NCBI GenBank assembly: GCA_017546265.1
Contig: JAFYXG010000011.1
Location: 221 to 64,220, forward strand
From: Alphaproteobacteria bacterium
Lineage (GTDB): Bacteria > Pseudomonadota > Alphaproteobacteria > Rs-D84
Direction of reading: 5' to 3'
Length of the DNA: 64,000 bases
Below, one piece after another: positions 1 through 64,000 of the stretch; position 1 is the first letter of the stretch; every line of letters begins with the position of its first letter. The position numbers were made by a program, and so were the translations under genes. The notes beneath the pieces are model-generated. The model had not been told where the DNA came from. It worked only from the letters and a program-made list of their open reading frames with translations, and made no database searches.

Positions 1-1
1 C

Positions 2-184
2 ATAAATAATAATTCAGCACACGGCACAATAACTCAGACACAATCTACCCAGGACTATATTTGCGAGTACAAGCCATTAACCAAAAAGAATTGCAGTGCT
101 GCCAATTGCCCACGTATTATGACAGCATCAGCATGGGAAAACCTAAGCCGTCATTGTTTTTATCGTCAGATTCGCACCCGCTAG
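2..184 (+). CDS. 3' end of a CDS truncated by the window edge; product unknown
   Basis: Frame 2 is open from the window start to TAG 182-184 (...YICEYKPLTKKNCSAANCPRIM...RQIRTR) and is followed by terminator 228-250. No family recognised. Confidence 0.3.
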   Translation: MNNNSAHGTITQTQSTQDYICEYKPLTKKNCSAANCPRIMTASAWENLSRHCFYRQIRTR

Positions 185-227
185 TCCCCACCGCCCATAT
201 CACCCACAAAATTTTCAATTTTGCAGG

Positions 228-250
228 GCCCGATTTCGGGCGGTTTTTTT
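228..250 (+). terminator. Rho-independent terminator
   Basis: GCCCG-ATTT-CGGGC hairpin followed by GG and a T7 run. Confidence 0.6.
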
Positions 251-251
251 G

Positions 252-279
252 TTGTCAAATGACAAATACACGGTATAAT
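252..279 (+). promoter_or_regulatory. sigma70-like promoter for the SpoU/TrmH gene
   Basis: TTGTCA (252-257), 16-nt spacer, TATAAT (274-279), 27 nt upstream of ATG 307. Confidence 0.5.
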
Positions 280-306
280 ATCGCCAACCAAGCCCAAGGA
301 GTAATT

Positions 307-909
307 ATGCTATCTGGATTACGTGTCAAAGCAAACGCAGCCAAACGTGGCAGATGCAAGAATCTTATTGCTGTTCTTGAAAACCCTAGTGATCCAAAAA
401 ACATTGGGGCAGTTATTCGTAATATAAATGCCCTGGGGGTGGAAAAGTTATATATTGTCGATGAAAGAAATGTTGTTCCGGATGCCTGGGACGAAATCCG
501 TATGCGTAACACATTGCTTAAATCATCAGTCGGGGCGGTTAAGTGGACTTTTGTTAAAAAGTTTAAATCTACGATTGAGTGTATAGAACATTTGAACAAA
601 AATAAATATGTGTCGGTCGTCACATCGCCACATGTCAAAGGCAAAACAAACGTTATTTTGCAGAACGGTGATTTTACACAAAAACGTTTGGCTGTGTGGT
701 TTGGCAACGAAGCCACTGGAATCAGCGATACTGCCGTTGCGCATGCGGTGGCATGTGTCGCGATTGAAATGCATGGAATAATCGAAAGTTTTAACCTAGC
801 CGTATCAACCGGTATTGTTTTGTACGAAATAACCAAACAGCGTCGCGCATATCAATCAACACATACCCGCGGTCGTAAAAAGGATCCATCGGTCGTATCT
901 GAAAAATAA
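307..909 (+). CDS. SpoU/TrmH-family RNA 2'-O-methyltransferase
   Basis: ORF 61-909 trimmed to ATG 307 (AAGGA upstream; the longer version overlaps a terminator and promoter). SPOUT motifs NIGAVIRNINALG, GNEATGIS and ESFNLAVSTGIVLYE. Confidence 0.85.
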   Translation: MLSGLRVKANAAKRGRCKNLIAVLENPSDPKNIGAVIRNINALGVEKLYIVDERNVVPDAWDEIRMRNTLLKSSVGAVKWTFVKKFKSTIECIEHLNKNKYVSVVTSPHVKGKTNVILQNGDFTQKRLAVWFGNEATGISDTAVAHAVACVAIEMHGIIESFNLAVSTGIVLYEITKQRRAYQSTHTRGRKKDPSVVSEK

Positions 910-915
910 CCCCAC

Positions 916-936
916 CGCCCAATGGGCGTTTTTTTT
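916..936 (+). terminator. Rho-independent terminator
   Basis: CGCCC-AAT-GGGCG hairpin followed by a T8 run. Confidence 0.65.
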
Positions 937-998
937 CTTGCGTGCTGTGATTTATGTGATACCGTTATTTTAGTAAGAAAAAACAAAAGGGTTTCATA

Positions 999-1385
999 AT
1001 GCCAATAACACCGCTGTCTGGATTGTATTACAGTTCATTGGGGGCGATAAAGTCATACTGTCATGAAAATGGTGATGTATACATCACGCGTGGTGATGAG
1101 TATTATGTTGTGCACATTATCAAGCAGACCAGTCCCTACAGCGAGGAATATAAAACCCGCGGTCGCATGAATGTGATTGCCGCGACCGAGTTTTTTGACG
1201 TTGCATGTCGTTATTTGCGTGATGAAATCAAATGGACAGAACCCATTCGTACATTCAGTTGTAAATATAATCCAAATCGTTCCCGTGGATGCAGTTGTAA
1301 AAATTGTCCATCTGCATTGGGTGGGGCGGCATATTGGGAAATCTTTGCCCAGAATTGTCCGCACCGCAGAAATCGTGGCCGCTAG
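999..1385 (+). CDS. hypothetical protein (128 aa, Cys/Arg-rich C-terminus)
   Basis: ORF with ATG start after AAAAGGG. No recognised family. Its stop overlaps the stop of the convergent gene by 4 nt. Confidence 0.5.
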   Translation: MPITPLSGLYYSSLGAIKSYCHENGDVYITRGDEYYVVHIIKQTSPYSEEYKTRGRMNVIAATEFFDVACRYLRDEIKWTEPIRTFSCKYNPNRSRGCSCKNCPSALGGAAYWEIFAQNCPHRRNRGR

Positions 1386-1867
1386 ATATTGACCCCCAGG
1401 GTGTATTTTGCGACCTGGCCAATCAGGAAAGATATTATCGACACGCCCATACAAATGGCCAGCATTTCAATTGCGTGTCGCCAGAATTTGCGTCCATGAA
1501 TTTTACATATACACAAATTGCATCCCAGAATAATCAGCACCGTCAGAACCAGTGACATTCCCAACGCACGATATGTGTATGGTATAATAAAAAAGGGCAT
1601 AACCAAGAAAACACATGTTGCCACAAATGCTGCACCTGTGATTGCCCCGGCTCGCAGTGCATTTGAATTATCGTTTGTCTTTTCCGCCAGGTAATTAGAT
1701 GCCCCCATAGACAATCCTGCAGCCACAGATGCAATTACCACAGACAGTATAATCATACGTCTGTTCATATCTGCAAACGTTAATCCGCCAATCATTCCGA
1801 TTGTAGAAACCAGTGCGTCATGCATCCCCAGGACGATTGCGGCGGCGGCTGTATATTTTCGTGTCAT
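1382..1867 (-). CDS. VIT1/CCC1-family membrane protein (membrane domain only, tentative)
   Basis: ORF 1382-1924 trimmed to ATG 1867 (MTRKYTAAAAIVLGMHDALVSTIGMIGG...). Several hydrophobic helices and a resemblance to the VIT family. Confidence 0.6.
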   Translation of the reverse strand: MTRKYTAAAAIVLGMHDALVSTIGMIGGLTFADMNRRMIILSVVIASVAAGLSMGASNYLAEKTNDNSNALRAGAITGAAFVATCVFLVMPFFIIPYTYRALGMSLVLTVLIILGCNLCICKIHGRKFWRHAIEMLAICMGVSIISFLIGQVAKYTLGVNI

Positions 1868-1952
1868 GGCCGTGATGGTATCATCTTTGTTTTTTTGCCG
1901 CCACAGGACAAAAAACATAAACAAATTTGCTTTAATGTGCTATAATTGGTCT

Positions 1953-2861
1953 ATGAAAAAATTTAATCGTTCCAAGCACAAGAATATGGGGGCGTTACCC
2001 GGTGAATTACGTCAAATGGCGGGTGATGTTGATATTCGGGGTGCCACCCAAGAATTTAACGTGTTTATGACGGAATTGGCCATCGATTTTCACAGGCAAT
2101 TATTAAATGGAGCAAATAAAAATGAAATTCGGTTGGTTGCACCGCGGAAATTATTTGGTCATGATGTAAAATTGGACTATGTGGCATCTGGGTCGATGGG
2201 GTCGGTCTACAGGATGCAGATTGGCAATCATGCATTTGCGTTCAAGATAAATCGTAATTCATCACATGGCGAATTGTCTGCCATGGCATTACAGAAACGT
2301 GCACGCAATTTGGCAAATCCAGTTCATATTGGTGCTGTTTTTGAATTCAATGAACGTAAATATTCGTGGGTTGTATCTGATTTTATTGAAAACGACCACA
2401 TTAACAGTTTTGACAAGGCCATGGAAAAATTATATTTCGCATATATTACCAAGGGGTTAAGTATTTCAGATTCTCATCCTGGTAATTTTATGGGGGGAAA
2501 GCTGATTGACACACCGACCCTGTCCATGCGTAAGAACCGGGTTGATGATATTGCACAACTTACCCGTCTGGAACTGGATATTGTGAAAAAGATGGCGAAT
2601 TGCATAAAACGCGATGATATGACTTGCTTTGAACAGTTGGTAAATCGCAGTGTTTCGGATAATCCCTCGGTAATAAAATATATGTTTTATGCGATGCTGT
2701 ACGCCAAGCCGCCTGTTTCTGCGACTGGCCATACCAATTCATTTCTTGAAAAATTGTCCCGATATGAACGGGTAATGCGTTCTGCCTGGCATCAGATTGG
2801 TGGCCGCAGTGCGGGATATTCTGCGATTACGAAAAAAATTGTATCTGGAAATAATAAGTAA
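1953..2861 (+). CDS. protein-kinase-fold protein (APH/ABC1-like), function unknown
   Basis: ORF 1866-2861 trimmed to ATG 1953 (MKKFNRSKHK). Gly-rich loop GSMGSVY, AFKI lysine, catalytic-loop-like SDSHPGNF, then LIDT. Extended -10 TGCTATAAT lies at 1938-1946. Confidence 0.65.
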   Translation: MKKFNRSKHKNMGALPGELRQMAGDVDIRGATQEFNVFMTELAIDFHRQLLNGANKNEIRLVAPRKLFGHDVKLDYVASGSMGSVYRMQIGNHAFAFKINRNSSHGELSAMALQKRARNLANPVHIGAVFEFNERKYSWVVSDFIENDHINSFDKAMEKLYFAYITKGLSISDSHPGNFMGGKLIDTPTLSMRKNRVDDIAQLTRLELDIVKKMANCIKRDDMTCFEQLVNRSVSDNPSVIKYMFYAMLYAKPPVSATGHTNSFLEKLSRYERVMRSAWHQIGGRSAGYSAITKKIVSGNNK

Positions 2862-2933
2862 ACTTTCTTGTTGACACTTGTTTAATTTTGTATAAAATAA
2901 ATCTCCCAACTTAAAAAATACAAAGGCAATAAA

Positions 2934-3173
2934 ATGTCAGTAGGCAAAGAGTTAAACAGATTTGAATATAAATATTCGCACGTTGTATTGTGTGCGGTTG
3001 AAAATAGTTATGTTGTATCCGCGGCTCAGCGTATTCACATGGGCGTTGTATTAAAGGCGAATTCTACACATGATGATTATGCAGATGCATTGCGGCAATA
3101 TAATTCGCATTGCGAAACAATTCGTAATCATCGCCACTGTACTGGTGCAGTATGGGAATTAAAATGCCGTTAA
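2934..3173 (+). CDS. hypothetical protein (79 aa)
   Basis: ORF with AAAGGCAATAAAATG context, followed by a strong terminator at 3181-3203. Confidence 0.5.
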   Translation: MSVGKELNRFEYKYSHVVLCAVENSYVVSAAQRIHMGVVLKANSTHDDYADALRQYNSHCETIRNHRHCTGAVWELKCR

Positions 3174-3180
3174 AATTCAA

Positions 3181-3203
3181 CACCCGATTACGGGTGTTTT
3201 TTT
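3181..3203 (+). terminator. Rho-independent terminator
   Basis: CACCCG-ATTA-CGGGTG hairpin followed by a T7 run. Confidence 0.7.
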
Positions 3204-3271
3204 ATGTTGCATTTATCATTCATACTTTGTTAAAGTAAACACGGACCAGGGTCCAGAAAGGAGAAAATTTA

Positions 3272-3309
3272 CACACCACATTGTTGTTATCCGTGTGGTG
3301 TGTTTTTTT
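3272..3309 (+). terminator. second (orphan) Rho-independent terminator
   Basis: 9-bp stem CACACCACA/TGTGGTGTG, 13-nt loop and a T7 run. No CDS lies between it and the previous terminator. Confidence 0.55.
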
Positions 3310-3391
3310 ATTGTGCAAAATAAAAAGTATTGACGTTTGTGAATATATTCACTAATCTTAACCCACGAAGGGTAAAAGGTTTTTTATTATC

Positions 3392-4015
3392 ATGACATCG
3401 ACAGTTTCGAACAGTACCGCAGAATGTCAGTTTTTAATAGAAATTGCATGTTTATTGCAACGCAGCGATTTATCAAAACTGGATTTGCACACAATAAACG
3501 GCCCCCGGAAACATCACAGAACACACAGCGTTTTGATAGATAATTACGAGATTTCCATTTCGCGAACACCCGTGTTTGGTTATGACACAATGTTGCACCA
3601 GTTGTTTCATTTTGGGGGATGGATATTTCTGGGGCATCGCTTCGAGCGGTACGAGATTTGTATCACAGAAAACATGTACAATCTTCGCATGGCCGAGGTT
3701 CCCTATTCAAATATTTTGCGAACTGGGTGTAATGTGATAATGCATCATGGGACTATGGCTAGTGATATGGGGTATTATCGTGCAAATTCGTATCAAAGGC
3801 GTGGTCTGACATCTGCTCAGCAATATGACCTGTACCGGTCGACAAACTATCCGCTGTTTGAACCATGTCGTGACATCTTTACGTTGCTGGATTGTGAAAG
3901 TTCACGCCGCAGATTGTCTTTGCCACAGCACGAGTTGTCGGGTGTATCAGACATAAATTCTGTGCGCAATAAAATGCTGCTGCACGTTGAAAATAAACTG
4001 TTAAAAAACAAATAA
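3392..4015 (+). CDS. hypothetical protein, tandem paralog 1 (207 aa)
   Basis: Shares SDLSKLDL, DNYEI.I.RTPV, ERYE, YGTMAS/HGTMAS and GYY blocks with the next gene. Possible promoter TTGACG-17-TAATCT at 3331-3359. Confidence 0.6.
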   Translation: MTSTVSNSTAECQFLIEIACLLQRSDLSKLDLHTINGPRKHHRTHSVLIDNYEISISRTPVFGYDTMLHQLFHFGGWIFLGHRFERYEICITENMYNLRMAEVPYSNILRTGCNVIMHHGTMASDMGYYRANSYQRRGLTSAQQYDLYRSTNYPLFEPCRDIFTLLDCESSRRRLSLPQHELSGVSDINSVRNKMLLHVENKLLKNK

Positions 4016-4077
4016 CAGTTTGACAATTTTCAAAAGTGGTCTATTATTTAACGTGTAAAATAAACAATGGTAGATTT

Positions 4078-4710
4078 ATGGCAAAGAAACAAATCAGTCA
4101 ATTGACACCTGCGGACCAATCGCGTCAGGAATTTATGACCAGTTTGGTCAATATACTGGCTCACAGTGATTTATCAAAATTGGATTTAAGTACATTTGTA
4201 GGTGAACATAACGCATACAGTGCGCTGGTTGATAACTATGAAATCAACATAGGTCGCACACCGGTTTATGCGTATCCAAAATCATGGAACCGCGTATTAT
4301 GCTGGGGTCGATGGGATTTTGAACCTGGCATTCATGAGCGGTACGAAGTAAGAATTTTTGAAAACCCCAAAGATATGCGCCTGCGTAAATATGTTCGTAT
4401 TTTTGGTCGTGAAAACGTGAATTTTAACACAGTTATGGAATATGGCACTATGGCATCTGGGGACGGTTATTATCTGTGTACTCGTTATGAACGTGATATG
4501 GTCACGGATGCGGACGACATGTTTTATAAACAGAACAAACATTTATTTGTTCCAACAAAACAGTTGTATAACATTTTAGATTCTGAATACAACCGCCGTG
4601 CGGCCAACGCAACGGATTATAAATTATCTGATGCCAACGATAAAAACGCTATATACGAGAAAATATTGCACACTGTGCGTAACAAATTTTTGAAAGTAAA
4701 AGCGAAATAA
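4078..4710 (+). CDS. hypothetical protein, tandem paralog 2 (210 aa)
   Basis: ORF 4036-4710 trimmed to ATG 4078 (MAKKQISQL). Paralogous to 3392-4015. Confidence 0.65.
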   Translation: MAKKQISQLTPADQSRQEFMTSLVNILAHSDLSKLDLSTFVGEHNAYSALVDNYEINIGRTPVYAYPKSWNRVLCWGRWDFEPGIHERYEVRIFENPKDMRLRKYVRIFGRENVNFNTVMEYGTMASGDGYYLCTRYERDMVTDADDMFYKQNKHLFVPTKQLYNILDSEYNRRAANATDYKLSDANDKNAIYEKILHTVRNKFLKVKAK

Positions 4711-4716
4711 TTATCA

Positions 4717-4742
4717 CCGCCCAGAAGGGCGGATTTTATTTG
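4717..4742 (+). terminator. Rho-independent terminator
   Basis: CCGCCC-AGAA-GGGCGG hairpin followed by ATTTTATTT. Confidence 0.6.
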
Positions 4743-4795
4743 CATTACTGTGTGAAAATATTCTATTCTGTGTCGGCACAGCAAATGGGGGAAAA

Positions 4796-5689
4796 ATGAC
4801 ACCAGAATTTGAACAGAAATTATTATCCATGCGGCCACAAACGCCACGTACAGTTGCATTGGCATGTGCGACTGATGCGAATGCACTTCATTCATTGGTT
4901 GCTGCACATAATATGGGGTTTGTGAATGTGATATTGTGTGGGGATACGGGCGAAATAAAATCAGTTGCAGAAAAAAATAACCTGGATGTATCTGCTTTTC
5001 AAATAACCCAGTGTGATGATGAATTGTCTGCGGCAAATACGGCGGTGTCGCTGGTGCGTAATGGTGACGCACACATTTTGATGAAGGGCCAAATTCATAC
5101 TGCGGATATTCTGCGTGCGGTATTAAATCGTGAAACCGGAATTCGCGGGTCTGGCATATTATCGCATATAGCAGTTGTGTATTCACCGACCTTTAATCGA
5201 ACATTGTTTATGACGGATATCGCGATGGTTATGTATCCGACATTGGAACAAAAGGTTGGACTGATTAAGAACGCGGTATCGTTTGCACGGCACATGGGGG
5301 TTAAAAATCCGCGAGTAGCACCACTTTGTGCGGTTGAAACATTGAATCCTGCGATGCCCGCGACTGTTGATGCTGCGGCATTACATGAAATGAATATTCG
5401 TGGTGAAATAGCGGATTGTGTTATTTCTGGGCCGATTGCGATGGATATAGCGGTGTCGAAAACTGCGGCCCAGGCCAAGGGTATAACAACCCCGATTTCG
5501 GGTGATGCAGACATTTTGCTGTTTCCTAATATCGAGTCTGGCAACATCACGATTAAGGCGATGGTGAATCTGGGTGATTGGATGTTTGGTGGTGTGATTT
5601 TGGGTGCATCTGCCCCGATAGTGATAAATTCACGTTCTGATTCCGAAGTATCTAAACTATTTTCGATTTGTTGTGCCTGCACAATGTAA
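4796..5689 (+). CDS. phosphate acetyl/butyryltransferase (PTA_PTB family, Ptb-sized)
   Basis: 297 aa with GGGGGA RBS. Family-like blocks HILMKGQIHT, LFMTDIAMV, DADILLFPNIESGNI and NSRSDS. Confidence 0.8.
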   Translation: MTPEFEQKLLSMRPQTPRTVALACATDANALHSLVAAHNMGFVNVILCGDTGEIKSVAEKNNLDVSAFQITQCDDELSAANTAVSLVRNGDAHILMKGQIHTADILRAVLNRETGIRGSGILSHIAVVYSPTFNRTLFMTDIAMVMYPTLEQKVGLIKNAVSFARHMGVKNPRVAPLCAVETLNPAMPATVDAAALHEMNIRGEIADCVISGPIAMDIAVSKTAAQAKGITTPISGDADILLFPNIESGNITIKAMVNLGDWMFGGVILGASAPIVINSRSDSEVSKLFSICCACTM

Positions 5690-5691
5690 AA

Positions 5692-5716
5692 AATCGGTTT
5701 TCGAACCGATTTTTTT
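5692..5716 (+). terminator. Rho-independent terminator
   Basis: ATCGGTT-TTCG-AACCGAT hairpin followed by a T7 run. Confidence 0.65.
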
Positions 5717-5781
5717 CTTGCAATTATGTTGACCATGCCCCACAATCTTTTGGCCTTAAATTTTTATTAAAAGGAGAACTT

Positions 5782-8442
5782 ATGAGCAACAAATGGGTAT
5801 ATACCTTTGGCAACGGTCAGGCCGAAGGTCAGGCAGACATGAAAAATCTGCTGGGTGGCAAAGGTGCAAATTTGGCCGAAATGAATTTGGTTGGTTTGCC
5901 AGTTCCTGCGGGGTTTACGGTAACGACTGATGTGTGTAAGTACTACTATGACAACAATCAAACATATCCCGCTGATTTAATGGACCAGGTACGTGCAGGT
6001 ATTGCACACGTAGAATCCATTATGGGCAAGAAATTTGCGGACATGGAAAATCCCTTATTGGTATCTGTACGTTCTGGTGCTCGCGTATCTATGCCCGGTA
6101 TGATGGACACAGTATTGAATTTGGGTTTGAACGATGAAACTGTGTGTGCATTGGCGAAGATTTCTGGCAACGAAAGATTTGCATACGATTCATATCGCCG
6201 CTTTATCATGATGTTCAGCGAAGTTGTTATGGGTGCAGATATCGACCTGTTCGAACACACACTGGAACGCATGAAGGAAGATCGTGGCTACAAACTGGAC
6301 ACAGAATTGACTGCTGATGATTTAAAAGAACTGGTTGAAAAGTTCAAAGAAATCGGTGTTAAGATTGGCAAAGTATTCCCACAAGACCCATGGAAGCAGT
6401 TGGAAATGGGTATCGGTGCGGTGTTCGGCTCTTGGATGAGCAAAAAGGCCATTACATATCGCAAACTGAACAATATCCCTGCTGATTGGGGTACTGCAGT
6501 TAACGTCCAGGCAATGGTATTTGGTAATTCTGGTGATGATTCTGCAACTGGTGTATGTTTCAGTCGTGACCCAGCAACTGGTGAAAACAAGTATTATGGA
6601 GAATACTTGATTAACGCCCAGGGTGAAGACGTTGTTGCGGGTATTCGCACACCTCAGCCTATGAGCAAAGATGATTCAGGACGTCTGTCATTAGAGGAAG
6701 CGATGCCATCGGTTTATGCTGAACTGTGTGATGTACGTGAAAAATTGGAAAAGCATTATAAGGACATGCAGGACATGGAATTCACAATTGAACATGGAAA
6801 ATTGTGGATGTTGCAGTGCCGCAATGGAAAACGCACAGCGGCTGCGGCGGTTCGCATGGCTGTTGAAATGGTAAACGAAGGCCTGCTGACCAAGGAAGAG
6901 GCGATTTTGCGTGTTGGTGCGGACCAACTTGACCACTTGTTGCACCCGATGTTGGATCCACGTGCAGAAAAGAAAGTTATTGCAACAGGCTTGCCTGCAT
7001 CCCCAGGTGCAGCAGTTGGCCAGGCAGTATTTAATGCCGAAGACGCAGAAAAATGGGCAGCCGCCGGTAAAAAGGTTATGTTGATTCGTATTGAAACATC
7101 ACCCGAAGATATCGCTGGTATGAATGCGGCCCAGGGTGTTATTACGGCTCGTGGTGGTATGACATCACATGCGGCTGTGGTTGCACGTGGTATGGGTACA
7201 CCATGCGTATCAGGTTCGCCTGACATCAAAATTGACTATGAATCAAAAACATTGAAAACAACATCAGGTGTTGTTATCAACGAAGGTGATTGGATTTCCA
7301 TTGACGGTGCCAAAGGTCAGATTATCGAAGGTAAAATCCCAACAGTATCTGTGGAATTGACTGGTAATTTTGGTACATTGATGGAATGGGTTGACCAGAT
7401 TAAAACATTGACAGTCAAGGCAAACGCTGAAACACCAAAAGACGCGAAACAGGCACGTGATTTCGGTGCCGAAGGTATCGGGTTGGCACGTACAGAACAT
7501 ATGTTCTTTGACCCATCACGTATCCAGGATATGCGCGAAATGATTTTGGCCGAAGACGAAGCGGGTCGCCGTGCTGCATTGGCAAAACTGTTGCCATACC
7601 AGCGTGCTGACTTTGTAGAACTGTTCAAGATTATGGATGGTCTGCCGGTTACAATTCGTTTGATTGACCCACCGTTACATGAATTCTTGCCACACACTGA
7701 TGCAGAAATCGAAGAATTGGCTGCACATATTGGCAAATCTGTTGAATTCATCAAAATGCGTGCGGAACAGTTGCATGAACAGAATCCAATGTTGGGTCAT
7801 CGTGGTTGTCGTTTGGCGATTACATACCCAGAAATCTGTGAAATGCAGACACGTGCGATTTTGTCTGCCGCATTGGAAGTTAAAAAGGCAGGTATCCGCG
7901 TATTCCCAGAAATCGAAGTACCATTGGTTGGCTCGAAAAAAGAAGTTGATATTGTCAAGGCAGTTATTGACGCCACGGCTCAATCATTGTTTGCAGAAAC
8001 GGGTGAATCTGTTGAATACACAGTTGGTTCAATGATTGAATTACCACGTGCGGCTGTTTTGGCGAATGAAATCGCGGAAAGTTGTGAATTCTTTGAATTC
8101 GGCACAAACGACTTGACCCAGACAACATTGGGTATGTCCCGTGACGACACTGCCAAGATTTTGGATGAATACCGTGCACGTGGTGTTTATGTTGCTGATC
8201 CATTTGCATCTGTTGACCAGGCCGGTGTTGGTCTGTTGATTAAAGATGCTGTGAAAAAGGCACGTGATACCAAGGGCGAACATATCCATTTGGGTGTATG
8301 TGGTGAACACGGTGGAGATCCAGAATCCATTATGTTCTTCCACCAGTGTGGATTTAATTCCGTATCCTGTTCACCGTTCCGCGTGCCAATTGCACGTTTG
8401 GCGGCGGCCCAGGCGGCTGTTCGGTTCCCTAAAAAGAACTAA
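5782..8442 (+). CDS. ppdK: pyruvate, phosphate dikinase
   Basis: ORF trimmed to ATG 5782 (AAGGAG RBS; MSNKWVYTFGNG...). Motifs GGKGANLAEM, the phospho-His block RGGMTSHAAVVARGMG, and LGVCGEHGGDP. Confidence 0.95.
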   Translation: MSNKWVYTFGNGQAEGQADMKNLLGGKGANLAEMNLVGLPVPAGFTVTTDVCKYYYDNNQTYPADLMDQVRAGIAHVESIMGKKFADMENPLLVSVRSGARVSMPGMMDTVLNLGLNDETVCALAKISGNERFAYDSYRRFIMMFSEVVMGADIDLFEHTLERMKEDRGYKLDTELTADDLKELVEKFKEIGVKIGKVFPQDPWKQLEMGIGAVFGSWMSKKAITYRKLNNIPADWGTAVNVQAMVFGNSGDDSATGVCFSRDPATGENKYYGEYLINAQGEDVVAGIRTPQPMSKDDSGRLSLEEAMPSVYAELCDVREKLEKHYKDMQDMEFTIEHGKLWMLQCRNGKRTAAAAVRMAVEMVNEGLLTKEEAILRVGADQLDHLLHPMLDPRAEKKVIATGLPASPGAAVGQAVFNAEDAEKWAAAGKKVMLIRIETSPEDIAGMNAAQGVITARGGMTSHAAVVARGMGTPCVSGSPDIKIDYESKTLKTTSGVVINEGDWISIDGAKGQIIEGKIPTVSVELTGNFGTLMEWVDQIKTLTVKANAETPKDAKQARDFGAEGIGLARTEHMFFDPSRIQDMREMILAEDEAGRRAALAKLLPYQRADFVELFKIMDGLPVTIRLIDPPLHEFLPHTDAEIEELAAHIGKSVEFIKMRAEQLHEQNPMLGHRGCRLAITYPEICEMQTRAILSAALEVKKAGIRVFPEIEVPLVGSKKEVDIVKAVIDATAQSLFAETGESVEYTVGSMIELPRAAVLANEIAESCEFFEFGTNDLTQTTLGMSRDDTAKILDEYRARGVYVADPFASVDQAGVGLLIKDAVKKARDTKGEHIHLGVCGEHGGDPESIMFFHQCGFNSVSCSPFRVPIARLAAAQAAVRFPKKN

Positions 8443-8445
8443 CGC

Positions 8446-8476
8446 AAAATCCCCCAAAAAAATGGGGGATTTTTTT
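8446..8476 (+). terminator. Rho-independent terminator
   Basis: AAAATCCCCC / GGGGGATTTT hairpin followed by a T run. Confidence 0.7.
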
Positions 8477-8527
8477 ATAACTAAATAATTGCAAAGCGGG
8501 CTTTTTTAGCATAAAATATTATATATT

Positions 8528-10567
8528 ATGAAATTCAAAAAAATCTTACGCGTACTATTAAATATAATATTTTGGGCATTTGTTGCGGGCATTGCGTCAT
8601 TGGCTGCATTGGTTTTGATTTATGGTAATGATTTGCCTGATTATAAGAAGTTGGCGACATACGCACCGCCGGTTGCAACCCGTCTGTATGCGTCTGATGG
8701 TTCACTGTTGATTGAATATGCCGAAGAACGCCGTGTATTTATTGACTATGCAGATTTGCCGCCCCAGTTGGTAAATGCCTTTATTGCGGCGGAAGATCAA
8801 AATTTTTGGACACATCCCGGCATAGATGTCCAGGGGATTATTCGTGCAGTTGCGAATAATGGTTTGCGTATGCTGGGATATAATACAACGCTGTCTGGTG
8901 CATCGACCATCACGCAGCAGGTTGCCAAGAATTTCTTTTTAACATCTGAACGGACTATTTCCCGCAAAATACGCGAGGCCATATTGGCCCTGCGTCTGGA
9001 ACGTGCATTTTCTAAGCAGCATATTTTAACCTTGTACATGAATCAGATATTTTTGGGGGCCCGTGCATATGGTGTTGGGTCTGCTGCCTTAATGTATTTT
9101 AACAAGCCCGTATCAGAATTAACATTGGCAGAATGTGCATTTTTGGCATCATTGCCCAAGGCACCAAACAATCGTGACCGTGCGGTTGAACGGCGAAACT
9201 ATGTTCTTCGCCGCATGCAGGAAGAGGGCTTTATAACCGCGGGCCAGGCTGCATCTGCTGCTGAAGAAGAATTAAATATCAACAGTGGTTTTACTGCTCA
9301 AATGCAGCCAGAATTTCAGTATTTCGCCGAAGATGTTCGCCGTCAGTTATTGGGGACATTGGGACGCGAAACGTTATATAACCAGGGGCTGTATATCAAG
9401 ACAACAATCGTGCCGGAATTGCAGATTGCTGCATCAAAGGCCTTGAACAAAGAATTGGACGCATACAATGCGGGTCGCAGTGACAAACTGCAGGGGGCTA
9501 TTATTGCTATGAATCCACATACAGGTCGAATTGTTGCGATGACTGGTGGCAGCTCATTCCGTGAAAGTTCGTTTAATCGTGCCACCCAGGCATATCGTCA
9601 AATTGGTTCGACCATTAAACCATTTGTTTATTTGTCGGCTTTGGAACGAGGGTACAGTCCTCAAACAATGATACTGGACGCACCGATTGTTGGTTGGCGT
9701 GAAAATGATACATTGTGGAAGCCTGAAAACTATGACAAGACATTTATGGGTGATGTACCGTTACGCTTATCCTTGGAAACATCTCGCAATGTTCCGACTG
9801 TACGTTTGGTTGAACAGATTGGAACAGAGAATGCGATTGAAGTGGCTCAACGTTTTGGTGTTTATCCGTCTGACATGTCGAATATGAATTTGTCTATGGC
9901 ACTGGGGTCTGGTGAAACGACATTAGAAAAATTAGTTTTGGGTTATTCTGCGTTTGTAAATGGTGGTCGTGTAATTCAGCCAAAATTGGTTGATTATATC
10001 GAGGACAGATATGGTCGTGTTATTGACGGTACGCCAACCCAAATTGTTGAATGGTCTCCGGATTTGTTGCCACCCGAAACAGTAACGGAATCAGAACCAT
10101 TGTCAGATCCACAAAGTCTGTATCAAATGGTTTCTATTTTACAGGGTGCTGTTGAACGTGGGACGGGTAAACAGGCCCGTGTTCCAGGACATACTATTGC
10201 GGGCAAGACTGGCACGACCAACGATGTCAAAGACGTGTGGTTTGTTGGTTTTTCTAAGAATTTAATTGCGGGTGTATATCTGGGTTTTGATACGCCAAAG
10301 TCTTTAGGTCGTGGTGCAGGTTCACACATGGCGGCACGTGTATTTGCAGATTTTATGAGTGTTGCGCTGGAAAACGAAAAGAATCAGCCTTTTGCGGTAC
10401 CTGATGGTATGACGTTTATGCGTGTCAATCGCCGCAGTGGTGCCGCCGCATCGGCTGACCCATCAGGCACAATTATACAAGAGGCCTTTAAGCCAGGCCA
10501 AACTCCAAATCCTGCACCAAAACGTACATCTGCCGATATAGATGCGGTTGTTGGTGGTGTGTTTTAG
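8528..10567 (+). CDS. mrcA: class A penicillin-binding protein (PBP1A-type transglycosylase/transpeptidase)
   Basis: N-terminal TM anchor. GT51 motifs EDQNFWTHPGID and RKIREA. Transpeptidase motifs STIKP, SRN and KTGTT. Confidence 0.9.
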   Translation: MKFKKILRVLLNIIFWAFVAGIASLAALVLIYGNDLPDYKKLATYAPPVATRLYASDGSLLIEYAEERRVFIDYADLPPQLVNAFIAAEDQNFWTHPGIDVQGIIRAVANNGLRMLGYNTTLSGASTITQQVAKNFFLTSERTISRKIREAILALRLERAFSKQHILTLYMNQIFLGARAYGVGSAALMYFNKPVSELTLAECAFLASLPKAPNNRDRAVERRNYVLRRMQEEGFITAGQAASAAEEELNINSGFTAQMQPEFQYFAEDVRRQLLGTLGRETLYNQGLYIKTTIVPELQIAASKALNKELDAYNAGRSDKLQGAIIAMNPHTGRIVAMTGGSSFRESSFNRATQAYRQIGSTIKPFVYLSALERGYSPQTMILDAPIVGWRENDTLWKPENYDKTFMGDVPLRLSLETSRNVPTVRLVEQIGTENAIEVAQRFGVYPSDMSNMNLSMALGSGETTLEKLVLGYSAFVNGGRVIQPKLVDYIEDRYGRVIDGTPTQIVEWSPDLLPPETVTESEPLSDPQSLYQMVSILQGAVERGTGKQARVPGHTIAGKTGTTNDVKDVWFVGFSKNLIAGVYLGFDTPKSLGRGAGSHMAARVFADFMSVALENEKNQPFAVPDGMTFMRVNRRSGAAASADPSGTIIQEAFKPGQTPNPAPKRTSADIDAVVGGVF

Positions 10568-10608
10568 ACACATGGTTAACGGGTAAAAAACATACAAGGG
10601 AGAAAAGC

Positions 10609-10899
10609 ATGAAAAAAATATTATTACCAGTTGTATTTATTTGTGCATTAACTGCGTGTGAAAGGTCTTCTTCATATATGCAGTGTGGTGATTATCGTGT
10701 ATCTGATATTACCTTTACCCCAGATGGCACAATCATGGATGCGTATGTAAACGATACGCTGACTCGTTTTTATTTGGTCCAGTCTGCATCTGGCTCCAAG
10801 TACGATGGTGTTTATAATGCAAAACAAATGATTTTATGGTCTCGTGGAGAAGCATGGACGATGTTCATAAATGATGGGCCTGCATTGGAATGTAAATAA
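10609..10899 (+). CDS. MliC-like lipoprotein (inhibitor of c-type lysozyme family)
   Basis: Lipobox LTAC. The pattern ...QCGDY...SASGSKYDG...ILWSRGEAW...EC matches the MliC domain as recalled. Confidence 0.7.
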   Translation: MKKILLPVVFICALTACERSSSYMQCGDYRVSDITFTPDGTIMDAYVNDTLTRFYLVQSASGSKYDGVYNAKQMILWSRGEAWTMFINDGPALECK

Positions 10900-10941
10900 T
10901 TCCCACAATAACATTTGTATCTGGAATCTTTTGTGATAGAA

Positions 10942-10978
10942 TGTCAGCATAAAGGAAAAAGGATTTTTTATGCTGACA
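10942..10978 (+). promoter_or_regulatory. 12-bp perfect hairpin enclosing the mraY Shine-Dalgarno and start codon
   Basis: TGTCAGCATAAA (10942-10953) and TTTATGCTGACA (10967-10978). The 13-nt loop GGAAAAAGGATTT carries the SD. ATG 10970 lies in the 3' arm. Confidence 0.5.
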
Positions 10979-12058
10979 GATTATTTTTATGATCATGGTT
11001 TATCATTTTTTGCCAGTGGGTGGACTCAGTTTGCCGGGGCATTTTTTATTTCTTTTCTGATAATGTTGATTTTTGGTCGTCCGTTTATACGTACGATGCA
11101 TGCACTGCAGAAACGTGGACAACCAATCAGTGAAAATGTTCCTGAATCTCATCGTAAAAAGGCAGGCACACCAACTATGGGCGGTATATTGGTTGTTATT
11201 GCGATACTGATCGCCAGTTTGCTGTTTATGCCATTGTCAAATCCAACAGGTTGGATTGCGTTGACATCATTGGTAATGTTTGGTTGTTTGGGCTTTGTTG
11301 ATGATTATAAAAAGGTTGTGTCCCAGTCTAAAAAGGCGTCCAATGGTTTGTCGCCTGCGACTCGTTTATTTGTCGAGGGGATATTTGTAGTAATTTTGGC
11401 ATATTTGATAAACAAAACCATGCCTCCATATATTCCAGAATATTCACTGGCGATTGGTGCCGGCATAATATTGCCATTGGGTATATGGTATTATCTGTTT
11501 GGTTATTTTGTTATTTGTGGCAGTGCCAACGCAACAAATATTACTGACGGTCTGGACGGAATGTTGGCTAAATTGTATATGCCAGTGTTGGTTGTGTTGG
11601 TGGTTGCCTTGTATGGTGCGACCCGTATTGGTTTTATGGACACGGTAATGTTTCTGCCTATGGCCAGTGGTTTGTACGCGGTTCTGGGGGCGGCGTTTGG
11701 TGCTGTGCTGGGATTTTTGTGGTTTAATGCTCGTCCTGCGTCTATATTCATGGGGGATGTAGGTTCATTGGCGTTGGGCGGATTTATGGGTACGGTTGCG
11801 ATGTTGTTAAAATCGGAACTTATTATGGGGATTGCAGCAGGTATGATGGTTTTGATATTGTTATCATCGTTCACCCAGACCATGTATTTCAAGATTACAC
11901 GCAAAATCACAGGCACTGGCCGCCGCATATTTCGCCGGGCACCCCTGCATCATCATTTTGAAGAATTGGGTTGGACAGAAACCAAAATAGTTGAACGTTT
12001 CTTTATTATGTCGGTATTGTTTTCTGGCCTGGCATTGGTTTTATTAAAGTTCGCATAA
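10970..12058 (+). CDS. mraY: phospho-N-acetylmuramoyl-pentapeptide transferase
   Basis: Motifs DDYKKV, NATNITDGLDG and MGDVGSLALGG; polytopic membrane protein. Confidence 0.95.
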   Translation: MLTDYFYDHGLSFFASGWTQFAGAFFISFLIMLIFGRPFIRTMHALQKRGQPISENVPESHRKKAGTPTMGGILVVIAILIASLLFMPLSNPTGWIALTSLVMFGCLGFVDDYKKVVSQSKKASNGLSPATRLFVEGIFVVILAYLINKTMPPYIPEYSLAIGAGIILPLGIWYYLFGYFVICGSANATNITDGLDGMLAKLYMPVLVVLVVALYGATRIGFMDTVMFLPMASGLYAVLGAAFGAVLGFLWFNARPASIFMGDVGSLALGGFMGTVAMLLKSELIMGIAAGMMVLILLSSFTQTMYFKITRKITGTGRRIFRRAPLHHHFEELGWTETKIVERFFIMSVLFSGLALVLLKFA

Positions 12059-12079
12059 ACATCGGGGATTATCAGCAAT

Positions 12080-13228
12080 ATGTTCAAGATTACACGCACC
12101 GAAGACAGTAAATTAACCAGTTGGTATTTTGAAACGGATCGCCGCCTGTTGGGTTGTATTCTGTTGATGATGGTTTTGTCTGTTATATTTGCACTGTCTG
12201 CAGGGTCGGTTGCGGCCGAGCGTATTGGTCAATCATGGCATTTCTTTCTGGGCAAGGCTGTTCCGTTTTATATATTGGGGCTGACCATTTTATTCGGTAC
12301 CAGTTTTCTGACCAAGAAACAGGTTCTGTGGGTTGCGGGGGCGGATTTGGCGTTTGGTTTGGCCTTGTTGCCATTGACGGTGATAGCACCACATATTATC
12401 AAGAATTCTGCCCGATTTGTATCTTTTGGTTTTTTTAATGTTATGCCTTCGGATATTATGAAGCCGGGCTTTATTGTGTTGACTGCGTACTTTCTGTCCT
12501 TGATGAAGGAAAAGTATGGTTCAAATATCTTTTCGAACAGAGCTGCCTGGCGTTTTGACACGTGGCTCAGTTGGGTGTATTATTTGCTGTTGTTTGGAAT
12601 AGTCGTGGCGATTATCTTTAATCATCCAGACCTGGGGACATCGGTTTTATATCTGGCCGTGTTTACTGCAATGATATTTATTGCGGGGCTGCCGTGGGTA
12701 TTTATTCCTGTGTTGGCGGGAATTGGTATTTTGATGTTAACGGTTGGTTTTTTTACCTTTGGTCATATTCATCGCCGAATAATCGCATTCTTTACGGGGG
12801 CGGGCGACACGTACCAGGTTGATAATTCGGTTGATGCGATACGCAATGGCGGGTTGCTGGGGGCGGGGGACGATGCGTTTGTAAAGCAATACCTGCCGGA
12901 CGTGCATACAGACTTTATCTTTGCGGCGATTGCCGAAGACATTGGTGCGATAATGGCATGTGGCTTATTGGTGTTATTGTTCTATGTGTTCAGGCGGCTA
13001 GTTGTAAATGCGACTCGTGCTCGTGATTTGTTTGTTTTGTATGCGGTTGGTGGTACGGCTGCTTTGTTTGGTACGCAGATATGCTTTAACATGTTAACGA
13101 CATTGAACCTGTTTGCACCTAAGGGTATGACGTTACCGTTTATCTCGTACGGGGGCAGTTCGTTGCTGGCATACTGTTTATTGTTTGGTATGATATTGGC
13201 ACTGATACGCGAAGACAGGTGGAAATAA
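12080..13228 (+). CDS. ftsW: SEDS-family peptidoglycan polymerase FtsW
   Basis: Motifs TDFIFAAIAEDIG and LPFISYGGSS; about 10 TM segments; lies between mraY and murG. Confidence 0.9.
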   Translation: MFKITRTEDSKLTSWYFETDRRLLGCILLMMVLSVIFALSAGSVAAERIGQSWHFFLGKAVPFYILGLTILFGTSFLTKKQVLWVAGADLAFGLALLPLTVIAPHIIKNSARFVSFGFFNVMPSDIMKPGFIVLTAYFLSLMKEKYGSNIFSNRAAWRFDTWLSWVYYLLLFGIVVAIIFNHPDLGTSVLYLAVFTAMIFIAGLPWVFIPVLAGIGILMLTVGFFTFGHIHRRIIAFFTGAGDTYQVDNSVDAIRNGGLLGAGDDAFVKQYLPDVHTDFIFAAIAEDIGAIMACGLLVLLFYVFRRLVVNATRARDLFVLYAVGGTAALFGTQICFNMLTTLNLFAPKGMTLPFISYGGSSLLAYCLLFGMILALIREDRWK

Positions 13229-13249
13229 AGGATAACAAGGGGGTGTAAT

Positions 13250-14293
13250 ATGAAAATATGGATTGCAACGGGTGGTACAGGTGGGCATGTTTATCCAGCG
13301 CTTAGTGTTGCCCAGTGTTTATCAACTCGTGGTCATCGTGTGACGATTTCGTGTGATGGTCGTGTTCGAGATATGGTTCGCCGTGGTGCACCACACGGGG
13401 CACGATTTGTTCACGTATGGGCATCAGGTGTTGGTGCGAAAAGTCGCATACGTCAAATGTGGGCATTGACCAAGATAGGTGTATCTGCGGCGGCATTGAC
13501 ATTGCGTTTCATGATATTTCGTCCAAATCGGGTTGTTGCGTTTGGGGGATATGCATCTGTGCCTGCGGTTTTTGCGGCCCATGTTTGGGGTGTGCCGACA
13601 TTTTTGCATGAACAGAACGCAGCGATTGGTCGTGCGAATAAGTTTGCGATGCGCTGGGTTAAGACTTTGATGACCAGTTTTCCAAATGTTTCTGGCGTGC
13701 CTAATTCCACTACGCGTGTTGTGTTTACGGGATTGCCTGTACGTGGAGATTTTTTATTGGCGGCGGGTTCTGCGTTGCCTGGGGCATCACGTTTGTTGGT
13801 TACAGGCGGGTCACTGGGGGCCCAAATTTTGGACGAAGTCGTCCCCACGGCTGTTGCCTCGTTAAAGAATAAAAAGATATTTGTAACTCATCAAACTCGG
13901 CCTGAAAACGTAGAAAAACTGCAACGTTTTTATGCGGACAATGGTGTACGTGCGAATGTCTTGTCGTTTATTCACGATATGGCTGGTGCGATTGCTGGTG
14001 CTGATTTGGTGATTGGTCGCAGTGGTGCCAGCACTGTCATAGAACTGCAAACAATTGGTCGTCCTGCTATATTGGTGCCATTAGGTATAAACCCGGACCA
14101 GGCGGCTAATGCGGCCAGTTTTGCTAAAACTGGCGGAGGCTTTGCAATAGAGCAGTCAAAGTTTACTGCAAAATGGTTATCATCTACTTTGTCGGAATTG
14201 TTTGAAAATCCATCACGTCTTCAGAAAATGGCGACCAAGGCATTGACTCCAAACAATGCGGTTGATTTAATCTGTGATGAAATAACTAAATAG
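13250..14293 (+). CDS. murG: UDP-GlcNAc:lipid I N-acetylglucosaminyltransferase
   Basis: Motifs GGTGGHVYPAL, TGGSLGA and GRSGASTVIEL...PAILVP. Confidence 0.9.
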   Translation: MKIWIATGGTGGHVYPALSVAQCLSTRGHRVTISCDGRVRDMVRRGAPHGARFVHVWASGVGAKSRIRQMWALTKIGVSAAALTLRFMIFRPNRVVAFGGYASVPAVFAAHVWGVPTFLHEQNAAIGRANKFAMRWVKTLMTSFPNVSGVPNSTTRVVFTGLPVRGDFLLAAGSALPGASRLLVTGGSLGAQILDEVVPTAVASLKNKKIFVTHQTRPENVEKLQRFYADNGVRANVLSFIHDMAGAIAGADLVIGRSGASTVIELQTIGRPAILVPLGINPDQAANAASFAKTGGGFAIEQSKFTAKWLSSTLSELFENPSRLQKMATKALTPNNAVDLICDEITK

Positions 14294-14302
14294 ATTATGA
14301 TT

Positions 14303-14328
14303 GGGTCGTCTGAAAGCGGCCCTTTTTT
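14303..14328. terminator. bidirectional terminator between murG and the PagL-like gene
   Basis: GGGTCG / CGGCCC hairpin (one G-U pair) followed by a T6 run. Confidence 0.5.
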
Positions 14329-14333
14329 ATATT

Positions 14334-14882
14334 TCAGAAACTGTAATTTACTCCCATTCCCAGAAAGTTAAATCCATGATTAAGTTCTGTAAAGTCGCCA
14401 TTTGAAAAGTGTATTGTGAACAGTTCTGCCCGTGTTTTATCAGTTATGTTTTTTCCGATAAATACTCGTTCTCCGAATGCCAGTCGGCTTTCCACATATC
14501 TGTCACCACTGTCCCGCATATATGGTCCGATTCCCAGTCCTGCGTACCAGCCGCATTTTGAAAACAGGACGATATCCCATGCGATACCAATCGCACCGAA
14601 CGAAGTACCTTGTTCACTGTTGTATGCAGTGTTTTGCAGTGCATGAATATTAACGCGTGCGGGCAGTCTAAGTATTTCAATGGGTTGGCTGTATTGAAAC
14701 ATCGCCAATGTTGAAGGAGTTAAATCCCAGTCCCATGGCCACAGCAGATGTCCCAGGTCGCCGTGTCCTGTGCTTTGTGCGACCAGTAAGCCTATACTAT
14801 TTTGTGTGTTTTCTGCAAACATTGGATTTGCATGTACGTTTGTGCTCAGCATCACGGCGAAACAAAAATAAATTTTTTTCAT
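14334..14882 (-). CDS. PagL-like lipid A deacylase / acyloxyacyl hydrolase outer-membrane protein
   Basis: ORF trimmed to ATG 14882 (MKKIYFCFAVMLSTNVHA signal peptide). C-terminal HFSNG His/Ser motif and terminal aromatic residues YSF, typical of small OM beta-barrels. Confidence 0.65.
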   Translation of the reverse strand: MKKIYFCFAVMLSTNVHANPMFAENTQNSIGLLVAQSTGHGDLGHLLWPWDWDLTPSTLAMFQYSQPIEILRLPARVNIHALQNTAYNSEQGTSFGAIGIAWDIVLFSKCGWYAGLGIGPYMRDSGDRYVESRLAFGERVFIGKNITDKTRAELFTIHFSNGDFTELNHGFNFLGMGVNYSF

Positions 14883-15077
14883 ATGTAAAATTATATTCAG
14901 AAAAATCATATGTTCTACTGGACAGAATTCATAAAAATGCCGCAGATAACTGTGTATTAGTTGTTTACACAGTAAAAAAAAATTGTTATAATCAAAGAAG
15001 ATGAACACACTAACTGTGTGTTGCTATGCGTACAAAGGTTGGATTTCTGGGGACGCCCAGAATACAGGGAGAGCTTA

Positions 15078-17219
15078 ATGAAAAGTCAAAAGATTGCAGA
15101 TTCCGTCAAGAATGCAGTGGGTACGGTATTTTTACTGGCCGGGGCATTTTTTGTATGTTCTACATTATTGTCAATGCGTTCTGTTTTTGCAGATCCGATT
15201 GCACCGGTTGATTTGAATATGTTGCAGGGTGGTCAAAATGGTCGTTCAAATGCAGCCGGGCGTGCGGCGGGGCGTGCCAGTCCGCGTTCCACATCTGCAA
15301 ATCGTGCCACGGTTGCACGTACAACGGTTGCGGGTCAGAATAATGTTGGTGCGACATCGCGTGCGACAACTGGACAAAATCGTGCTGTCAGATCGCGTGC
15401 GGCGACATCACGATCAGATGCAGCGGCGGGTCGTGTGAATCAGTCTCGTAATGTTGTGTCACGTCAAAATGCGGTAACAACCCGTGCCAATGCGACTGCA
15501 AGTCGTACGGTTCGTGCCCGCACGGCAACTACGGATGCTGCCAGTAATGCTCGCGTTTCGTTACAGGGTGGTGCAATTCGCGGTTCAAAAACAACGAACA
15601 GCACATCTTATTCCTATTTGTCGGGCAAATTGTACACTGGCAACTATTCAAACATCATAGATACGACCACGGGTCTGATTTCTGCGGACGCGTTCAGTAA
15701 CTGTATGGAATCATATTACACTTGTATGGACGAAATTTGTACTGCACGTAATGCGGCCCAACGCCGTTGTGCATGTGCTGGTCGGGTCAAGGCCTTTGCC
15801 GAGGCTGAAGCCGCCCTGGAAACTGCGAACGAAGAACTGATTAAGGTGTCGGGTGAATTGGCATTGTTGATTGCGAACAAGGGCAAAGACGTATCCGAAG
15901 CGTTCAAATTGACCGATGCGGAAAAGGTTATGAACTGTGTTTCATGGCGTGATGCCAGCAAGAATGGCACCGCGACCGAGGATGAATTTGGTGCCTGGTG
16001 TGCAGAACATGGCATATATGATGGTACATGCAATCGCACAACAGCCCCATCATATTGCAAAACGTCTGGAAACGATTTTGGCTTTGATGTAAGTAATTTG
16101 GACGGCAGTGGTTCCGACATTTTGGCGTCCCTGCAGGCCTGGGCCGATGCCAAGGAACAGACATTAACAATCATCACAGATGATGCAGACAGCCTGACAT
16201 CTGCGTTTGATAATTTATCCAGTGTGGTCAGTGGGATGGCTGGTGTTGGTGGTGCATTGGCAGCATCGGATAACCTGACAGATTCATTGGCGGAAACATG
16301 GGGGTATGAATTGTTTGAATACGCACACAACAATGTTTGTGCCCGCGTATTGGATTCTTGCTTTAACGGCATATTCGAGGCTTGTGGTACCCCGCCATCT
16401 GGCACCAAGTGCAGCAATGGTGCAGCCCAGTGTCCATATAATTACAACAGTCATATAACAGTAAACAATACTGGCACCTATGAATTAAACTTTGTCAAGG
16501 CGTCCAGTGGTTACAGTGCGTCAAATTCTGCGACATGTTTTGGTTATACGACTGCATCGGGTGATCCGTATTCAAATCTGCGTGGTCCTGTTGCTGATGC
16601 ACGCCGCAGTGTTATGCAGAAATATGCATTGGATGCGAACGCAGACTGTGATGCGTACGGTGAACAATTGCGTACATCGGCCCAGAACATCGGCTATCAA
16701 AAGGTTGCTGCCCAACAGGCTTTGCAGCAGAAACGCTTGGAATTCGCTCGTGAAGAGGCGGATTCGATTCTGACGGCGGCGGTTTCAGCCGGTACAAACT
16801 TTAACGAATGTATCAGTGAACTCTATGACTGTTATGAAACCCAGTTGTCATCTAATCCGTCATGGCCAGACGCGCGCATTCGCACATATTGTTCCCAGAT
16901 TGCAAACGTACCACATTGTTACGAGGAAATGATATGTAATCCATCAACGGCCCAGTTCCGTGCCGTTATTGACAAAGCGGACAGCACAACCTGTGTGAAT
17001 ACTCAGGATTACACAACAAACACATGCCGCAACATTGTGACATTGAATGAAATTCTGAATGGTACAGGTGCCGAAGCGGCAGAACCGGTCTATGACGAAA
17101 AGGCTTCGGAATCTAAGCAGGGTACACATAATTCGGCGGCATATCGTGAACATTGCTTACAAGAAGCAGGTGTTGACGAAATCCGCAACTGGTTCGAGAA
17201 CAATCGGGTCAAGAATTAA
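15078..17219 (+). CDS. secreted Cys-rich protein, paralog 1 (713 aa), function unknown
   Basis: ORF trimmed to ATG 15078 (AGGGAGAG RBS). Hydrophobic N-terminal signal/anchor, an R/S/T/A/N low-complexity region of about 130 aa, then a Cys-rich domain. Shares the C-x6-C-M-D-x2-C-x9-C-x-C motif with 17303-19558. Confidence 0.8.
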   Translation: MKSQKIADSVKNAVGTVFLLAGAFFVCSTLLSMRSVFADPIAPVDLNMLQGGQNGRSNAAGRAAGRASPRSTSANRATVARTTVAGQNNVGATSRATTGQNRAVRSRAATSRSDAAAGRVNQSRNVVSRQNAVTTRANATASRTVRARTATTDAASNARVSLQGGAIRGSKTTNSTSYSYLSGKLYTGNYSNIIDTTTGLISADAFSNCMESYYTCMDEICTARNAAQRRCACAGRVKAFAEAEAALETANEELIKVSGELALLIANKGKDVSEAFKLTDAEKVMNCVSWRDASKNGTATEDEFGAWCAEHGIYDGTCNRTTAPSYCKTSGNDFGFDVSNLDGSGSDILASLQAWADAKEQTLTIITDDADSLTSAFDNLSSVVSGMAGVGGALAASDNLTDSLAETWGYELFEYAHNNVCARVLDSCFNGIFEACGTPPSGTKCSNGAAQCPYNYNSHITVNNTGTYELNFVKASSGYSASNSATCFGYTTASGDPYSNLRGPVADARRSVMQKYALDANADCDAYGEQLRTSAQNIGYQKVAAQQALQQKRLEFAREEADSILTAAVSAGTNFNECISELYDCYETQLSSNPSWPDARIRTYCSQIANVPHCYEEMICNPSTAQFRAVIDKADSTTCVNTQDYTTNTCRNIVTLNEILNGTGAEAAEPVYDEKASESKQGTHNSAAYREHCLQEAGVDEIRNWFENNRVKN

Positions 17220-17223
17220 AACC

Positions 17224-17249
17224 AAATCCCCCAATTGGGGGATTTTTTT
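17224..17249 (+). terminator. Rho-independent terminator
   Basis: AAATCCCCC-AATT-GGGGGATTT hairpin followed by a T run. Confidence 0.7.
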
Positions 17250-17302
17250 ATGAAAACGTTTTTATTCAATAAAAAAATATGATATAATCACAGGTAAAGA
17301 TA

Positions 17303-19558
17303 ATGAGAAAATTATTAACCTGTTTTGTATCGTTAATGGTTGCCGCACCCGCCGTTGCGGCTGATGTTGTTGCATCGCGTGCATTACCGACCGCGGCGAC
17401 AACATCTGCCACGGTTGAAAAAACGGTTGAAAAAACGGTTGAAAAATCTGATGTTGCCCGCACGGTATCCCGCACGGCGGTATCGCGTTCTGTGCCGACC
17501 GTAAATACCATTGCACAATCCGAACATGGTGGAACAGATACTACACCAGTGGTGCGTTCTGCGGTTTCACGTGTATTTACTGGTGTTTCATCTGGTGCAC
17601 CAACAAAGTCTGAATCATCATCACGTGCCGGTGCGATTTCCCGTGCGGTCAGTGCGGCAAATAATTCTGATACATCCGCCCGTGGAAATTTGGATGCGGC
17701 TGTAAACACGGTTGGTCGCAATTCTCGCGTTTCCGCGGCCAGTATTAACAGTAATCCTGCTGTACGGCGTGCGGGGTTGGTTTTACGTCCTTCCACTGCC
17801 GAGGTTGGCGGACGTGCCACCATTGGTGATTCAGATGTTCAAACGGGGTCAAATATGGATGAGGCGGTTCGTAAAATAACATCACGTTCCGCGACCGAGG
17901 CTACACGTGAATCGATTGCCGATGCAACGGGTCGCCTGGAACAGACGGCTGCACTTAATAAATCATGCCAACAGCAGTATAATGACTGTATGGATCAGTT
18001 TTGTGCGGTATTGGATGCGAATCAAAAGCGTTGTTCCTGTTCGTCTAATTTATCGCGTTATACACGTGTAGAATCCGCCGTCAAAGATGCCAACACCCAA
18101 TTGAACGAGGTTGCTCAACGCATCCGCTATGTTGGTCTGTCTGCGGATGAAATCCGTGCCATTATGAACGAGACCGAAGCAGAACAAGCCCTAAGTGGTG
18201 CGGTTGACACATCGACCAATCGCAATATGCTGGACGCCATCGAAGACCTGATACGCGACCCTGTATCCAATACTTCCTATTCTGCGGATACGTACAGTTC
18301 ATTGGATTTGGACCTGGATTTTTCATCAGATGCCACAGACCTGTTTAACCTGGACCTGTTCAATCTGGGCAATAACGGCAGTTTTTCTAACCTGCGTGGT
18401 GCGGACCTGTACAATGCGGCCAAACGCCGTTGCAACACCATTTTGAACAGGTGCAAAGATGCGGGTGCCACCGCCCAACAGATAACAGGCAATTATGACC
18501 TGGCCATTGACAAAGACTGTGCGGCATACGAACAGGGGCTGACCAAGATGAATGAAACCCTGGTGTCCAACGTTCGCAGTGCTAATTTAATGTTGCAAAA
18601 GGCACGCCTGGCTGTATTGCAGAACAAAAACCAATACGATGCCAAGGGGTGTGTGGCGGCACTGGAAAATTGTATGAAGGACGACATGGTCTGTGGTGAC
18701 GATTACTTTAAATGCGTTGACCCGACCAAGGCATACATAGACGAAAATGGCGAAGTTATATTGGGGAAAAATATTTCGAACATTACCGCATTTATGGACA
18801 GTTATAATAATGCAGCAATTAACGATGATTATCTGGATGCAATCTACAAAGGTCAATCTATTACAGAGGAAAATTGCGAGGCAGATTCATCTATCAGTGT
18901 TTCTGGTCAGGCTGCCAAGGCGGGCGGAAAAGATGGTTCTTGTATGGTGAAATATTTGTTGCAAAAAATTGGTACCGGGCAAAAAGTTACAGACGAAGGT
19001 CTTTGCCGTGCCGTTTTGGATAAGTGCCAGCGTTATACATATAACGATTCCAAATATGATCCATATAATGACATTGTTGTAAATTATATCCAGCGTGCTA
19101 TGGTAAACATCCGTGCGGCCCAGTATAATATTATATCGGACTATGCATCGACCTGTATGGTTGACATTGCCAATTGCTATAACCAACAGGTGACCCAGGT
19201 AAACTCTTGGTCATCAAATGCCAGTGTGTCCAGTATTTATAACGTAATGCGTGGTGCGTGCCGCAACGTTGCATTAACCTGTGCCTATGCGGTATTTAAC
19301 AAAGCTGCAGACAACGATCTTTGTTCCGATGATGATGATTGTATAAACGATATATCCAACATGTTCTATCAGTCATTATTGTGCCCAGACAACTCGACAT
19401 ACCAGGCCAGCAACTGTACTGATACGGGTAATGGCAAAACATGTGTAAACGAACGTTGCAAATGCAATACCGGGTACGAGGCATGGGGAACTGCGTGTTT
19501 ATTAAAGTGTGCAAGTGGTGAAGTACGTAATTCGTACGGTACATGCCAAAATGAATAA
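17303..19558 (+). CDS. secreted Cys-rich protein, paralog 2 (751 aa), function unknown
   Basis: Signal peptide MRKLLTCFVSLMVAAPAVAA, VEKT repeats, an R/S/V/A low-complexity region, the conserved Cys motif, and an EGF-like C-terminal signature. Extended -10 TGATATAAT at 17280-17288. Confidence 0.8.
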   Translation: MRKLLTCFVSLMVAAPAVAADVVASRALPTAATTSATVEKTVEKTVEKSDVARTVSRTAVSRSVPTVNTIAQSEHGGTDTTPVVRSAVSRVFTGVSSGAPTKSESSSRAGAISRAVSAANNSDTSARGNLDAAVNTVGRNSRVSAASINSNPAVRRAGLVLRPSTAEVGGRATIGDSDVQTGSNMDEAVRKITSRSATEATRESIADATGRLEQTAALNKSCQQQYNDCMDQFCAVLDANQKRCSCSSNLSRYTRVESAVKDANTQLNEVAQRIRYVGLSADEIRAIMNETEAEQALSGAVDTSTNRNMLDAIEDLIRDPVSNTSYSADTYSSLDLDLDFSSDATDLFNLDLFNLGNNGSFSNLRGADLYNAAKRRCNTILNRCKDAGATAQQITGNYDLAIDKDCAAYEQGLTKMNETLVSNVRSANLMLQKARLAVLQNKNQYDAKGCVAALENCMKDDMVCGDDYFKCVDPTKAYIDENGEVILGKNISNITAFMDSYNNAAINDDYLDAIYKGQSITEENCEADSSISVSGQAAKAGGKDGSCMVKYLLQKIGTGQKVTDEGLCRAVLDKCQRYTYNDSKYDPYNDIVVNYIQRAMVNIRAAQYNIISDYASTCMVDIANCYNQQVTQVNSWSSNASVSSIYNVMRGACRNVALTCAYAVFNKAADNDLCSDDDDCINDISNMFYQSLLCPDNSTYQASNCTDTGNGKTCVNERCKCNTGYEAWGTACLLKCASGEVRNSYGTCQNE
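17411..17446 (+). repeat. 3 perfect tandem copies of a 12-nt unit (ACGGTTGAAAAA) inside the CDS
   Basis: Encodes (T)VEK x3 and is in frame. A second near-perfect 2 x 15-nt repeat (DLFNL DLFNL) lies at 18338-18367. Confidence 0.9.
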
Positions 19559-19581
19559 AATCCCCAAAATGGGGATTTTTT
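19557..19581. terminator. bidirectional terminator
   Basis: AAAATCCCC / GGGGATTTT hairpin between convergent genes. Confidence 0.65.
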
Positions 19582-20257
19582 ACTTCAAAATTTTTTCCAT
19601 AAATTTCTGATGGTTTTCCAGTTCGTCTGGTTTTGGTTCAAACTTTCTGTATGGAAAATCCGCACCAATCTTTGGGTGGTTCAGCATGGCGGCATGCTGT
19701 TTTTCTATAACCTGGTTTATATCTGGGGCGGGTTCAGTATTTTCCAATTCCAAATAAACCTTGGCCAGAATTTCCGAGTCAATTAACGCCCCGTGTGCAT
19801 CCGCACGTGCGGTCAGTGATATACCATACCACTTTGCCAACGCGTCCAGTGTATAACTTTTTGGTCCGAACACCCGATTACGTGCAATGACCAGGGTATC
19901 CAACTGTTGTTCGCGTGGGATTATATTCAGGTTCAGTTTTTGCAATTCGTGATTCACGAATGGAAAGTCAAAGTCCAATCCATTATGTGCAACAACATGG
20001 CTGTCACCGATGTACGCCAAGAACCGTGGTGCGATTTCGGACATTTTTGGTTTGTCTTCCAGAAACGCATTTGAAATTTTATGAACCATATATGTATCTG
20101 GTGGGATAATTTTACCTTCTGGGTTAATGTATTCATGGAAAGAGTTATCAGTAATTTTTCCATCCACAATTTCCACAGCACCGATTTCGATAACCCTGTC
20201 GCCATGCATGTAATCGAACCCGGTTGTTTCAATGTCAAAGCAAATAACACGTTTCAT
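19580..20257 (-). CDS. dnaQ: DNA polymerase III epsilon subunit (3'-5' exonuclease)
   Basis: Exo motifs FDIETTG, HNGLDFDFPF and HGALIDSEILAKVY. Confidence 0.9.
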   Translation of the reverse strand: MKRVICFDIETTGFDYMHGDRVIEIGAVEIVDGKITDNSFHEYINPEGKIIPPDTYMVHKISNAFLEDKPKMSEIAPRFLAYIGDSHVVAHNGLDFDFPFVNHELQKLNLNIIPREQQLDTLVIARNRVFGPKSYTLDALAKWYGISLTARADAHGALIDSEILAKVYLELENTEPAPDINQVIEKQHAAMLNHPKIGADFPYRKFEPKPDELENHQKFMEKILK

Positions 20258-20310
20258 AACAGTTTTTCTCTATTCTTGATAATAAATGTTTGTGGTATTA
20301 TAATGGAACG

Positions 20311-22314
20311 ATGACCACAATGCTAGAAAATCTTAACAACGAACAGCGACTGGCGGTTGAAACCACGGATGGGCCATTGTTGGTATTGTCTGGGGCGGGC
20401 ACGGGCAAGACGCGAGTATTAACCACCCGTATTGCATATATATTAAATTCGCATTTGGCGATGCCATGGAACGTATTGGCATTAACCTTTACGAACAAGG
20501 CAGCCAAAGAAATGCAGGCTCGTCTGATGGATTTATCAAATGGCGACTGGGATTCGCGTGATATATGGTGTGGAACGTTTCATTCTATGTGTCTGCGTAT
20601 ATTGCGTTCAAATGCACCCTTGGTTGGCTTGCAACGCAACTTTATCGTATATAACGAAGACGACCAAAAGTCCGTTATAAAATCATTATTAAGTGTATCC
20701 ACCAAAAGTCCTGCCGACTATGTAGAAGAGTTTGCCAAGATAAAGGATGGGGGGCTGTCAGCATTAAAATATCATGATAAATTATACGATGCCTATAATG
20801 CCGAATTATTGCGATTAAACGCGGTTGATTTTGGTGATATTATCCTGCACGTGCTAAGGCTGTTTGACGCACATCCTGACGTCCTGTCGCGATATCAGAA
20901 TCAGTTTAAGTATATTCTGGTTGATGAGTTTCAGGATACCAACAATGCCCAAATGGAATTATTAAAATTTTTAACACGTGACATTGCTGTACCGAATATA
21001 TGCTGTGTTGGTGATGATGACCAGTCTATCTATTCATGGCGAGGTGCCGAGATTCGGCATATCCTGAATTTCGAGCAGACATTTAATGATGCCCAAATAA
21101 TTCGTCTGGAAACGAACTATCGCAGTACATCAAACATATTGAACGCGGCCAATTCACTGATACGACATAATCGTGGGCGATTGGGCAAAGATTTGCGTGC
21201 GGCCGTTGGTAATGACGGGGGCGAACCTGTTTATATCTTAACACTGCCGACCGACCGGGACGAGTCGCGTATTATCGCCGATGCGATTATGCGAAATGAA
21301 ACGCAAGACTTTTCGAACATTGCGGTTTTGATTCGCAGTGGTGGTCTGTCGCGTATATTTGAAGAAGAGTTTTCATCACGTGGCATACCGTATCGCTTGA
21401 TTGGTGCGACCAAGTTCTATGACCGCATGGAAATACGTGATGTGATTGCATATTTGCGATTATTGGTTCATCCATTTGATGACGTTTCTTTTTTGCGTAT
21501 TATTGGCAAGCCGCGGCGTGGTTTTGGTACTAAATCTATCGAGGGTCTTCGTTCATCAGGCTTGCATCTGATGGATGCGTTGCGTACAGCGGCTTTGTCA
21601 CCGAAAATGCGTTCCGCTGCGGACCAGTTTTTATCTGCATTTGAATTTGACTGGGCATCTATGCCACCGCGTGAAGCGGCCAATACTTTGTTGGAGCACA
21701 GTGGTTATATGAAAATGTGGGCGGATTCCAAAGATGCGGATGCTCCTGAACGAATATCAAATATTCGTGAATTATTATCGTCTGTGATTGCACGGTATGA
21801 TACTTTAGAGGATTTTTTGGAACATGCGGCCTTGATGATGACGGACGATGATGATGCGTCTGAGACTAGCCAGAATAATAACGGGGTTCGTATAATGACG
21901 ATACATGCGGCCAAGGGGTTAGAGTTTGATACAGTATTTCTTCCTGCCTGGGAAGAGGGTATCTTTCCCAACGAGAAATCTATTGCCGATGGTTCTGTAG
22001 AAGAGGAACGCCGTTTGGCTTATGTTGCAATAACTCGTGCTCGCAGTCGTTGCGTGATATCAAATTCTATGTCTCGTGTAATGTATGGTTCGCGTCAATA
22101 CAATTCCCCTAGTCGTTTTATAACTGAAATGGACAATCGCTTTTTGGATTTCCAGGGGGGCACGCCGCGGCAATCATATTCATACGCATACGGCAATAAA
22201 ATACCGCGTTCGTATGATGCTTCACGCCCAAGAAAGCAATCGGCATCACATTCGGAATCGTATGTTGGGAAATTGGTATCACACAGTGAATTGGGTGGCG
22301 GTGTTGTAATTTAA
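20311..22314 (+). CDS. uvrD: UvrD/Rep/PcrA-family SF1 DNA helicase, C-terminally truncated by an in-frame TAA
   Basis: Motifs GAGTGKT, LVDEFQDTN, TIHAAKGLEF and VAITRA. ATG 20311 preferred over TTG 20290. Confidence 0.9.
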   Translation: MTTMLENLNNEQRLAVETTDGPLLVLSGAGTGKTRVLTTRIAYILNSHLAMPWNVLALTFTNKAAKEMQARLMDLSNGDWDSRDIWCGTFHSMCLRILRSNAPLVGLQRNFIVYNEDDQKSVIKSLLSVSTKSPADYVEEFAKIKDGGLSALKYHDKLYDAYNAELLRLNAVDFGDIILHVLRLFDAHPDVLSRYQNQFKYILVDEFQDTNNAQMELLKFLTRDIAVPNICCVGDDDQSIYSWRGAEIRHILNFEQTFNDAQIIRLETNYRSTSNILNAANSLIRHNRGRLGKDLRAAVGNDGGEPVYILTLPTDRDESRIIADAIMRNETQDFSNIAVLIRSGGLSRIFEEEFSSRGIPYRLIGATKFYDRMEIRDVIAYLRLLVHPFDDVSFLRIIGKPRRGFGTKSIEGLRSSGLHLMDALRTAALSPKMRSAADQFLSAFEFDWASMPPREAANTLLEHSGYMKMWADSKDADAPERISNIRELLSSVIARYDTLEDFLEHAALMMTDDDDASETSQNNNGVRIMTIHAAKGLEFDTVFLPAWEEGIFPNEKSIADGSVEEERRLAYVAITRARSRCVISNSMSRVMYGSRQYNSPSRFITEMDNRFLDFQGGTPRQSYSYAYGNKIPRSYDASRPRKQSASHSESYVGKLVSHSELGGGVVI

Positions 22315-22398
22315 GATAATGGTTCTATATTGACGATTGCGTTTAAAAATCGCGGCATAAAAAAGGTTGGCCGTGAATACGTTACAATTACTGGCTAG
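22315..22398 (+). other. in-frame continuation of the helicase reading frame after TAA 22312-22314
   Basis: The same frame reads DNGSILTIAFKNRGIKKVGREYVTITG, then TAG at 22396-22398. This resembles the conserved UvrD C-terminal ...VAF...GIK.L... block. Confidence 0.6.
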
Positions 22399-22425
22399 GC
22401 AATAAAACACCCTGTTTGTGTTGTT

Positions 22426-23712
22426 TTATTTTGAACCGATAATTTTTGCCCACGATTTTGCGGTGGCTTGTGTTTTCTTCCACAATGTTTTTATATCAGA
22501 TTTTAATGTTTCGCCCATTTTGGTGTCGATGCTGCCGCCCAGTTCGGTTGCGAATTTTATTGCATTTTTCGCCAGGTACATCGTTATCGCCACCACCAGG
22601 ATTGTGACAAAGAATCCTGGGCTGTCGAATTCGGGCAGCCCGTTTGCATTACCAAAGTCCACAATTCCACCCAACAGTGCTGCACAGATTGCGATTACAA
22701 CGCTTAAAACGATAAAATGTAGTGCTGCGTTAATAAACCGTGATATCTGCGATTGCAGAGATTCTGCCTTAAATATTCCCATGAACCCATTGAATATGTC
22801 GCCTGCGATTCCTTTGTATGATGTTTTGCCTATTGTTTCCGCCAGTGCCGTAAATGGCAGCATAATAATCCCCAGGAACAGATCAGCAATCACACCGAAC
22901 GCAATAAAAGCGAACCGCCAACTAAGCATTATAAAGCATATAATCAACGTTACTCCACATGCAAATCCAAAGACACTGTTCCCAATTGACAGTCCAATCC
23001 ATTTCCACCCCAGTGCCACCGCCGTATAGCAAAATCCTGCTAACCGTGTAGGTACACACATAATATCTGCGGCATGTTCCGGGTTTATCAGATTTTCTGG
23101 TGAAATATGATTTGCGGCATATTCGCGAATTGCCCCGCACGTATCGGGCAGGTTTATTCCAGCAGTTTGTGTAATTGCGTTCAATATGGCATCAGAAATT
23201 GCTGTTCCAATCAGCAGGATTGGTGACATAACCATCATAAATGTCTTGGCGGGGCCAATCATCAGCACACCTGTCCACAGTGCGACCATTACACCCTTTT
23301 TAACGATTTCTTTTATTTTATCTTCGGGTTTACTTTTTCCGATAATAATTGTGTACGCTTCGAATCCAATCCAGAAAGCATACGCAATAATGATAAACAG
23401 AATCACGAACCGCACCAGCGAAGTATCCAACACATGTGCAACAAACGAAAACGCATTCATGAATGCCAGTCCGATTTTTGCTTCGACCGGGACAAAGTCA
23501 GGAACGATTTGTTGTTGTTCTGTAAAATAGTTTACGTCTCCGGCCATTTTTTCAACAAATCGTTTATGGTTGTTTTCTGTTGCCCATGTTCCGAATTCGC
23601 CTACATCCGCCATTGGCAGATTAGATTCCGTGGCAAAGGCAGGTGCAATCAAACATATTGCCAAAATTGCAACCAGAATTTTCGATAAAAATTTCTTTAA
23701 CTGCCCTATCAT
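22426..23712 (-). CDS. polytopic membrane protein, VirB6/TrbL-like paralog (4th in operon, 428 aa; family assignment tentative)
   Basis: Signal peptide, a hydrophobic N-terminal helix pair, a hydrophilic loop of about 100 aa, a cluster of TM helices and a Lys-rich tail with LW (KTLWKK). Its start overlaps the upstream stop by 4 nt. Confidence 0.7.
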   Translation of the reverse strand: MIGQLKKFLSKILVAILAICLIAPAFATESNLPMADVGEFGTWATENNHKRFVEKMAGDVNYFTEQQQIVPDFVPVEAKIGLAFMNAFSFVAHVLDTSLVRFVILFIIIAYAFWIGFEAYTIIIGKSKPEDKIKEIVKKGVMVALWTGVLMIGPAKTFMMVMSPILLIGTAISDAILNAITQTAGINLPDTCGAIREYAANHISPENLINPEHAADIMCVPTRLAGFCYTAVALGWKWIGLSIGNSVFGFACGVTLIICFIMLSWRFAFIAFGVIADLFLGIIMLPFTALAETIGKTSYKGIAGDIFNGFMGIFKAESLQSQISRFINAALHFIVLSVVIAICAALLGGIVDFGNANGLPEFDSPGFFVTILVVAITMYLAKNAIKFATELGGSIDTKMGETLKSDIKTLWKKTQATAKSWAKIIGSK

Positions 23713-25196
23713 TTCTTTTCCATAGCCTTGGTAATTTTTTCAGTGATTTGTACAGGCAGGTGCCATATTTTTTGTCCCAGGTCATGCACCCATGCACCAA
23801 AGTCAAATTGTTCACCGGTTCCGACATTTGCACCTTCGCCCGGGATTGGTAATTTGATTGTCCCGGCTGGTAACAGTTTATCTATTTTTGGGCTGATTGC
23901 GTAATAGTACAACATGAACAAACATGCCATCATCAGCATAAAGTCCCACCCATCTTTCATAAAGTCAAATGCACCTGGGTATTGTCTTTCTACTTCTGCT
24001 TTGCGTGCGGTAAAACATTGTTTGAATATGTCTTTGTTCATTTGACCGTCTGCCAACGCGACCTGTTCGCACGTTGCAAACACATTCATAACGGACAGCG
24101 TTTGTGCGTCTGGGTTTTGTACGGTCTGTCCCATCATTGGGGGCAAGATTGCACTGTATCCATCATTTGGTCCGGGCATAAATGTATCTGCGGTATATGA
24201 TACGGTTGCATATATGATAATAACCTTTAATGTAATTGCGACAATTCTGACAGCGGACGATATCAGCATACCGATAGCCTTGCTGACCAGTCCGCTGGCC
24301 TTTGCCCAGATACTTTCAAATGCGGTTGCCGCCAACAGCAGTGGCAGAAATATAATCAGGAAAACCAACTTAAATACAACGGACAGGATTTGAAAGAACA
24401 AATCAAAACCGATAATAAGGAACATTATCACCAACGCCAATCCGGCCACCCATGTTAATGCACCGCCTCCCATATCCATCCATGCAAAATTCATCATTGC
24501 AAATCCGCCTGCGGCCCCGGCCAGCATAACACTGTTGATATTTCCCATAACGCACATAAATGGTTTCATAATAGGGTTTAAAATATCTTCTGTGTTTGTT
24601 TCGCCAATTGCCCCCAGTGCATCACATTGTGCTGCGTCCCCAACGCCAGTTGCCATCATGGACAGTTCTGCCCCCGTGTACAGTACGGGCGTAATAGTTA
24701 TCTGGGAAACGGTTTTCAGTGCGGTTGTTCCTCCCATACCCAATGCTCCCATCAGGATTCCGACAACAAATATTCTGGTTGCGGGTTTCCACAATTTTTC
24801 CAGCCACGGTTTAAATTCTATTTTATGTTCCTTTGGGTCCAGTGTTGCAGTTTTTTTTGCGTGTTCAAAGAAGTATTGTATGGTGTGGATCAGGATAAAT
24901 ACACCAAATCCAATAATCATCAGTATCCACAAATTATTGACCATCAGCCCCCAGAATTTTTCCGTTGCCCCCCCAATTACCCCGAACAGGTCTGCGACAT
25001 ACCGGCACAGGAAACACCCGTTAGCGGATGCGATGTTACCATTTTCCACCCCAACTGCGGTCAGAAAGTTATTCATGCTGGTATATGTTATTGCTCCTCC
25101 GCCAATAGATGCGGAAATATACCAAATACCGATACCCAATGCGGCCAGAATCATAATAACACGAACGGCGATTAAAATCAGTTTTGCCTTTAACAT
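23709..25196 (-). CDS. polytopic membrane protein, VirB6/TrbL-like paralog (3rd in operon, 495 aa; tentative)
   Basis: N-terminal block NGCFLCRYVADLFGVIGG, a TM cluster and a Lys-rich tail. Its start overlaps the upstream stop by 1 nt. Confidence 0.7.
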   Translation of the reverse strand: MLKAKLILIAVRVIMILAALGIGIWYISASIGGGAITYTSMNNFLTAVGVENGNIASANGCFLCRYVADLFGVIGGATEKFWGLMVNNLWILMIIGFGVFILIHTIQYFFEHAKKTATLDPKEHKIEFKPWLEKLWKPATRIFVVGILMGALGMGGTTALKTVSQITITPVLYTGAELSMMATGVGDAAQCDALGAIGETNTEDILNPIMKPFMCVMGNINSVMLAGAAGGFAMMNFAWMDMGGGALTWVAGLALVIMFLIIGFDLFFQILSVVFKLVFLIIFLPLLLAATAFESIWAKASGLVSKAIGMLISSAVRIVAITLKVIIIYATVSYTADTFMPGPNDGYSAILPPMMGQTVQNPDAQTLSVMNVFATCEQVALADGQMNKDIFKQCFTARKAEVERQYPGAFDFMKDGWDFMLMMACLFMLYYYAISPKIDKLLPAGTIKLPIPGEGANVGTGEQFDFGAWVHDLGQKIWHLPVQITEKITKAMEKK

Positions 25197-26386
25197 TATT
25201 TACCGTCCTTTTTATCGCCACCTGAAATAATTGTTTTTCCCACTTTGACTGCTGCATCGAACGCATCCTTGGCCAAGGTTAAAACATCATTCGCCAATTG
25301 TTCACCCATATCCTTTTTCTCGGCAACATCAAACGCGGCCAGGAACATTTTAGAAATCTGAGGTATTTGTCCCTGGATAAAGTTCAAAACATATACCAGA
25401 ACAATTGCACTCATCAGTGTCATTGACTGCAAGTTTTCTGTGTTTAAATCACCTTCGAATATTTGACCAGTGGTTATAGCGGTCATTAAATCTGCGGCCG
25501 ATGCATCTGGTGCGGAAAAGAACTTTGCGATGATTACCATGATAATGGTATAAGTCAGAACGACCGACCCCAGTGTTACAATTGCGGTAATCGGGTTTTT
25601 AAATTGGTTCACACCAACACCGGATCCCAGTTTTCCAATCCAGGCGGGTACGTGTTCTGCCCCCTTAAATGCGAATGCAACCAGCGATATCGGAAAGAAG
25701 AACGCAAAGAAAGCCATCGCCACAATTGCATCCAGGAAATAGCAACAATATCTGAAAAATAACTTAAAGAAACCCCATGCCAGATACAAACCAATCATAA
25801 ACAAAATAATATGTTTAATCAGTGTTCCAACTCCCAGCAGTGCACGCCATGAAAATGCCTTGTCCATCATTGCGATGCCCAGTTCTATATATGCCTGGAA
25901 TTGAGTGATGGTTGTCTTCATCAACAATATAATTTTATCACGCAGTTCTGGTCTGTAGAAACCGTCATCGCTCATTTCTTCTGGTTGGTATGTGACTTTT
26001 TCTTCGACCGCGTCTGTATCCATTTTTGTAATGGCCTGGGTGTATGTCAGTGTTATTTGTGCTACGGGCTCGAATGTAACAGTTGTTATAACGCGTGGCA
26101 ACATAACACCCATACCCATCAGCGCGATTGCAATAATTCCGTTTATAAAGACTTTTTGTATAGATTTTTCATACAGTGTATCTGCAAAGTTATTTTGAAA
26201 GTTTTTCCAAATTGCATTTACCATAAATACAGCGAACAGAAACACAAACAGTATTACGCATATTTGGCTGAAGTATCCGTAAATGTTTGCCGCCGCCATA
26301 GACACGATTTGAAACAGTCTGTCAAACACCCCACAGCCCCAACACTGCACAGTATTTTCCACCAAAGATGATGTCCACTGGTTCAT
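25196..26386 (-). CDS. polytopic membrane protein, VirB6/TrbL-like paralog (2nd in operon, 396 aa; tentative)
   Basis: N-terminal block CWGCGVFDRLFQIVSMAA, a TM cluster and a Lys-rich tail. ATGA overlap with the upstream gene. Confidence 0.7.
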   Translation of the reverse strand: MNQWTSSLVENTVQCWGCGVFDRLFQIVSMAAANIYGYFSQICVILFVFLFAVFMVNAIWKNFQNNFADTLYEKSIQKVFINGIIAIALMGMGVMLPRVITTVTFEPVAQITLTYTQAITKMDTDAVEEKVTYQPEEMSDDGFYRPELRDKIILLMKTTITQFQAYIELGIAMMDKAFSWRALLGVGTLIKHIILFMIGLYLAWGFFKLFFRYCCYFLDAIVAMAFFAFFFPISLVAFAFKGAEHVPAWIGKLGSGVGVNQFKNPITAIVTLGSVVLTYTIIMVIIAKFFSAPDASAADLMTAITTGQIFEGDLNTENLQSMTLMSAIVLVYVLNFIQGQIPQISKMFLAAFDVAEKKDMGEQLANDVLTLAKDAFDAAVKVGKTIISGGDKKDGK

Positions 26387-27651
26387 TTCTTTTTAATCCA
26401 TCCTGCGGCGGAGCCAATGGCACTGCCTGTTTTTTTAATACTTCCCCAGATTGTACCGGCATCGGCCTTAACACTTTTATACAGTCCGTCCATACCGCCA
26501 CCAATGTATTTGTTCAACTGTTGCTGGGTTTTATCGTATATTTTGAACATTAAATAGAAAGTCAATATTGCGGACATCCATGTGACAGAATGTTGTCCAA
26601 ATCCCGAGGCAGAATTTGCGATTGTTGGAATATTGCTGGCGGCACTCCCCCCTGCGGCAACAACGAACACTGACGAATTCCAGTTAAACAATGCACGTAT
26701 CACGGCCAGATTTATACACAGCATAAATGCACACGCAATCATTGTCACGACCAGTTGTTGCAGTGCCTTGGTAATGCCACTGAATGCGGGCCAAACATCA
26801 AACCATTTATCGCTGGATTTCACAACGTATGTCATTACATGGAATGGATACAGTATCAACTGCATGCCAAAGTTAAATATTCCCTGAATAATCAGCAGTG
26901 CCATAAACAAATTGCTGGCCACAAATGTAAAGATAAGCAGTATTCCCGTAATAATATTTAAAAAGTTTTCACCCCCATGCGGAATCAACGTCATCAGTCC
27001 CTTTAGTCCCTGTGTCAGTTGTGCGAAACCGTACTTTACAATTTGGTTGTTTGCGTTTGATAAATCGGACACCGGCTGGACCAGGAATTCGCACGATTCC
27101 TGTGAAATCCAATCGTGTTGCAAAATGTCAGCGGGGCATTCGACTTGTTTTATATTCTGTGGGTCTTGTATGATTTGTTCGGTGATAATTCCAGTATAAA
27201 TTGACCCCAGTTCCAGAAACGGATTTACCAACCACTGTGTTAAAAATACAGGCTTCATCTGTAATAAAAATACTGCGGCGATAATTGCACGTGTTCCAGA
27301 CTTTAATGTGTTTTCTATGATTTGATAACCTGTAATTTTACCTTCTGCAATTTCGCCGCCTCCTGATATTCCCAAAAAAGACAACCATGTTTTTGGAAAA
27401 TACATTTTAACCAGTGTGATGGTAATAGTGATACCCAAAAATATCCAAACAAAAGCATAGATAAAACCATCGCCATTTCCGACAAAAAAATCATACATAC
27501 TTGTAGCGACCAGCATCATCGCGTCCAGTACCATTGGTACAAACGGTGCCAGGTTTAACGAATCTATGATATTACCTGCGTACGCGGCACCTGGCATGAC
27601 AAACATCACACCCAAAAAAAGCCCGAAAATCAGTTTTTTCAGCAGGTACAT
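26383..27651 (-). CDS. polytopic membrane protein, VirB6/TrbL-like paralog (1st in operon, 422 aa; tentative)
   Basis: Signal peptide MYLLKKLIFGLFLGVMFVMPGAAYA and the same architecture as the others. Tail GTIWGSIKK...WIKKK. Confidence 0.7.
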   Translation of the reverse strand: MYLLKKLIFGLFLGVMFVMPGAAYAGNIIDSLNLAPFVPMVLDAMMLVATSMYDFFVGNGDGFIYAFVWIFLGITITITLVKMYFPKTWLSFLGISGGGEIAEGKITGYQIIENTLKSGTRAIIAAVFLLQMKPVFLTQWLVNPFLELGSIYTGIITEQIIQDPQNIKQVECPADILQHDWISQESCEFLVQPVSDLSNANNQIVKYGFAQLTQGLKGLMTLIPHGGENFLNIITGILLIFTFVASNLFMALLIIQGIFNFGMQLILYPFHVMTYVVKSSDKWFDVWPAFSGITKALQQLVVTMIACAFMLCINLAVIRALFNWNSSVFVVAAGGSAASNIPTIANSASGFGQHSVTWMSAILTFYLMFKIYDKTQQQLNKYIGGGMDGLYKSVKADAGTIWGSIKKTGSAIGSAAGWIKKK

Positions 27652-27680
27652 TCTCTGTATATTTATTTTATGTTTTCAAT

Positions 27681-27710
27681 TATATCACATTTTGTGCAAA
27701 ATATGATATA
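27681..27710. promoter_or_regulatory. 30-bp quasi-palindrome made of two overlapping divergent extended -10 promoters
   Basis: TATATCACATTTTG-TG-CAAAATATGATATA, with one mismatch between the arms. The top strand carries TGATATACT (27704-27712). The bottom strand carries TGATATAAT (reverse complement of 27680-27688). Confidence 0.5.
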
Positions 27711-27720
27711 CTTAAAAGCA

Positions 27721-29010
27721 ATGAACAGATTAAAAAAATTTTGGATAGTCTTTTTATCGTTCTTACCCTGGGCGGCAGGTGCGGGTGTTCCATTACTGAT
27801 TGGTGGTGTTGCGGGTATTGGTGCATTGGCAGGTTTTTCAATATACCGCACGGCTGTGCCTGTATCGCCAACGGATGCGTATCAGTTTTTTTCCAGTTGT
27901 TGGACCTGTCAAATGTTTTCAGACATTATGGCGACCATGTCTGGGATATTGCCTCGAATTTATCATGCACTGGGGGAAACGATTGTTCCATTTACAATTA
28001 TGCTGACCGCCATATGGTGGACATGGAAAATAGTTGGCGGTCTGTTTAATGGCAAAGTAGATGCCCCCTGGACATTGGCCAGTACATTTGTAAATCACCT
28101 CAGTCGTTTGGCGATTGTTTGTGTTTTTTTATTGGCACCATTACCTCGTTTAATATCAGATATTGCGATTTCTCCTATTTTTAACATAGGTTTATCGTTG
28201 AACCGTGCGGTTGTTCATGATGATGGTTTTGATACGTGTGTTATATCAACGGCACTGGCCGACCCGACATCGGTCGATTCGGTTGCGGCGGATTCTGGTG
28301 CGTTTTCACCTACGTTGCGTCATAACCTGGCATGTGAATTGTCTGGTGTGCACCAGATGACGGGTATGGGCATGACGGTTGGGTGGACTATGTTGAACAT
28401 GGCATTTAATGCAGACTATATGCACAAAATATTATGGGATGTTCCGATTTTTCCGAACGTTATTTTATTTTTTGCTGGGTTGCTGGTTTTAGTTTTGTTT
28501 TTTTCGGCATTATTACCAATACCTATATATTTTCTGGAAATATTTATAACATTGGCACTGGATATGGTGATGTTGCCATTTATGTTGTTGGCCTGGTTGT
28601 TCAAAGACTGGAAAATATCTTTGTCTGGGGCTGGCAAAACGATTCGAAGTATTGTGGACGATGTGATAAATGGGACATTGGGTTTGGCGATGACTGGGAT
28701 ATTTGTATCGTTTGCGATAATGTTTCTGGATGCAGTGTTCGGTGATTGGAATGGTGTATCTGCCTTATCGGTTGCATTGACGCAAAACGATTCGAAATTT
28801 TTGATGGATGCCTTGATGATGCGTAATGACGGGCTGATAATGATAATATTTATGGGTATCTTTTTGACTATGTTCATGATAATGATACCTGCACTGGCCA
28901 AGACTTTATTCAACGTTCAGATTTCAACAGACTTCTATGACACCACGAAAAAGAACATAGATATTGTATGGCAAAACCTGAAAAAGTGGTACTCAGCGAT
29001 AAAAAAATAA
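27721..29010 (+). CDS. polytopic membrane protein, VirB6/TrbL-like paralog (divergent, 429 aa; tentative)
   Basis: ORF 27670-29010 trimmed to ATG 27721 (MNRLKKFWIVFLSF). Block SSCWTCQMFSDIMATMSG, a TM cluster and the tail DIVWQNLKKWYSAIKK. Confidence 0.7.
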   Translation: MNRLKKFWIVFLSFLPWAAGAGVPLLIGGVAGIGALAGFSIYRTAVPVSPTDAYQFFSSCWTCQMFSDIMATMSGILPRIYHALGETIVPFTIMLTAIWWTWKIVGGLFNGKVDAPWTLASTFVNHLSRLAIVCVFLLAPLPRLISDIAISPIFNIGLSLNRAVVHDDGFDTCVISTALADPTSVDSVAADSGAFSPTLRHNLACELSGVHQMTGMGMTVGWTMLNMAFNADYMHKILWDVPIFPNVILFFAGLLVLVLFFSALLPIPIYFLEIFITLALDMVMLPFMLLAWLFKDWKISLSGAGKTIRSIVDDVINGTLGLAMTGIFVSFAIMFLDAVFGDWNGVSALSVALTQNDSKFLMDALMMRNDGLIMIIFMGIFLTMFMIMIPALAKTLFNVQISTDFYDTTKKNIDIVWQNLKKWYSAIKK

Positions 29011-29078
29011 AAAATCAAGTGGTTTATTTTACCTGACCCCCTTTTTTATACATACCGAATCTGATATAATTCATACCA

Positions 29079-29588
29079 ATGACAAAGTTTCCGATTCTTT
29101 ATTGGCCACGCAGAACGACTGGAGATAATGAATACCAGTTGGCTCGCAAAGTAATAAACAAACAGACCGGTGTAATGCCCGATGTTTTAATTGAAGACAT
29201 CAACATTGCGGACGTTTTAACTGAAAATCCGAATGCGGTGATATATTATCCTGTATTTTGTGGATCTACTGGTTGGTGGGGTGAATTATTGGGGGGCAAC
29301 GCGGTTGTCAGTGACAAAGTGATAATATCCCCAGAATGTCAGTTAATGGTGATTGAATCGAACAAGACGGCATGTTCCAGTGGTACGACTCAGTTGTTGG
29401 CGGCAGAAATCTATCCTGCCAGTGGTTTTTTCAAAAAGATGAATTCTGGTATTGCGACTGTTTCTGACATGTTGGCGACCGATGCGGGTACGATATTGGC
29501 ACTGTTTTCTGGTCGGAACCAGACTCAGTTTATAAATATCTTGGAATCGACTGGGAATTCATATCTTGGTTGTATTGGTCGGTACTAG
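29079..29588 (+). CDS. hypothetical protein (169 aa, no signal peptide)
   Basis: ORF. Extended -10 TGATATAAT (29062-29070) ends 8 nt before the ATG, so the mRNA is probably leaderless. Confidence 0.5.
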   Translation: MTKFPILYWPRRTTGDNEYQLARKVINKQTGVMPDVLIEDINIADVLTENPNAVIYYPVFCGSTGWWGELLGGNAVVSDKVIISPECQLMVIESNKTACSSGTTQLLAAEIYPASGFFKKMNSGIATVSDMLATDAGTILALFSGRNQTQFINILESTGNSYLGCIGRY

Positions 29589-29602
29589 ACTGCGAATATT
29601 TC

Positions 29603-29630
29603 TTGCTTTCTGTAAAAATCTTTGTATAAT
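29603..29630 (+). promoter_or_regulatory. sigma70-like promoter for rpmE
   Basis: TTGCTT (29603-29608), 16-nt spacer, TATAAT (29625-29630). Confidence 0.5.
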
Positions 29631-29664
29631 TTACAGGCTAAAATTCTAAACAAAGGTAAAAAAC

Positions 29665-29877
29665 ATGAAAAAAGGCATTCATCCAGAATATCACGAAATC
29701 AACGTGACACGCACAGATGGCAAGACTGTAAAGATGTATTCATCTGTAAAAAAAGATTTGATTTTGTCGACCGACAACTTGAACCATTCTGCCTGGACGG
29801 GTCAGCGTTCTAATGCCGGCGAAAAGGGGCAGCGTGCCAGCCAGTTCAAATCAAAATTTGCTGGGTTTAACTTTTAA
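29665..29877 (+). CDS. rpmE: 50S ribosomal protein L31 (Cys-less type)
   Basis: MKKGIHPEYHEI...NHSAWTGQ...SQFKSKFAGF. No CxxC zinc motif. Confidence 0.9.
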   Translation: MKKGIHPEYHEINVTRTDGKTVKMYSSVKKDLILSTDNLNHSAWTGQRSNAGEKGQRASQFKSKFAGFNF

Positions 29878-29928
29878 GTCCAAGGTTAACCAAAACACAA
29901 ACACTATACGTCTGACGGGGGCAGCGAC

Positions 29929-30633
29929 ATGGAACATGTAATCAAAGGTTCAACAGAATTAAACAAAATGTTTATGGCGTTGCAGCGTACGGCGGCTGGT
30001 CTTCGCCGTGACTTTGGCGAGGTTGAAAATCTTCAGCAATCATTACGCAGTGCTCGTGATTTTGTGACCAAGGCGGCCAATCGTATAGAAGAAAGTATTG
30101 TTTCCGATTTGATGTTGGTTCGTCCAGCGGCGGGGTTGTTGACGCCAAATATAGCGCGTGCTGGCGATGGTCGGGACGAGTTTGTATTATCATTGTCAGG
30201 TGCATCGAACTTTGTTCGTGGCAACCCGCATTTTGCGATATCATTGGCATTACGTTCAAACGATGAAACGCGTATTGCACTGATATACTCTCCGATTGAT
30301 GACCGTCTGTATTATGCCGAGGCTGAGCATGGTGCGTTTATGTTTTCGGCCCACCATTCTGCCCGGTTGCGTGTATCGAACCTGTCTGATGTATCAGAGA
30401 TAACAGTTGGTTATAATGTTTCCGATGATCGTCCAATGATTGGTGATGTGCGTTGTACGGGGTGTCCTGCATTGGATATGGCATGGGTTGCGGCGGGTAA
30501 ATTAGATGCCTATGTATCAGACCTGCTGGACTATGCAGAAATTGCGGCTGGCGATTTGATAGTACGCGAATCTGGTGGTCAGATTGAGATGCTGTCAGAT
30601 TTGATAGTGACAAATGGTCGTGTTCAAATTTAA
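29929..30633 (+). CDS. inositol monophosphatase (SuhB/IMPase) family protein with degenerate catalytic motifs
   Basis: Family-like blocks FAISLALR, LDMAWVAAGKLDAYV and IAAGDLIVRESGG. The DPxDGT motif is replaced by SLSGAS. Confidence 0.7.
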   Translation: MEHVIKGSTELNKMFMALQRTAAGLRRDFGEVENLQQSLRSARDFVTKAANRIEESIVSDLMLVRPAAGLLTPNIARAGDGRDEFVLSLSGASNFVRGNPHFAISLALRSNDETRIALIYSPIDDRLYYAEAEHGAFMFSAHHSARLRVSNLSDVSEITVGYNVSDDRPMIGDVRCTGCPALDMAWVAAGKLDAYVSDLLDYAEIAAGDLIVRESGGQIEMLSDLIVTNGRVQI

Positions 30634-30634
30634 T

Positions 30635-30662
30635 AAAATCCCCGTTTGGGGATTTTTTTTGG
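30635..30662 (+). terminator. Rho-independent terminator
   Basis: AAAATCCCC-GTTT-GGGGATTTT hairpin followed by a T run. Confidence 0.7.
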
Positions 30663-30734
30663 TCTGTATTCCGTATTTTCCACTTGCGTGCGATTCGTGA
30701 TTTGTTCTATGATTACATCAGGAAGGAAAGGAAA

Positions 30735-32111
30735 ATGCGTCATTTATCATTAAGTATATTGGCTGTACTGCTGATAATTCCTGGTGTTGCGAGTGCTCGC
30801 ATGCCTGTGGTGAACATTTCATCTGGCAGTGTGTCTGCACGTTCTGCGTTTGGCGAAGGTGAAACGTTGTCTCAGAAACGCGATGTTGCAACTGTTCCGG
30901 TCCAGAAATCGGCCCCGACACGTACTCGTTCGGTTGTTGCTCGTTCTGTGTCAAAACAGGTGTCTGCACCTGCGGGGCGTTCTGTTGATATTGGTGAAAC
31001 ATTGGCTGCGACTGATGTGTTGGTTCCGCATCGTCCCAGTGGTGATTTGTGGGCGAAAAGTGATAACATCTTGCGTATGCCAATGGCCAGCGAGTTTTCT
31101 GTTATTCGTTCCGATAGTATTTTACCCGAAGAAAGTTTGGATAATGCATTTTCGGCTGTGTCTACCCCTGTGGCGGAAACGGTTCGTGTTGCGTCCAGTG
31201 TGCCACAAAAAACCGATGTTTCCGATACGGTTTCGGATTTAGATAATCAGATTGCACGTTTGGTTGAAATGCAAAAACGTATTGCGGATAGTGAACGCAA
31301 TGTTTCATCGCGTGTAATTGCTGCACCAATTGCCACGATGGATACTGCCCCTGTGGCGGAGCCTGTTCGCGTTGCATCAAATCGTGTTGCGGAACGGCCA
31401 GCAGCCCCGGTGGTTGAGCATAATAATGAACCAGATGTGCCAGTTGTTGCAAATAATGATTTTTCATTGCGGCGTATGGTTGTGCCTATGTCGGACGATG
31501 TTGTTGTTCGCAGTGTGGAAAAGAATACGTCTCCACGTATTGCGGCGGTGCGGGATGATATGACAAAAATGAGTCCGTCTGAACTTCGCCGTGCGTTTCG
31601 CAAAACCTTTTTGTCTGAAAATAAGCATCTTTCTACATATTCTGTTGATGATCGTTTTGATGTTGCCAGTGATATGTCTGCGTCCATCGAAGGGTTTACA
31701 TCTGCCCGGGATTTGTCCGAGCAGGGTGGTATTCGTCCGTTGGAAATCAAGATAAAGTTCCACAACGAAGATTCTGCACTATCGCGTGAGAATTATAATT
31801 TATTGACCGAATATGCAGGCATAGTGGTCAGCAAACCAACGCGCGCAATTCAGGTGGCGATACCCCAGCATATGACCACCAGCAAAGACGGTCGTAAATT
31901 GGCGGCTCGCCGTTTGGCGATTGTGGAACAGGCACTGACGGACAATGGTGTATCCCAGCAGCGAATTGTTCCTGTATTGTCTAACCGGGAAGAGCAGGGC
32001 TTTGTTCTGCGTATTATTTCTGGGGATCAGTATGAAACTCTGACCCAACAGCAGCATGATATATTTGGTGATACGATAAATAAAAAGACCTATAAAAGCA
32101 TGTCATGGTAG
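30735..32111 (+). CDS. secreted protein with low-complexity/repeat N-region and OmpA/MotB-like C-terminal domain (tentative)
   Basis: ORF trimmed to ATG 30735 (MRHLSLSILAVLLIIPGVASA). Repeat PVAE.VRVAS occurs twice. C-terminus ...LAARRLAIVEQALTDNGVSQQRI... is OmpA_C-like. Confidence 0.65.
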   Translation: MRHLSLSILAVLLIIPGVASARMPVVNISSGSVSARSAFGEGETLSQKRDVATVPVQKSAPTRTRSVVARSVSKQVSAPAGRSVDIGETLAATDVLVPHRPSGDLWAKSDNILRMPMASEFSVIRSDSILPEESLDNAFSAVSTPVAETVRVASSVPQKTDVSDTVSDLDNQIARLVEMQKRIADSERNVSSRVIAAPIATMDTAPVAEPVRVASNRVAERPAAPVVEHNNEPDVPVVANNDFSLRRMVVPMSDDVVVRSVEKNTSPRIAAVRDDMTKMSPSELRRAFRKTFLSENKHLSTYSVDDRFDVASDMSASIEGFTSARDLSEQGGIRPLEIKIKFHNEDSALSRENYNLLTEYAGIVVSKPTRAIQVAIPQHMTTSKDGRKLAARRLAIVEQALTDNGVSQQRIVPVLSNREEQGFVLRIISGDQYETLTQQQHDIFGDTINKKTYKSMSW

Positions 32112-32827
32112 GTTTGATAAACAAAATCATCGAATTTCTATTTCCGCCGGCGTGTCCATTGTGTGATACGCCGGTATCTACACATGGTCAATTATGTGGC
32201 ACGTGCTGGGCGGCGATAAACTGGATAGATAATCCAAAGTGTACTCGTTGTGGTTATCCGTTTCCGGCGGATTTGGATTTAGGTGTTGCACCTATGTGTC
32301 CGGTATGTGCGGCTGGTAAGTGTGAATTGGACTGGATGCGATCTGCATGTGTATATGATGAAGCGTCACGTTCTGCGATGTTGCCGTTCAAGCATGGTGG
32401 TCGTATTCGCTATGCACGTTTTATGTCGCATGCCATGATATGGGCATTGCGTGATATAGATGTTGATGCAGATATTGTTATGCCGGTTCCATTGGCGAAT
32501 CGGCGATTGTTTCATCGCGGTTATAACCAGGCCGCATTGCTGGCACGTCCGATTGCACACGCATTAAATATTACAATGGATGTTGATTCTGTTCGGCGTA
32601 AATATCGTCCGGATATGGGGCATAAAAATTCCCATGAACGTGCTGCTAATGTTCGTGGAGTTTTCAGTGTTGTAAATCCGGACAAAATTCGTGGCCGCAA
32701 GATTTTGTTGGTTGACGATGTTATGACAACTGGTGCGACATTTTATGAATTGCGGCGTACGTTATTGTCTGCGGGTGCGTTGGCGGTATATGGAGTGTCG
32801 TTTTGTCGAGTAGTTCGTGCAATCTAG
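32105..32827 (+). CDS. comF: ComF-family phosphoribosyltransferase-domain protein
   Basis: N-terminal Cys clusters CPLC...CGTCW...CTRC...CPVC and PRT motif ILLVDDVMTTGAT. Confidence 0.85.
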   Translation: MVGLINKIIEFLFPPACPLCDTPVSTHGQLCGTCWAAINWIDNPKCTRCGYPFPADLDLGVAPMCPVCAAGKCELDWMRSACVYDEASRSAMLPFKHGGRIRYARFMSHAMIWALRDIDVDADIVMPVPLANRRLFHRGYNQAALLARPIAHALNITMDVDSVRRKYRPDMGHKNSHERAANVRGVFSVVNPDKIRGRKILLVDDVMTTGATFYELRRTLLSAGALAVYGVSFCRVVRAI

Positions 32828-33204
32828 GCCATATATCTTTTTTGTTTCATGCCACCCAGTAAATTTTGTAGTTTGATTTGTTGTTCTTGCCAAATCAGTT
32901 TGTCAGAGCACATTTTGAACAGGTCCAAAATAGATTGTTCTTCGGGCAGATAGATTGTACGTTTGTTTGGGATTACGACCTTGGACACGGGTACTTCGTT
33001 CAGTTCGATGCTGTATTCGCATGCGGGCATGTTTCTGTTGTTTGCGGTCTGGGTACATGTGCATGTCATCAGGATACCTTCGTGTGTTATTATGCTGTAT
33101 TCTTTTGCGATTCCGTCCGGGTCGCAGAACACAGACACAGCACCTGTTGTGATAATTTTTTTCAATAATGTTTGCAGTTCTTTATCTGATGATATGATAT
33201 TCAT
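32824..33204 (-). CDS. hypothetical protein (126 aa)
   Basis: ORF 32824-33435 trimmed to ATG 33204 (MNIISSDKELQ), because the longer form would overlap the divergent DUF2147 gene start. Confidence 0.4.
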   Translation of the reverse strand: MNIISSDKELQTLLKKIITTGAVSVFCDPDGIAKEYSIITHEGILMTCTCTQTANNRNMPACEYSIELNEVPVSKVVIPNKRTIYLPEEQSILDLFKMCSDKLIWQEQQIKLQNLLGGMKQKRYMA

Positions 33205-33365
33205 GTTTTTTTTCTTTGATTGTAGATTTGTTTTAATAATGTATAGCACAAACGGTTGCTTTGTCAAGACTTGAATAAAACAGTTGCGGCCAGTCGGGAT
33301 TTTTTTTAACATTTTTTTGTCCGAATATATGTTGTGAAAAAAAATTATAAAATGGAGAAAATAAA

Positions 33366-33890
33366 GTGAAGTTAAAATTATTATCAGTTTTATCGGTACT
33401 GATGGTGCCGATGGTATCAAATGCGGCAATGCCATTTATTGGCTTTTACCAAACCATAGATGATGCGACAAAATCGCCAAAGTCAATCGTTGCGTTGTAT
33501 GAGTATACTGACGAAGACGAAGCCAAGTTGGCGGGTCGTATTGTTGCGTTGTATAACGCAGACGGCAGTATATCTGAAACATTGTCCAACCCAACGCGTG
33601 TTGCAGACCAGGTTTCAGGTTCACCAAAAATGGTGGGGTTGGATATTTTGTGGAATATGGAATGGGATGCGGATGATTCTGAATACGGTGATGGCAAAAT
33701 CATGGACCCCAAATCGGGCAAGGTTTATTCCAGCATCATGTGGCAGGATACGCCATCTGTTTTGAATGTTCGCGGCAAGATTGGGCCATTTGGTCGTACC
33801 CAGAATTGGAATGTTTTGGATGTGTCTGCACTGCCGTCCGATTTACAGGGGTTGGATACATCTGCATGGCGGCCTGTTATCATCCGCTAA
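33366..33890 (+). CDS. DUF2147-family periplasmic protein
   Basis: GTG start after GGAGAAAATAAA, with a signal peptide. Blocks GFYQTIDD...KS.V, GKIMDPKSGKVYS, L.VRG..GPFGRTQNW. Confidence 0.75.
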   Translation: MKLKLLSVLSVLMVPMVSNAAMPFIGFYQTIDDATKSPKSIVALYEYTDEDEAKLAGRIVALYNADGSISETLSNPTRVADQVSGSPKMVGLDILWNMEWDADDSEYGDGKIMDPKSGKVYSSIMWQDTPSVLNVRGKIGPFGRTQNWNVLDVSALPSDLQGLDTSAWRPVIIR

Positions 33891-33891
33891 A

Positions 33892-33916
33892 AAAAACGCC
33901 CGCATGGGCGTTTTTT
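33892..33916. terminator. bidirectional terminator
   Basis: ACGCCC-GCAT-GGGCGT hairpin flanked by A and T runs, between convergent genes. Confidence 0.65.
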
Positions 33917-34409
33917 ATTTTGTCTTAAATTTTGATTCTTTTAAAATGTCTTTGACCTGTCTTAATTGGGTCAAGTGTAATTGCTCGGATTTTTTTATAC
34001 AGATATCCAATATCGTATCCAATGTCTTTTGTGTATCGGATACGCTTGAATTTTTTTGCATTCCTGGGGACCGATAGTTGTGTCTGAATTTATCAAAATT
34101 ATACACCTGAACATCGTTTATATAAATTGACAGGTTGTATCTTTGCGGTGTGTGTTTAATCTGTAACAGTGGAATAAGGTCGTACTGAACAATTTTTGTC
34201 GCCGTTGCCTGTTTCTTGGTTGTGTTGATATCTTCGTTAACAGTATTCTTTTTTCTGGTTTTCTTTGGTTTAACCATCTGCATCATACATACAGAATATG
34301 TATCCGTTGTGTTTGCGGTATCGGCATCGATATTGCCGGCATTTTCAACAGAATGAAAAATACTATTTTCTTTCAGAATGGTTGTAACTTCTTTTAAGAA
34401 TTTCTGCAT
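33915..34409 (-). CDS. hypothetical protein (164 aa, Lys/Thr-rich)
   Basis: ORF with AGAGG RBS. No family recognised. Confidence 0.5.
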   Translation of the reverse strand: MQKFLKEVTTILKENSIFHSVENAGNIDADTANTTDTYSVCMMQMVKPKKTRKKNTVNEDINTTKKQATATKIVQYDLIPLLQIKHTPQRYNLSIYINDVQVYNFDKFRHNYRSPGMQKNSSVSDTQKTLDTILDICIKKSEQLHLTQLRQVKDILKESKFKTK

Positions 34410-34552
34410 TACTAACCTCTTGGCTTTTTCTTATAGTATCACAAATGGTGTTCTTGTCAATAAATTGGTTGAAAATGTAGTCTTTTTCTTGAAATTTGAA
34501 TTTAATCTGATACGATTTTACACAGACTATTTTTATAAACAGGACAAGAAAA

Positions 34553-36958
34553 ATGAACATAGAACTTGGCAAAAATATAAATCCACGTGAAATTGAAACT
34601 AAAATCCAGGAATTCTGGGATAAAAATACATTTTGGAACAATGATGTGGCATCGGACAAACCTGCATTTTGCATAATGATGCCGCCGCCAAATGTGACGG
34701 GGTCTTTGCATATGGGGCACGCGATGAACAATGTTCTGACTGACATAGTGTGTCGCTATAAACGTATGTCAGGTTTTGATGTGTTGTGGCAGCCTGGAAC
34801 GGATCATGCGTCCATTGCGACTCAACTGCTGGTCGAGCGCGATTTGTCCAAACGTGGCATAAACCCACATGCTTTGTCATTACAGGAAAAGTTGGATTAT
34901 GCCTGGGCATGGAAGGCGGACAAGGGTGGTCAAATTATGAACCAGTTGCATATTCTTGGTGTGACGCCTGTATGGTCTCGGGAACGCTTTACCATGGACG
35001 AAGGGTTGTCCAGTGCGGTCACCAAACTGTTTGTAAAAATGTATAACGAAGGTTTAATTTATCGTGAAAAGCGTCTGGTGAACTGGTGTCCGAAACAACA
35101 GACGTCTGTATCGGATTTAGAGGTTGAAACCCGTGAAGAAAAGGGTAAGTTTTATTACTTTAATTACCCATTGGTTGACGGTGGTTTTGTTGAGATTGCG
35201 ACCACACGTCCTGAAACGTTATTTGGGGATCAGGCGATTGCTGTACATCCTGACAATGAAAAGTTAAAGCACTTGATTGGCAAACGTGCCATTATTCCGT
35301 TGACCGACATTGAAATTCCAATTGTTGGTGACGAACATGCCGACCCGGACAAGGGTACAGGTGCTGTTAAGATTACGCCTGCCCATGACTTTGACGACTG
35401 GGAGGTGGGGTTGCGTCACAACTTGACACCGGTTTGTATTCTGACTCCGGATGCAAAGTTGAATGACAACGCGGTTGTGCCTGAAAAATATCGCGGCATG
35501 GACAGATATGCGGCACGTGCGGCGGTGGTTGCTGATATTGAAACAGCGGGGCTGCTAGTAAAAGTTGAAGATAAAACAATTCCGACCCCGTACTCTGAAC
35601 GTGGTGGTGTTCCGGTTGAACCATACCTGACAGACCAGTGGTTTGTGGATGCGGAAAAATTGGCTGTGCCTGCGATTAAGGCGGTAGAGCAGGGTAAAAT
35701 CAAATTCATGCCTGAACATCGCTATAACTTGTTCATGGCCTGGATGAAAAATATTCGTCCCTGGACAATTTCGCGTCAGTTATGGTGGGGGCATCATATA
35801 CCGGCCTGGTACGATGCAGATGGTAATGTTTATGTTGCAGAAACGGAAAGCACGGCCGTTGAAATGTCTGGTGGAAAATCATTGACCCGCGACCCTGATG
35901 TTTTGGATACATGGTTTTCATCTGGATTGTGGCCATTTTCGACATTGGGTTGGCCAAATGACACATTGGAACTAAAGAAATATTACCCGACAGATTTGTT
36001 GTATACTGCGGCCGACATTATATTCTTCTGGGTTGCACGTATGGTTATGATGGGGATTTATGTAATGGGTGATGTGCCATTCCATACGGTAAATTTCCAC
36101 GGTCTGATTCGTGATCCCAAGGGGCAAAAGATGTCCAAGACCAAGGGGAACGGTACCGACCCACTGGATGCGGTTGAAAAGTTTGGTGTAGATGCTCTTC
36201 GTTATTGGATTGCGACTGCACCGATTGGAACAGATATTCGTTATTCTGATGACGAGGTAAAGCGTGGTTCTAAACTGCTGACGAAATTGTGGAACGCGTC
36301 CAAATATACACTGATGAATTTGTCTGATTTTGATCCAGAAACTGCGAAGCAGATTCCGGTATCTGACCGCTTTATCGAAGACAGATGGGTGTTGTCAGAA
36401 TTGAATAAAACGATTGCCGAAACGCGTAAACACTTGGATAAGTATGATAATTACAATTCACGTGCTGCGATAGATACCTTCTTCTGGGATATCTTCTGTG
36501 ACCAGTATCTGGAATTTATCAAAGACCGTTTCTGGGCACCTGAAAAATACAGTGCGGAATCCAAACTGTCGGCCCAGTGGACCTTGTTTACTGTATTGCG
36601 TGCGATAATTGGTCTGTATGCACCGTTTATTCCATTTCTGACCGAAGAACTGTGGCAGAAAATTTATCTGCCATACGAAGGTGGTAAAACATTGCACCTG
36701 ACGGCGTATCCAACGGTATTGTCTGAATATGACACGGATGTATCTACCATGAACGTTGCACTGGAATTGTTAAAGAATATTCGCGGTCTGCGTACCGAAC
36801 GCAAGGTTGGAAATGGTGCGAAATTGGAAATGCTGACAATCCCATCGGATACACCGGATATTCTGCATGGCTTGATTAAATCTGCTGCCCGTGCGAATGA
36901 AATTGAATTGGGGTCCGGGTTGGACTTTGTTGTTGCGGAACAAAAGATTGCGGGGTAA
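34553..36958 (+). CDS. valS: valine--tRNA ligase (short form without C-terminal coiled coil)
   Basis: HIGH-type motif PPPNVTGSLHMGHA and KMSKS motif KMSKTKGN. 801 aa. Confidence 0.95.
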   Translation: MNIELGKNINPREIETKIQEFWDKNTFWNNDVASDKPAFCIMMPPPNVTGSLHMGHAMNNVLTDIVCRYKRMSGFDVLWQPGTDHASIATQLLVERDLSKRGINPHALSLQEKLDYAWAWKADKGGQIMNQLHILGVTPVWSRERFTMDEGLSSAVTKLFVKMYNEGLIYREKRLVNWCPKQQTSVSDLEVETREEKGKFYYFNYPLVDGGFVEIATTRPETLFGDQAIAVHPDNEKLKHLIGKRAIIPLTDIEIPIVGDEHADPDKGTGAVKITPAHDFDDWEVGLRHNLTPVCILTPDAKLNDNAVVPEKYRGMDRYAARAAVVADIETAGLLVKVEDKTIPTPYSERGGVPVEPYLTDQWFVDAEKLAVPAIKAVEQGKIKFMPEHRYNLFMAWMKNIRPWTISRQLWWGHHIPAWYDADGNVYVAETESTAVEMSGGKSLTRDPDVLDTWFSSGLWPFSTLGWPNDTLELKKYYPTDLLYTAADIIFFWVARMVMMGIYVMGDVPFHTVNFHGLIRDPKGQKMSKTKGNGTDPLDAVEKFGVDALRYWIATAPIGTDIRYSDDEVKRGSKLLTKLWNASKYTLMNLSDFDPETAKQIPVSDRFIEDRWVLSELNKTIAETRKHLDKYDNYNSRAAIDTFFWDIFCDQYLEFIKDRFWAPEKYSAESKLSAQWTLFTVLRAIIGLYAPFIPFLTEELWQKIYLPYEGGKTLHLTAYPTVLSEYDTDVSTMNVALELLKNIRGLRTERKVGNGAKLEMLTIPSDTPDILHGLIKSAARANEIELGSGLDFVVAEQKIAG

Positions 36959-36962
36959 CGGC

Positions 36963-37691
36963 ATGGCGGACAAACTGGTTGAAAAACGTGTGCTTCAGGC
37001 ATATCAGTGTGACAGGTTCAGTAATGTTCGCCCGCTGATTTTGATGAATGAACTGCAGTCTATTGCTGACCGTCATGCCGAGATATTGGGATGTGGTCGC
37101 ACATATTGCATGGAACATAATATCGGCTGGGTTGTAATGTATTATCTGGTCGATATTATTGAATTGCCGACCGAGGGCGAAGAGCTAACATTTTCCACCT
37201 GGCCATCGTGTCAGGATGCATTGCGTGCTACGCGTGATTTTGAAATTCATGGTGCCGATGGTCGTTTAATGGTTCGTGCAACGTCCCAGTGGATTTTGAT
37301 AGACATGACGCATCGCCGTCCTTTGCCATTGGCGGCCCATTTGTCGCCAGATGTTGTTGTCCCAACACGTGCCTATGGTTGTGCGTTTGAAAAGTTTCCA
37401 GACTTTGACACGACCAAGACGCATGTTATGAAGTGTCGCTTTGATGACATCGATGTGAACCAGCATATAAACAACGCGGTCTATGCGGTTTGGGCAACGG
37501 AAAGTGTTGGTTATGCATATCGTTCGACCCATAAACTGAAAAAGATAGATATAAATTTCAAGAAAGAAATCAGTCCTGACACACCTGAAATCTGCATAGA
37601 CGTTGCGATTGACGGCAATACATCGCGTCACAAGATTCGCACCCACGACACAATCCATGCGATTGTCATATGCCAGTGGGAAAGTATATAA
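36963..37691 (+). CDS. acyl-ACP thioesterase family protein
   Basis: ORF 36891-37691 trimmed to ATG 36963 (MADKLVEKRV), which removes the overlap with valS. Double-hotdog-like blocks resemble FatA/B-type thioesterases. Confidence 0.75.
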   Translation: MADKLVEKRVLQAYQCDRFSNVRPLILMNELQSIADRHAEILGCGRTYCMEHNIGWVVMYYLVDIIELPTEGEELTFSTWPSCQDALRATRDFEIHGADGRLMVRATSQWILIDMTHRRPLPLAAHLSPDVVVPTRAYGCAFEKFPDFDTTKTHVMKCRFDDIDVNQHINNAVYAVWATESVGYAYRSTHKLKKIDINFKKEISPDTPEICIDVAIDGNTSRHKIRTHDTIHAIVICQWESI

Positions 37692-37717
37692 AAAAACCGC
37701 CGATTGGCGGTTTTTTT
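37691..37717. terminator. bidirectional terminator
   Basis: CCGCC-GATT-GGCGG hairpin flanked by A6 and T7 runs, between the thioesterase (+) and rpmH (-). Confidence 0.7.
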
Positions 37718-37719
37718 AA

Positions 37720-37872
37720 TTAGTTTGCTGCATTCACAGCTAGTCTTTTACGACCTGCTGCACGGCGGCGATTTAAAACATCGCGACCACCGGCGGTTGC
37801 CATGCGTGCACGGAATCCGTGTGTGCGAACGCGGCGTGTCTTAGAAGGCTGATATGTACGTTTTGTTGCCAT
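37720..37872 (-). CDS. rpmH: 50S ribosomal protein L34
   Basis: Not in the ORF track (50 aa). Hand translation: [50 protein letters not shown]. Confidence 0.9.
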
Positions 37873-38120
37873 GACTTTAACCCTTGTTTTTTTTTATTTG
37901 TTTTCTCTTTTGTTTCCGTCCGTACCTGAGCAGCATCGTTTTGTACGACCAGAAAAAATCCGTTTGTGCGTATATTTAATCATACGTTTTTAAAAAACGC
38001 AACCTTTTTATTTAGAATTTACTAAACCCATTTTTTTCAGGCCTTCCATCATCAGATAGTATATGAACATTGCAACGAACAGTCTATAGAATGGCAAGAA
38101 CATCTTTGGTTGTCCTATTT

Positions 38121-38306
38121 TTATTTCTGTTTATTTTTCAAACCCTGTGCAATTTTTTCGATTGTGCTTACAAATTGCATGATTTTTTTAATATTCCAGT
38201 TTTGGCATGAATACATCATCTGATTAGTTTTCGGCAGATTTGTTCTGTTCATCAGGTTATGAGTATAATCGTATGCCTCGTCCAGTGCGTTTTTCAGGAT
38301 TTTCAT
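38121..38306 (-). CDS. small hypothetical protein (61 aa), doubtful
   Basis: The only ORF in the AT-rich rpmH-gyrA gap. A possible 31-aa hydrophobic ORF follows it at 38008-38103 (-). No homology recognised. Confidence 0.2.
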   Translation of the reverse strand: MKILKNALDEAYDYTHNLMNRTNLPKTNQMMYSCQNWNIKKIMQFVSTIEKIAQGLKNKQK

Positions 38307-38450
38307 TTTATATCTTTTGTTTTTTTCTTGTTATGAGGCCATGGTATCACAAAAGTTTGATTTGTCAACGTATTTTTTTGGCATTATTTCTTGACCAAAA
38401 GCCCAAAAATCTGCTATATTTTTTATGTTAGAAACCCAGGGAAAGGTATT

Positions 38451-41183
38451 ATGTCAGAAAATATAAATGAAGTAAACGAAGTGCGTGTTCCTCAGTCGTC
38501 ATTGGAACACGAAATGCGGACCAGTTTTTTGGACTATGCGATGTCGGTTATTGTTGATCGTGCGTTGCCGGATGTTCGTGATGGTTGTAAACCTGTACAC
38601 CGCAGAATTCTGTATGTTATGAACGAAGTTGCACCTGCGACCAAGCCTACTGTTAAATCTGCACGTATTGTTGGTGATGTGATGGGTAAATACCATCCGC
38701 ATGGAGACAGTTCTATTTACGAAGCGATGGTTCGTATGGGCCAGGATTTTTCTATGGGTGAAATGTTGGTTCAGGGCCAGGGTAATTTTGGTTCGCGTGA
38801 CGGGGACAAAGCGGCGGCCATGCGTTATACCGAGGCACGCCTGTCAAAACTGGGGGCAACCCTGATGGACGATATGGACAAAGACACGGTTGACTGGATG
38901 CCGAACTTTGACGGCAGTTTACAGGAGCCGGTTGTATTACCGACCAAATTTCCAAATTTTCTTGTAAACGGTGGTTCTGGAATTGCGGTTGGTATGGCGA
39001 CAAATGTTCCGACATACAACCTGGGCGAGGTTTGCAATGGCATCCTTGCCATATTGGATAATCGTGAATTGTCAGATGATGAATTGTTTACGATAATACC
39101 TGGGCCTGATTTTCCAACGGGTGCGATGATAATGGGGCATGCCGGTGCGTACAAGGCACACACAACGGGGCGTGGTTCTATTATTATCCGTTCCAAAACG
39201 CATATCGAAGATTTCCGTGACCACCAGGCAATAATTGTAGACGAAATTCCCTATCAGGTGAACAAGGCACAAATGATTATCAAAATCGCCGAACTGATTA
39301 AGGATAAACGTATCGAAGGTATATCTGAAATTCGTGATGAATCATCCAAGGAGGGTTTGCGTATAGTTATCGAACTGAAACGCGATGCGATTGCGGATGT
39401 GGTACTGAATCACTTGTTCCAATATACAGAAATGCAGACCAGTTTTCCTGTCAACATGATGGCATTAAATCGTGGTCGTCCGATGTTGTTCAATGTGCGT
39501 GGTGTTTTGGATGCTTTTATCGAGTTCCGTGCCGAGGTTATACGCCGCCGTACCATATTTGATTTAAATCGTGCCCGTAATCGTGCACATACTTTGCTGG
39601 GGCTGTCGGTTGCGGTTGGTAATCTGGACGAGGTCATCGAACTTATTAAATCCAGCCCAAATCCCGAGGCTGCTCGCGAAGCATTGGTTTCTCGTGGTTG
39701 GCGTGCATCTGATATTGAATCTTATATCCAGTTGATTGACGATCCGAACACTGAATATACCGATGGCATGTTCTATATGTCCGAAGATCAGGCACGTGCA
39801 ATTTTAGAATTGCAATTACATCGTCTGACTGGGTTAGAACGCGATAAAATTCATAATGATTTGACTGCATTGGGTGCAACGATTCGTGATTTGTTGGAAA
39901 TCTTGGGCAGTTATGAACGCATTATCGATATTATTCGCGAAGAAACGACAATGGTTCGTGATAATTGGGCATCGCCCCGCAGAACGGAAATTTCTGATGC
40001 AGAAATTGACATTGATATCGAAGATTTAATTGCTCGAGAAGACATGGTTGTAACTGTGTCGAATACAGGCTATATCAAACGTGTTGCACTGGATACGTAT
40101 CGTGCTCAGAAACGCGGCGGCAAGGGACGTAACGCCATGACGACCAAGGATGATGACTATGTTGTCCAGGTCTTTGTTGCGAACACGCATACGCCATTGC
40201 TGTTCTTTAGTTCACGTGGTTTGTGTTATAAATTAAAAACCTATAAATTACCCGAAGCGGCTGCTGCGGCCAAGGGGCGTCCATTGGTAAATCTGTTGCC
40301 GTTGGATCAGGGTGAAACGATTACGGCCATTTTACCTGTCCCCGAAGAAGACGCAGCACGTGTTGCGGAATCTGGGGTTGAGCATTTCTTGATGTTTGCA
40401 ACGGCATCTGGTACGGTCCGCCGCAATCGTATGTCGGACTTTGATTCTATTCGTGCCAACGGCAAGATTGCAATGAAACTGGACGAAGGTGACAGTTTGA
40501 TTTCTGTTTTGCCATGTACCGAGGATCAAGACGTCTTCTTATCCACATATCGTGGCCGTAGCATACGATTCCCTGTGCCCGAGATTCGTGTATTTGCTGG
40601 ACGTAATTCAACTGGTGTTCGCGGAATCACATTGGGGGCGGATGACAAGATAATTGGCATGGCGATGTTGAATCGAGGCGAATCTGATTCAGCGGTACGT
40701 GCTGCATATATTAAACAGTCTCGTGCGGCCCGCCGTGCGGCAACTGGTATAGAAGAAGAGGCTTCTGCAGACGAAGAAGAAACGACACTGGTTCTGGATG
40801 CGGCCAAGATGGCAGAAATGGCATCTCGTGAAGAGTTTATCTTGACTGTTTCTGAAAATGGTTTTGGGAAACGTACCAGTTCTTATGAATACCGTCTGAC
40901 GCATCGTGGTGGTGGCGGCTTTACCAACATTAAACTGGGGGGCAAGAACACAGCGGTTGCTGGTTCGTTCCCTGTTGCCGATGACCAGGATATAATCATG
41001 GTCACAGACGGGGGCAAGATTATTCGCACACCTGTATCTGATGTACGTATTGCTGGTCGTTCTACTGCTGGCGTGACATTATTCCGTACGGCGGACAATG
41101 AACGTGTTGTGTCTGCGATTGCAATCGAAGGTGCTGGCGAAGAAGAGCAAACTGAAACATCAACCGAAGTTGTTGTGGAATAA
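38451..41183 (+). CDS. gyrA: DNA gyrase subunit A
   Basis: ORF trimmed to ATG 38451. Motifs [25 protein letters not shown] and the catalytic Tyr block [10 protein letters not shown], plus C-terminal beta-pinwheel repeats. Confidence 0.95.
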
Positions 41184-41198
41184 TACAGGATGGCTGGC

Positions 41199-41576
41199 AT
41201 GGAAAATACAAATGAATATTTTGCGTCAATAAACGATGTTTCAAAGCGTTTGAACGTGCCGGCCCATACCTTGCGTTATTGGGAGCGGCAATTCCCGGTC
41301 GCCATACGTCCAACAACTGGTGCGGGTGGTCGCCGTTATTATCGCACGGAAACGGTTGCGAAATTATTTGTTATTCGTGATTTGTTGTACAAACACGGGT
41401 TGACAATTGCGGGTGTGAAAAAATTATTGCGAGATGGGAATTTACCGACATCAGCGGACGAGTTATTATCGTCTGTACCCGTCTCGGCCGAAGTTCCATC
41501 GATAAAAAATGTTGATACATCTGATTTAGATTTGGCAATCAGTTTGCTGGAAAATGCCAAGAATATTTTGCAATAA
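41199..41576 (+). CDS. MerR-family transcriptional regulator
   Basis: HTH block INDVSKRLNVPAHTLRYWE. ATG 41199 has AGGA 7 nt upstream. ATG 41190 is the alternative start. Confidence 0.8.
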   Translation: MENTNEYFASINDVSKRLNVPAHTLRYWERQFPVAIRPTTGAGGRRYYRTETVAKLFVIRDLLYKHGLTIAGVKKLLRDGNLPTSADELLSSVPVSAEVPSIKNVDTSDLDLAISLLENAKNILQ

Positions 41577-41577
41577 A

Positions 41578-41603
41578 GAAAACCGCCAAACGGCGGTTTT
41601 TTT
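41578..41603. terminator. bidirectional terminator
   Basis: CCGCC-AAAC-GGCGG hairpin followed by a T7 run. Confidence 0.65.
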
Positions 41604-42180
41604 AACGTTTATTTTGCAGTTTTTGCAATCTTTCTTGATGTATTTTTATTCGATGGTTGTGGAAATCTGTACGTGATTTATACAGATTTTCTTTATATCT
41701 GGTTTTCAGTGACATACGACTGACCGAGTCCACCGCCATGCTGTCGCGTTTTAATTGTTCGATGCGATTATTTGCCTGTCGCAAATTTTCTGATGCTTTG
41801 TTGTATGCCTGATTTTTGCTGATGTATTCATCCTGCAGTGCCTCAGCCAATATTTCCATATCTTTGGACAGTTTGTTGTACTTTTCCAGCATGTTCGCAG
41901 TTACATATCCATTGTTCATTTTTTCATACAGCTTATTTTGTTCGTCCATCATCTTTAGATAGGTTGGGTCCAACAACAAAGTATCTTTGCTGTTCAGGAT
42001 TGCACGTCTTTGTGTAGTTTCATAGTCACCTTCGGCCTTAAACAGCATGCATTTTGCAACGTCCATATCACCAGTATCAAAGTTTGGTGTGTCATAGTTC
42101 AGGATGTATGTGACATGTGCAAACGCAACCAATGATGCTGTTGCTAATGTTGCTAATGCTGTGTTCTGTATCTTTTTCAT
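41602..42180 (-). CDS. hypothetical secreted coiled-coil protein (192 aa)
   Basis: Signal-like N-terminus MKKIQNTALATLATASLVAFA. The rest is charged and helical. Confidence 0.55.
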   Translation of the reverse strand: MKKIQNTALATLATASLVAFAHVTYILNYDTPNFDTGDMDVAKCMLFKAEGDYETTQRRAILNSKDTLLLDPTYLKMMDEQNKLYEKMNNGYVTANMLEKYNKLSKDMEILAEALQDEYISKNQAYNKASENLRQANNRIEQLKRDSMAVDSVSRMSLKTRYKENLYKSRTDFHNHRIKIHQERLQKLQNKR

Positions 42181-42260
42181 GACGTCCTCCTTTTAGGTTA
42201 TACGCTCACTTACACAGCATAATATAGTACAAAAAAACACGTTGTCAAGGGTGAAAAAGA

Positions 42261-42860
42261 TTATCTACACTTTTTGTTGGCCAGGCTGTCATTTTGCATT
42301 TTCAGCAATTCTATTTGCTGGTTCAGTATGGTTATTTGTGCGTTTGCCGTGCTGTCAAAGTGGTTTTGTATACTGGTATTCAGTTTTTCTAGACGATTTT
42401 TTTTCTTGTTAAACTCTTCAATTTCTTTTTCGTTCATATAGATTTGCCAGTAGGCATTTTTCACCACAGGGATATGATAAAATTGGTGGAACATTTTTTT
42501 ATTTCTACGAATTTTTGCATTTGGTGCCTCGTGTCGTGCGGCAATAAAAGCATCATCTGTCAGGACCCGATTTTTGTATTTTAAATCGTCAATTTTGCGT
42601 TGATTTTGTTTAACAAAGTGATAATCCTTATGCTTTTGTAATGAATCCAGCACCAACAGTGGTACGATATTTTTTATGCTGTCAACAGATCTGTGTGCGG
42701 CGGCGATTTGCTGTTCGTTTTTTGTTAATTTTTCTTGTCTTTGTTTTTCTTTATCGCCGCATTTTACAATCAGTGTTGTGATTCCTGCCATCAGACCAAA
42801 AAATACCACTACCTCGATTAAACCATTTAAAGCCTGCTTAGCTGTTTCGTTGTCTTTCAT
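42261..42860 (-). CDS. hypothetical membrane-anchored coiled-coil protein (199 aa)
   Basis: One N-terminal TM segment (LIEVVVFFGLMAGITTLIV), then a K/Q/E-rich helical region. Confidence 0.55.
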   Translation of the reverse strand: MKDNETAKQALNGLIEVVVFFGLMAGITTLIVKCGDKEKQRQEKLTKNEQQIAAAHRSVDSIKNIVPLLVLDSLQKHKDYHFVKQNQRKIDDLKYKNRVLTDDAFIAARHEAPNAKIRRNKKMFHQFYHIPVVKNAYWQIYMNEKEIEEFNKKKNRLEKLNTSIQNHFDSTANAQITILNQQIELLKMQNDSLANKKCR

Positions 42861-42894
42861 AGTTTTGTACCCTTATAATAAATTATTTCAAGCC

Positions 42895-42969
42895 TGGCAC
42901 CCCCAACGGGAATCGAACCCGTGTTGCCAGAATGAGAATCTGATGTCCTAACCGCTAGACGATGGGGGC
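42895..42969 (-). tRNA. tRNA-Glu (anticodon CUC), CCA encoded
   Basis: Hand-folded cloverleaf: GCCCCCA/TC/GTCT-AGCGGTTA-GGAC/A/TCAGA-TTCTCAT-TCTGG/CAAC/ACGGG-TTCGATT-CCCGT/TGGGGGT/G/CCA. The 1-72 pair is G-U. Confidence 0.85.
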
Positions 42970-43073
42970 ATATTTTATCATTTGCGTTCTATATGATATA
43001 CAAAAAGTTATATTTTTCAAATGAAACTTTTCCCTTGCAGCAAATTTTTTTATGCCCTAGGATAATTATCATT

Positions 43074-43796
43074 ATGGCAGGCTCAATACGCAGATTTTTT
43101 ACAAACATAATTTGTGGATTTATTTATAATCGTGACACTCGGCGGCGTGTTCGTGTTGTGCTGAATTCGTCTATGGTGGATTCGTTACGTTTTATTCGTA
43201 AAAATTTGGGGCGACCGATACGCAAAATAAAAACATTTGTTGGTTATCAGGCACGAAACCTTCTTATCAGTGTAAATGATGAGTATATTTATAAATTTCC
43301 GCTTCGCCGTTCTAATTCTCGTGAGTTGACGTTGCGAGAATCGCGTATAGTATCGGCATTGGCACCATTGTCGCCTATATACGTTCCGCCGGTTGAAGTG
43401 TTTTCTCATCGTGGTGTATTGGTTCGCAGATACGAATTTATACGCGGTACTGGTCTGCGTCAAATGCCGGTTGAAGTTGCACTTGCGAACCTGGAAACAT
43501 TATCGAAACAGATTGCACGTTTTATGTATGAAATTGGTTGTTCGGACCCGGAATCTATTCGTGATTTAAAGCCTGATGCGAATATGAAACCCGGATACAT
43601 GCATGGCTGGTCCCAGGGGGATATATGTGATAATTTTATTGTTGATATGAACACGATGCAGGTTATTGCATTTATTGACTGGGAAGATTCTGCGTTCGGT
43701 GATTTTTCACGGATATTCAGCGGTGACCGTGCCAGTCCGCATCGTGAGTTAATGTCTGCGGTTAAACGTGAATACGATAGATTATACTTTGGTTGA
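43074..43796 (+). CDS. aminoglycoside-phosphotransferase-like (APH/kinase-fold) protein
   Basis: ORF trimmed to ATG 43074. Catalytic-loop-like block HGWSQGDICDNFIV and the block IAFIDWEDSAFGD. Confidence 0.65.
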   Translation: MAGSIRRFFTNIICGFIYNRDTRRRVRVVLNSSMVDSLRFIRKNLGRPIRKIKTFVGYQARNLLISVNDEYIYKFPLRRSNSRELTLRESRIVSALAPLSPIYVPPVEVFSHRGVLVRRYEFIRGTGLRQMPVEVALANLETLSKQIARFMYEIGCSDPESIRDLKPDANMKPGYMHGWSQGDICDNFIVDMNTMQVIAFIDWEDSAFGDFSRIFSGDRASPHRELMSAVKREYDRLYFG

Positions 43797-43850
43797 TAAA
43801 TATATTTTTATTAGGTATTTTGTTGCAAGTATGATATAATACTCTTCGTT

Positions 43851-44804
43851 ATGAAGCGTTGGATTGTCTCTTGTTTACTTGGCATATTGTGCCCATGCGT
43901 ATCGTTTGCGGATTCTGATATTCTGCAACGTGCCAATGATTTATATGATGCTACACGTGCGGTGTGTATGGGGATATCGGACGAAATTGCCCGTGTTGGG
44001 AATATTTCTCGTGTCAATACGATGGTGACGGCGGCTGGCACGGTTGCGTCTGGTGGTGCACTGGTTGTTGGTATTGAAAAAAACAAACAGGATGAACGTG
44101 TAAATCAACTGGTTGATCAGATATGCTCTGCGGGTGGTTGTGATGAGGACGGTGTATCTGCCATGTCTGATGCGGATTTTTTTGCATTTGTTTTAGGGCC
44201 TATGTCTCGTATGGCAGAACTGCAGCAGGAATTAGATCGTTCTGAAAAGCTTGGAAATTGGCGTACTGCGTTAACTGCCGGGGCACTTGGGACAAATATT
44301 GCATCGGCTGTATTGTCTGGTGTGAACCGCGACCAATCAGATTTGGTTCAGCATATTCAGGCATGTAACAATATGGTTCAAAAAGTATCTGAACTGGTGA
44401 TACAGATAAAGTCATCTGGCATAAATCCATATGAAAATCCGATTGTAAAAAAACTGGACGATGTTCAGACATGGTGTGGTCGTCTTAATGTGTCTGACAT
44501 AGAAAAAATAGAAAACAGAATCAAGGGGGTATTGGGTACGTCTGTTACAGGTGCGGCGATTGGTGTTGCGGGTGTTGCGACCAGTGCTGCTGCGAATTCT
44601 GATAAATATACAGATGCTACTCTCAGGACTTCGTTATCCCAGACTGAACAAAACCAGGGGCGTGCATTAAATATTGCAGCCAATGTTATGGCGGGGGCGG
44701 GGACTGCGACAGGTATTGCGGGTACAGGTTTGAACATATCCTTGATAACATTAACAAACAAACTGATTGCCCAATCCGACCAGTGTGAAGGGGTGTTAAA
44801 ATGA
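43851..44804 (+). CDS. secreted Gly/Ala-rich protein, module A1 (317 aa), function unknown
   Basis: Signal peptide and four Gly/Ala/Thr-rich weakly hydrophobic segments. Blocks KLGNWRT and C-terminal QCEGVLK. Paralog of 54489-55427. Extended -10 TGATATAAT at 43832-43840. Confidence 0.8.
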   Translation: MKRWIVSCLLGILCPCVSFADSDILQRANDLYDATRAVCMGISDEIARVGNISRVNTMVTAAGTVASGGALVVGIEKNKQDERVNQLVDQICSAGGCDEDGVSAMSDADFFAFVLGPMSRMAELQQELDRSEKLGNWRTALTAGALGTNIASAVLSGVNRDQSDLVQHIQACNNMVQKVSELVIQIKSSGINPYENPIVKKLDDVQTWCGRLNVSDIEKIENRIKGVLGTSVTGAAIGVAGVATSAAANSDKYTDATLRTSLSQTEQNQGRALNIAANVMAGAGTATGIAGTGLNISLITLTNKLIAQSDQCEGVLK

Positions 44805-45700
44805 TACTGCGTCATTTGCTTACTTTTTTATTTGTGCTTGCCGTTCCTGTTTGCGGTTATGCTGACATGGTTGGTTATAACGGTGATTTGCGCCGATATG
44901 TGACTGATGCAGAAAAGTCACAGTTTCCATTTAATACGGTTGTTCGCTTTGATGATGGTGTGTCAACTGGTACAGGCACATTTGTATCGCCCAGTGTTAT
45001 TTTGACATGTCGTCATGTTGTTGACGGTGTGGGCCAGGGTAATTCTATAACCTATTATACATCTGATGGGGTGGCACATTCTGGTTTAGTATTTGCGTAC
45101 ATCAAGGACGATTACAGTGGCCATGATTTTGCGTATGTTATTGATCGTGATGCATTGCGTGGCAAACCTTTACTAGATGTTGCTTCGGCTGCCCGTGATG
45201 ATGCCAATGTGATGACAATTGGGTATGACAGTTTAAAGCCGCTATCGCCCCAGGAATTAGCCATAATAAAACGCGTGTACAAGACCAAGATTTCCCAGGC
45301 TGGTGGTCTGCGGCCAGATAATGCATTCAAAATACTGGCTGGGGTCGAGAAAGAGTTGCGTACAACCTATGCCTGCACTACACCAGACCAGCAGCATTGT
45401 GTTCACTGCACGGGCGAGTTTCCATTTTGTATATTTGATGACAGTAAAAATATGAAAACTCAATCCGGTTGTGCTGCTCGGGTTTCAGGTGATCAGATTC
45501 ATACCACCTGTGCCAGTGCCCAAGGTGCATCTGGTTCGCCCGTCATAGATGGGACGCGAACTGTATTGTCTGGTGTTTTGTGTGAACTCGAAGGGTTTCA
45601 AATAGGTCAATCAGCCGATGCGACATCATGGGCTACGCGTCCTGAAATGTACTATGAAACATTGAAAATGGTTATTGAAAATGTTGATTCTTCACAATAA
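44801..45700 (+). CDS. secreted trypsin-like (S1-family) serine protease, module A2
   Basis: Signal peptide. Triad contexts LTCRHV (His), HDFAYV (Asp) and GASGSPV (Ser). ATGA overlap with A1. Confidence 0.8.
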   Translation: MILRHLLTFLFVLAVPVCGYADMVGYNGDLRRYVTDAEKSQFPFNTVVRFDDGVSTGTGTFVSPSVILTCRHVVDGVGQGNSITYYTSDGVAHSGLVFAYIKDDYSGHDFAYVIDRDALRGKPLLDVASAARDDANVMTIGYDSLKPLSPQELAIIKRVYKTKISQAGGLRPDNAFKILAGVEKELRTTYACTTPDQQHCVHCTGEFPFCIFDDSKNMKTQSGCAARVSGDQIHTTCASAQGASGSPVIDGTRTVLSGVLCELEGFQIGQSADATSWATRPEMYYETLKMVIENVDSSQ

Positions 45701-45762
45701 TGTGGCGAAATAGGTTTCGGAATGATATAATACTCGCATATATAAAAACAAAGGTGAAAGTT

Positions 45763-46098
45763 ATGGCAAAGCAAGATTTGGTAAATGAACGCGTAAATAT
45801 TGCACAACAAGAATTGGCAAAACGTGCACAAAGATTGGATCGTTTGGTTGCGTCTCGCCGTGGCAAAATGAATGCGGTCGGTTTTGACCGTGGTGTAGAA
45901 TTGGTCCGTGAAATGATAGAAAATCAATCGAAACTGTATGATGTTGTTGTTTTTGATATGCCAAAAACCGCATTGGAACAGCATCGTAATTTAATGTTGG
46001 CCACGGGCACCATGAATCAGTCCGTCCAGGAAGGAATCAAGACCGCCACCGATGCGATTGACGCAATGTTGCATACATTGGAACAAATGAGTCGTTAA
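45763..46098 (+). CDS. small helical hypothetical protein (111 aa), module A3
   Basis: ORF 45700-46098 trimmed to ATG 45763 (AAAGGTGAAAG RBS). TGATATAAT at 45723-45731. Confidence 0.6.
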   Translation: MAKQDLVNERVNIAQQELAKRAQRLDRLVASRRGKMNAVGFDRGVELVREMIENQSKLYDVVVFDMPKTALEQHRNLMLATGTMNQSVQEGIKTATDAIDAMLHTLEQMSR

Positions 46099-46105
46099 AA
46101 TTCTG

Positions 46106-46126
46106 CCGTCCGTCTGGGCGGTTTTT
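46106..46126 (+). terminator. Rho-independent terminator
   Basis: CCGTCC-GTCT-GGGCGG hairpin (one G-U pair) followed by a T5 run. Confidence 0.55.
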
Positions 46127-46178
46127 GTAGCTATGTAAGATTTGACATGCTGTTGCATAATAAGAACAAGGAAGTATT

Positions 46179-46400
46179 ATGAAAGGTGCGATAATTTTTT
46201 GTATTCTTGGGATTCTTTATTGTACGCTTAATTCATGTGCGATAAATTCGCGTGCGGACAGCATAATGCATCAGATGTATGCCGGTCAATACACATTAAT
46301 GTCAGTGATGTTTTTGTGTTGTATATTTATCGTGCTGGCAGTGATGCAAAACAAAAAATCCAGTGAAAAATCCGATACAGAAAAACAGATCAGTAAATAA
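46179..46400 (+). CDS. small membrane protein / possible lipoprotein (73 aa)
   Basis: AAGGAAG RBS and two hydrophobic segments. Possible lipobox LNSC. Confidence 0.5.
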   Translation: MKGAIIFCILGILYCTLNSCAINSRADSIMHQMYAGQYTLMSVMFLCCIFIVLAVMQNKKSSEKSDTEKQISK

Positions 46401-46428
46401 AAAATGCCCTGATGGGCATTATTTATTT
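46400..46428 (+). terminator. Rho-independent terminator at the core/island boundary
   Basis: ATGCCC-TGAT-GGGCAT hairpin (46403-46418) followed by TATTTATTTT. Confidence 0.6.
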
Positions 46429-46626
46429 TGGTTGACGATAGTTAACGAATTTCGAACCACTTACTATAATGATATTATGAACATCGCAACGATAGTGAAA
46501 CAACTAATCAATAATAATATTATGTGTTTTCAAACAAATATACACATCGCATAAAAAATATACTGTCAAAAAACAAATTATACATTATTATGGTAAAGAT
46601 ACATAAAACCATAAAGGTGCATAATA

Positions 46627-47487
46627 ATGACCAAGTTAGGCACATCATACGAAAAACTTGTTCAGGACATATTTCAAACCATCCTTAACACTGAATATGG
46701 ACAAAGAAACATTAAAGTTCAGAGAAATGTAAAACTTATTGGCAAATCAGGAATAGAACGTGAATTTGACATTTATTGGGAATATGAACAAGCAGGTTTC
46801 ATTCACAAAACTGTAATAGAGTGCAAAGACTATTCTAACCCAATATCAATCGATAGAATAGATGCTTTTATTGGAAAATTACAAGATTTTCCAAATATGT
46901 TTGGCGTTTTTGCCACAAAAGTAGGTTATCAATCTGGTGCAATGGCATATGCCGAGAATAACAACATAGACACAATAATAATTAGAGAACCAGATATAAC
47001 AAAAGACTTTACTGACAAATCTGGAATCCCTTTAATAAAAATAATCCAGCTAAATATAGAAATGCATTTGCCACCAATAATAACAAAAGTCAATGCGGTT
47101 TTAGATAAAGAATATATTAAAGAAAATTCTATTACAAATATACCCCCAAATGAATACGTTAGTTTTCCCGACAAAATCTGGATAGAAAACACAGAAACAG
47201 GAACAAAAAATACCCTGTATGACATTATACACGATATAGAAACTAATCCAGAACCAACATACGGACACCATGAAAAACAAATAAGATTTAGTAATACATT
47301 TATAACGTATGAAAACGGAACGCGTTTCAAAATAAAACAACTTGATATAGCATATGAAACTCATGCGCCAACAGTATCCACAATAAACATAGATGCACAA
47401 AATATATTCACTGCCATAATAGAGTACTTATCTAATGGTAATAAAAAAGCGTTCTTATATAATGGTACAATTAAGAACCTTACATAA
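46627..47487 (+). CDS. Mrr-like (PD-(D/E)xK) restriction-endonuclease-domain protein with unknown C-terminal domain
   Basis: Block GIEREFDIYWEY...VIECKDYSNPISIDRIDAFIGKL...GVFATKVGYQSGA fits the Mrr_cat pattern as recalled. About 150 further aa are of unknown type. Confidence 0.65.
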   Translation: MTKLGTSYEKLVQDIFQTILNTEYGQRNIKVQRNVKLIGKSGIEREFDIYWEYEQAGFIHKTVIECKDYSNPISIDRIDAFIGKLQDFPNMFGVFATKVGYQSGAMAYAENNNIDTIIIREPDITKDFTDKSGIPLIKIIQLNIEMHLPPIITKVNAVLDKEYIKENSITNIPPNEYVSFPDKIWIENTETGTKNTLYDIIHDIETNPEPTYGHHEKQIRFSNTFITYENGTRFKIKQLDIAYETHAPTVSTINIDAQNIFTAIIEYLSNGNKKAFLYNGTIKNLT

Positions 47488-47550
47488 CTTGTTTTTCACT
47501 AAAATCAATCCTATGATTACACATAAGTAATAAACATAGGGTTTTGATTT

Positions 47551-48231
47551 ATGGTAAATGATAAAAAATACTGCTCATTACAAGAAAGCACATACTGGAT
47601 TGCCTTTGGCACAACGACTCCACCAGCGCAAGTCGTTCTTGAACAAGAACAAGTACTAAATAAAGCCAAAGAAAACCTATTTGATATGCTAGTTGCTGGG
47701 TTGCTTATCCCAACAGGTATTCAAATGGAATTAAAACCAACTGATTATCTGCCAAAATATCATAAATCCGAACGTAAAAAATTCAAAGTACATCAATCTA
47801 TCTTTCTAGACATAGTAGAGAACAGTATTTTTGATGCTTATATAGACGACAATAAACATGTTCAATGCAACCAGTTCAAATTCATGACAGACATAGAAAT
47901 TGATTTTAATGAACTAAAAAAGCATTTCCCGCCAAAACAAGACGATACAAACACAAAAAAACGCCCCGTAAGCAGACAAATTCATGACATCGTGTACTAT
48001 TTCTGGGAAAACAACCCGAATTTATCAGTAAAGCAAATTAGTGATATAACCAATTATGTTATAGTAAATTTTTTCCCTGAAATAGCAAAAGGCAAAAATA
48101 CGGTAAAGCTAAACACGGTAAGAACATGGCGTTCCGAATTTTCACAAGGCAAATACACCCCCGCAATCCCAAAACATAAGATAAGCAAACAATATCGTGG
48201 CATATTTCAAAAACTTAACGATGCTATATAA
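47551..48231 (+). CDS. hypothetical protein (226 aa), possible C-terminal HTH
   Basis: ORF in the island. No family recognised. Confidence 0.5.
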   Translation: MVNDKKYCSLQESTYWIAFGTTTPPAQVVLEQEQVLNKAKENLFDMLVAGLLIPTGIQMELKPTDYLPKYHKSERKKFKVHQSIFLDIVENSIFDAYIDDNKHVQCNQFKFMTDIEIDFNELKKHFPPKQDDTNTKKRPVSRQIHDIVYYFWENNPNLSVKQISDITNYVIVNFFPEIAKGKNTVKLNTVRTWRSEFSQGKYTPAIPKHKISKQYRGIFQKLNDAI

Positions 48232-48393
48232 ATATAGATATAAAATAGATTTAATATAAATATCATTTTCAAAAAAAAATTTTCATATAAAAGCCCCTGT
48301 TTTATGGGTTTTTTTTGAAATATATTTCCCCACAAATTTCAGACATGTGTATTAGTACTTAAATATTTTTTACGTCCAATACATTTTTTGCTT

Positions 48394-48552
48394 ATGGAAA
48401 CACAAGGCAAGTTATCTTTGAAACTAAAAAAACTGTACGCCGAACCAATATCGGACACAGATGCCACAGATGCGGCTGGGGGCTTAATTGCGTTTTTCAA
48501 GATTCTTGCTGATATAGCCAAAGAACAAAAACAGATAAAGGGGGTGGTATAG
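48394..48552 (+). CDS. small hypothetical protein (52 aa), tentative
   Basis: Hand-translated METQGKLSLKLKKLYAEPISDTDATDAAGGLIAFFKILADIAKEQKQIKGVV, followed by a hairpin and T6 run at 48553-48594. Preferred over the antisense ORF 48339-48521. Confidence 0.3.
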   Translation: METQGKLSLKLKKLYAEPISDTDATDAAGGLIAFFKILADIAKEQKQIKGVV

Positions 48553-48749
48553 GGGGTATGTTCAGCCAGCGCAAACCCAGCGCACCCCTTTTTTACGATA
48601 TACAGGGGGCATATTTGTGGACTCTATTACATAAACAATAATATTGCACCCCGCCCTTATTGCAAGTGTAATCGGCGAAAATCCACACAAATCAAATAAA
48701 AATTGGGGAATACCCCCATTAAATAACTAATACATAAAAGGAGTATGGT

Positions 48750-49259
48750 ATGTTAAAAGAAAATCCAAAAAACAAAGACCTTATAAAATATGTACAGGAC
48801 TTTGCACCAAACTATCACTTAACCCTACAATGGGACTTGAACCACAGAACACGTACAATACCTGTACTGGAAAAACGTCTGGATTATTTTATGTCCCGTG
48901 TACAAAGGGAACTAATGGGTCGTGGGTGGCATCGCCACCATATACCTTTTATCGGTTTTGGCGAGATAAATGAATTTGGGGAATATCACATGCATATACT
49001 GATAAAAGATACACAGCATACCTTATCACAATGGAAACAGGCATTTCACAAGATAAGTGTACGAACAAGACAAACACCAATCCCCAGGAATCCCTATTTA
49101 CAAGAAATAACCCCAGGGACAGAGTGGCAAGTTGCAAAATACTGCACCAAACAATTAAACAGTGTGGATGATGCATACGCAAATTCTGTGCTTATTACAT
49201 CTGAATACTTATTTGGTAAAAAGAAACGAGGGAAACAATGGGTTGGACGTATTTTATAA
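48750..49259 (+). CDS. HUH-superfamily single-Tyr nuclease (rolling-circle Rep / IS200-type Y1 transposase / RAYT-like), tentative
   Basis: AAGGAG RBS. Three ordered motifs: YHLTLQW (motif I-like), EYHMHILIK (HUH) and VAKYCTKQ (Y-x2-K). Confidence 0.5.
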   Translation: MLKENPKNKDLIKYVQDFAPNYHLTLQWDLNHRTRTIPVLEKRLDYFMSRVQRELMGRGWHRHHIPFIGFGEINEFGEYHMHILIKDTQHTLSQWKQAFHKISVRTRQTPIPRNPYLQEITPGTEWQVAKYCTKQLNSVDDAYANSVLITSEYLFGKKKRGKQWVGRIL

Positions 49260-49353
49260 CATATAACATGCAAAAATCTGCGTTTTTTCATTTTTCAAAT
49301 AATGGAAAGATGCGAATTTCTGGGCGAACAACAAAAAAATAGCAACTTTCATT

Positions 49354-49387
49354 GATTTATAGATACGCCATGGCGTATCTATAAATC
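49354..49387. repeat. perfect 34-bp palindrome (17+17, no loop)
   Basis: GATTTATAGATACGCCA|TGGCGTATCTATAAATC, 95 nt downstream of the HUH gene stop. Confidence 0.95.
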
Positions 49388-49573
49388 AGATAAACTTGTT
49401 TGTTGCCAAACAAATTATATCACATTTTGCTGTTTTTTTCAACACAGTATCCACCGCCCCACAACAAACCAAAAAAGGGTTGCCCTATGCCGATATATAA
49501 AAACTTTACCACCCTATATCCCACCATGAATTATTTCTTGGTGTTTTGGAAATTTCAGTATATACTGTACATT

Positions 49574-49796
49574 GAATCCAGTGGGAATTGGATTCGGGGC
49601 TGTGATAAGCCCAGTTCACACGGTGCAAATACGCATCGTTATCTTGATGTAATGGTGCGTTGCACCGTTATGTCCCTGACCTTTGTGGTCGGGGAGCTGT
49701 TGGCTATACAACAGGGGAAACCTAAAAGCCACGGAATCATTTGTGAACTGATTTATCAACTCCCCGACCGTCTTATTCCCTATGACGGTCTTTTTT
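49574..49796 (+). ncRNA. highly structured leader of about 220 nt with intrinsic terminator (candidate riboswitch/attenuator, sRNA, or ssDNA origin)
   Basis: Stems seen by eye: GAATCC/GGATTC (49574-79/49590-95), GGGCT/AGCCC (49597-601/49608-12), ACGGTGCAA/TTGCACCGT (49620-28/49660-68), GGTCGGGGAG/CTCCCCGACC (49687-96/49760-69) and CTGTTG/CAACAG (49697-702/49709-14). Terminator GACCGTC/GACGGTC plus T6 at 49766-49796. Confidence 0.45.
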
Positions 49797-49816
49797 ACAC
49801 TTACAAGGGGACAGAT

Positions 49817-49990
49817 ATGAAAAAACATACAATGTATTATTGGGGAATTGCGTTAACTATACTTAGCTTTTTTGCACTGGTTATGACAACAGACCCATTG
49901 GCGATTGGGCGATATTTTGGCGGTATCGGTGCGGGCATTATCTTGACTATTGTTGGCTATAAAAAGTCAAAAAAACAGACAAAGGAATAA
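49817..49990 (+). CDS. small two-TM membrane protein (57 aa)
   Basis: The ATG 49817 sub-ORF of the implausible 196-aa ORF, with AAGGGGA RBS. Sequence MKKHTMYYWGIALTILSFFALVM...GGIGAGIILTIVGY. Confidence 0.45.
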   Translation: MKKHTMYYWGIALTILSFFALVMTTDPLAIGRYFGGIGAGIILTIVGYKKSKKQTKE

Positions 49991-49992
49991 AT

Positions 49993-50175
49993 ATGGACAG
50001 GCTAATCATAATATTATTTTTAGTGTTATGGGGCATTGTAATGAAAGCCCTTATAAAACCGTCAAGCAAACCAGAGCCATATATAGAAGTCCTGTTCTAT
50101 ATTGGACTGATTCTTGTAATTCCATATATTGTATTCATTCTACTAGGTGGGAAAAACAATGGCAAATCAAAATAA
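49993..50175 (+). CDS. small two-TM membrane protein (60 aa)
   Basis: Starts 3 nt after the previous stop. Hydrophobic throughout. Confidence 0.45.
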   Translation: MDRLIIILFLVLWGIVMKALIKPSSKPEPYIEVLFYIGLILVIPYIVFILLGGKNNGKSK

Positions 50176-50617
50176 ATACATCATTGGCATTTGTTGTTTG
50201 TTGTGTGCATGTACAGCAATCACAAAAAACACAACCAAAAATGACTTTTTTACAAAAGTTGAAACATTATCCCCTGTATGCCAAAGAGCAACAGTTATAG
50301 CTAATATCATAGATAGAGCTTATTCAAACATAGAAAAAAACAACAGCCTTTCTGATACAGCAATGGTACACATTTGTGTTGCTGATGCTGTATATCAAGC
50401 CACAGACACAGAACTAACCGCGATAATAACGGACAAATACACGTATAACACATTGTCAAGCCTCTACAAAACATGTAACGAAACAATAGATTCTATCGGC
50501 ACCCGCTTATCACTATTATTTAAATACAGCGACAGATTAAAACAGCTTAATGAATATGTAATCAAAGCCACTCAAGATTGTTATTTAGTAGAGCAGATGC
50601 AAATAAATAAAATCTAA
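50159..50617 (+). CDS. lipoprotein (152 aa), function unknown
   Basis: ATG 50159 (MANQNKYIIGICCLLCAC) with lipobox LLCAC. Overlaps the previous small ORF. Confidence 0.55.
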   Translation: MANQNKYIIGICCLLCACTAITKNTTKNDFFTKVETLSPVCQRATVIANIIDRAYSNIEKNNSLSDTAMVHICVADAVYQATDTELTAIITDKYTYNTLSSLYKTCNETIDSIGTRLSLLFKYSDRLKQLNEYVIKATQDCYLVEQMQINKI

Positions 50618-50671
50618 CACTTGAAAAAATAACAAACGAAACCATGTATATATGTGTTAAAGAAGAATAAT

Positions 50672-50696
50672 CTCCCATCTGTGGGAGTTATTTTTT
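50672..50696 (+). terminator. Rho-independent terminator
   Basis: CTCCCA-TCTG-TGGGAG hairpin followed by TTATTTTTTATT. Confidence 0.55.
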
Positions 50697-50760
50697 ATTG
50701 ACAACAAACAAATTTCATGTCAAAATTAACAAAACTTCGTTAAAAATGGAGCGAAACAAC

Positions 50761-51951
50761 ATGTTTTTAAACTTTAAAATCAAAAATTATCGTTCAATCG
50801 GTCGAGAAGTCGTTGTCGATTTTACTATCTCTGAAAGCCAAAGAAAAAACGCTTATTCCGAGATTGCTGGCAAGGCTATCAATAACATCGCTTGTATCGT
50901 TGGTCCCAACGCCAGCGGAAAAAGTAATATACTAAAAGCAATTGTATTCTTTCTTAGATATCTTTATCGTTCCTACTCTGTTCCGTCATTGAGAGGTGAG
51001 GATAATGTAGATACACATTTTTGTTGTAAAAATGAGCCCACAGAATTTTCTACAGAATTTATAGACAACGAAAAACAGTATAAGTACGAAATAGCACTTT
51101 TAAAAGGCGAAGTTCACAAAGAAGTTCTGTCTGTACTCAAAGAAGATACAAAACGCTATAATCTAATCTTTAAACGAGAATCAAACAAACCTATACAGAA
51201 TATAATTACTATAAACGAACAGGATTTAGAGCGCTTACGTGACGATATGTCTTTGTTGTCGTTATTGTTGGAATTGAATTATTTTGGCAAAGATGAATTT
51301 AGTACGTTAAGAAAATTTTTAACAAATGTACACCCTGGATTTGTTATCGGTCGATACAATCCATTGCAAGAGCTTAGCGAGATATCTAAAGAACTGGAAA
51401 AGGATAAATTGTTATTTGATGAATTGATTGAAGAACTTAAGAATATTGACACGGGTATTTCTGGTTTAAAATTCGGAACATTACAAAAAGCAAACCCAGA
51501 TTTGACCGGAGAATCAGAATATTCTACCATAATTACCACACATACTATTGATGGACATCTTCATCCTCTACTACTTCTGCAAGAATCTAGTGGAACATTA
51601 AATTATATTAATTTGTTTATACGACTGTATAAAATCTTTAGAGATGGTGGGCTGTTGATAGCAGATGAACTAGAGGACAGTCTTCATCCCGATATAACAA
51701 ATAGAATAATTAATAGATTCTTAAACAAGGAGAAAAATCCAAACGACTCGCAAATCTTATTTACCACACACAATCCGTGGTTCTTACAGAATTTGACAAA
51801 AACACAAATATTTATCGCAGAAAAGGACTCAAAAAGCGAAACAGAGCTTACGAGACTGGACGAAATTCAAGGGGTCAGAAATGATGAAAATTATTTCATC
51901 AAATATCTAGCAGGCGAATATGATGGGCGACCAAAAATCAAGGAGTCCTAA
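50761..51951 (+). CDS. ABC-type AAA ATPase (AAA_15/AAA_21-like), AbiLi/RloA-like
   Basis: ATG 50761 (GGAG 9 nt upstream; MFLNFKIKNYRSIG). Walker A GPNASGKSN, Walker B/D-loop LLIADELEDSLHP and H-loop FTTHNP. Confidence 0.8.
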   Translation: MFLNFKIKNYRSIGREVVVDFTISESQRKNAYSEIAGKAINNIACIVGPNASGKSNILKAIVFFLRYLYRSYSVPSLRGEDNVDTHFCCKNEPTEFSTEFIDNEKQYKYEIALLKGEVHKEVLSVLKEDTKRYNLIFKRESNKPIQNIITINEQDLERLRDDMSLLSLLLELNYFGKDEFSTLRKFLTNVHPGFVIGRYNPLQELSEISKELEKDKLLFDELIEELKNIDTGISGLKFGTLQKANPDLTGESEYSTIITTHTIDGHLHPLLLLQESSGTLNYINLFIRLYKIFRDGGLLIADELEDSLHPDITNRIINRFLNKEKNPNDSQILFTTHNPWFLQNLTKTQIFIAEKDSKSETELTRLDEIQGVRNDENYFIKYLAGEYDGRPKIKES

Positions 51952-51953
51952 TA

Positions 51954-52697
51954 ATGAAGAAGAAAAAACGCAATTCCATAATAATTGTTCATGAAGGCGA
52001 CCGAGAATTATATTTTTTAGAACATATATCTCAATTTAGCGATGTTCGATTAAATCCGCAACACTGTCACGGCGGAAGTGGAACAAATGTTTTGAACACA
52101 GCTTTTAAGCATTCTGATTATGGTCAAGTAACATTTGCGTTTTTTGATGAAGATTTTCAATTTGTTGCCCCTTTACAAATTGATGAAGAAACTCTTGCTG
52201 CCCTAGAACGCAGATGGCGTTTGTCTGAAGGAACACTGAAAGACGTCAAGTACACTGATTTGCAAGCGCAAAACACAGATGGTCGAAATCCCATATTAAT
52301 CGTTTCTTCTCCCAATTCTATAGAGGGATTGATTTTAAGACTTATTGGCATTTCTGAGAAAGCACTACGTGGAAAAACAACAAGAAAACTGAAAGAAATG
52401 CTGGATGCCGAAATAGCCACCATAGAATTAACAGAAGAAGACCTGAGCTGTATCGACGTTTGTGAAAATAAAATTCATCGCTACCTTTTGGCAAAAGCGG
52501 AATTAACAAAGGAAGCCCCTTGCTATAAACAACGGTTAAAATCTATAGACTCCAAAATCGACGAAACAAAAAAACAAAAACATAAAATTGTATTCAAAAG
52601 ATTTTTAAATACTAAAGTAGGACGAGATGTTTTAATTGCCAATATAGACCAAATACCCGCAGTTAAATTATTATTAGATGCCTTTGGCGTTTGTTAA
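51954..52697 (+). CDS. RloB-like protein (AbiLii-like partner of the ATPase)
   Basis: Starts 2 nt after the ATPase stop. N-terminal block IIIVHEGDRELYFLEHI resembles the RloB EG..TE..YF motif. Later block ILIVSSPNSIEGLILRL. Confidence 0.65.
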   Translation: MKKKKRNSIIIVHEGDRELYFLEHISQFSDVRLNPQHCHGGSGTNVLNTAFKHSDYGQVTFAFFDEDFQFVAPLQIDEETLAALERRWRLSEGTLKDVKYTDLQAQNTDGRNPILIVSSPNSIEGLILRLIGISEKALRGKTTRKLKEMLDAEIATIELTEEDLSCIDVCENKIHRYLLAKAELTKEAPCYKQRLKSIDSKIDETKKQKHKIVFKRFLNTKVGRDVLIANIDQIPAVKLLLDAFGVC

Positions 52698-52718
52698 CTA
52701 TCCTTGGCGAGGTCAAAT

Positions 52719-54254
52719 ATGAAAGCGGTAATTCTTGCACGTGTATCTTCCCGAGAACAAGAAATGGGGCAATCTATTGATGCACAGCTGGAAAACATGA
52801 AAAAATATGCCCAGCACAAAGAATTACCGCTATTAAAAACATTTCAGATAACTGAAAGCTCTACACGTGGTGAACGTAAAAAATTTACGGAAATGTTAAA
52901 CTTTGTAAAGGCACAACGTGAAAAAGTTGCCCTTGTTGCCGATACAATAGACCGCATCCAGCGCAGTTTCAAAGAATCCGTAGAACTGGACGAATTACGC
53001 AAAAGCGATAAAATAGAGATACACTTTATTCGTGAAAACTTGATTTTACACAAAGATTCAAGTAGTACGGACATTGCTCGCTGGGATTTAGGGGTATTTA
53101 CCGCAAAAACATACGTTGGCAACCTGCGTGATAATGTAAAACGCAGTATTGATTACAACACCAAACATGGTATCTGGCAAAGTTGTGCACCATTTGGTTA
53201 TTTAAACCGTCGTGATATAAACAACAAACCTATTATAATCCAAGACCCAGAACGTGCACTTGGAATACGTCGTCTGTTTGAAGAATACGCATCTGGCTTG
53301 TACACAATCAGCGAACTATTGCAAAAATCCAAAGAGTGGGGATTAACAAATCCAAAAACGAATTTACCAATAACAAAAACAACCCTGTTCAAGATGCTTA
53401 ATAACCCATTTTATTATGGTATGATGTTGGTAAAAGGGACTTTATATCCGCATATCTATAAACCCATAATAGACAAGACATTGTTTGATAAATGTCAATC
53501 TATTATGAACGGTAAAAACCGTAAGCGATTCAAATATGCTGAAAAGCCGTATGTGTTCAGGGGGGTAATCAAATGTGCGGACTGTGGTTGTGCAATAACA
53601 AGCGACACCAAGACCAAAGCCAGCGGAAAGACGTATACATACCTAGAATGTTCGCATTACAAAGGCAATTGTTCGCAACCTGCTGTAAATGAAAATGACC
53701 TGCTAAACCAAATTAGCACAGAAATCTTTGAGAAATTATCTTTCCCACCAGAAATCATGCAAGATATTGCCGATTGTTTAAGCAATGTATTACGGGCTGA
53801 AAACGCATATTTACTGGACGAAACAAGCAAATTACAGAAAAAGCACAACGAATTAAAAACCAAGAAAAACCGTCTGCTGGATTTGCTTATCAGCAACAGC
53901 ATCAGCCAAGACGACTATAACGACAAAAAGACCGAGATAGAAGAAGAACTACATACCATAGACACACAATTAAACGCACACAGACAAGCCGACAGCACAT
54001 TTACAACAACGGTTGAATCAATCTTTGCGCTGGCATCACATGCGGGCGAATTATTCAAGAGTTCGAAAGTAGAACAAAAACGTGCACTTTTGAACTTGCT
54101 GCTTTCGAACTGTGAACTAAAAGATAAAAAATTAGTATATTCAATAAGAAAACCGTTCGATGCTCTGCTGAACATGAACGGTTGTAAATCTTGGTTGGGG
54201 CGCACGGATTCGAACCATGATAAAGAGAACCAAAATCTCTTGTCCTACCATTAG
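52719..54254 (+). CDS. large serine recombinase (integrase)
   Basis: ATG 52719 (GAGGT RBS). Resolvase catalytic domain MKAVILARVSSREQ, a recombinase domain, zinc ribbon CADCGCAI...CSHYKGNC and a coiled coil. The last 63 nt overlap tRNA-Gln on the opposite strand. Confidence 0.9.
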   Translation: MKAVILARVSSREQEMGQSIDAQLENMKKYAQHKELPLLKTFQITESSTRGERKKFTEMLNFVKAQREKVALVADTIDRIQRSFKESVELDELRKSDKIEIHFIRENLILHKDSSSTDIARWDLGVFTAKTYVGNLRDNVKRSIDYNTKHGIWQSCAPFGYLNRRDINNKPIIIQDPERALGIRRLFEEYASGLYTISELLQKSKEWGLTNPKTNLPITKTTLFKMLNNPFYYGMMLVKGTLYPHIYKPIIDKTLFDKCQSIMNGKNRKRFKYAEKPYVFRGVIKCADCGCAITSDTKTKASGKTYTYLECSHYKGNCSQPAVNENDLLNQISTEIFEKLSFPPEIMQDIADCLSNVLRAENAYLLDETSKLQKKHNELKTKKNRLLDLLISNSISQDDYNDKKTEIEEELHTIDTQLNAHRQADSTFTTTVESIFALASHAGELFKSSKVEQKRALLNLLLSNCELKDKKLVYSIRKPFDALLNMNGCKSWLGRTDSNHDKENQNLLSYH

Positions 54255-54265
54255 ACGACACCCCA
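54192..54265 (-). tRNA. tRNA-Gln (anticodon UUG), CCA encoded
   Basis: Hand-folded cloverleaf: TGGGGTG/TC/GTCT-AATGGTA-GGAC/A/AGAGA-TTTTGGT-TCTCT/TTAT/CATGG-TTCGAAT-CCGTG/CGCCCCA/A/CCA. Confidence 0.85.
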
Positions 54266-54488
54266 AAAGCACAGGTTATTATACTTATAATTTGCAACTT
54301 TGCAATAATAATTTTTGTTGGCATAACCACAACAGTGTCGAAATTAAACGGTGGTTAAAAAACAACATGTTTTTTACTATAATTTTGGCCGTTTTTTTGG
54401 TATTATATAAGAATAAAGACACAGTTGTTTTTTTACCACGTTTAAAAACAACATAATAAAAACCTATTCAAACACAGGGAGAGCAAGG

Positions 54489-55427
54489 GTGAGGGCGTTT
54501 TTATCTGGCATAATTTTTTCCGTTATGTGTATGCCTGTTTTTGCGGACGTTTTGTCTTTGGATGACGCGTTGCGTGCAACATACACTGCGTGCATTGGTA
54601 TTGATGATGGTTTAAACGACATGCGGCGTTTGGCGGGGATAAACACTGCGATAACCGGGGTTGGGACTGTGGCGGGTGCCGGTGCGACCGTTGTTGGTAT
54701 TGTAAAAACATCCAAAGATGCCAAGGCAGAATCGCTTGAGGCGATATTAAAAGAAATCCAGGAAATGACGGCAAATTCTGCCCCTATGACCACCGCAGAA
54801 ATCGACCGTTTTATGTCTGAATTTAATGCGTACTATGAAACCGCGATTAAGACCGCAGACGGTGTTCAATCTGAACTGGATAAAACGGTTGCCCAGTCTA
54901 AAAAGTTGGGTAATTGGCGAACAGGTTTATTGGCGGGCGGCACCGCAACCAACCTGGCCGGTGCGATAATTGCATCATCAAATCGTGTTGATGGCGACAT
55001 ATTTGCCCAAATAGAATCGTGTCGTGCATCTGTTGCTGCGTTGCGTAATTCTGTTATCCAGGCCCGCATAAATGGCCAGGATGTATCCGAGGCTCAATCC
55101 ATCATTTCTGCTTGTGGCGAATTTGACTATGCTGACCTGTCCAAGATAAATACCAAGGCCCGCGGTGCGACAATTTCGTCTGCGATTGGTGCAACAACTG
55201 GTGCGGTTGGTACGGTTTTGTCGGCCAGTGCGAATTCCAAGGATGTCCGCAATGACAATACAGACTCTGGTAAACAGCGTGAAAAGAATTTAAACACGGC
55301 ATCGAATATATTTGCTGGTGCAACAACTGCTGCATCTGCGACTGCGACAATATTTAATGCGACCCAAATTGGTGCTATACGGCGTGTGTCTGACATCGCC
55401 CAAGAATGTACAAAGGTGTTAAAATGA
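54489..55427 (+). CDS. secreted Gly/Ala-rich protein, module B1 (312 aa), paralog of 43851-44804
   Basis: GTG start after GGGAGAG, with a signal peptide. Shared blocks GVGTVAGAGATVVGI, KLGNWRTGLLAGG and C-terminal ECTKVLK. Confidence 0.8.
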   Translation: MRAFLSGIIFSVMCMPVFADVLSLDDALRATYTACIGIDDGLNDMRRLAGINTAITGVGTVAGAGATVVGIVKTSKDAKAESLEAILKEIQEMTANSAPMTTAEIDRFMSEFNAYYETAIKTADGVQSELDKTVAQSKKLGNWRTGLLAGGTATNLAGAIIASSNRVDGDIFAQIESCRASVAALRNSVIQARINGQDVSEAQSIISACGEFDYADLSKINTKARGATISSAIGATTGAVGTVLSASANSKDVRNDNTDSGKQREKNLNTASNIFAGATTAASATATIFNATQIGAIRRVSDIAQECTKVLK

Positions 55428-58400
55428 AGAAAATAATATCCATCTTATGTTGTTCGTTGTTTGCGTTTTCTGCGAACGCAGCGGTCGAGTGTTTGCGTGT
55501 GAATGGCACGGCATTGGAAACGATTGTTGCAACACATTTTACAGATCTGTCTGTCCAGACATCTGTTTTGTCGCAATTGCGTGATACGTTGGCAAAAAAC
55601 AGCAGTGGTTGTATTTATGTGACTGATGCGTACGCATTGTGTACTGTGGGCGGCTTGGATAATAAAAACAAATCAGATTTTCAACGTTGCAGTGCATTTG
55701 TTCGTGGCCTGGCAAATTCTGCATCGGATGTATTTTATCATGTTTGTGGTGCCGATCGTGGCAAATCTGGTGGCACAGAACATTGTGTCAAAGATGTTTT
55801 TAATGGCATTTTGTATGGCACCCAGGTGCAGTTGTCCCAGGGGATTGGTTTGGCTAGGATGTATGCAGATGTTAAATTTAATGATGCGTCTGTGATATGT
55901 AATCGCAAATTCGACAAAGTCGGCATCCAGGATTACAGTTTGATGTGTAAATCTGCCGATGGTCGTACTTTTTATGAGTTCTATTTTGACGACCTGGAAG
56001 AAACCAAGGATTATGAAATTCGGGCCAGCACAGAAAATGCAATATGTCAGATGCATGGTGTAAAGTATTTGCCGTCTGGTAATAATCCAAATGCCGCTGC
56101 GGTTAATAACACAGCAAATGCTATTTGGCCATCTGCGTGTAATACTACGGATGTGGCCGTGTGTGCACAAATTGCTCAGAATGCAAAACGTTTGGCATAC
56201 AGTGCCAAGATTGGTTCTTGGAAAAACGGTCAACAGGCATGTGTTTTATCTCAATCTCGTGGCACACTAAAACTGCGTACCAAGTATGGTATCGACAACA
56301 TGCATTTCCGCAGTTCTGGCATTCAATTAAATGCACAAATGCACCTGCATGACCAGATAAGACAGTATGTTGAATCTGTCATTGCACCAACAAAATTGGA
56401 ATCTTTTGATTGTGATTATAATTCCAGTCCTTATTATGACGGTAATGAACCTGACGAGGTTCTGACATGTCGTGTAAATGGATATCCTGTTGATTTCTTG
56501 TTTGACGATTTGTCGGAATCGTGGGGCATTACATCCCGTGCCGGCGAACAGGGTATGGAATGTATTGTTCGTGGTGGCACATACGATGGCAAACACTGCC
56601 TGCGTTTGGACCAAAAACAATGTGACAAATTAAAACAGACGTCTGCTGCAACGTGTCCAGAATGTAAATCGGTTGTGTGGAATGCAACAGATGGTGTTTG
56701 CCAATTGCCTGCATCGGCCAGTGGCACCACCCTGCAAAAAGGCATTGTGATTGGTGGTATAGTTGCGGGTGCCGCAGCGGCGGCGGTAATCACTGTTGCA
56801 ACTGGTGGTACTGGGGCGGCTGCCCTGACGATTGTGGCGGTTGAAACTGCGGGGGCGGGTATAGAATTGGCTGCTCAAACAAAAATTAACAAGGCGGCAG
56901 ATGAATTCCTGTTGCAGTCGCACAAGTGCGAAACGGCAGACTGTGCAGTTTCCTTGATTGGTCAGCATTTTGAACGCCTGGCCAACATGACCAATGACCT
57001 GAATGTTTCCGAAGAAGATGCCATAGATCGTGAAATGGCCAGACTGATTGAACTGATTCCCGATGATTCTGAATTTCTGCAACAGGTTCTGGCCGATGGG
57101 ACAACGTTGGCCGAACGTGAAAAGGGCCTGTTCGAGGCTGATTCATGGGAACCTGAACAGATATGGCGTGCCGCGGGAATTGCATTACAGTTAACGTCAT
57201 TGGTGACTGCTGCGGGTAAATGGATTATGGTTGGTGGAAAAACTGTGACAACCAAAATTCCACACGCAACAGATGTTATGCGGTTAAAGTTAACGCGTGC
57301 CCAGGCAAAATCCCTGGCGGATTTAGATGGTGTAATTGCGTCCATTACAAAACAGCGTCAGGCGACAAATTTGTCGAAAAGCAAGGCAGATAAATTGTGG
57401 GAATCACTGAAGACGGCCCAACAATCTCGTCAGACGTTGCTGAATAAATTGGGTAATCCCCCGGCCGAGGCATTGCCATTACTGCAACGCGAGGCCATGG
57501 CTGCGGATGAATTGCGTCTGGCCCAGGAAGAATTGACTGCAATTGCACGGCAACAAGATGAACTTTATATGGTTAACAAAAATGGCCAACAGGTTTTAAA
57601 GCCAGGAAAGACTAAGTATGATGTTTCTGATTTGGCACGCAGAAATGATGCGGTCGCAAAACAAATTGATGGTCTTGAAAGTGAATTAAAAACACTTGAT
57701 GAACAACTAAATGCGATGTTGGGAACCAAAAAGATAGAATATATCGAACAAACCACAACAACACCATCGCGTCAGCTGTTCAATGATGGTATCGCACCTG
57801 ATGCGGTCTTGGCCAAGGTAGCCATTGCCGAGGTGAAAAATCAAACCCGCAAAGAATGGGATGCGGTACCCGCCGTAGATACTGTTGAAAGTATGCAACG
57901 TGAAATCCCAGAACCCGAGGTTATTCTTGATGACATTGTCATTGATGATACGATTGAACCACTGCCAATGGATTTAAATCTTCCTTTGGATAAGGATGAC
58001 TTGACGGTAAAACCAATACCGATGCCAGGTTCAGTGGTTCCGCCCGTAAAACCCAATGTGGTGCCGGAACCGATTGTTGATCAGAATATCGATATCCCAG
58101 AAGAAGATATCGTTATCCCAGACACAAAACTGGATTTGTCCGGTGATAAACTGTCTGTTACACCGATTGCACTGGATAATGGTGGTGCCAAACAGAAAAC
58201 ACCACGCAACATCACTCCGCATTCGGTTGAACGTTCTGGTGGTCGCGGTTGGATTGCGGCTGCAACTGTTGCGGGCCTGGTTGGTACGGGGGTATTGGTT
58301 GGAACGTTGGTTGGCAAAGACAGTGATGATTCGAAAAGCAATGCAACTGGTGCAACCGCAAAACCAGAATTGGAATCGTTGATGGTGACGGCTGGTGGTA

Positions 58401-58870
58401 TTTTGGGCTATGTTGATAATAATGAAATCACGTTGGTTCCGCTGCCGACAACTGTTAATACCAATGCACCGATTGTGGATATAAATAATCGTGCGGTCGT
58501 AGTTGTGCGGTATAAGACATACAATCTGCCATATTATTTGGATGCTGGTCGTTCTGCATGGGTTCCCTTGTTGGGAATTGGGCAAACTGGTGGCTGGTTT
58601 AATACCTATCCAAACATCGACAGTACTGGTATTGCCAGATTGGATAAAATAACCAAGACATTGAATCAAATGTTGCCGGCCCGCACAGTTCTGAAATATA
58701 CAGGGCAAAATAATTATGGTGTTCGGTTTCCGTTTGCGGCATCCACAGCATACAGTATTATAAACGCAGAATTTCCCGGTGGTGTTGTTCAGACATACAA
58801 TGGGTCGTTTACCTCTGTTGACCGTGCGTTATACGATCGGAATTACCAGCATATAAAATCAGTGCTGTGA
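55424..58870 (+). CDS. large secreted/membrane protein (1148 aa), module B2, function unknown
   Basis: ATG 55424 overlaps the B1 stop (ATGA). Signal peptide, then a Cys-rich region of about 430 aa and a Gly/Ala-rich TM hairpin. A coiled coil, an acidic Pro-rich spacer, a second TM segment and an unknown C-terminal domain of about 190 aa follow. Confidence 0.85.
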   Translation: MKKIISILCCSLFAFSANAAVECLRVNGTALETIVATHFTDLSVQTSVLSQLRDTLAKNSSGCIYVTDAYALCTVGGLDNKNKSDFQRCSAFVRGLANSASDVFYHVCGADRGKSGGTEHCVKDVFNGILYGTQVQLSQGIGLARMYADVKFNDASVICNRKFDKVGIQDYSLMCKSADGRTFYEFYFDDLEETKDYEIRASTENAICQMHGVKYLPSGNNPNAAAVNNTANAIWPSACNTTDVAVCAQIAQNAKRLAYSAKIGSWKNGQQACVLSQSRGTLKLRTKYGIDNMHFRSSGIQLNAQMHLHDQIRQYVESVIAPTKLESFDCDYNSSPYYDGNEPDEVLTCRVNGYPVDFLFDDLSESWGITSRAGEQGMECIVRGGTYDGKHCLRLDQKQCDKLKQTSAATCPECKSVVWNATDGVCQLPASASGTTLQKGIVIGGIVAGAAAAAVITVATGGTGAAALTIVAVETAGAGIELAAQTKINKAADEFLLQSHKCETADCAVSLIGQHFERLANMTNDLNVSEEDAIDREMARLIELIPDDSEFLQQVLADGTTLAEREKGLFEADSWEPEQIWRAAGIALQLTSLVTAAGKWIMVGGKTVTTKIPHATDVMRLKLTRAQAKSLADLDGVIASITKQRQATNLSKSKADKLWESLKTAQQSRQTLLNKLGNPPAEALPLLQREAMAADELRLAQEELTAIARQQDELYMVNKNGQQVLKPGKTKYDVSDLARRNDAVAKQIDGLESELKTLDEQLNAMLGTKKIEYIEQTTTTPSRQLFNDGIAPDAVLAKVAIAEVKNQTRKEWDAVPAVDTVESMQREIPEPEVILDDIVIDDTIEPLPMDLNLPLDKDDLTVKPIPMPGSVVPPVKPNVVPEPIVDQNIDIPEEDIVIPDTKLDLSGDKLSVTPIALDNGGAKQKTPRNITPHSVERSGGRGWIAAATVAGLVGTGVLVGTLVGKDSDDSKSNATGATAKPELESLMVTAGGILGYVDNNEITLVPLPTTVNTNAPIVDINNRAVVVVRYKTYNLPYYLDAGRSAWVPLLGIGQTGGWFNTYPNIDSTGIARLDKITKTLNQMLPARTVLKYTGQNNYGVRFPFAASTAYSIINAEFPGGVVQTYNGSFTSVDRALYDRNYQHIKSVL

Positions 58871-58874
58871 ACCA

Positions 58875-58901
58875 AACGCCACACACGTGGCGTTTCTTTT
58901 T
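58875..58901 (+). terminator. Rho-independent terminator
   Basis: AACGCCAC-ACAC-GTGGCGTT hairpin followed by TCTTTTT. Confidence 0.6.
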
Positions 58902-58940
58902 GCATCGAAATGAACTGTTACAAAAAAATAAATTTTTTAC

Positions 58941-58968
58941 TTGAAAATTATTTGTTAAAACATATAAT
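58941..58968 (+). promoter_or_regulatory. sigma70-like promoter of the marR-efflux operon
   Basis: TTGAAA (58941-46), 16-nt spacer, TATAAT (58963-68). Confidence 0.55.
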
Positions 58969-58974
58969 GATTAA

Positions 58975-58991
58975 GAAATTTAATAAATTTC
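58975..58991. promoter_or_regulatory. 17-bp perfect palindrome, candidate MarR operator
   Basis: GAAATTTA-A-TAAATTTC, immediately downstream of the -10 box. Confidence 0.5.
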
Positions 58992-59021
58992 CAACACAAA
59001 AACATTATACAGGAGTTTGCA

Positions 59022-59471
59022 TTGGCACGCAAGGAATTTGTTCGTCTTATGGAAGAAAACATTTGGACACTGGATAAAATCGCGGACCGTGTACGTTTGG
59101 AACGCGTTGATTCGACTGGTTATCCTCGTCAGTTGATGTCGATATTGGTGCGTCTGCATAATGGGGGGCGTGCCCGGTTGAAAGATATTGCTCGCCGTGA
59201 ACATGTATCTGCACCGAATTTGTGTGCTGCGTTTCGCAAATTGGAACGTGATGGCATGGTTGTTCGAACTATTGACGAACAAGATCGCCGCAACACATGG
59301 TATTGCACATCTGAACGTGGTTCTGAATTGGCGGTTGCGGCAATGGACTTGTTTCGCACGGGGATAGAGCGTGTTTTTTCAGGCATGTCCCGCGAAGATG
59401 AAAAGCGTCTGACCGATGCACTGCGTACAATGCATGATGTGTTAAAAAATGTGGAGTTAAATAATGATTAA
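59022..59471 (+). CDS. MarR-family transcriptional regulator
   Basis: TTG start after AGGAG. Winged-HTH block LKDIARREHVSAPNLCAAFRKLERDGMVVR. Confidence 0.8.
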   Translation: MARKEFVRLMEENIWTLDKIADRVRLERVDSTGYPRQLMSILVRLHNGGRARLKDIARREHVSAPNLCAAFRKLERDGMVVRTIDEQDRRNTWYCTSERGSELAVAAMDLFRTGIERVFSGMSREDEKRLTDALRTMHDVLKNVELNND

Positions 59472-60792
59472 GATTATCCCTGTGTCGCTGGTTGCGGCAC
59501 TTGTCGCCGGTATTTCGATGCCGGCGTATTCTTTGGACCTGTCTTTATCGGATGCGATTGACATGGTTGTTCGTGAATCGCACGATATACGGCGTGCTGA
59601 CGCGAATTTATCGCGTGCCCAGGCATCTTTGGATGCGGCCAATGCCAACCGTTGGTTTAAATTAGATGGTTCTATGTCGTACATGAACATGGTTAACGTA
59701 AAAAATCCGTCTGAATCACAAAAAATTGAATTGCCACCTGAATTAGGGGGGCTGATTTCAGAATCATTAAAGGATCAATCGATTGTATTTGAAATTCCAG
59801 ATAATATTTTACAGGCAGGTCTGACATTGACCCAGCCGATATACACATTTGGTAAAATTGGTAATGCGGTAAAATCTGTAAAGTCTGCTGTTAAAATGGC
59901 GAAAAGTTCCCATGAATTGACCGTACGCGAGGTTCGCTATGCTGCGGCTGATTTATATTGGACGGCTCGCATGACGGACGAGATAGTAAAGTTGGCGGAA
60001 CAGGATCTGAAAAATGCACGTGATGCCAAACGCAGTTTAACATCTGCGGGTCGTTCTCATCGCAGTAATTTGTTAAAGATAGAATCTGACATTGCATCTA
60101 AACAGATAAATGTTTCGGATGCATATTTTAATCGTGACACAGCACATCGGATGTTAAAGATTCTGGCTGGTATAAACATGGATGAAGAATTAAATTTAAC
60201 GGATAATTTCCCGACCAGTTTTGAATCTTTGAACGCGGGTGAGTTAAAGAACACTCCCCAGTGGGATGTACTGTCTGAACAGGTAAATATGTATGAACGT
60301 ATGGCTCGTGCCCAGCGCGCAAACAGTTATCCTACATTGGCGGCAACTGCATCATATACATATTCCACGATGTCGGGCGATATTGGTCATTTGTTTGATA
60401 AGCAGGGCAGTCAGTCTGCGTATTGGGGATTGGCATTACAGATGCCGATTTTCAGTGGAGGTCTTAATCGTGCCAATGCCACAGTCGAGGCCATGAATGC
60501 TGCGGCTGCTCGCGAAGACCTGGCCCAGGCTAAAAAGTTAACCACAGAACAGTATAACACTGCGGTCCAGCGTTATGAACATTTGCGTGGAAATCTTTCT
60601 ACATTGGTAAACGCGCGTGATTTGGCGGCCAAGACATATGCTTTGTCTCAGAATCGCTTTGCATCTGGTCAAACATCTGCGGTTGAATTGGCCGAGGTGT
60701 CCGCCGGTTTATATCAGTTGGATTTGGCGTTATTGAATACCAAATACAACATTTTAATGTCTGCAGAAACAGTAAAAAAATTGGGTGAATAA
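59464..60792 (+). CDS. TolC-family outer-membrane efflux protein
   Basis: Signal peptide and a two-repeat OEP architecture. Overlaps the marR stop. Confidence 0.8.
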   Translation: MIKIIPVSLVAALVAGISMPAYSLDLSLSDAIDMVVRESHDIRRADANLSRAQASLDAANANRWFKLDGSMSYMNMVNVKNPSESQKIELPPELGGLISESLKDQSIVFEIPDNILQAGLTLTQPIYTFGKIGNAVKSVKSAVKMAKSSHELTVREVRYAAADLYWTARMTDEIVKLAEQDLKNARDAKRSLTSAGRSHRSNLLKIESDIASKQINVSDAYFNRDTAHRMLKILAGINMDEELNLTDNFPTSFESLNAGELKNTPQWDVLSEQVNMYERMARAQRANSYPTLAATASYTYSTMSGDIGHLFDKQGSQSAYWGLALQMPIFSGGLNRANATVEAMNAAAAREDLAQAKKLTTEQYNTAVQRYEHLRGNLSTLVNARDLAAKTYALSQNRFASGQTSAVELAEVSAGLYQLDLALLNTKYNILMSAETVKKLGE

Positions 60793-60795
60793 GAA

Positions 60796-61383
60796 ATGCA
60801 AAAGATAAAGAAAACAAAATTAAAACATATTTTATACGTTGCACTGGTTGTGTTATTGGCGGGTTGGGTGATATTCCGTTTTGCGGCGGTTGCGTCTGAA
60901 AATGCACGTTATGTATTTAATGCATCGCGTGTTGCTGCGGACCAAGGCATGCCTGTTGTGGTTGAGCATATGCATGCTGGGGCAGGTACATTGTATGAAC
61001 CGTTGTCGGTTCAAAACAATCGTGCCTATGTATCGGCTGAACGTGCATCAAAACTGCACGCAGGTCAGCGTGTTGGTGATGGCAAAATAGTATCTGTATC
61101 AAACCGTATTGACTATGATACAGGCATGTATGTTGTTCGCACATCTGGTGTGTCTAATGGGTTGCAGATGGCTGAATTCACGGCCAACGGATACTTTGTA
61201 CCGTTATATGCAGTAAATAATAATTCGGTATTTGTGATGGTTGACGATTACGCGGTATCTAGACCGGTTGATATTGCTCGCCGTGATTCAGAAACAGCCT
61301 ATATTACATCTGGTTTATCTGATGGTGACATTGTAATACTGTCGTCTGTAAATGCCGGGGACAAGGTTCAAATTGTTAAATAA
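60796..61383 (+). CDS. unusually short membrane-fusion (periplasmic adaptor)-like protein (195 aa)
   Basis: N-terminal TM anchor. Blocks LHAGQRV...GKIVSVSNRIDYDTGMYVVR and AYITSGLSDGDIVILSS..AGDKVQIV fit the MFP beta-barrel/MP domains. No alpha-hairpin or lipoyl region is evident. Confidence 0.6.
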   Translation: MQKIKKTKLKHILYVALVVLLAGWVIFRFAAVASENARYVFNASRVAADQGMPVVVEHMHAGAGTLYEPLSVQNNRAYVSAERASKLHAGQRVGDGKIVSVSNRIDYDTGMYVVRTSGVSNGLQMAEFTANGYFVPLYAVNNNSVFVMVDDYAVSRPVDIARRDSETAYITSGLSDGDIVILSSVNAGDKVQIVK

Positions 61384-61419
61384 CACTATTTGCATAAAAA
61401 ATAAAAAAGGGGTAAAACC

Positions 61420-64000
61420 ATGTTAAACTTTTTCGTTCGCAGACCGATTACTACGTTAATGTTTGTATTGGTGTGGGTTGTATTGGGGCTGGTATCATTT
61501 CCGAATATAAACATAGAGCGTACACCATCAGTTGATTTTCCTATGGTAACTGCGACCTTTATCTATCCTGGTGCGGCACCTGCGGAATTGGAATCCCAGG
61601 TTGTTAAACGTGCCGAGGATGCTGTATCCGAAGTATCAGAATTAAAAAAGATAACATCATATATCTATGAAAACAGTGCGATGGTTATGGCGGAATTTAA
61701 CTTGGGGGTTAATGTTAATGATAAAGCGAACGAGGTGAAAACGAAACTGGATTCACTGATATCTGAATTTCCAGAAGACATGGAAACGCCAGTTGTTGAA
61801 AAGTTAAATCCGCTTCAGCAATCGGTGGTAGATATTGTATTACGTGGTGCCGATGCTCGCGATTTGGAAGAATATACGGACAATATTTTATCGACAAAAA
61901 TTACAGGGATACCTGGTGTTGCCAGTGTGTCTGTATTTGGTGGTCGTGAACGTGCGATTCATATTGCGATGAATCCTGATTCTATGGCGGCACATGGTGT
62001 TACTGTTATGGACGTAGTATCTGCATTGGGGGCACACAACCTGAATGTACCTGGTGGGAAAATAGAAACATCTGTTAATTCTTCGAACGTTCGTTTTGTT
62101 GGCGAATTTGCATCGGTAGCAGAGATTGCAAATCTTCGTTTAACCACGGCCGAAGGTGATAATTTCAAATTATCAGACATCGCCCAAATTACAGACGCGG
62201 CCCGTGACATTGAAACTGGTGCCCGTTATAATGGCGAATCTGTTGTTGTTGCATCTGTGGTCAAGGCATCTGATGGTAATGCGATAAACATCTCACGCGA
62301 ATTGCGTAAACGTATGCCAGAATTGCAGTCAGACCTGCAGGCACATTTTGCCAATGCAGAAATGTTGATTGCGGCGGATTCATCTGTTGCGGTATCGGAT
62401 GAAACTGACAGTACCATTAACGGTATTATTCTGGGGGTTGCACTGACTGTTTTGGTATTATTGGTATTTACACGCAATTGGCGTTCAACGATTATTGCAG
62501 GTGTTGTAATTCCTGCGTCTTTGATTGCTGGATTCTTCTTTGTAGATGCGAATAATTTTACAATTAACGCCATGACGTTGTTGGCATATTCATCTGCCTT
62601 GGGTACATTGGTGTCAAATGCGATTATTTTGATAGAAGCCGCACTGCAGGAAATGCGTGCTGGCAAAAAACCAACAGATGCTGCGATTGACGGTACCAAA
62701 AATGTGGCGGTATCTGTTTTGGCGGGTGTTGGCACAAACGTAGTGGTGTTCCTGCCCTTGGCATTTATGGGTGGTATTGTGGGCCAGTTCATGGTTCAGT
62801 TTGGCATGACAGTTGTGTATTTGACATTATTGTCTTTGATGTTTTCGTTCACATTAACGCCAATGATGATTGCTCAGTTTTTGCGTTTGGGCGAAAAACG
62901 TTCAACCAAAAAAACAGAAACAAAATCTGAAACAAAACCGGCATCTGCTTCCACAGAATCAGATAACAGTTGGCTTCGCCGTTGGTTTGGGGTCCAGTAT
63001 GCACATCCTTGGCGTGTAATTGGTCTGGCTGTGTTAGTTTTTATAGGGTCAACAATGTTGATGAAATTTGTTGGTAACGAGTTTTCACCAACAACTGATG
63101 CGAATGAAATTACAATAACGGCTCGTGCACCAATGGGGGCGACATTTGAAAAATCAGAATCGATTGCATACCAGATTGAAACACGTCTGAAACAGTTCCC
63201 CGAAGTTGCTGCGACAACGGTAAAAATTGGTGACCAAGGATTGCAAAACATCAACATCACAGTTGAATTGGTTGACGTTTCGGAACGTAATATATCTGAC
63301 AAGATGTTGGCCCAGAAAATGTTACCTGTAATATCAAACATTGCAGACGCAGAGATTCAGATACGTGCTGGCGAAGCCCAGTCTTCTGGTTCTTCATCAG
63401 ATTTGGTTCTGAACGTGTTTGGTCCAGACGATGCCAAGCGTGAAGCATACGCGGCACATATCATAGACCTTGTCAACCAAATCCCCGAAGTTCAATCTGC
63501 TGTTCGTGCACAACAGGAACCTGCTATGGAGACCCAGTTTATTCCGAACCAGGAAAAGATGAATTTCTGGGGTGTTCAAAATTCGTATGCCGGCACTACA
63601 TTGCGTACAGCCTTGTATGGTAACGACACATACAAATACAAAGAAAACGGAGAAGAATATCCGATTATTTTGGAATTTGCAAAACCGTTTAAAAATGCAT
63701 CGCTGTTTGACAATGTTTACGTCAATTCAAACAAAGGCATGGTTCCATTGTCATCGTTGGGGGAAATCAAGACGGTTCGTGCAACTCCTGATATTCGCCG
63801 TATAGATAAAAATCGTTTGACAGAAATAGACATTAACATTGGAAAATCTACCATGGGGCCAGTCCAGGCAAAAATTCAATCAGAAATAAATAAAATGGAT
63901 TGGGAATATGGCTATTACACAGAATTTGGTGGTATGTCCGAATACCAGGCCGAAGCCGGAACAGAAATTGGTCGTGCATTTTTACTGGCGACAATATTGA
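61420..64000 (+). CDS. RND-family (AcrB-like) efflux transporter, 3'-truncated by the window end
   Basis: Open frame from ATG 61420 (AAAAGGGG RBS) to the window end, absent from the ORF track because it has no stop. Starts MLNFFVRRPITTLMFVLVWVVLG and has a typical periplasmic loop/TM pattern. Confidence 0.9.
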   Translation, partial: MLNFFVRRPITTLMFVLVWVVLGLVSFPNINIERTPSVDFPMVTATFIYPGAAPAELESQVVKRAEDAVSEVSELKKITSYIYENSAMVMAEFNLGVNVNDKANEVKTKLDSLISEFPEDMETPVVEKLNPLQQSVVDIVLRGADARDLEEYTDNILSTKITGIPGVASVSVFGGRERAIHIAMNPDSMAAHGVTVMDVVSALGAHNLNVPGGKIETSVNSSNVRFVGEFASVAEIANLRLTTAEGDNFKLSDIAQITDAARDIETGARYNGESVVVASVVKASDGNAINISRELRKRMPELQSDLQAHFANAEMLIAADSSVAVSDETDSTINGIILGVALTVLVLLVFTRNWRSTIIAGVVIPASLIAGFFFVDANNFTINAMTLLAYSSALGTLVSNAIILIEAALQEMRAGKKPTDAAIDGTKNVAVSVLAGVGTNVVVFLPLAFMGGIVGQFMVQFGMTVVYLTLLSLMFSFTLTPMMIAQFLRLGEKRSTKKTETKSETKPASASTESDNSWLRRWFGVQYAHPWRVIGLAVLVFIGSTMLMKFVGNEFSPTTDANEITITARAPMGATFEKSESIAYQIETRLKQFPEVAATTVKIGDQGLQNINITVELVDVSERNISDKMLAQKMLPVISNIADAEIQIRAGEAQSSGSSSDLVLNVFGPDDAKREAYAAHIIDLVNQIPEVQSAVRAQQEPAMETQFIPNQEKMNFWGVQNSYAGTTLRTALYGNDTYKYKENGEEYPIILEFAKPFKNASLFDNVYVNSNKGMVPLSSLGEIKTVRATPDIRRIDKNRLTEIDINIGKSTMGPVQAKIQSEINKMDWEYGYYTEFGGMSEYQAEAGTEIGRAFLLATIL

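Follow-up and report, generated by a model that had tools for sequence, protein, structure and literature searches.

Tandem genes in an Rs-D84 alphaproteobacterium encode remote paralogs of a predicted family of exported Cys-rich proteins with basic disordered tails

Two adjacent genes in the window (the whole stretch of 64,000 nucleotides analysed here) had been described in an earlier note as tandem paralogs of 713 and 751 aa, each with a signal sequence, a low-complexity stretch and a Cys-rich domain. The locus raises the question of whether the two products, P0001 and P0002, are indeed related, to what family they belong and where they would act. Both open reading frames were present as described, in the following setting:

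14334–14882, minus strand: PagL-type lipid A 3-O-deacylase gene (Pfam PF09411, E 7e-12), with an HFSNG motif in its translation
14964–14992, plus strand: candidate P0001 promoter, TTTACA, 17 nt, TATAAT with upstream TG; 11/12 positions match, as a consensus match only
15066–15073: P0001 Shine-Dalgarno sequence, AGGGAGAG
15078–17219, plus strand: P0001, 713 aa from ATG, family member with an N-terminal hydrophobic helix
17224–17245, plus strand: terminator-like hairpin between P0001 and P0002, 9-bp stem with 5 GC pairs, then TTTTTTT
17280–17288, plus strand: extended -10-like element TGATATAAT, read from sequence, 15 nt 5' of the P0002 start codon
17303–19558, plus strand: P0002, 751 aa, family member with a classical signal peptide (MRKLLTCFVSLMVAAPAVA / AD)
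19557–19579, minus strand: hairpin between convergent P0002 and dnaQ, 10-bp stem, called by the scan as a terminator for the dnaQ strand only

A GTG-extended version of the P0001 frame begins at 15018. The terminator-like hairpin and the -10-like element between the genes suggest that P0001 and P0002 are two separate transcription units. The downstream hairpin lies 1 nt short of the end of the P0002 stop codon and, given this location, may terminate P0002 also. The block comprising P0001, P0002, dnaQ, uvrD and membrane paralogs is syntenic among genomes of the genus, and also in a second genus; the neighbouring array consists of five polytopic membrane paralogs. The proteins themselves were divided as follows:

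15078–15206, plus strand: P0001 residues 1–43, conserved hydrophobic helix ending in VFADPIAP (AF2 helix 3–35)
15207–15608, plus strand: P0001 residues 44–177, basic R/S/T/A/N-rich disordered tail with 21 R and 4 D+E, net +19, pLDDT ~30
15609–17216, plus strand: P0001 acidic Cys-rich, mostly helical domain, 24 Cys, net charge -32
15702–15776, plus strand: P0001 signature C209-x6-C216-M-D-x2-C221-x9-C231-x-C233, exact
17363–17902, plus strand: P0002 residues 21–200, tail, net +6, pLDDT <50 over most of its length
17903–19297, plus strand: P0002 residues 201–665, predicted helical Cys-stapled core, 18 Cys invariant across the subfamily
17966–18040, plus strand: P0002 signature C-x6-C-M-D-x2-C-x9-C-x-C, C222–C246, exact
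19298–19555, plus strand: P0002 variable C-terminal tip, putative Cys-knot, predicted short beta strands (AF2 strands at 698–750)

The identical Cys spacing claimed for both proteins was exact, and the intervals given for it begin at the first Cys. The same motif was found in 12/12 module-bearing open reading frames of the genome and in 143 of 150 listed family representatives, and the chance origin of the shared signature is excluded. In the AF2 models it is followed, where the earlier note placed a coiled coil, by a helix in each protein (residues 237–266 in P0001, 247–277 in P0002). Pairwise BLAST aligned just 53 residues of the two sequences, but profile-profile comparison with diverse alignments (hhalign) identified homology between P0001 192–563 and P0002 204–445 (probability 99.6%, E 1.6e-23, approximately 240 columns). 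The word 'paralogous' could thus be retained with one correction: by their profiles, P0001 and P0002 are genuine paralogs, although distant ones.

The 0.96-Mb genome encodes 12 paralogs in all, these two included, spread over 5 contigs. Genomes of the Enterousia family carried 7–14 copies in 91/91 cases, and sister families of Rs-D84 carried 0–8 (1–8 in 12 of 13 genomes). The module was found in 0/199 other alphaproteobacterial genera, and 250 Pseudomonadota genomes gave no credible match; the phyletic trace that the earlier note had suggested therefore confined the family to the order Rs-D84. Its author had recognised no family, and database and structure searches agreed, since Pfam, NCBIfam, a PDB sequence search and Foldseek against PDB and BFVD were all negative (best Foldseek E-value 0.4; TM-scores <=0.1). 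Orthologs of P0001 formed >1000 clusters at 90% identity, all labelled hypothetical, and its relatives were encoded in 256 species genomes, named Candidatus Enterousia MAGs among them; P0002 orthologs likewise formed >1000 such clusters. On the sequence evidence, P0001 and P0002 are members of an undescribed, Rs-D84-confined family whose proteins are Cys-rich, predicted to be exported and equipped with a basic region that is disordered.

The low-complexity stretches proved to be real, both being basic and both modelled with AlphaFold pLDDT <50. Among orthologs, the P0001 tail showed 46% identity with 63 inserted columns. In P0002, residues 21–124 were variable (26% identity), comprising a threefold TVEK repeat and xVSRx units, and residues 125–200 formed a conserved block, AVNTVGRNxRVS...VRRAGLxLRPSTAEVGGRA (75% identity). 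A tail of net +6 to +21 was present in 10 of the 12 paralogs, the other two being almost without one. A genome-wide composition scan retrieved an R/S/T/A-rich basic tail in 10 open reading frames, all of them family members and 10/10 with the motif. A basic tail, strictly coupled to the module, is thus characteristic of the Cys-rich family. The proposal that it is shared with an 'OmpA-like' protein at 30735–32111 was not supported: that protein matched neither OmpA nor any other Pfam model, and its V/S/A/R-rich region, which contains many D/E residues, failed the composition screen that only family members passed.

The signal sequence attributed to both was upheld for P0002, which has an ordinary cleavable signal peptide; P0001 instead has an unusually conserved segment of 43 residues (84% identity, 20 invariant positions among orthologs), which may act either as a signal peptide or, if it stays uncleaved, as a signal anchor. 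Export would proceed through Sec by means of these segments, after which P0002 would be freed by signal peptidase after AVA, and P0001 may be held at the inner membrane by its helix. Neither protein has another hydrophobic segment. A search of both for an outer-membrane anchor, beta-barrel, lipobox or known surface-export signal found none, and no secretion route was identified for them.

The Cys-rich domains reported for both genes were confirmed, with 24 Cys in P0001 and 30 in P0002 after the N-terminal hydrophobic segment. The AF2 model of the P0002 core comprised long helices at pLDDT ~90 (85–97 over residues 370–665). The domain was acidic in all 12 paralogs (net -6 to -49; -23 to -49 when only the 11 full-size members are counted). 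The number of Cys after the motif was even in 12/12 paralogs and in 110 of 133 representatives, and C-x6-C accounted for 78 of 398 consecutive-Cys gaps, compared with 14.6 in shuffles, a 5-fold enrichment. The helix-staple principle fits this excess; in twin-CX9C/CX3C CHCH and Helicobacter Sel1-like Cys-rich proteins, Cys along one helix face similarly bridge a neighbouring helix. However, the family spacing is x6 rather than x9, x3 or x7, its members are far larger multi-helix rods by prediction, and there is no match of sequence or fold. A DsbA-like protein, anchored in the membrane and carrying a CGYC site, is encoded in the genome and would be available for oxidative folding. DsbB and VKOR were absent from 13/13 genomes of the order, and this, together with the lack of respiratory chains, makes disulfide formation harder to account for in an anaerobic gut bacterium. 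Rs-D84 has been described as lacking respiration and standard transporters, as predicted to depend on partners and as encoding many hypothetical membrane proteins (PMC12306168).

The reading that we favour, tentatively and at slightly less than even probability, is that the family comprises Sec-exported, disulfide-stapled helical rods with basic tethering tails and variable distal tips, serving as envelope or surface components of partner-dependent Rs-D84 (Candidatus Enterousia and relatives). In an oxidising compartment, the even-numbered Cys would pair intramolecularly, as their parity and spacing suggest; recurring C-x6-C pairs, separated by two turns along the same face of a helix, would staple adjacent helices into a rod resistant to proteases. 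Ten of the 12 paralogs, both window genes among them, are electrostatically polar by their charges, with a basic tail and an acidic rod. Through the flexible tail the molecule could be tethered to negatively charged polymers of the envelope, for instance LPS or the phosphates of phospholipids, or else to sister acidic domains, with the rod pointing away from the tail; envelope tethering or surface display by these proteins is a reasonable inference.

Conservation differed by part. Ortholog identity was 76–89% for the core (78–84% in P0002), 26–46% for the tail and 32–48% for the tip, where insertions were large; the P0002 tip had 48% identity with 356 inserted columns, and no EGF Pfam match at E<=1. 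This indel-rich tip could be the distal exposed end, touching partner cells or host material. In long paralogs the tip would include beta repeats. A paralog on contig C20 of this genome has ~8 repeats of 85–105 aa with a ...GY...LYAxW pattern, and another member of the family, P0259, bears bona fide Listeria-Bacteroides repeats at its C-terminus (Flg_new, PF09479, E 4e-15), which hints at a surface location for the family. The C20 pattern resembles these repeats but had no Pfam match even at E<=10, and P0001 and P0002, unlike PF09479 surface proteins, have no such repeats. In the closest genome, identity was 80% for P0001 and 74% for P0002, compared with 82% for UvrD and 86% for MurG; this overall rate, similar to that of UvrD, argues for a structural rather than an arms-race role.

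It is possible, if unlikely, that the family stays in the periplasm, where a scaffold or lattice rich in disulfides would stiffen the envelope without surface exposure, in a role comparable to that of the chlamydial cysteine-rich outer-membrane complex. The absence of any outer-membrane translocation signal or secretion route in our searches is consistent with this, as are the probable inner-membrane anchor of P0001, a stable copy number and purifying selection, and the basic tail and acidic domain could drive self-association. OmcB (~60 kDa) is comparable: it is exported by Sec to the envelope of a bacterium that has a reduced genome and depends obligately on its host, and it has ~24 Cys, a basic N-terminal region preceding the Cys-rich body and no enzymatic domain. 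However, OmcB has no sequence relationship to this Pfam-unmatched family, is single-copy, and is beta-rich, with DUF11-type repeats, whereas the 12 paralogs are predicted to be helical with C-x6-C staples. The even number of Cys in every paralog suggests bonding within molecules, not cross-linking between them; variable tips and Listeria-Bacteroides repeats are commoner in exposed proteins; and with mraY, ftsW, murG and PBP1A present for the synthesis of peptidoglycan, a wall substitute is not obviously required.

That the proteins are instead secreted effectors or pore-forming factors acting on partner or host cells, for instance to extract metabolites, is improbable. A partner-dependent lineage without transporters might use such factors, the predicted fold is a long helical bundle, and hydrophobic segments rich in Gly/Ala occur at the C-terminus of two paralogs on contig C1. 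Yet P0001 and P0002 are hydrophobic only at the N-terminus, Foldseek returned no ClyA-type or other toxin fold, Pfam no toxin domain, and the orthologs are conserved, not polymorphic.

We think it very improbable that the pair are accessory parts of a type IV secretion system (such as a tip or adhesin resembling VirB5, or a substrate in the periplasm) acting with the five membrane paralogs. The synteny of the block is in its favour, and VirB4 was found in 14/16 genomes of the order; family and VirB4 are both order-wide, so that presence and absence do not separate them. Against it, the membrane paralogs had no Pfam match at E<=0.01, TrbL/VirB6 included, housekeeping dnaQ and uvrD intervene, and the 12 paralogs are dispersed, with VirB4 on another contig (C5). 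TraN (F-type mating-pair stabilisation, PF06986) is also a large exported Cys-rich proteobacterial envelope protein, and the genome encodes a T4SS ATPase; nevertheless the family is multigene, lies outside a transfer operon, differs in Cys pattern and fold, and matched neither the TraN nor the VirB5 model. VirB5/TraC-type minor pilins are similarly Sec-exported, helical and possibly surface-located, and Rickettsia-type systems are not known to have VirB5, but VirB5 is a three-helix bundle of ~220 aa without Cys-rich body or basic tail, VirB4 is not adjacent here, and no Pfam or Foldseek match was found. It is equally improbable that the tail is the functional part, used to scavenge or adhere by capturing polyanions outside the cell, whether DNA, RNA, mucin or other sulfated glycans: it is strongly positive with few acidic residues, the organism lacks many biosynthetic pathways, and the N-terminal basic region of chlamydial OmcB binds glycosaminoglycans, but the tail is the least conserved part, is nearly missing from two paralogs and in P0001 lies beside the membrane anchor, which suggests a cell-proximal position more than an exposed one.

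The PagL-type gene, the divergent neighbour of P0001 and outside the Cys-rich family, was found beside orthologs of P0001 at 8 of the 12 related loci, another genus included.

The two adjacent genes encoded proteins of similar organisation: an N-terminal hydrophobic segment was followed by a low-complexity stretch of 130–180 residues rich in R, S, T, A, N and V (the tail), and then by a final 520–545 residues that contained 24 cysteines in P0001, the product of the first gene, and 30 in P0002, the product of the second. Features of the locus were as follows:

14334–14882, divergent to P0001: PagL-type lipid A deacylase (PF09411, E = 7e-12), with an intact HFSNG motif
14964–14992, upstream of P0001: near-consensus extended -10 promoter-like site (consensus match only)
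15078–17219, + strand: P0001, 713 aa from an ATG; a GTG 60 nt upstream lengthens the frame
15702–15776: motif C209-x6-C-M-D-x2-C-x9-C-x-C233 of P0001, exact
17224–17245, between P0001 and P0002: 9-bp GC-rich hairpin, then a T-run (consensus match only)
17280–17288, close upstream of P0002: TGATATAAT element (consensus match only)
17303–19558, + strand: P0002, 751 aa, adjacent to P0001
17966–18040: motif C222...C246 of P0002, exact
19557–19579, between P0002 and the convergent dnaQ: hairpin with a terminator score on the minus strand only

A good Shine-Dalgarno sequence, also a consensus match only, stood ahead of P0001. Given the promoter-like, hairpin and TGATATAAT elements around them, P0001 and P0002 look like separate transcription units, as judged by matches to consensus. 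The variable part of the P0002 tail included a perfect tandem repeat (12 nt x 3, 17411–17446), translated as TVEK-TVEK-TVEK; the sequence at this site was different in the closest orthologs.

The earlier note had described a paralogous tandem pair in which the cysteines at the start of the Cys-rich domain were identically spaced, and on both points the comparison agreed. The motif C-x6-C-M-D-x2-C-x9-C-x-C (the CMD motif) was matched exactly in each protein. Pairwise BLAST aligned just 53 residues around this motif (E = 1e-8), and a first profile comparison using close orthologs of each protein extended over 92 columns (96.5% probability); with more diverse alignments of 45 (P0001) and 54 (P0002) sequences, hhalign returned a probability of 99.6% (E = 1.6e-23) over approximately 240 columns, spanning residues 192–563 of P0001 and 204–445 of P0002. 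One conserved block within this span aligned WGYELFEYAHNNVCxRVLDSC (P0001) with RGxDLYNAAKxRCxxxLxxC (P0002), and a second aligned YALDANADCDAYGEQL...QQKRLEF (P0001) with YDLAIDKDCAAYEQGL...LQKARLAV (P0002). By these profiles the two proteins are true paralogs, but old.

When the genome to which the window belongs (958 kb in 21 contigs, 80% complete) was searched with a profile of the module, i.e., the shared region around the motif, 12 ORFs of 346–1490 aa were identified on five contigs. They form a 'CMD-motif' Cys-stapled family, in which a hydrophobic N-terminal export segment precedes the motif and a helical, acidic domain rich in C-x6-C pairs follows it. Three traits held in 12 of 12: the exact motif, an even cysteine count from the motif onwards (24, 30, 74, 18, 44, 32, 42, 28, 36, 8, 36 and 38; 1 in 4096 under random parity), and an acidic Cys domain, with a net charge of -23 to -49 in the 11 full-size paralogs and -6 in a short one of 331 aa. 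The cysteine count was also even in 110 of 133 complete-looking public representatives. A C-x6-C spacing, which puts two cysteines two turns apart on the same helix face, accounted for 78 of 398 consecutive-cysteine gaps, compared to 14.6 in residue shuffles, and its share was likewise 19% among the public representatives. Parity and spacing together show that the cysteines of this family behave like intramolecular disulfide partners, insofar as pairing can be predicted from primary structure.

The basic, disordered tail was present in 10 of the 12 paralogs, both window genes included, where its net charge ranged from +6 to +21. When all 2252 ORFs of 100 aa or longer in the six frames of this genome were screened by composition, exactly ten had a basic R/S/T/A-rich segment, and all ten were family members; the tail thus marks out the family and is no general trait of exported proteins here. 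The earlier suggestion that the tail is shared with an 'OmpA-like' protein at 30735–32111 had to be abandoned, as that protein matched neither OmpA nor any other Pfam domain at E<=0.01, its compositionally similar region is acidic too, and the screen recovered family members alone. The protein itself consisted of a signal peptide, a long V/S/A/R/D/E-rich region and a C-terminal globular part.

Several paralogs showed individual features. Three on contig C1 (C1:31331-36019 and C1:57264-60257; loci L015, L017 and L018) were without a long basic tail, and two of these had C-terminal Gly/Ala-rich hydrophobic segments resembling glycine zippers; two adjacent C1 paralogs ended in CEDIQM and CEDINM. 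A P0002-like paralog of 1490 aa on the minus strand of contig C20 (C20:14511-18980, L009) had an open frame whose head showed neither a recognisable start codon nor a signal peptide, and no clear export segment was found in it; a frameshift, an assembly error or pseudogene status may account for this. The C-terminus of this paralog comprised about eight Cys-containing repeats of 85–105 aa, each ending in LYAxW. By eye, these resembled the Listeria-Bacteroides pattern of P0259, a family member of 1845 aa from another genome with genuine repeats of this type (PF09479, E = 4e-15), a domain typical of cell-surface proteins; that identity was rejected for the C20 repeats, which matched nothing in Pfam even at E<=10 and showed no similarity to P0259 by BLAST.

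Orthologs of each window protein formed more than 1000 clusters at 90% identity, all annotated as hypothetical and all from uncultured Alphaproteobacteria. A scan of species-representative genomes found P0001 relatives in 256 genomes, from the gut of sheep, goat, yak, deer, buffalo, chicken and human, with titles that included Candidatus Enterousia sp., Ca. Enterousia avistercoris, Ca. Enterousia excrementavium and 'uncultured Rickettsiales'. Searching 1.84 billion representatives with the module profile produced 436 clusters at 50% identity, comprising proteins of up to 2338 aa, and in all 436 the module lay 100–320 residues from the N-terminus. It was present in 91 of 91 genomes of the own family (8 genera), at 7–14 copies, typically 11–12, in 0.7–1.1 Mb, and, using a broader profile of the 12 paralogs, in 12 of 13 genomes from sister families of the order, at 1–8 copies. 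It was found in 0 of 199 other alphaproteobacterial genera, and no credible match occurred in 250 other Pseudomonadota genomes, where the lone match (E = 3e-4) was discounted as a 41-aa frame with an internal stop. From these counts inside and outside the order, the family does not extend beyond Rs-D84, and within this order it has expanded in the Enterousia family. A 108-kb contig titled Bacteroides fragilis (L113, CAVGNU010000001.1) carried a P0001 ortholog of 66% identity; this record is almost certainly a mislabelled or contaminated bin. In many related assemblies the P0001 ortholog lay 6–11 kb from the end of its contig, which points to a repeat (perhaps an rRNA operon) lying a fixed distance upstream, where assemblies break.

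In a gene-by-gene comparison of the window with 12 related loci, most genomes of the genus had retained the tandem, as had four further genera, and in two genomes it was broken. The most conserved adjacency at the locus was the pairing of P0001 with the PagL-type gene (8 of 12 loci), and beyond the tandem the block went on through dnaQ and uvrD to a series of polytopic membrane paralogs. Against the closest genome, identity was 80% for P0001 and 74% for P0002, as against 90% for MraY, 88% for FtsW, 86% for MurG, 82% for UvrD and 72% for PagL. Since these values lie near those of housekeeping proteins, P0001 and P0002 evolve at about the rate of UvrD, as ordinary core genes, unlike antigens under diversifying selection. 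Conservation was concentrated in the helical cores (76–89% identity among orthologs); the tails were 26–46% identical, except for residues 125–200 of P0002 (75%), and the C-terminal tips were 32–48% identical, with up to 356 inserted alignment columns. The N-terminal helix of P0001 was 84% identical with 20 invariant positions, compared to 59% for the signal peptide of P0002, and this difference suggests that the P0001 helix does more than target the protein; probably it stays uncleaved as a membrane anchor.

The claim that no known family could be recognised was borne out by every library searched. Hmmscan against Pfam-A gave no relevant match for P0001 or P0002 at E<=1 and no credible domain for the other ten paralogs at E<=0.1; NCBIfam supplied no family for any of the 12, and a profile search of PDB sequences with both window proteins was empty. 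The AF2 model of P0002 (54-sequence alignment, mean pLDDT 71) was well determined at residues 370–751 (85–97), where long helices (e.g., 391–440 and 590–633) gave way to short beta hairpins at 698–750; that of P0001 (45-sequence alignment, mean pLDDT 63) reached 83–93 at residues 500–660 and contained a helix of about 90 residues at 502–592. The tail scored below 50 in both. Foldseek matches of the two models to the PDB were generic coiled coils and spectrin repeats (best E = 0.4, TM-scores <=0.1), and P0002 had no meaningful match among the viral models of BFVD. The modelled long-helix cores thus represent a fold absent from the libraries searched and a candidate new fold. At the C-terminus of P0002, a C-x-C-x2-G-Y pattern was visible by eye; there was no EGF match in Pfam at E<=1, and the sole furin-repeat match from Foldseek had E = 9.3.

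One disulfide oxidoreductase was recognisable in the genome, a DsbA-family protein (Thioredoxin_4/DSBA, E = 1e-18) encoded on the minus strand at C1:29208-30024 (L021:7200-8024), approximately 1.6 kb from a cluster of three paralogs on that contig. It had two N-terminal TM helices and a CGYC active site, and was predicted to be membrane-anchored. None of 13 genomes of the order had DsbB or VKOR, and Rs-D84 is reported to lack a respiratory chain (PMC12306168). How the extensive, parity-perfect cysteine pairing predicted here would be achieved in an anaerobe without DsbB and VKOR, and how the DsbA-like protein would be re-oxidised there, is a biochemical puzzle.

Taken together, these results show a multi-copy family of strongly conserved, lineage-specific proteins with predicted export. 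The reading that we tentatively prefer makes them rods, stapled by disulfides, that belong to the envelope or cell surface; through its charge, the basic tail would tether each rod flexibly to anionic material of the envelope or to sister molecules that are acidic, and the variable Cys-knot or repeat tip would form the exposed end, with P0001 staying anchored in the inner membrane and P0002 being released. Such rods would fit the predicted partner-dependent lifestyle of Rs-D84, which is widespread in ruminant, bird and human guts and has genomes below 1 Mb, no respiration and few transporters. The family takes up about 3% of the genome and is likely to be central to that lifestyle, because it occurs in every member of the lineage at stable copy number, evolves about as slowly as UvrD, and has no relatives or known fold elsewhere. 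It offers a handle for localisation, cryo-ET and enrichment, for example through antibodies against the conserved core.

Disulfide-rich envelope and surface proteins are known as a type; the family and fold described here appear unrelated to them and undescribed. In its logic the family comes nearest to chlamydial OmcB, an envelope protein that is likewise exported, rich in Cys and basic at its N-terminus, in a host-dependent bacterium with a reduced genome; the resemblance of P0001 and P0002 to it in these three traits is one of analogy only. Membership of the OmcB (Chlam_OMP6-DUF11) families was rejected, there being no Pfam match (E<=1 for the window pair, E<=0.1 for the other ten paralogs), and the beta-rich repeat fold of OmcB was ruled out by AF2 models that are mostly helical. 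Attachment to peptidoglycan was also considered: 'AD' follows the predicted cleavage site of P0002, in orthologs too, and ADP occurs in P0001, and L,D-transpeptidases are said in review literature to link alphaproteobacterial outer-membrane proteins to peptidoglycan via N-terminal Ala-Asp. This mechanism was rejected because most genomes lack YkuD (PF03734): the own genome has none, and only 4 of 11 relatives encode it.

A purely periplasmic scaffold, which would likewise consist of exported proteins and would leave even the variable tip unexposed, is an unlikely alternative to surface rods, although the strongest of those considered. Somewhat less probable is a bolder form of the preferred reading, in which the dozen or so paralogs would be subunits of one new disulfide-stapled apparatus, envelope-spanning or on the surface, by which the bacteria attach to partner cells and draw on them, P0001 being the member with the inner-membrane anchor. 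The DsbA-like enzyme would oxidise the more than 400 cysteines that the apparatus has per genome, and the pathway that re-oxidises this enzyme would be new as well, since the anaerobe has no DsbB, VKOR or respiratory quinones. We doubt still more that the proteins are secreted effectors. A ClyA-type pore-forming toxin was rejected, as P0001 and P0002 lack an internal hydrophobic segment and have no Foldseek match, and a polymorphic toxin was rejected given the absence of a toxin domain and the conserved orthologs at stable copy number. A cytoplasmic metal-binding protein was rejected in view of the export signals, even cysteine parity and acidic helical domain.

Two last roles seem very improbable, to a similar degree: polyanion capture, which would again make use of basic tails, and that of a type IV secretion (T4SS) accessory. 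Of 16 genomes of the order, 14 had VirB4, which here lies on another contig than P0001 and P0002; as T4SS and family are both order-wide, presence and absence cannot test a link between them. TraN (PF06986) was rejected, with no Pfam match and with pagL, dnaQ and uvrD as neighbours in place of a transfer operon. The VirB5/TraC minor pilin is a three-helix bundle of about 220 aa encoded with virB genes, in contrast to the 713 and 751 aa of the window proteins, and that identity failed for want of a Pfam match, of a PDB fold match at E<0.4 and of a VirB4 gene on the same contig. A 'VirB6-like' label for the five polytopic membrane paralogs downstream (22426–29010) was likewise dropped, since none had a Pfam match, TrbL/VirB6 included, at E<=0.01. 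Throughout the genus, and in one further genus, these five genes stayed in synteny with P0001-P0002-dnaQ-uvrD.

What the first reader, a model, noticed from the sequence alone, without database searches (positions are those of the whole stretch)
22426..29588. Five VirB6/TrbL-like membrane paralogs with no other T4SS gene in view
Four polytopic membrane proteins of 396-495 aa lie head to tail with overlapping stop/start codons (4, 1 and 4 nt). A fifth is transcribed divergently.

All five share one architecture:
- A hydrophobic or amphipathic N-terminal helix pair. Three carry a C-x2-C block: CWGCGVFDRLF, GCFLCRYVADLF, SCWTCQMFSDIM.
- A hydrophilic loop of about 100 aa, often with Cys residues.
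- A cluster of TM helices.
- A Lys-rich tail with a conserved Trp: IWGSIKK, TLWKK, IVWQNLKKW, KIWHLP.

The N-terminal pattern and topology resemble Agrobacterium VirB6. Proliferated tandem virB6 genes are a known hallmark of the Rickettsiales vir-homolog (rvh) T4SS. Here no virB3/virB4 precedes them and no other vir gene lies nearby. They are also much smaller than rickettsial VirB6 proteins. The family assignment is from memory only, so this could be a distinct membrane-protein family.
Basis: partly seen in the sequence, partly recalled or inferred. Interest (0 to 1): 0.6.

Follow-up and report, generated by a model that had tools for sequence, protein, structure and literature searches.

The report
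Five hidden VirB6 secretion-channel paralogs
A tiny-genome gut bacterium (Candidatus Enterousia) carries five very divergent, unannotated copies of VirB6, the inner-membrane core protein of type IV secretion machines. The other parts of the machine lie scattered elsewhere in its chromosome, much as in Rickettsia.

Summary
Four translationally coupled genes on the minus strand (22426-27651) and one divergent gene (27721/27670-29010) encode five polytopic membrane proteins that are 17-23% identical to each other.

- **Direct searches miss them.** Pfam, NCBIfam and a six-frame PF04610 scan of the genome give no hit.
- **Remote homology is clear.** Profiles of each paralog's orthologs match a profile of PF04610-positive tandem VirB6 arrays from other small-genome Alphaproteobacteria at 98-99.8% hhalign probability; a reversed control gives about 1%.
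- **The bridge is anchored.** That bridging profile hits TrwI/VirB6 of plasmid R388 (E 7e-7). The best PDB fold matches of an AlphaFold model of paralog C are also TrwI, though weakly.
- **A machine exists.** The genome encodes virB3-virB4, virB8-virB9-virB10, a second virB8, virB11 and virD4 at separate loci. No VirB5 was found.
- **The array is conserved.** The block has the same layout in 75 of 80 related species genomes.

They are therefore very probably VirB6 subunits of a scattered, rvh-like chromosomal T4SS in order Rs-D84. I class this as a new, very divergent member of a known kind. Why there are five copies is untested; one idea is a mixed pentamer.

The parts
26383..27651 (-). Paralog D (422 aa), first gene of the four-gene operon. 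It is VirB6-like and lacks the CxxC motif, having LAPFVPMVLDAM in its place.
   Evidence: ORF. The ortholog profile A2 matches the PF04610-positive VirB6 profile A5 at 98.4%, E 5e-15, over 306 columns. More than 836 homologs, all named 'hypothetical', come from Enterousia or Alphaproteobacteria MAGs.
25196..26386 (-). Paralog C (396 aa), VirB6-like, with the N-terminal CWGC motif. Its start overlaps the stop of D by 4 nt.
   Evidence: ORF. The C+E profile A3 matches A5 at 99.8%, E 3e-29, over 356 columns, with the CWxC and P-x7-F motifs in register. The AF2 model has pLDDT 65.7. The top Foldseek PDB hits are TrwI/VirB6 chains (8rtd_L, E 0.043, prob 0.91).
23709..25196 (-). Paralog B (495 aa), VirB6-like, with the CFLC motif. 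It overlaps C by 1 nt.
   Evidence: ORF. hhalign against the PF04610-positive profile gives 99.1%, E 1.6e-18. Its HMM hits PF04610-positive ORFs down to E 1.9e-7.
22426..23712 (-). Paralog A (428 aa), the last gene of the operon and the most divergent. It has a signal-peptide-like N-terminus (…APAFA/TES) and no CxxC. It overlaps B by 4 nt.
   Evidence: ORF. The ortholog profile A7 matches A5 at 98.3%, E 1.1e-14, over 276 columns. The script run gave 93.9%.
27652..27720 (.). A 69-nt divergent control region between D and E, with back-to-back extended -10 elements. TGATATACT at 27704-27712 serves E. TGATATAAT on the minus strand at 27680-27688 serves the D-C-B-A operon.
   Evidence: Sequence read. 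The consensus scan lists a TG-extended site at 27684-27712. The promoter function is inferred, not shown.
27721..29010 (+). Paralog E (429 aa from 27721; the ORF opens at 27670 = 446 aa). It is divergently transcribed, carries the CWTC motif, and is the copy closest to VirB6 proteins of other lineages.
   Evidence: ORF. The E-family HMM hits 22 of 30 PF04610-positive tandem VirB6 ORFs and 9 in-array neighbours, and nothing else among 133 ORFs. The best scores are 72 bits (E 3e-22) and 62 bits (3e-19). hhalign gives 99.3%.
29079..29588 (+). ORF F (169 aa), a soluble and very conserved neighbour downstream of E. It is not a VirB6 paralog. Its function and any link to the T4SS are unknown.
   Evidence: F is present downstream of E in 76 of 80 related loci. 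The top 120 homologs are 74-95% identical. There are no Pfam, NCBIfam or PHROG hits. The AF2 model has pLDDT 65.6 and no meaningful PDB fold match.

Best explanation
The five genes encode very divergent VirB6-family proteins. VirB6 is the polytopic inner-membrane subunit that forms the base of the T4SS stalk and channel.

They belong to a chromosomal, scattered, rvh-like P-type T4SS of a Candidatus Enterousia (order Rs-D84) gut alphaproteobacterium.

**Shown here**
- Homology to PF04610-positive VirB6 arrays.
- The presence of the other T4SS genes elsewhere in the genome.
- Conservation of all five genes across the genus.

**Inferred**
- D-C-B-A are co-translated from one promoter, and E is transcribed from the back-to-back divergent promoter.
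- The products insert in the inner membrane and, together with VirB3/VirB4, VirB8 and VirB10, build the stalk base through which VirD4-recruited substrates pass to another cell.

**Open**
- Whether the five copies co-assemble or are used alternatively.
For: **1. Profile-profile homology.**
- D family (A2) against 30 PF04610-positive tandem ORFs (A5): 98.4%, E 5e-15.
- C+E (A3) against A5: 99.8%, E 3e-29, with the CWxC and P-x7-F motifs in register.
- A (A7) against A5: 98.3%, E 1.1e-14.
- B: 99.1%.
- Reversed-template control: 0.7-1.5%.

**2. Specificity of the HMM hits.** Hits of the Enterousia families fall only on ORFs inside tandem VirB6 arrays. For E these are 22 PF04610-positive ORFs and 9 in-array neighbours among 133 ORFs.

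**3. Genome-wide scan.** The C+E profile over 151 class genomes hits only the own genus and six genomes, all PF04610-positive, at the same ORFs.

**4. Large-library search.** In 1.84 billion representatives there are 629 hits at E<=1e-3. PF04610 is the top Pfam family among 56 distant hits, in 25 of them.

**5. Anchoring of the bridge.** The bridge profile A5 hits TrwI/VirB6 of R388 at E 6.8e-7 over nearly its full length. A script-built profile of the same 30 ORFs matches canonical TrbL ORFs at 97%.

**6. Fold.** For the AF2 model of C, the three best Foldseek PDB matches, and eight of the best 18, are chains of R388 stalk (TrwJ/VirB5-TrwI/VirB6) entries. Their sequence 7o3v_F was confirmed as TrwI.

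**7. Rest of the machine in the same genome.**
- virB3-virB4.
- virB8-virB9-virB10.
- A second virB8.
- virB11.
- virD4.
- No other VirB6 candidate: PF04610 finds nothing in this genome or in a 100%-complete genome of the same genus.

**8. Conservation.** The layout F- E- D+ C+ B+ A+ is kept in 75 of 80 species-level genomes. Orthologs are 44-95% identical, against 17-23% between paralogs.
Against: - No direct Pfam or NCBIfam hit for any of the five.
- No direct hhalign match to canonical IncP-type TrbL (0.1-0.2%).
- No direct PDB sequence hit for A2 or A3. Membership therefore rests on a transitive bridge.
- The Foldseek E-values are weak (0.04-0.9; TM 0.26-0.42) and the model has only moderate confidence (pLDDT 65.7).
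- The array is not adjacent to any T4SS gene.
- These genomes are syntenic throughout, so a conserved layout is weak evidence for functional linkage.
- No VirB2 pilin was detected.
Confidence: 0.82

Rival explanations
1. The five proteins are VirB6-fold paralogs that work apart from the T4SS, for example as a self-standing heteromeric membrane conduit or as anchors for other envelope proteins. On this reading the scattered vir genes serve another purpose.
For: - The array has no T4SS neighbour in the window.
- It is uncoupled from virB3-virB4, unlike G137, where VirB4 directly precedes three VirB6 genes.
- Relatives of the family are fused to M23 peptidase, VgrG3-C or RHS domains, which shows functional plasticity.
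Against: - The genome has a T4SS set that otherwise lacks any VirB6.
- VirB6 is a core subunit of P-type systems (PMC9259494).
- The other components are also scattered, so separation is the rule in this genome rather than a sign of independence.
Confidence: 0.1
2. The five proteins form a distinct family of polytopic membrane proteins (a transporter or similar). Their resemblance to VirB6 would then be a by-product of hydrophobic composition.
For: - No Pfam, NCBIfam or PDB sequence hit for the proteins themselves.
- Some paralog pairs show no profile similarity: B-D and C-D at about 0-1%.
- Foldseek E-values are above 0.01.
Against: - The reversed-profile control falls to about 1%, against 94-99.8% forward.
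- Alignments are collinear over 276-356 columns, with the CWxC and P-x7-F motifs in register.
- HMM hits fall only on VirB6-array ORFs.
- PF04610 is the top family among distant hits.
Confidence: 0.03
3. The array is a decaying remnant of a conjugative element. On this reading the paralogs are redundant copies drifting towards loss.
For: - The proteins diverge strongly from canonical VirB6.
- Every T4SS component scores below NCBIfam trusted cut-offs.
Against: - All five ORFs are intact and kept in the same order in 75 of 80 species genomes.
- Dozens of columns are invariant within each ortholog family.
- The genomes are about 0.9 Mb and streamlined, without pseudogene build-up (PMC12306168).
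- GC content in the region matches its neighbours.
Confidence: 0.03

Closest known systems
RvhB6 paralog arrays of the Rickettsiales vir homolog (rvh) T4SS (three to five rvhB6 copies; four tandem virB6 in Wolbachia)
   Same: - Multiple (here five) anciently diverged VirB6 paralogs, mostly in tandem.
- T4SS genes scattered over the chromosome.
- virB8 duplicated and no VirB5.
- A reduced genome.

Sources for the rvh features: PMC10732058 and bioRxiv 10.1101/2025.08.29.673095. Results here.
   Different: - The host lineage is Rs-D84 (Candidatus Enterousia) from the animal gut, not Rickettsiales (PMC12306168).
- The array is detached from virB3-virB4, and one copy is divergently transcribed.
- The proteins are compact (396-495 aa), without the large flanking insertions of RvhB6.
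- VirB4 and VirB9 are single-copy.
- Pfam PF04610 does not detect any copy.
TrwI (plasmid R388) / VirB6 (Agrobacterium), Pfam PF04610 TrbL/VirB6
   Same: - An all-helical polytopic inner-membrane protein.
- The best PDB fold matches of the paralog C model are TrwI chains.
- The bridging profile hits TrwI at E 7e-7.
- A conserved Pro-x7-Phe in the loop after the central TM helices, matching the P-x7-F-x2-T-x6-W motif listed in PMC10732058.
   Different: - One gene per system in R388 and Agrobacterium, forming a homopentamer (PMC9259494); here there are five different genes.
- No direct sequence or HMM match.
- An N-terminal CWxC motif is present in three copies and is shared with the alphaproteobacterial tandem-array clade.
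   Same: - They are the nearest detectable relatives: E-family HMM up to 72 bits, C+E profile E down to 7e-18.
- They share the CWxCxxF motif.
- They carry 3-5 copies per genome.
   Different: - Those proteins are mostly 450-1500 aa.
- Some are fused to Peptidase_M23, VgrG3-C or RHS domains.
- Many still reach PF04610.

Membership tests
TrbL/VirB6 (Pfam PF04610) | Match to the PF04610 HMM at or above the gathering score | tested here: not met
   There is no PF04610 hit at E<=1 for any of the five proteins. The six-frame scan of the genome and of a complete same-genus genome also find none.
TrbL/VirB6 (Pfam PF04610) | Demonstrable homology to proteins that do match PF04610 | tested here: met
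   hhalign against a profile of 30 PF04610-positive ORFs gives A 98.3%, B 99.1%, C+E 99.8% and D 98.4%. The reversed control gives about 1%. PF04610 is present in 25 of 56 distant hits.
TrbL/VirB6 (Pfam PF04610) | Polytopic inner-membrane protein: N-terminal hydrophobic helices, a hydrophilic loop, then a cluster of TM helices | tested here: met
   Hydrophobic segments can be read directly in the translations. The AF2 model of C is all-helical with eight long helices. No dedicated topology predictor was available.
TrbL/VirB6 (Pfam PF04610) | Conserved loop motif P-x7-F-x2-T-x6-W (as listed in PMC10732058) | tested here: inconclusive
   Pro is invariant in all five. P-x7-F is present in B, C and E, while D has Val and A has Ile at that position. 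A Trp follows within 2-9 residues in B-E but not in A. The Thr is not kept. The motif aligns in register with the VirB6 profile.
TrbL/VirB6 (Pfam PF04610) | Fold like solved VirB6 (TrwI, PDB 7O3V/8RT9) | tested here: inconclusive
   TrwI chains are the top three Foldseek hits, but at E 0.04-0.16 and TM 0.26-0.41, from a model with pLDDT 65.7. Only paralog C was modelled.
TrbL/VirB6 (Pfam PF04610) | Co-occurrence with the other core T4SS genes | tested here: met
   VirB3 and VirB4; VirB8, VirB9 and VirB10; VirB11; VirD4. All are in the same genome but at other loci.
rvh-type T4SS (Rickettsiales vir homolog) | Scattered vir gene clusters and three to five VirB6 copies | tested here: met
   There are at least six separate loci on contigs C4, C5, C12 and C18, and five VirB6 paralogs.
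rvh-type T4SS (Rickettsiales vir homolog) | Duplication of VirB4, VirB8 and VirB9 | tested here: not met
   VirB8 has two copies. VirB4 and VirB9 are single in this genome and in a 100%-complete same-genus genome.
rvh-type T4SS (Rickettsiales vir homolog) | No VirB5 minor pilin | tested here: met
   PF07996 gives no match above the cut-off in either genome. A very divergent VirB5 cannot be excluded.
rvh-type T4SS (Rickettsiales vir homolog) | VirB6 core flanked by large insertions (RvhB6 of 600 aa or more) | tested here: not met
   The proteins are 396-495 aa, and the profile alignment covers most of their length.
rvh-type T4SS (Rickettsiales vir homolog) | Host belongs to the order Rickettsiales | tested here: not met
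   The nearest genomes are titled Candidatus Enterousia, which GTDB places in order Rs-D84 (PMC12306168). No phylogeny was run here.

The most novel reading that the evidence does not exclude
The five paralogs may form an obligate mixed pentamer, one subunit of each kind. It would occupy the five-fold VirB6 position at the base of the T4SS stalk.

This would turn a symmetric hub into an asymmetric one with five different faces, for example towards VirB4/VirB8, a pilin or different substrates.

**In its favour**
- VirB6 is a pentamer in R388 (PMC9259494).
- Exactly five mutually divergent copies are kept in 75 of 80 species.
- Four are translationally coupled, and the fifth shares the same 69-nt control region.
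- Five copies recur in other array-bearing lineages: G023 and G078 each have five in tandem, and G021 has five PF04610-positive ORFs on two contigs.

**Against it**
- Other lineages keep three or four copies (PMC10732058).
- Nothing on stoichiometry was tested here.
Probability: 0.2. Interest if true: 0.8.

Novelty: new member of a known kind. Interest (0 to 1): 0.5.

Why it matters
**Lifestyle of the lineage.** Enterousia/Rs-D84 are widespread gut bacteria with genomes of about 0.9 Mb. They have no TCA cycle or respiration and few recognisable transporters (PMC12306168), so they presumably live off other cells. A conserved T4SS with five VirB6 paralogs is a concrete candidate for the contact machinery, yet standard annotation calls all five 'hypothetical'. 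No paper in the searchable library links Rs-D84 with type IV secretion.

**The VirB6 multiplication puzzle.** The purpose of VirB6 multiplication in rvh systems is an acknowledged open question (bioRxiv 10.1101/2025.08.29.673095). A compact version without the large RvhB6 extensions, sampled in hundreds of genomes, is good material for co-evolution and structure-prediction tests of whether the copies co-assemble.

**Annotation.** The ortholog profiles could extend VirB6 detection to a clade that PF04610 misses.

Tried and rejected
**Searches that found nothing**
- Direct Pfam, NCBIfam and PHROG scans of the five proteins gave only noise.
- Profiles A2 and A3 against PDB sequences gave no VirB6 hit.
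- hhalign of each family against 14 canonical TrbL ORFs gave 0.1-0.2%. A first version of that set contained wrong-strand ORFs and was rebuilt.
- A VirB2 search (PF04956) gave nothing above the cut-off.

**Candidates that did not hold up**
- The 103-aa ORF upstream of virB3 looks spurious: it is Cys/Phe-rich and has no pilin features.
- The 810-aa ORF at C5:110.9 kb, which I considered as a second VirB4, is GyrB.
- The 544-aa T2SSE ATPase at C5:103.6 kb belongs with a PilC/GspF-like gene, not with the T4SS.

**ORF F**
- The homolog search, AF2 model and Foldseek gave no function.

**Tool problems**
- The Python machine was lost. No phylogeny, dN/dS or TM prediction could be run after that.

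**Correction to my notebook**
- Entry 3 says the E-family HMM hit 27 of 30 PF04610-positive ORFs. A recount gives 22 of 30.
Full report
**Observation.** The window holds four head-to-tail ORFs on the minus strand. They are D 26383-27651 (422 aa), C 25196-26386 (396 aa), B 23709-25196 (495 aa) and A 22426-23712 (428 aa), with start/stop overlaps of 4, 1 and 4 nt. A divergent ORF, E, lies at 27670-29010.
- The five proteins are 17-23% identical.
- Pairwise, only C-E is significant (blastp 5e-10, phmmer 1e-10).
- Profiles built from about 80 orthologs of each paralog connect the set: C-E 97%, A-D 91%, B-C 83%, A-B and A-E 78%. B-D and C-D stay unlinked.
- E probably starts at 27721 (MNRLKKFW). 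This gives 429 aa, the common ortholog length, and places an extended -10 element (TGATATACT, 27704-27712) 8 nt upstream. A mirror TGATATAAT on the other strand (27680-27688) faces the D-C-B-A operon. Promoter function is inferred only; the consensus scan finds no more sites than chance.
- The finding's end coordinate includes ORF F (29079-29588, 169 aa), which is soluble and not a paralog.

**Organism and conservation.** Homologs of D number more than 836. All are unnamed or 'hypothetical' and come from Alphaproteobacteria MAGs.
- A scan of species-representative genomes returned 80 loci titled Candidatus Enterousia or uncultured Alphaproteobacteria from animal and human guts. One is a complete 958,618-bp chromosome.
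- The window's own assembly is 958 kb in 21 contigs and about 80% complete.
- Enterousia belongs to order Rs-D84, a lineage with reduced genomes that lacks the TCA cycle and respiration (PMC12306168).
- The layout F- E- D+ C+ B+ A+ recurs in 75 of the 80 loci.
- Orthologs are 44-95% identical, so the five copies were already distinct before the genus radiated.
- Because these small genomes are syntenic overall, a conserved order is weak evidence for functional linkage, particularly for F.

**Direct family tests fail.** Pfam and NCBIfam give nothing for any of the five.
- A six-frame PF04610 scan finds nothing in this genome or in a 100%-complete genome of the same genus.
- Profiles of D and of C+E do not hit any PDB sequence.

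**Remote homology is nevertheless clear.** A PF04610 scan of 151 class-level genomes found 34 positives. Among them are about a dozen small genomes (1.1-2.5 Mb) with tandem arrays of weakly scoring VirB6 ORFs. I fetched 14 such loci.
- *HMM hits.* HMMs of the Enterousia families hit exactly those ORFs.
  - The E family reaches 72 bits (E 3e-22) and 62 bits (3e-19) with collinear alignments.
  - At E<=0.01 it hits 22 of the 30 PF04610-positive ORFs plus 9 ORFs directly adjacent in the same arrays, and nothing else among 133 ORFs.
  - C reaches 1.6e-10, B 1.7e-8, A 6e-6 and D 4e-4.
- *Profile-profile comparison* against the 30 PF04610-positive ORFs.
  - The script run gave A 93.9%, B 99.1%, C 98.2%, D 97.0% and E 99.3%.
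  - The reversed-template control gave 0.7-1.5%.
  - The scan's own hhalign tool, on independently built alignments, gave D 98.4% (E 5e-15, 306 columns), C+E 99.8% (E 3e-29, 356 columns) and A 98.3% (E 1.1e-14, 276 columns).
- *Motif register.* In these alignments the N-terminal CWxCxxF block and the Pro-x7-Phe loop motif are in register. Both are majority features of the bridging clade.
- *Anchoring of the bridge.* A script-built profile of the same 30 ORFs matches canonical TrbL ORFs at 97%. The alignment A5 hits TrwI/VirB6 of R388 at E 6.8e-7 over nearly its whole length, as the only significant PDB hit.
- *What stays unlinked.* The Enterousia families do not match canonical IncP-type TrbL directly (0.1-0.2%).

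**Independent checks.**
- The C+E profile run over the same 151 genomes hits only the own genus and six other genomes. All six are PF04610-positive, and the hits fall at the array ORFs.
- Against 1.84 billion representative proteins it finds 629 hits at E<=1e-3.
- Of 56 distant hits, each at least 400 aa long, 25 carry PF04610, making it the commonest family. Ten carry Peptidase_M23.
- Named members are 'hypothetical' or 'M23 family metallopeptidase' from Alphaproteobacteria MAGs.
- An AlphaFold2 model of C is all-helical with moderate confidence (pLDDT 65.7, pTM 0.61).
- The three best Foldseek PDB matches, and eight of the best 18, are chains of R388 stalk (TrwJ/VirB5-TrwI/VirB6) entries (E 0.04-2, TM up to 0.42). 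Their sequence 7o3v_F was confirmed as TrwI. This agrees with the homology result but would not be significant alone.

**The rest of the machine.** The same genome encodes the following.
- virB3 (105 aa) and virB4 (809 aa) at C5:94.2-96.9 kb.
- virB8-virB9-virB10 at C4:75.7-80.4 kb, about 11.5 kb beyond the window.
- A second virB8 at C18:27.2 kb.
- virB11 (331 aa) on C12.
- virD4 (750 aa) at C5:57.1-59.4 kb.

All of these score below NCBIfam trusted cut-offs. The whole system is therefore divergent, which fits VirB6 escaping Pfam. VirB4 and VirB9 are single-copy here and in the complete congener. No VirB5 and no VirB2 were detected. In one array-bearing relative (G137), VirB4 directly precedes three VirB6 genes. 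In another (G023), five tandem copies stand alone as they do here.

**Interpretation.** The five genes are best read as VirB6 subunits of a scattered, rvh-like chromosomal T4SS.
- In R388, VirB6 is a pentamer of long, mostly hydrophobic helices at the inner-membrane base of the stalk, below VirB5 (PMC9259494).
- rvh systems are defined by scattered clusters, three to five rvhB6 copies, duplicated B4/B8/B9 and no VirB5 (PMC10732058). The reason for the multiplications is called a mystery (bioRxiv 10.1101/2025.08.29.673095).
- The Enterousia system shares the scatter, the five copies, a duplicated VirB8 and the missing VirB5.
- It differs in host order, in single VirB4 and VirB9, in compact VirB6 proteins, and in an array detached from virB3/virB4.
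- I file it as a very divergent new member of the VirB6 family and an rvh-like system, not as an rvh member in the strict sense.
- Function with the T4SS, the substrate (protein or DNA) and the target cell are inferences.

**Rivals.**
- A T4SS-independent role for VirB6-fold proteins is possible (about 10%). It is disfavoured because the T4SS would otherwise lack its VirB6.
- An unrelated membrane family (about 3%) is contradicted by the controls and by motif register.
- A decaying remnant (about 3%) is contradicted by intact conservation in a streamlined genome.

**Boldest reading.** Five distinct copies might fill the five positions of the VirB6 pentamer. Translational coupling and strict retention of all five fit this reading. 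Copy numbers of three and four in other lineages do not (PMC10732058). It was not testable here.

**Earlier notes of this scan** report the same array in other Enterousia genomes with the same reading. I treat them as leads, not as evidence. One earlier bold reading, a conduit with no VirB4, is contradicted by the VirB4 found here.

**Limits.**
- The Python machine was lost, so no trees, dN/dS or topology prediction could be run.
- Only paralog C was modelled.

Noticed in passing
L133:6459-10121 (- strand; genome G132) and 10 of 56 proteins in alignment A4: In other uncultured Alphaproteobacteria, VirB6-like proteins are fused to a Peptidase_M23 domain. For example, a 1220-aa ORF carries PF04610 (29.5 bits) and M23 (105 bits). 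Others carry VgrG3-like C-terminal, RHS or SseC-like domains. This suggests VirB6 subunits that carry their own cell-wall-cutting or effector module.
   Followed up: partly
window 29079-29588: A soluble 169-aa protein (F) follows E in 76 of 80 related genomes. It is much more conserved (74-95% identity) than the VirB6 paralogs. It has no family or fold match.
   Followed up: yes
window 27652-27720: The divergent D and E genes are separated by only 69 nt. The gap holds two back-to-back extended -10 elements, TGATATAAT and TGATATACT. The E element lies 8 nt before the likely start codon, implying a very short leader.
   Followed up: partly
window 15018-19558: Two adjacent genes encode large secreted Cys-rich proteins (733 and 751 aa) with no family match. 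They lie just upstream of the dnaQ-like and uvrD-like genes that flank the array. They could be surface or secreted factors.
   Followed up: no
window 46000-54000: This stretch is markedly AT-rich (GC 33-37%, against about 43% elsewhere). GC skew drops to about zero and AT skew is strongly positive, which suggests an island of different origin.
   Followed up: no
L002:14933-15568 (genome contig C5:96.9-97.6 kb): A 211-aa protein with a signal-peptide-like N-terminus and no family match lies immediately after virB4. Its position makes it a candidate for an unrecognised periplasmic T4SS part.
   Followed up: no
L003:1585-4292 (genome contig C5:103.6-106.3 kb): A PilB/GspE-like ATPase (544 aa) and a PilC/GspF-like platform protein (356 aa) lie side by side. 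The genome therefore also keeps part of a type II secretion or type IV pilus-like system.
   Followed up: partly
window 30684-32111: A 475-aa protein with a signal peptide, a low-complexity region and a weak OmpA-like C-terminal domain (PF00691, 16 bits, below the cut-off).
   Followed up: no

Follow-up and report, generated by a model that had tools for sequence, protein, structure and literature searches.

Gene content of the locus

The window, by which we mean the whole 64-kb stretch of DNA that was analysed, belongs to a gut bacterium with a tiny genome (Candidatus Enterousia) and contains two gene pairs, A1-A2 and B1-B2, on either side of a mobile island at a tRNA-Gln gene. The features of this region are listed below by window coordinates and strand.

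43831..43844, + strand: ATGATATAATACTC, first copy of a direct repeat of 14 nt resembling an extended -10 element (TGnTATAAT); lies 7 nt before the A1 ATG
43851..44804, + strand: A1, 317 aa, with a signal peptide, four invariant Cys, four glycine-zipper segments and an A-type-specific CxxGGC
44801..45700, + strand: A2, predicted exported S1-type (V8/Spl-like) serine protease; its start overlaps the A1 stop (ATGA)
45722..45735, + strand: second copy of the repeat ATGATATAATACTC, just past the A2 stop and upstream of A3
45763..46098, + strand: A3, helical protein of 111 aa that lacks a signal peptide; an SD-like AAAGGTGAAAG precedes its ATG by 5 nt
46428..54192, no strand assigned: low-GC mobile defence island of 7.8 kb, inserted at the 3' end of tRNA-Gln
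54192..54265, - strand: tRNA-Gln (UUG), called by ARAGORN; attachment site of the island
54489..55427, + strand: B1, 312 aa, GTG start, member of the same family as A1
55424..58870, + strand: B2, 1148 aa; its start overlaps the B1 stop (ATGA)

The 14-nt repeat occurs exactly twice in the 64 kb, against 0.02 copies expected, and the two copies together bracket A1-A2. The island encodes an Mrr-like nuclease, a Rep-like gene, AbiLi/AbiLii (AbiLi match E=3e-69) and a large serine recombinase with Resolvase, Recombinase and Zn_ribbon_recom domains. This recombinase abuts the tRNA, the far border (46428-46465) carries a degenerate repeat of the tRNA 3' end, the GC content of 0.32-0.38 departs from the approximately 0.43 of the flanks, and a close relative, L089, lacks the island; together these are the features of a tRNA-targeted genomic island. 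Its arrival at tRNA-Gln split two modules that were formerly adjacent. A3 is present only in the window, in L012 (the sole one among 86 loci screened) and in L089, which has A3 without A1-A2, and it does not accompany the module consistently.

A new family of exported helical proteins

In a preliminary description of this DNA, the 317-aa and 312-aa proteins were called homologous. Both ORFs are present as described, and BLASTP aligned them over 328 columns at 31% identity (E=2e-34), identifying A1 and B1 as paralogs; the alignment contains the motifs quoted at the time (GTVA.GGA.VVGI, KLGNWRT and C..VLK). No characterised family had been recognised for these proteins, and we likewise found no sequence match in Pfam, NCBIfam, PADLOC or PDB and no meaningful match with Foldseek; neither the profile nor the Foldseek searches gave a confident match to a housekeeping family, which would have spoken against the original proposal. 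A PDB profile search with the family returned coiled-coil noise alone (E at least 0.4), and no pore-former, translocator or secretion component proved significantly similar in sequence or in structure. The family comprises approximately 450 clusters at 50% identity. All named members are from uncultured Alphaproteobacteria of the gut (Ca. Enterousia, order Rs-D84, genomes <1 Mb), and these sub-1-Mb genomes hold several family paralogs each. Judged by their sequences, A1 and B1 represent a new, previously undescribed and lineage-restricted family of predicted exported, all-alpha proteins with a clear signature.

Conservation was assessed in an alignment of 96 diverse family members with a mean column identity of 30%. 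Conserved throughout is a cleavable signal peptide, in which Ala occupies position -1 and the cleavage site is followed by an acidic residue. Four cysteines (C39, C172, C209 and C312, A1 numbering) are invariant in all 96 members; the conserved mid-protein Cys of the preliminary description is thus real, but there are two such residues and not one. In the A type a further motif, CxxGGC, is retained in the first linker, where it marks the tip of a predicted hairpin. Four stretches of 19-32 residues, rich in Gly, Ala, Ser and Thr, are devoid of Asp, Glu, Lys and Arg across all members and have a mean KD(19) of 0.9-1.4, in agreement with the four weakly hydrophobic, Gly/Ala/Thr-rich, glycine-zipper-like segments originally proposed. 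Their positions, all on the + strand, are:

A1 segment 1, aa 55-75, 44013..44075: charge-free, Gly/Ala/Thr/Val-rich
A1 segment 2, aa 139-159, 44265..44327: charge-free, with the invariant motif LGNWRT just before it
A1 segment 3, aa 226-250, 44526..44600: conserved stripe G234-G238-G241-S245-A248/N249
A1 segment 4, aa 272-303, 44664..44759: conserved stripe N274-N278-A281-S288-T292-N295-I299
B1 charge-free segments, aa 48-72 (nt 54630-54704), 145-165 (54921-54983), 226-250 (55164-55238) and 267-297 (55287-55379)

In segment 1, Asp, Glu, Lys or Arg occurs in 0/96 members, and a stripe T57-G63/T64-A70-G74 is conserved; at segment 2, G135, R138 and T139 are invariant (A1 numbering). Conservation follows an alpha-helical period in segments 1, 3 and 4 and shows none in segment 2. 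In segment 3 the helical pattern is clear, with a moment of 0.44 at 100 degrees versus 0.05-0.08 at 160-180 degrees. The conserved helix face consists of Gly, Ser, Thr and Asn and the variable face of Val, Ile, Leu and Ala, which reads as the inside-out pattern of membrane helices. G63-G67-A70-G74, G234-G238-G241-S245-A248 and A281-S288-T292, with their 100-degree periodicity, have the form of a glycine-zipper TM motif (G/A/S at i, i+4 or i+3, and i+7/8 on one face of a charge-free helix), a motif class and not a homologous family. On a crude Hessa sum without position weighting, the family segments score +3 to +6, and the TM segments of B2, taken as an internal control, -0.1 and +1.5.

The AF2 model built from the 96 sequences is all-helical (pLDDT 77.8, pTM 0.55), with helices of ~52 residues that run through the segments and extend on both sides; confidence is lowest inside the segments (56-68). 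Linker 1 varies from ~58 to ~390 residues of coiled coil, and some members have Pro/Thr-rich N-terminal spacers. In variants of 570-760 aa, a very large insert, in part coiled coil, sits precisely between segments 1 and 2, a position that fits a hairpin with its ends held together. In the flanks of the segments there are 11.5 Lys/Arg per protein opposite the Cys side and 8.2 on the Cys side, with loop 3 and both ends of linker 1 being Lys/Arg-rich. We note that this excess also fits an ordinary four-TM inner-membrane topology, a point against the reading that we prefer below.

Coupling to downstream genes

The 13-nt junction GGTGTTAAAATGA is found at the ends of both A1 (44792-44804) and B1 (55415-55427), and A2 (start 44801) and B2 (start 55424) each begin at the ATG of ATGA, inside the upstream stop codon. 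The junction had been highlighted for its identity at the two sites. The identity is confirmed, but it is not an independent signal, since the junction encodes the family-wide C-terminus (x)VLK-stop: the overlap forces a Lys codon ending in A followed by TGA, so that chance agreement is confined to the choice of Val and Leu codons. What is conserved is the overlap, not the 13 nt themselves.

A survey of relatives indicated that such coupling is nearly always present. The gene overlaps its downstream neighbour in 70 of 83 assessable members (84%) and has one within 30 nt in 76; among 85 members, overlaps measure 4 nt in 54, 1 nt in nine and another length in seven, and in 52 of the 85 the gene terminates in ATGA, at which a long downstream ORF begins. 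Homologs standing alone, which count in part against the original proposal, do occur: seven of the 83 lack a coupled gene, and the distant relatives L087 and L088 are solo genes beside housekeeping genes (with an M23 gene upstream in L087), although most members are coupled. Because solo members exist, the family protein must have a function of its own.

The downstream genes belong to several families, and signal peptides were found in all partners inspected. Trypsin-like proteases follow 47 of the 85 members and B2-like giants 11 (B-clade carriers only); further partners are a Cys-rich family of ~250 aa and one Tlde1-like protein. The last of these, from locus L081, has a sub-threshold match to Tlde1_dom (29.2 bits versus a cutoff of 30.1, E=1.3e-6; Tlde1/L,D-transpeptidase-like), carries an LHGT-x11-GGCIS motif and has no PDB sequence match. 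Partner type follows carrier clade, with partner switches nested inside the carrier clades. The idea of a conserved gene with variable cargo is therefore upheld as regards the several unrelated partner families and nested switches, but trypsin-like proteases dominate, and B1-B2, as a stably conserved core-genome pair, is not swapped cargo. Clustering of the neighbouring genes at ~85 loci revealed no third component accompanying the pair repeatedly at its different genomic locations; given this result, and with carrier and partner being separate genes, we rejected a polymorphic toxin/toxin-immunity architecture. A family gene adjoins LolA-TatC-LysM/M23 peptidase genes in a position conserved in 11-14 loci.

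Partner proteins A2 and B2

The trypsin-like A2, the 111-aa ORF and the 1148-aa Cys-rich protein are all present as previously described, and the N-termini of A2 and B2 are typical signal peptides. A2 matches Trypsin_2 (41.5 bits versus a cutoff of 27.6, E=2.9e-10) and Trypsin (22.6 versus 20.6). A domain above the curated cutoff together with a conserved His/Asp/Ser triad places A2 in peptidase family S1, and we propose from the triad that it is an active protease; among the 47 partner proteases, H72, D109 and S244 are kept in 43-44, leaving the triad intact. Weak PDB matches point to Spl, V8 and exfoliative-toxin proteases (E at least 0.003), and the similarity to MarP is very weak (NCBIfam E=0.0055; PDB 3k6z E=0.05). 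We rejected assignment to the MarP family of serine proteases (NF033740), where A2 reaches 15.8 bits and the cutoff is 250; A2 has a signal peptide only, and the helical protein is a separate gene.

B2 begins with a signal peptide and a 20-Cys domain (aa 23-426), followed by a 34-aa charge-free hydrophobic stretch (440-473), C502xxxxC507, a coiled coil, a Pro/acidic spacer (~790-930), a TM segment (942-964) and a conserved C-terminal domain (~990-1148). It has no Pfam, NCBIfam or PDB match, and the homologs found by search are unnamed or "hypothetical" proteins only, one of them with a single precomputed Pfam match. B2 orthologs always directly follow B1 orthologs with a 4-nt overlap. The pair is fixed in every genome examined, in housekeeping surroundings that differ between genomes.

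Comparison with known systems

The ClyA family of toxins (ClyA, Hbl/Nhe, AhlABC/SmhABC, MakA, XaxAB/YaxAB) offers the closest natural Foldseek matches. Like A1 and B1, these are elongated all-alpha proteins of ~300-370 aa, encoded in operons with partner proteins, with weakly hydrophobic segments that are thought to be hidden in the soluble form and then inserted into a membrane. They differ in having one hydrophobic head, as opposed to four glycine-zipper segments, two invariant, putatively disulfide-bonded cysteine pairs and a Sec signal, and their partners are paralogous toxin subunits rather than enzymes or giant membrane proteins. Foldseek against the PDB gave AhlB, HblL1, MakA, ClyA and XaxB at E 0.07-0.4, with TM 0.12-0.29 and rmsd 14-45 Å for a model of pLDDT 78, and HlyE, Bacillus_HBL, XaxA-type and related profiles were not among the Pfam matches listed for A1, B1 and the 96 members at E up to 1. 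We did not assign a ClyA-family fold, and these matches, not being significant, serve as a lead only.

Glycine-zipper channel formers include the VacA N-terminus, proteins with MscL/MscS-type (G/A/S)xxxGxxxG packing, and the T6SS effectors Tse4 and Ssp6. The resemblance is one of motif only: in both, Gly/Ala/Thr/Val helices free of charged residues have a small residue every 3-4 positions along one face (for example G234-G238-G241-S245). Delivery differs, by an autotransporter passenger or T6SS in the known cases and by Sec with probable disulfides in the A1/B1 family. Gly-zipper_Omp, Gly-zipper_YMGG, Gly-zipper_OmpA and Rick_17kDa_Anti gave no Pfam match in A1 or B1 at E up to 1, and all four are absent from the 25 most frequent of the 214 families matched by the 96 members.

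MarP (Rv3671c), in which a four-TM CvpA-like domain is fused to Trypsin_2, shares the combination of four hydrophobic helices with a periplasmic trypsin-like protease, whereas A1 and A2 are separate overlapping genes and A1 lacks CvpA/Colicin_V similarity and is much less hydrophobic. TpsB-TpsA two-partner secretion and Slam with its surface lipoproteins also set a conserved gene beside a variable Sec-exported substrate, with no other dedicated component; TpsB and Slam are outer-membrane beta-barrels, whereas the A1/B1 family is all-alpha, of ~315 aa, and has no POTRA, DUF560 or barrel domain. A2 shares Trypsin_2, TCRHV, GxSGSP, an intact triad and a Sec signal with the staphylococcal S1B proteases (V8/GluV8, Spl, exfoliative toxins). 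It is distant from them (PDB E at least 0.003), has extra Cys and, unlike the staphylococcal enzymes, is coupled to an upstream glycine-zipper protein.

Possible function of the family

Our tentative reading, which we hold as quite possible though short of probable, is that the family protein, helical and stapled by disulfides after export, enters a membrane and there serves to anchor or translocate the partner made with it. The protein would be exported by Sec and lose its signal peptide, and two disulfides (three in the A type) would hold it together. The four charge-free helices may not be hydrophobic enough to halt transfer through the Sec translocon, so that the protein would first reach the periplasm. 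The conserved small/polar stripes could then bring the helices together as a bundle embedded in a membrane, probably an oligomer, akin to glycine-zipper channels and alpha-helical pore-forming toxins. The stop/start overlap would set a fixed ratio of A1 to the S1 protease A2 and of B1 to the giant Cys-rich membrane protein B2, and the family protein, perhaps in a physical complex with its partner, would act as the membrane-insertion subunit (pore/translocator or anchor) that places the partner at or across the membrane. That membrane may be the cell's own outer membrane or that of the organism on which the bacterium lives; we know of no alpha-helical insertion route into the bacterial outer membrane for such proteins. 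Since distant members are solo genes in housekeeping surroundings, partner handling is not the sole or ancestral role of the family.

A rather doubtful, though still credible, alternative is that A1 and B1 are ordinary polytopic inner-membrane proteins, with four true TM helices after signal-peptide cleavage, that tether or regulate the partner as in MarP. The N-terminal helix, second linker and C-terminal helix, with all four invariant Cys, would be periplasmic and dock the partner, and the first linker (the variable-length coiled coil) and third loop would be cytoplasmic. Such a topology agrees with the placement of all four Cys on one side, the Lys/Arg bias (11.5 trans versus 8.2), the Lys/Arg-rich loop 3 and linker 1 ends, the continuous AF2 helices extending either side of the segments, the conserved-small/variable-hydrophobic pattern, the true TM segments of similar composition in B2 and even the very weak MarP-family match of A2. 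It is opposed by the Hessa sums, which lie far above those of the B2 TM segments, by the modest size of the charge bias, by the lack of a CvpA/Colicin_V or TM-family match among the Pfam matches listed, and by the strictly conserved A-type CxxGGC at the tip of linker 1, which resembles a disulfide loop and would put linker 1 outside the cytoplasm. We think it unlikely that the family is instead a structural envelope or surface protein (a periplasm-spanning or surface helical stalk or adhesin for host-cell contact) whose neighbouring enzymes are merely co-expressed. The solo copies at core-genome positions in distant lineages, the LolA-TatC-LysM/M23 adjacency and the M23 gene of L087, the long coiled coils of linker 1 and Pro/Thr-rich spacers, and the several paralogs per sub-1-Mb genome would suit such a role, which nevertheless leaves unexplained the 84% overlap with the next gene, the tracking of partner families with clade and the four charge-free glycine-zipper segments.

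Among the delivery, chaperone and pore readings first suggested, a chaperone role is the least favoured. It is distinctly improbable that A1 and B1 are soluble periplasmic chaperones or inhibitors that keep the partner inactive or folding-competent until release: translational coupling would give matched amounts, a tiny cell must keep proteases made in its periplasm under control, and carrier and partner co-diversify, but a single fold would have to serve S1 proteases, the ~250-aa Cys-rich family, 1000-aa membrane proteins and a Tlde1-like protein, solo members exist, and soluble chaperones do not typically have four long Gly/Ala segments that are free of charge and hydrophobic on the variable face. 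Immunity to a downstream exported toxin is disfavoured, and we give it hardly any credence; the partners include toxin-like proteins (proteases, the Tlde1-like domain) and the modules are multi-copy and differ in presence between close relatives, yet immunity proteins are specific to a toxin family whereas here one family precedes unrelated partners, and neither the fixed B1-B2 core pair nor the solo members agree with it.

Significance for the biology of Enterousia

Ca. Enterousia and the order Rs-D84 are widespread in gut and rumen. A family that has no detectable relatives among known proteins, is multi-copy in tiny genomes and is nearly always locked by translational overlap to exported proteases and other enzymes is a prime candidate for cell-interaction machinery. 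In a bolder version of our preferred membrane-inserting reading, which we consider unlikely, the family would be the single dedicated component of a novel Sec-dependent all-alpha translocon: after export and disulfide formation it might oligomerise through its glycine zippers into a channel, in the cell's own outer membrane or that of a parasitised cell, and pass or present the co-translated partner (proteases, cell-wall-active enzymes, Cys-rich binders). Enterousia lack flagella, and type IV pili are not reported for them in a genome survey. Their genomes of <1 Mb lack biosynthetic pathways, and they have been proposed to take metabolites from other cells (PMC12306168); such a translocon, if real, would be a means for these genome-reduced bacteria to attack or feed on other cells.

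If the family protein does insert into membranes or translocate its partner, diderms would have one more way to place proteins at or beyond the envelope, one that is all-helical, stapled by disulfides and built on glycine zippers. Even if it is an inner-membrane anchor for periplasmic proteases, it is still a new family with a defined partner set, and it supplies experimentalists with concrete gene pairs for expression and tests.

Paired genes and their junctions

Two paralogous genes for exported, Gly/Ala-rich proteins, which we call carriers (A1 and B1), lie in the window, each followed by a gene for an unrelated partner (A2 and B2, respectively). The open reading frames of both carriers were confirmed, and both partners begin with a typical signal peptide.

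43851-44804: A1, 317 aa
44801-45700: A2, start overlapping the A1 stop
54489-55427: B1, 312 aa, GTG start
55424-58870: B2, start overlapping the B1 stop, 1148-aa Cys-rich protein

BLASTP aligned A1 and B1 across their full length with 31% identity (E=2e-34), confirming the homology proposed in the preliminary description, and the motifs quoted there are present in the alignment. Two further claims, that both genes end in the common 13-nt sequence GGTGTTAAAATGA and that each partner gene starts inside the carrier stop codon, also hold: A2 and B2 both begin at the ATG of ATGA. We considered whether the 13-nt identity was a regulatory element or other separate signal, and rejected this idea because GGTGTTAAAATGA encodes VLK-stop, the C-terminus found throughout the family, and the overlap explains the rest. 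A lysine codon ending in A and then TGA are forced by the overlap, and therefore chance coincidence is limited to the Val and Leu codons.

We then classified the downstream junction in 85 distinct full-length members, drawn from 79 genome loci, from loci fetched around single homologs, and from the window.

Junction between the carrier gene and the downstream gene in 85 members
4-nt overlap, ATGA: 52
4-nt overlap, GTGA: 2
1-nt overlap: 9
Other overlap: 7
Gap of 30 nt or less: 6
Gap of more than 30 nt: 7
Not assessable: 2

The expectation that homologs would be followed by an overlapping gene was thus largely upheld, with 70 overlaps among the 83 assessable members, but it does not extend to distant lineages, in which the family gene occurs alone, without a coupled partner (comparison loci L087 and L088). 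L088 carries a family gene convergent with recO; L087 carries three family paralogs and no protease. The L087 paralogs (342-1325, 7752-9917 and 13909-15075) lie inside 18 kb in a more distant lineage; one, 639 aa long, contains a coiled-coil insert, and another, of 261 aa, has the C-terminal half of the fold alone (profile positions 196-312) behind an unrelated N-terminal domain without a signal peptide.

Taxonomic range and absence of known relatives

Homologs are confined to uncultured gut and rumen Alphaproteobacteria, many of them named Candidatus Enterousia in the genome collection. In this genus of the order Rs-D84, genomes are mostly below 1 Mb and most biosynthetic pathways are missing; a supply of metabolites from other cells has been proposed (PMC12306168). 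Searching 1.84 billion representative proteins with a profile gave 452 family clusters at E <=1e-3, and scanning species-representative genomes gave 359 coding stretches. More than one copy is present in several of the genomes.

The preliminary description recognized no characterized family for these proteins, and our searches agree: no member has a sequence match in Pfam, NCBIfam, PADLOC or the PDB. A1, B1, B2 and A3 (a 111-aa helical protein encoded after A2) gave only sub-threshold noise in Pfam, NCBIfam and PADLOC, such as P5CR_dimer at 20 bits. Nor did a weak but consistent signal emerge when 96 diverse members were scanned with Pfam, each Pfam family being matched by at most nine of them; profile and sequence searches of the PDB with the family, B2 and the partner from locus L081 gave no matches. 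Literature searches on Enterousia and Rs-D84 returned only genome surveys, which contain nothing about the family.

Anatomy of the carrier

Across 96 members (mean column identity 30%), the invariant residues are C39, G74, G135, R138, T139, C172, C209, S245 and C312 in A1 numbering, and A-type members (the A1 subgroup) additionally have a strictly conserved CxxGGC. Asp, Glu, Lys and Arg are absent in every member from residues 55-75, 139-159, 226-250 and 272-303 (segments 1-4), which consist mostly of Gly, Ala, Ser, Thr, Val, Ile and Asn. Their hydrophobicity is marginal, with a mean KD(19) of 0.9-1.4 and crude Hessa sums of +3 to +6; by the same crude measure the transmembrane segments of B2 score -0.1 and +1.5.

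Of the four segments, 1, 3 and 4 show alpha-helical periodicity of conservation; in segment 3, for example, the conservation moment is 0.44 at 100 degrees versus 0.05-0.08 at 160-180 degrees. The conserved face is small or polar (G234-G238-G241-S245-A248/N249; N274-N278-A281-S288-T292-N295) and the variable face is Val, Ile, Leu or Ala, an inside-out arrangement typical of membrane helices. Variants of 570-760 aa have a giant, partly coiled-coil insert placed exactly between segments 1 and 2, and other variants have Pro/Thr-rich N-terminal spacers.

Two other descriptions of the protein were considered and set aside. There is no lipobox, nor any signal-peptide Cys conserved across orthologs, as a lipoprotein would have; and beta or amyloid-like Gly/Asn/Thr repeats do not fit a conservation periodicity that is helical, not 160-180 degrees.

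AlphaFold2, supplied with 96 sequences, gave an all-helical model (pLDDT 77.8, pTM 0.55) in which helices of approximately 52 residues pass through the segments; with a shallower alignment the pLDDT was 63, and below 50 in the segments. As the preliminary description had suggested, we compared such models with known folds, running Foldseek against the PDB (with the pLDDT 63 and then the pLDDT 78 model) and against BFVD, and no known fold was meaningfully matched. The best PDB hits were designed helical bundles (E=0.02), with axonemal coiled coils also present, and ClyA-family alpha-pore-forming toxins recurred at insignificant values (E 0.07-0.4, TM <=0.3). BFVD yielded only generic phage tail-fibre and tape-measure helices (rmsd >14 A).

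Partners and module surroundings

A2 scores 41.5 bits with Pfam Trypsin_2 (cutoff 27.6) and is thus a trypsin-like peptidase, in line with its earlier description as a secreted protease; its nearest solved relatives, all weak, are the staphylococcal Spl, V8 and exfoliative-toxin proteases. Trypsin-like partners number 47, with H72, D109 and S244 kept in 43-44 of them. Directly after the signal peptide, Asp29 (47/47) and Arg31 (45/47) are conserved (window 44873-44893 encodes A2 residues 25-31), and may represent a propeptide or activation site, or a docking site.

The other partners include 11 B2-like proteins (920-1150 aa), Cys-rich exported proteins of approximately 250 aa that form one superfamily (inter-cluster hhalign probability 65-93%), one 315-aa family, and singletons, one of which has a Tlde1-domain match just below threshold (29.2 bits versus 30.1, E=1.3e-6) with an HG...GGC motif. 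In a neighbour-joining tree of carriers, protease partners occur throughout and the remaining partner families sit within particular clades. The idea of a conserved carrier with a variable partner is therefore correct in that several partner groups exist, but B1-B2 is a fixed pair, with B2-like partners found only with carriers of the B clade (the B1 subgroup). This pair sits amid housekeeping genes. In the window, L004 and L089 its neighbours are MarR-OEP-RND efflux genes; in L006 and L007 it is flanked by ComEC and a tRNA synthetase gene. Many A-type copies are preceded by LolA-TatC-LysM/M23 peptidase.

Neighbour clustering brought out synteny but no dedicated third gene that accompanies the pair in its differing genomic locations. 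We considered A3 as a fixed third component or as an immunity gene, and rejected both ideas because it recurs at just two other loci, L012 and L089.

45763-46098: A3
41602-42180 (-): 192-aa coiled-coil protein, N-terminal hydrophobic segment

A homolog of the coiled-coil protein (33-35% identity) lies directly downstream of B2 in another genome (L004, 14207-14788), and the gene may belong loosely to the B module as its third member. In L012 (2901-6155) and L014 (4098-6942), a B-like and an A-like family gene are arranged in tandem with a trypsin-like protease gene after each, a layout that mirrors the pre-island arrangement of the window; an A3-like gene separates the two modules in L012. L001 and L002 (10001-15083) have one family gene and then three trypsin-like protease genes, interleaved with two genes of no assigned function (265 and 192 aa), with a Slam-like gene (TPR_Slam + SlipAM) approximately 1 kb further downstream.

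Local history of the locus

The two modules are separated by a low-GC mobile island inserted at the tRNA-Gln 3' end.

46428-54192: island, 7.8 kb
46428-46465: degenerate tRNA 3'-end copy, far border of the island
46627-47487: Mrr-like restriction nuclease
48750-49259: Rep-like gene
50698-52697: AbiLi/AbiLii abortive-infection pair (AbiLi E=3e-69)
52704-54254: large serine recombinase abutting tRNA-Gln, its ORF extending into the tRNA gene
54192-54265 (-): tRNA-Gln

A close relative, L089 (GCA_015062445.1; 82% B1 identity), has the gene order APH-A3-tRNA-Gln-B1-B2, without the island and without A1-A2. It follows that the modules were neighbours until the island inserted, and that A1-A2 acts as a unit of two genes. 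In L089 (8230-10000, compared with window 42993-46434) A3 directly follows the APH-like gene, and a repeat of approximately 40-50 nt, comprising a terminator hairpin and the tRNA-Gln 3' end, is present in two copies approximately 178 bp apart; this resembles a scar left behind by a further small element. In the window, a 73-aa ORF with two hydrophobic segments (46179-46400) lies between A3 and the island border, with a terminator hairpin after it.

An exact 14-nt direct repeat, ATGATATAATACTC, brackets A1-A2 (43831-43844 and 45722-45735), its two copies in 64 kb comparing with 0.02 expected, and may mark how the unit was gained or lost. ATGATATAATACTC also resembles an extended -10 element, and because the first copy lies 7 nt ahead of the A1 ATG, the mRNA that encodes A1 may have almost no leader.

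Proposed function

It is established that the carriers are a new family of exported proteins with an invariant Cys pattern and four helical glycine-zipper segments showing membrane-type conservation, and that their translational coupling to exported partners, mostly proteases predicted to be active, is conserved. The reading we tentatively favour is that the carrier would be fully exported and disulfide-stapled, would then form an oligomeric bundle inserted in a membrane, and would act there as a pore or translocator, or as an anchor, for its partner. Full export is suggested because the segments are much weaker than the transmembrane segments of B2 in the same operon, and because the CxxGGC of A-type members, located in the linker between segments 1 and 2 (linker 1), resembles a disulfide loop. 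An ordinary four-transmembrane scaffold of the inner membrane seems somewhat doubtful; it would account for the invariant Cys lying all on one side, and the Lys/Arg bias (11.5 versus 8.2) points the same way, though this bias is modest and positive-inside analysis does not settle the topology.

Solo members and the variable stalk lengths are consistent with a structural or surface role in which co-expression is incidental, which we consider unlikely. We regard a chaperone or inhibitor of the partner as less probable still, and an immunity role as very improbable.

In mode of working, such an exported, membrane-inserting bundle might be likened to glycine-zipper channel formers and alpha-helical pore-forming toxins or, alternatively, to membrane-tethered proteases of the MarP type. 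Every membership test for known systems that could be run on the family gave a negative result. It is unlikely that the family represents a minimal device for secretion or delivery of a new type; we see it rather as a new, non-homologous form of a known kind of arrangement, in which a predicted membrane-inserting helper accompanies a predicted exported enzyme.
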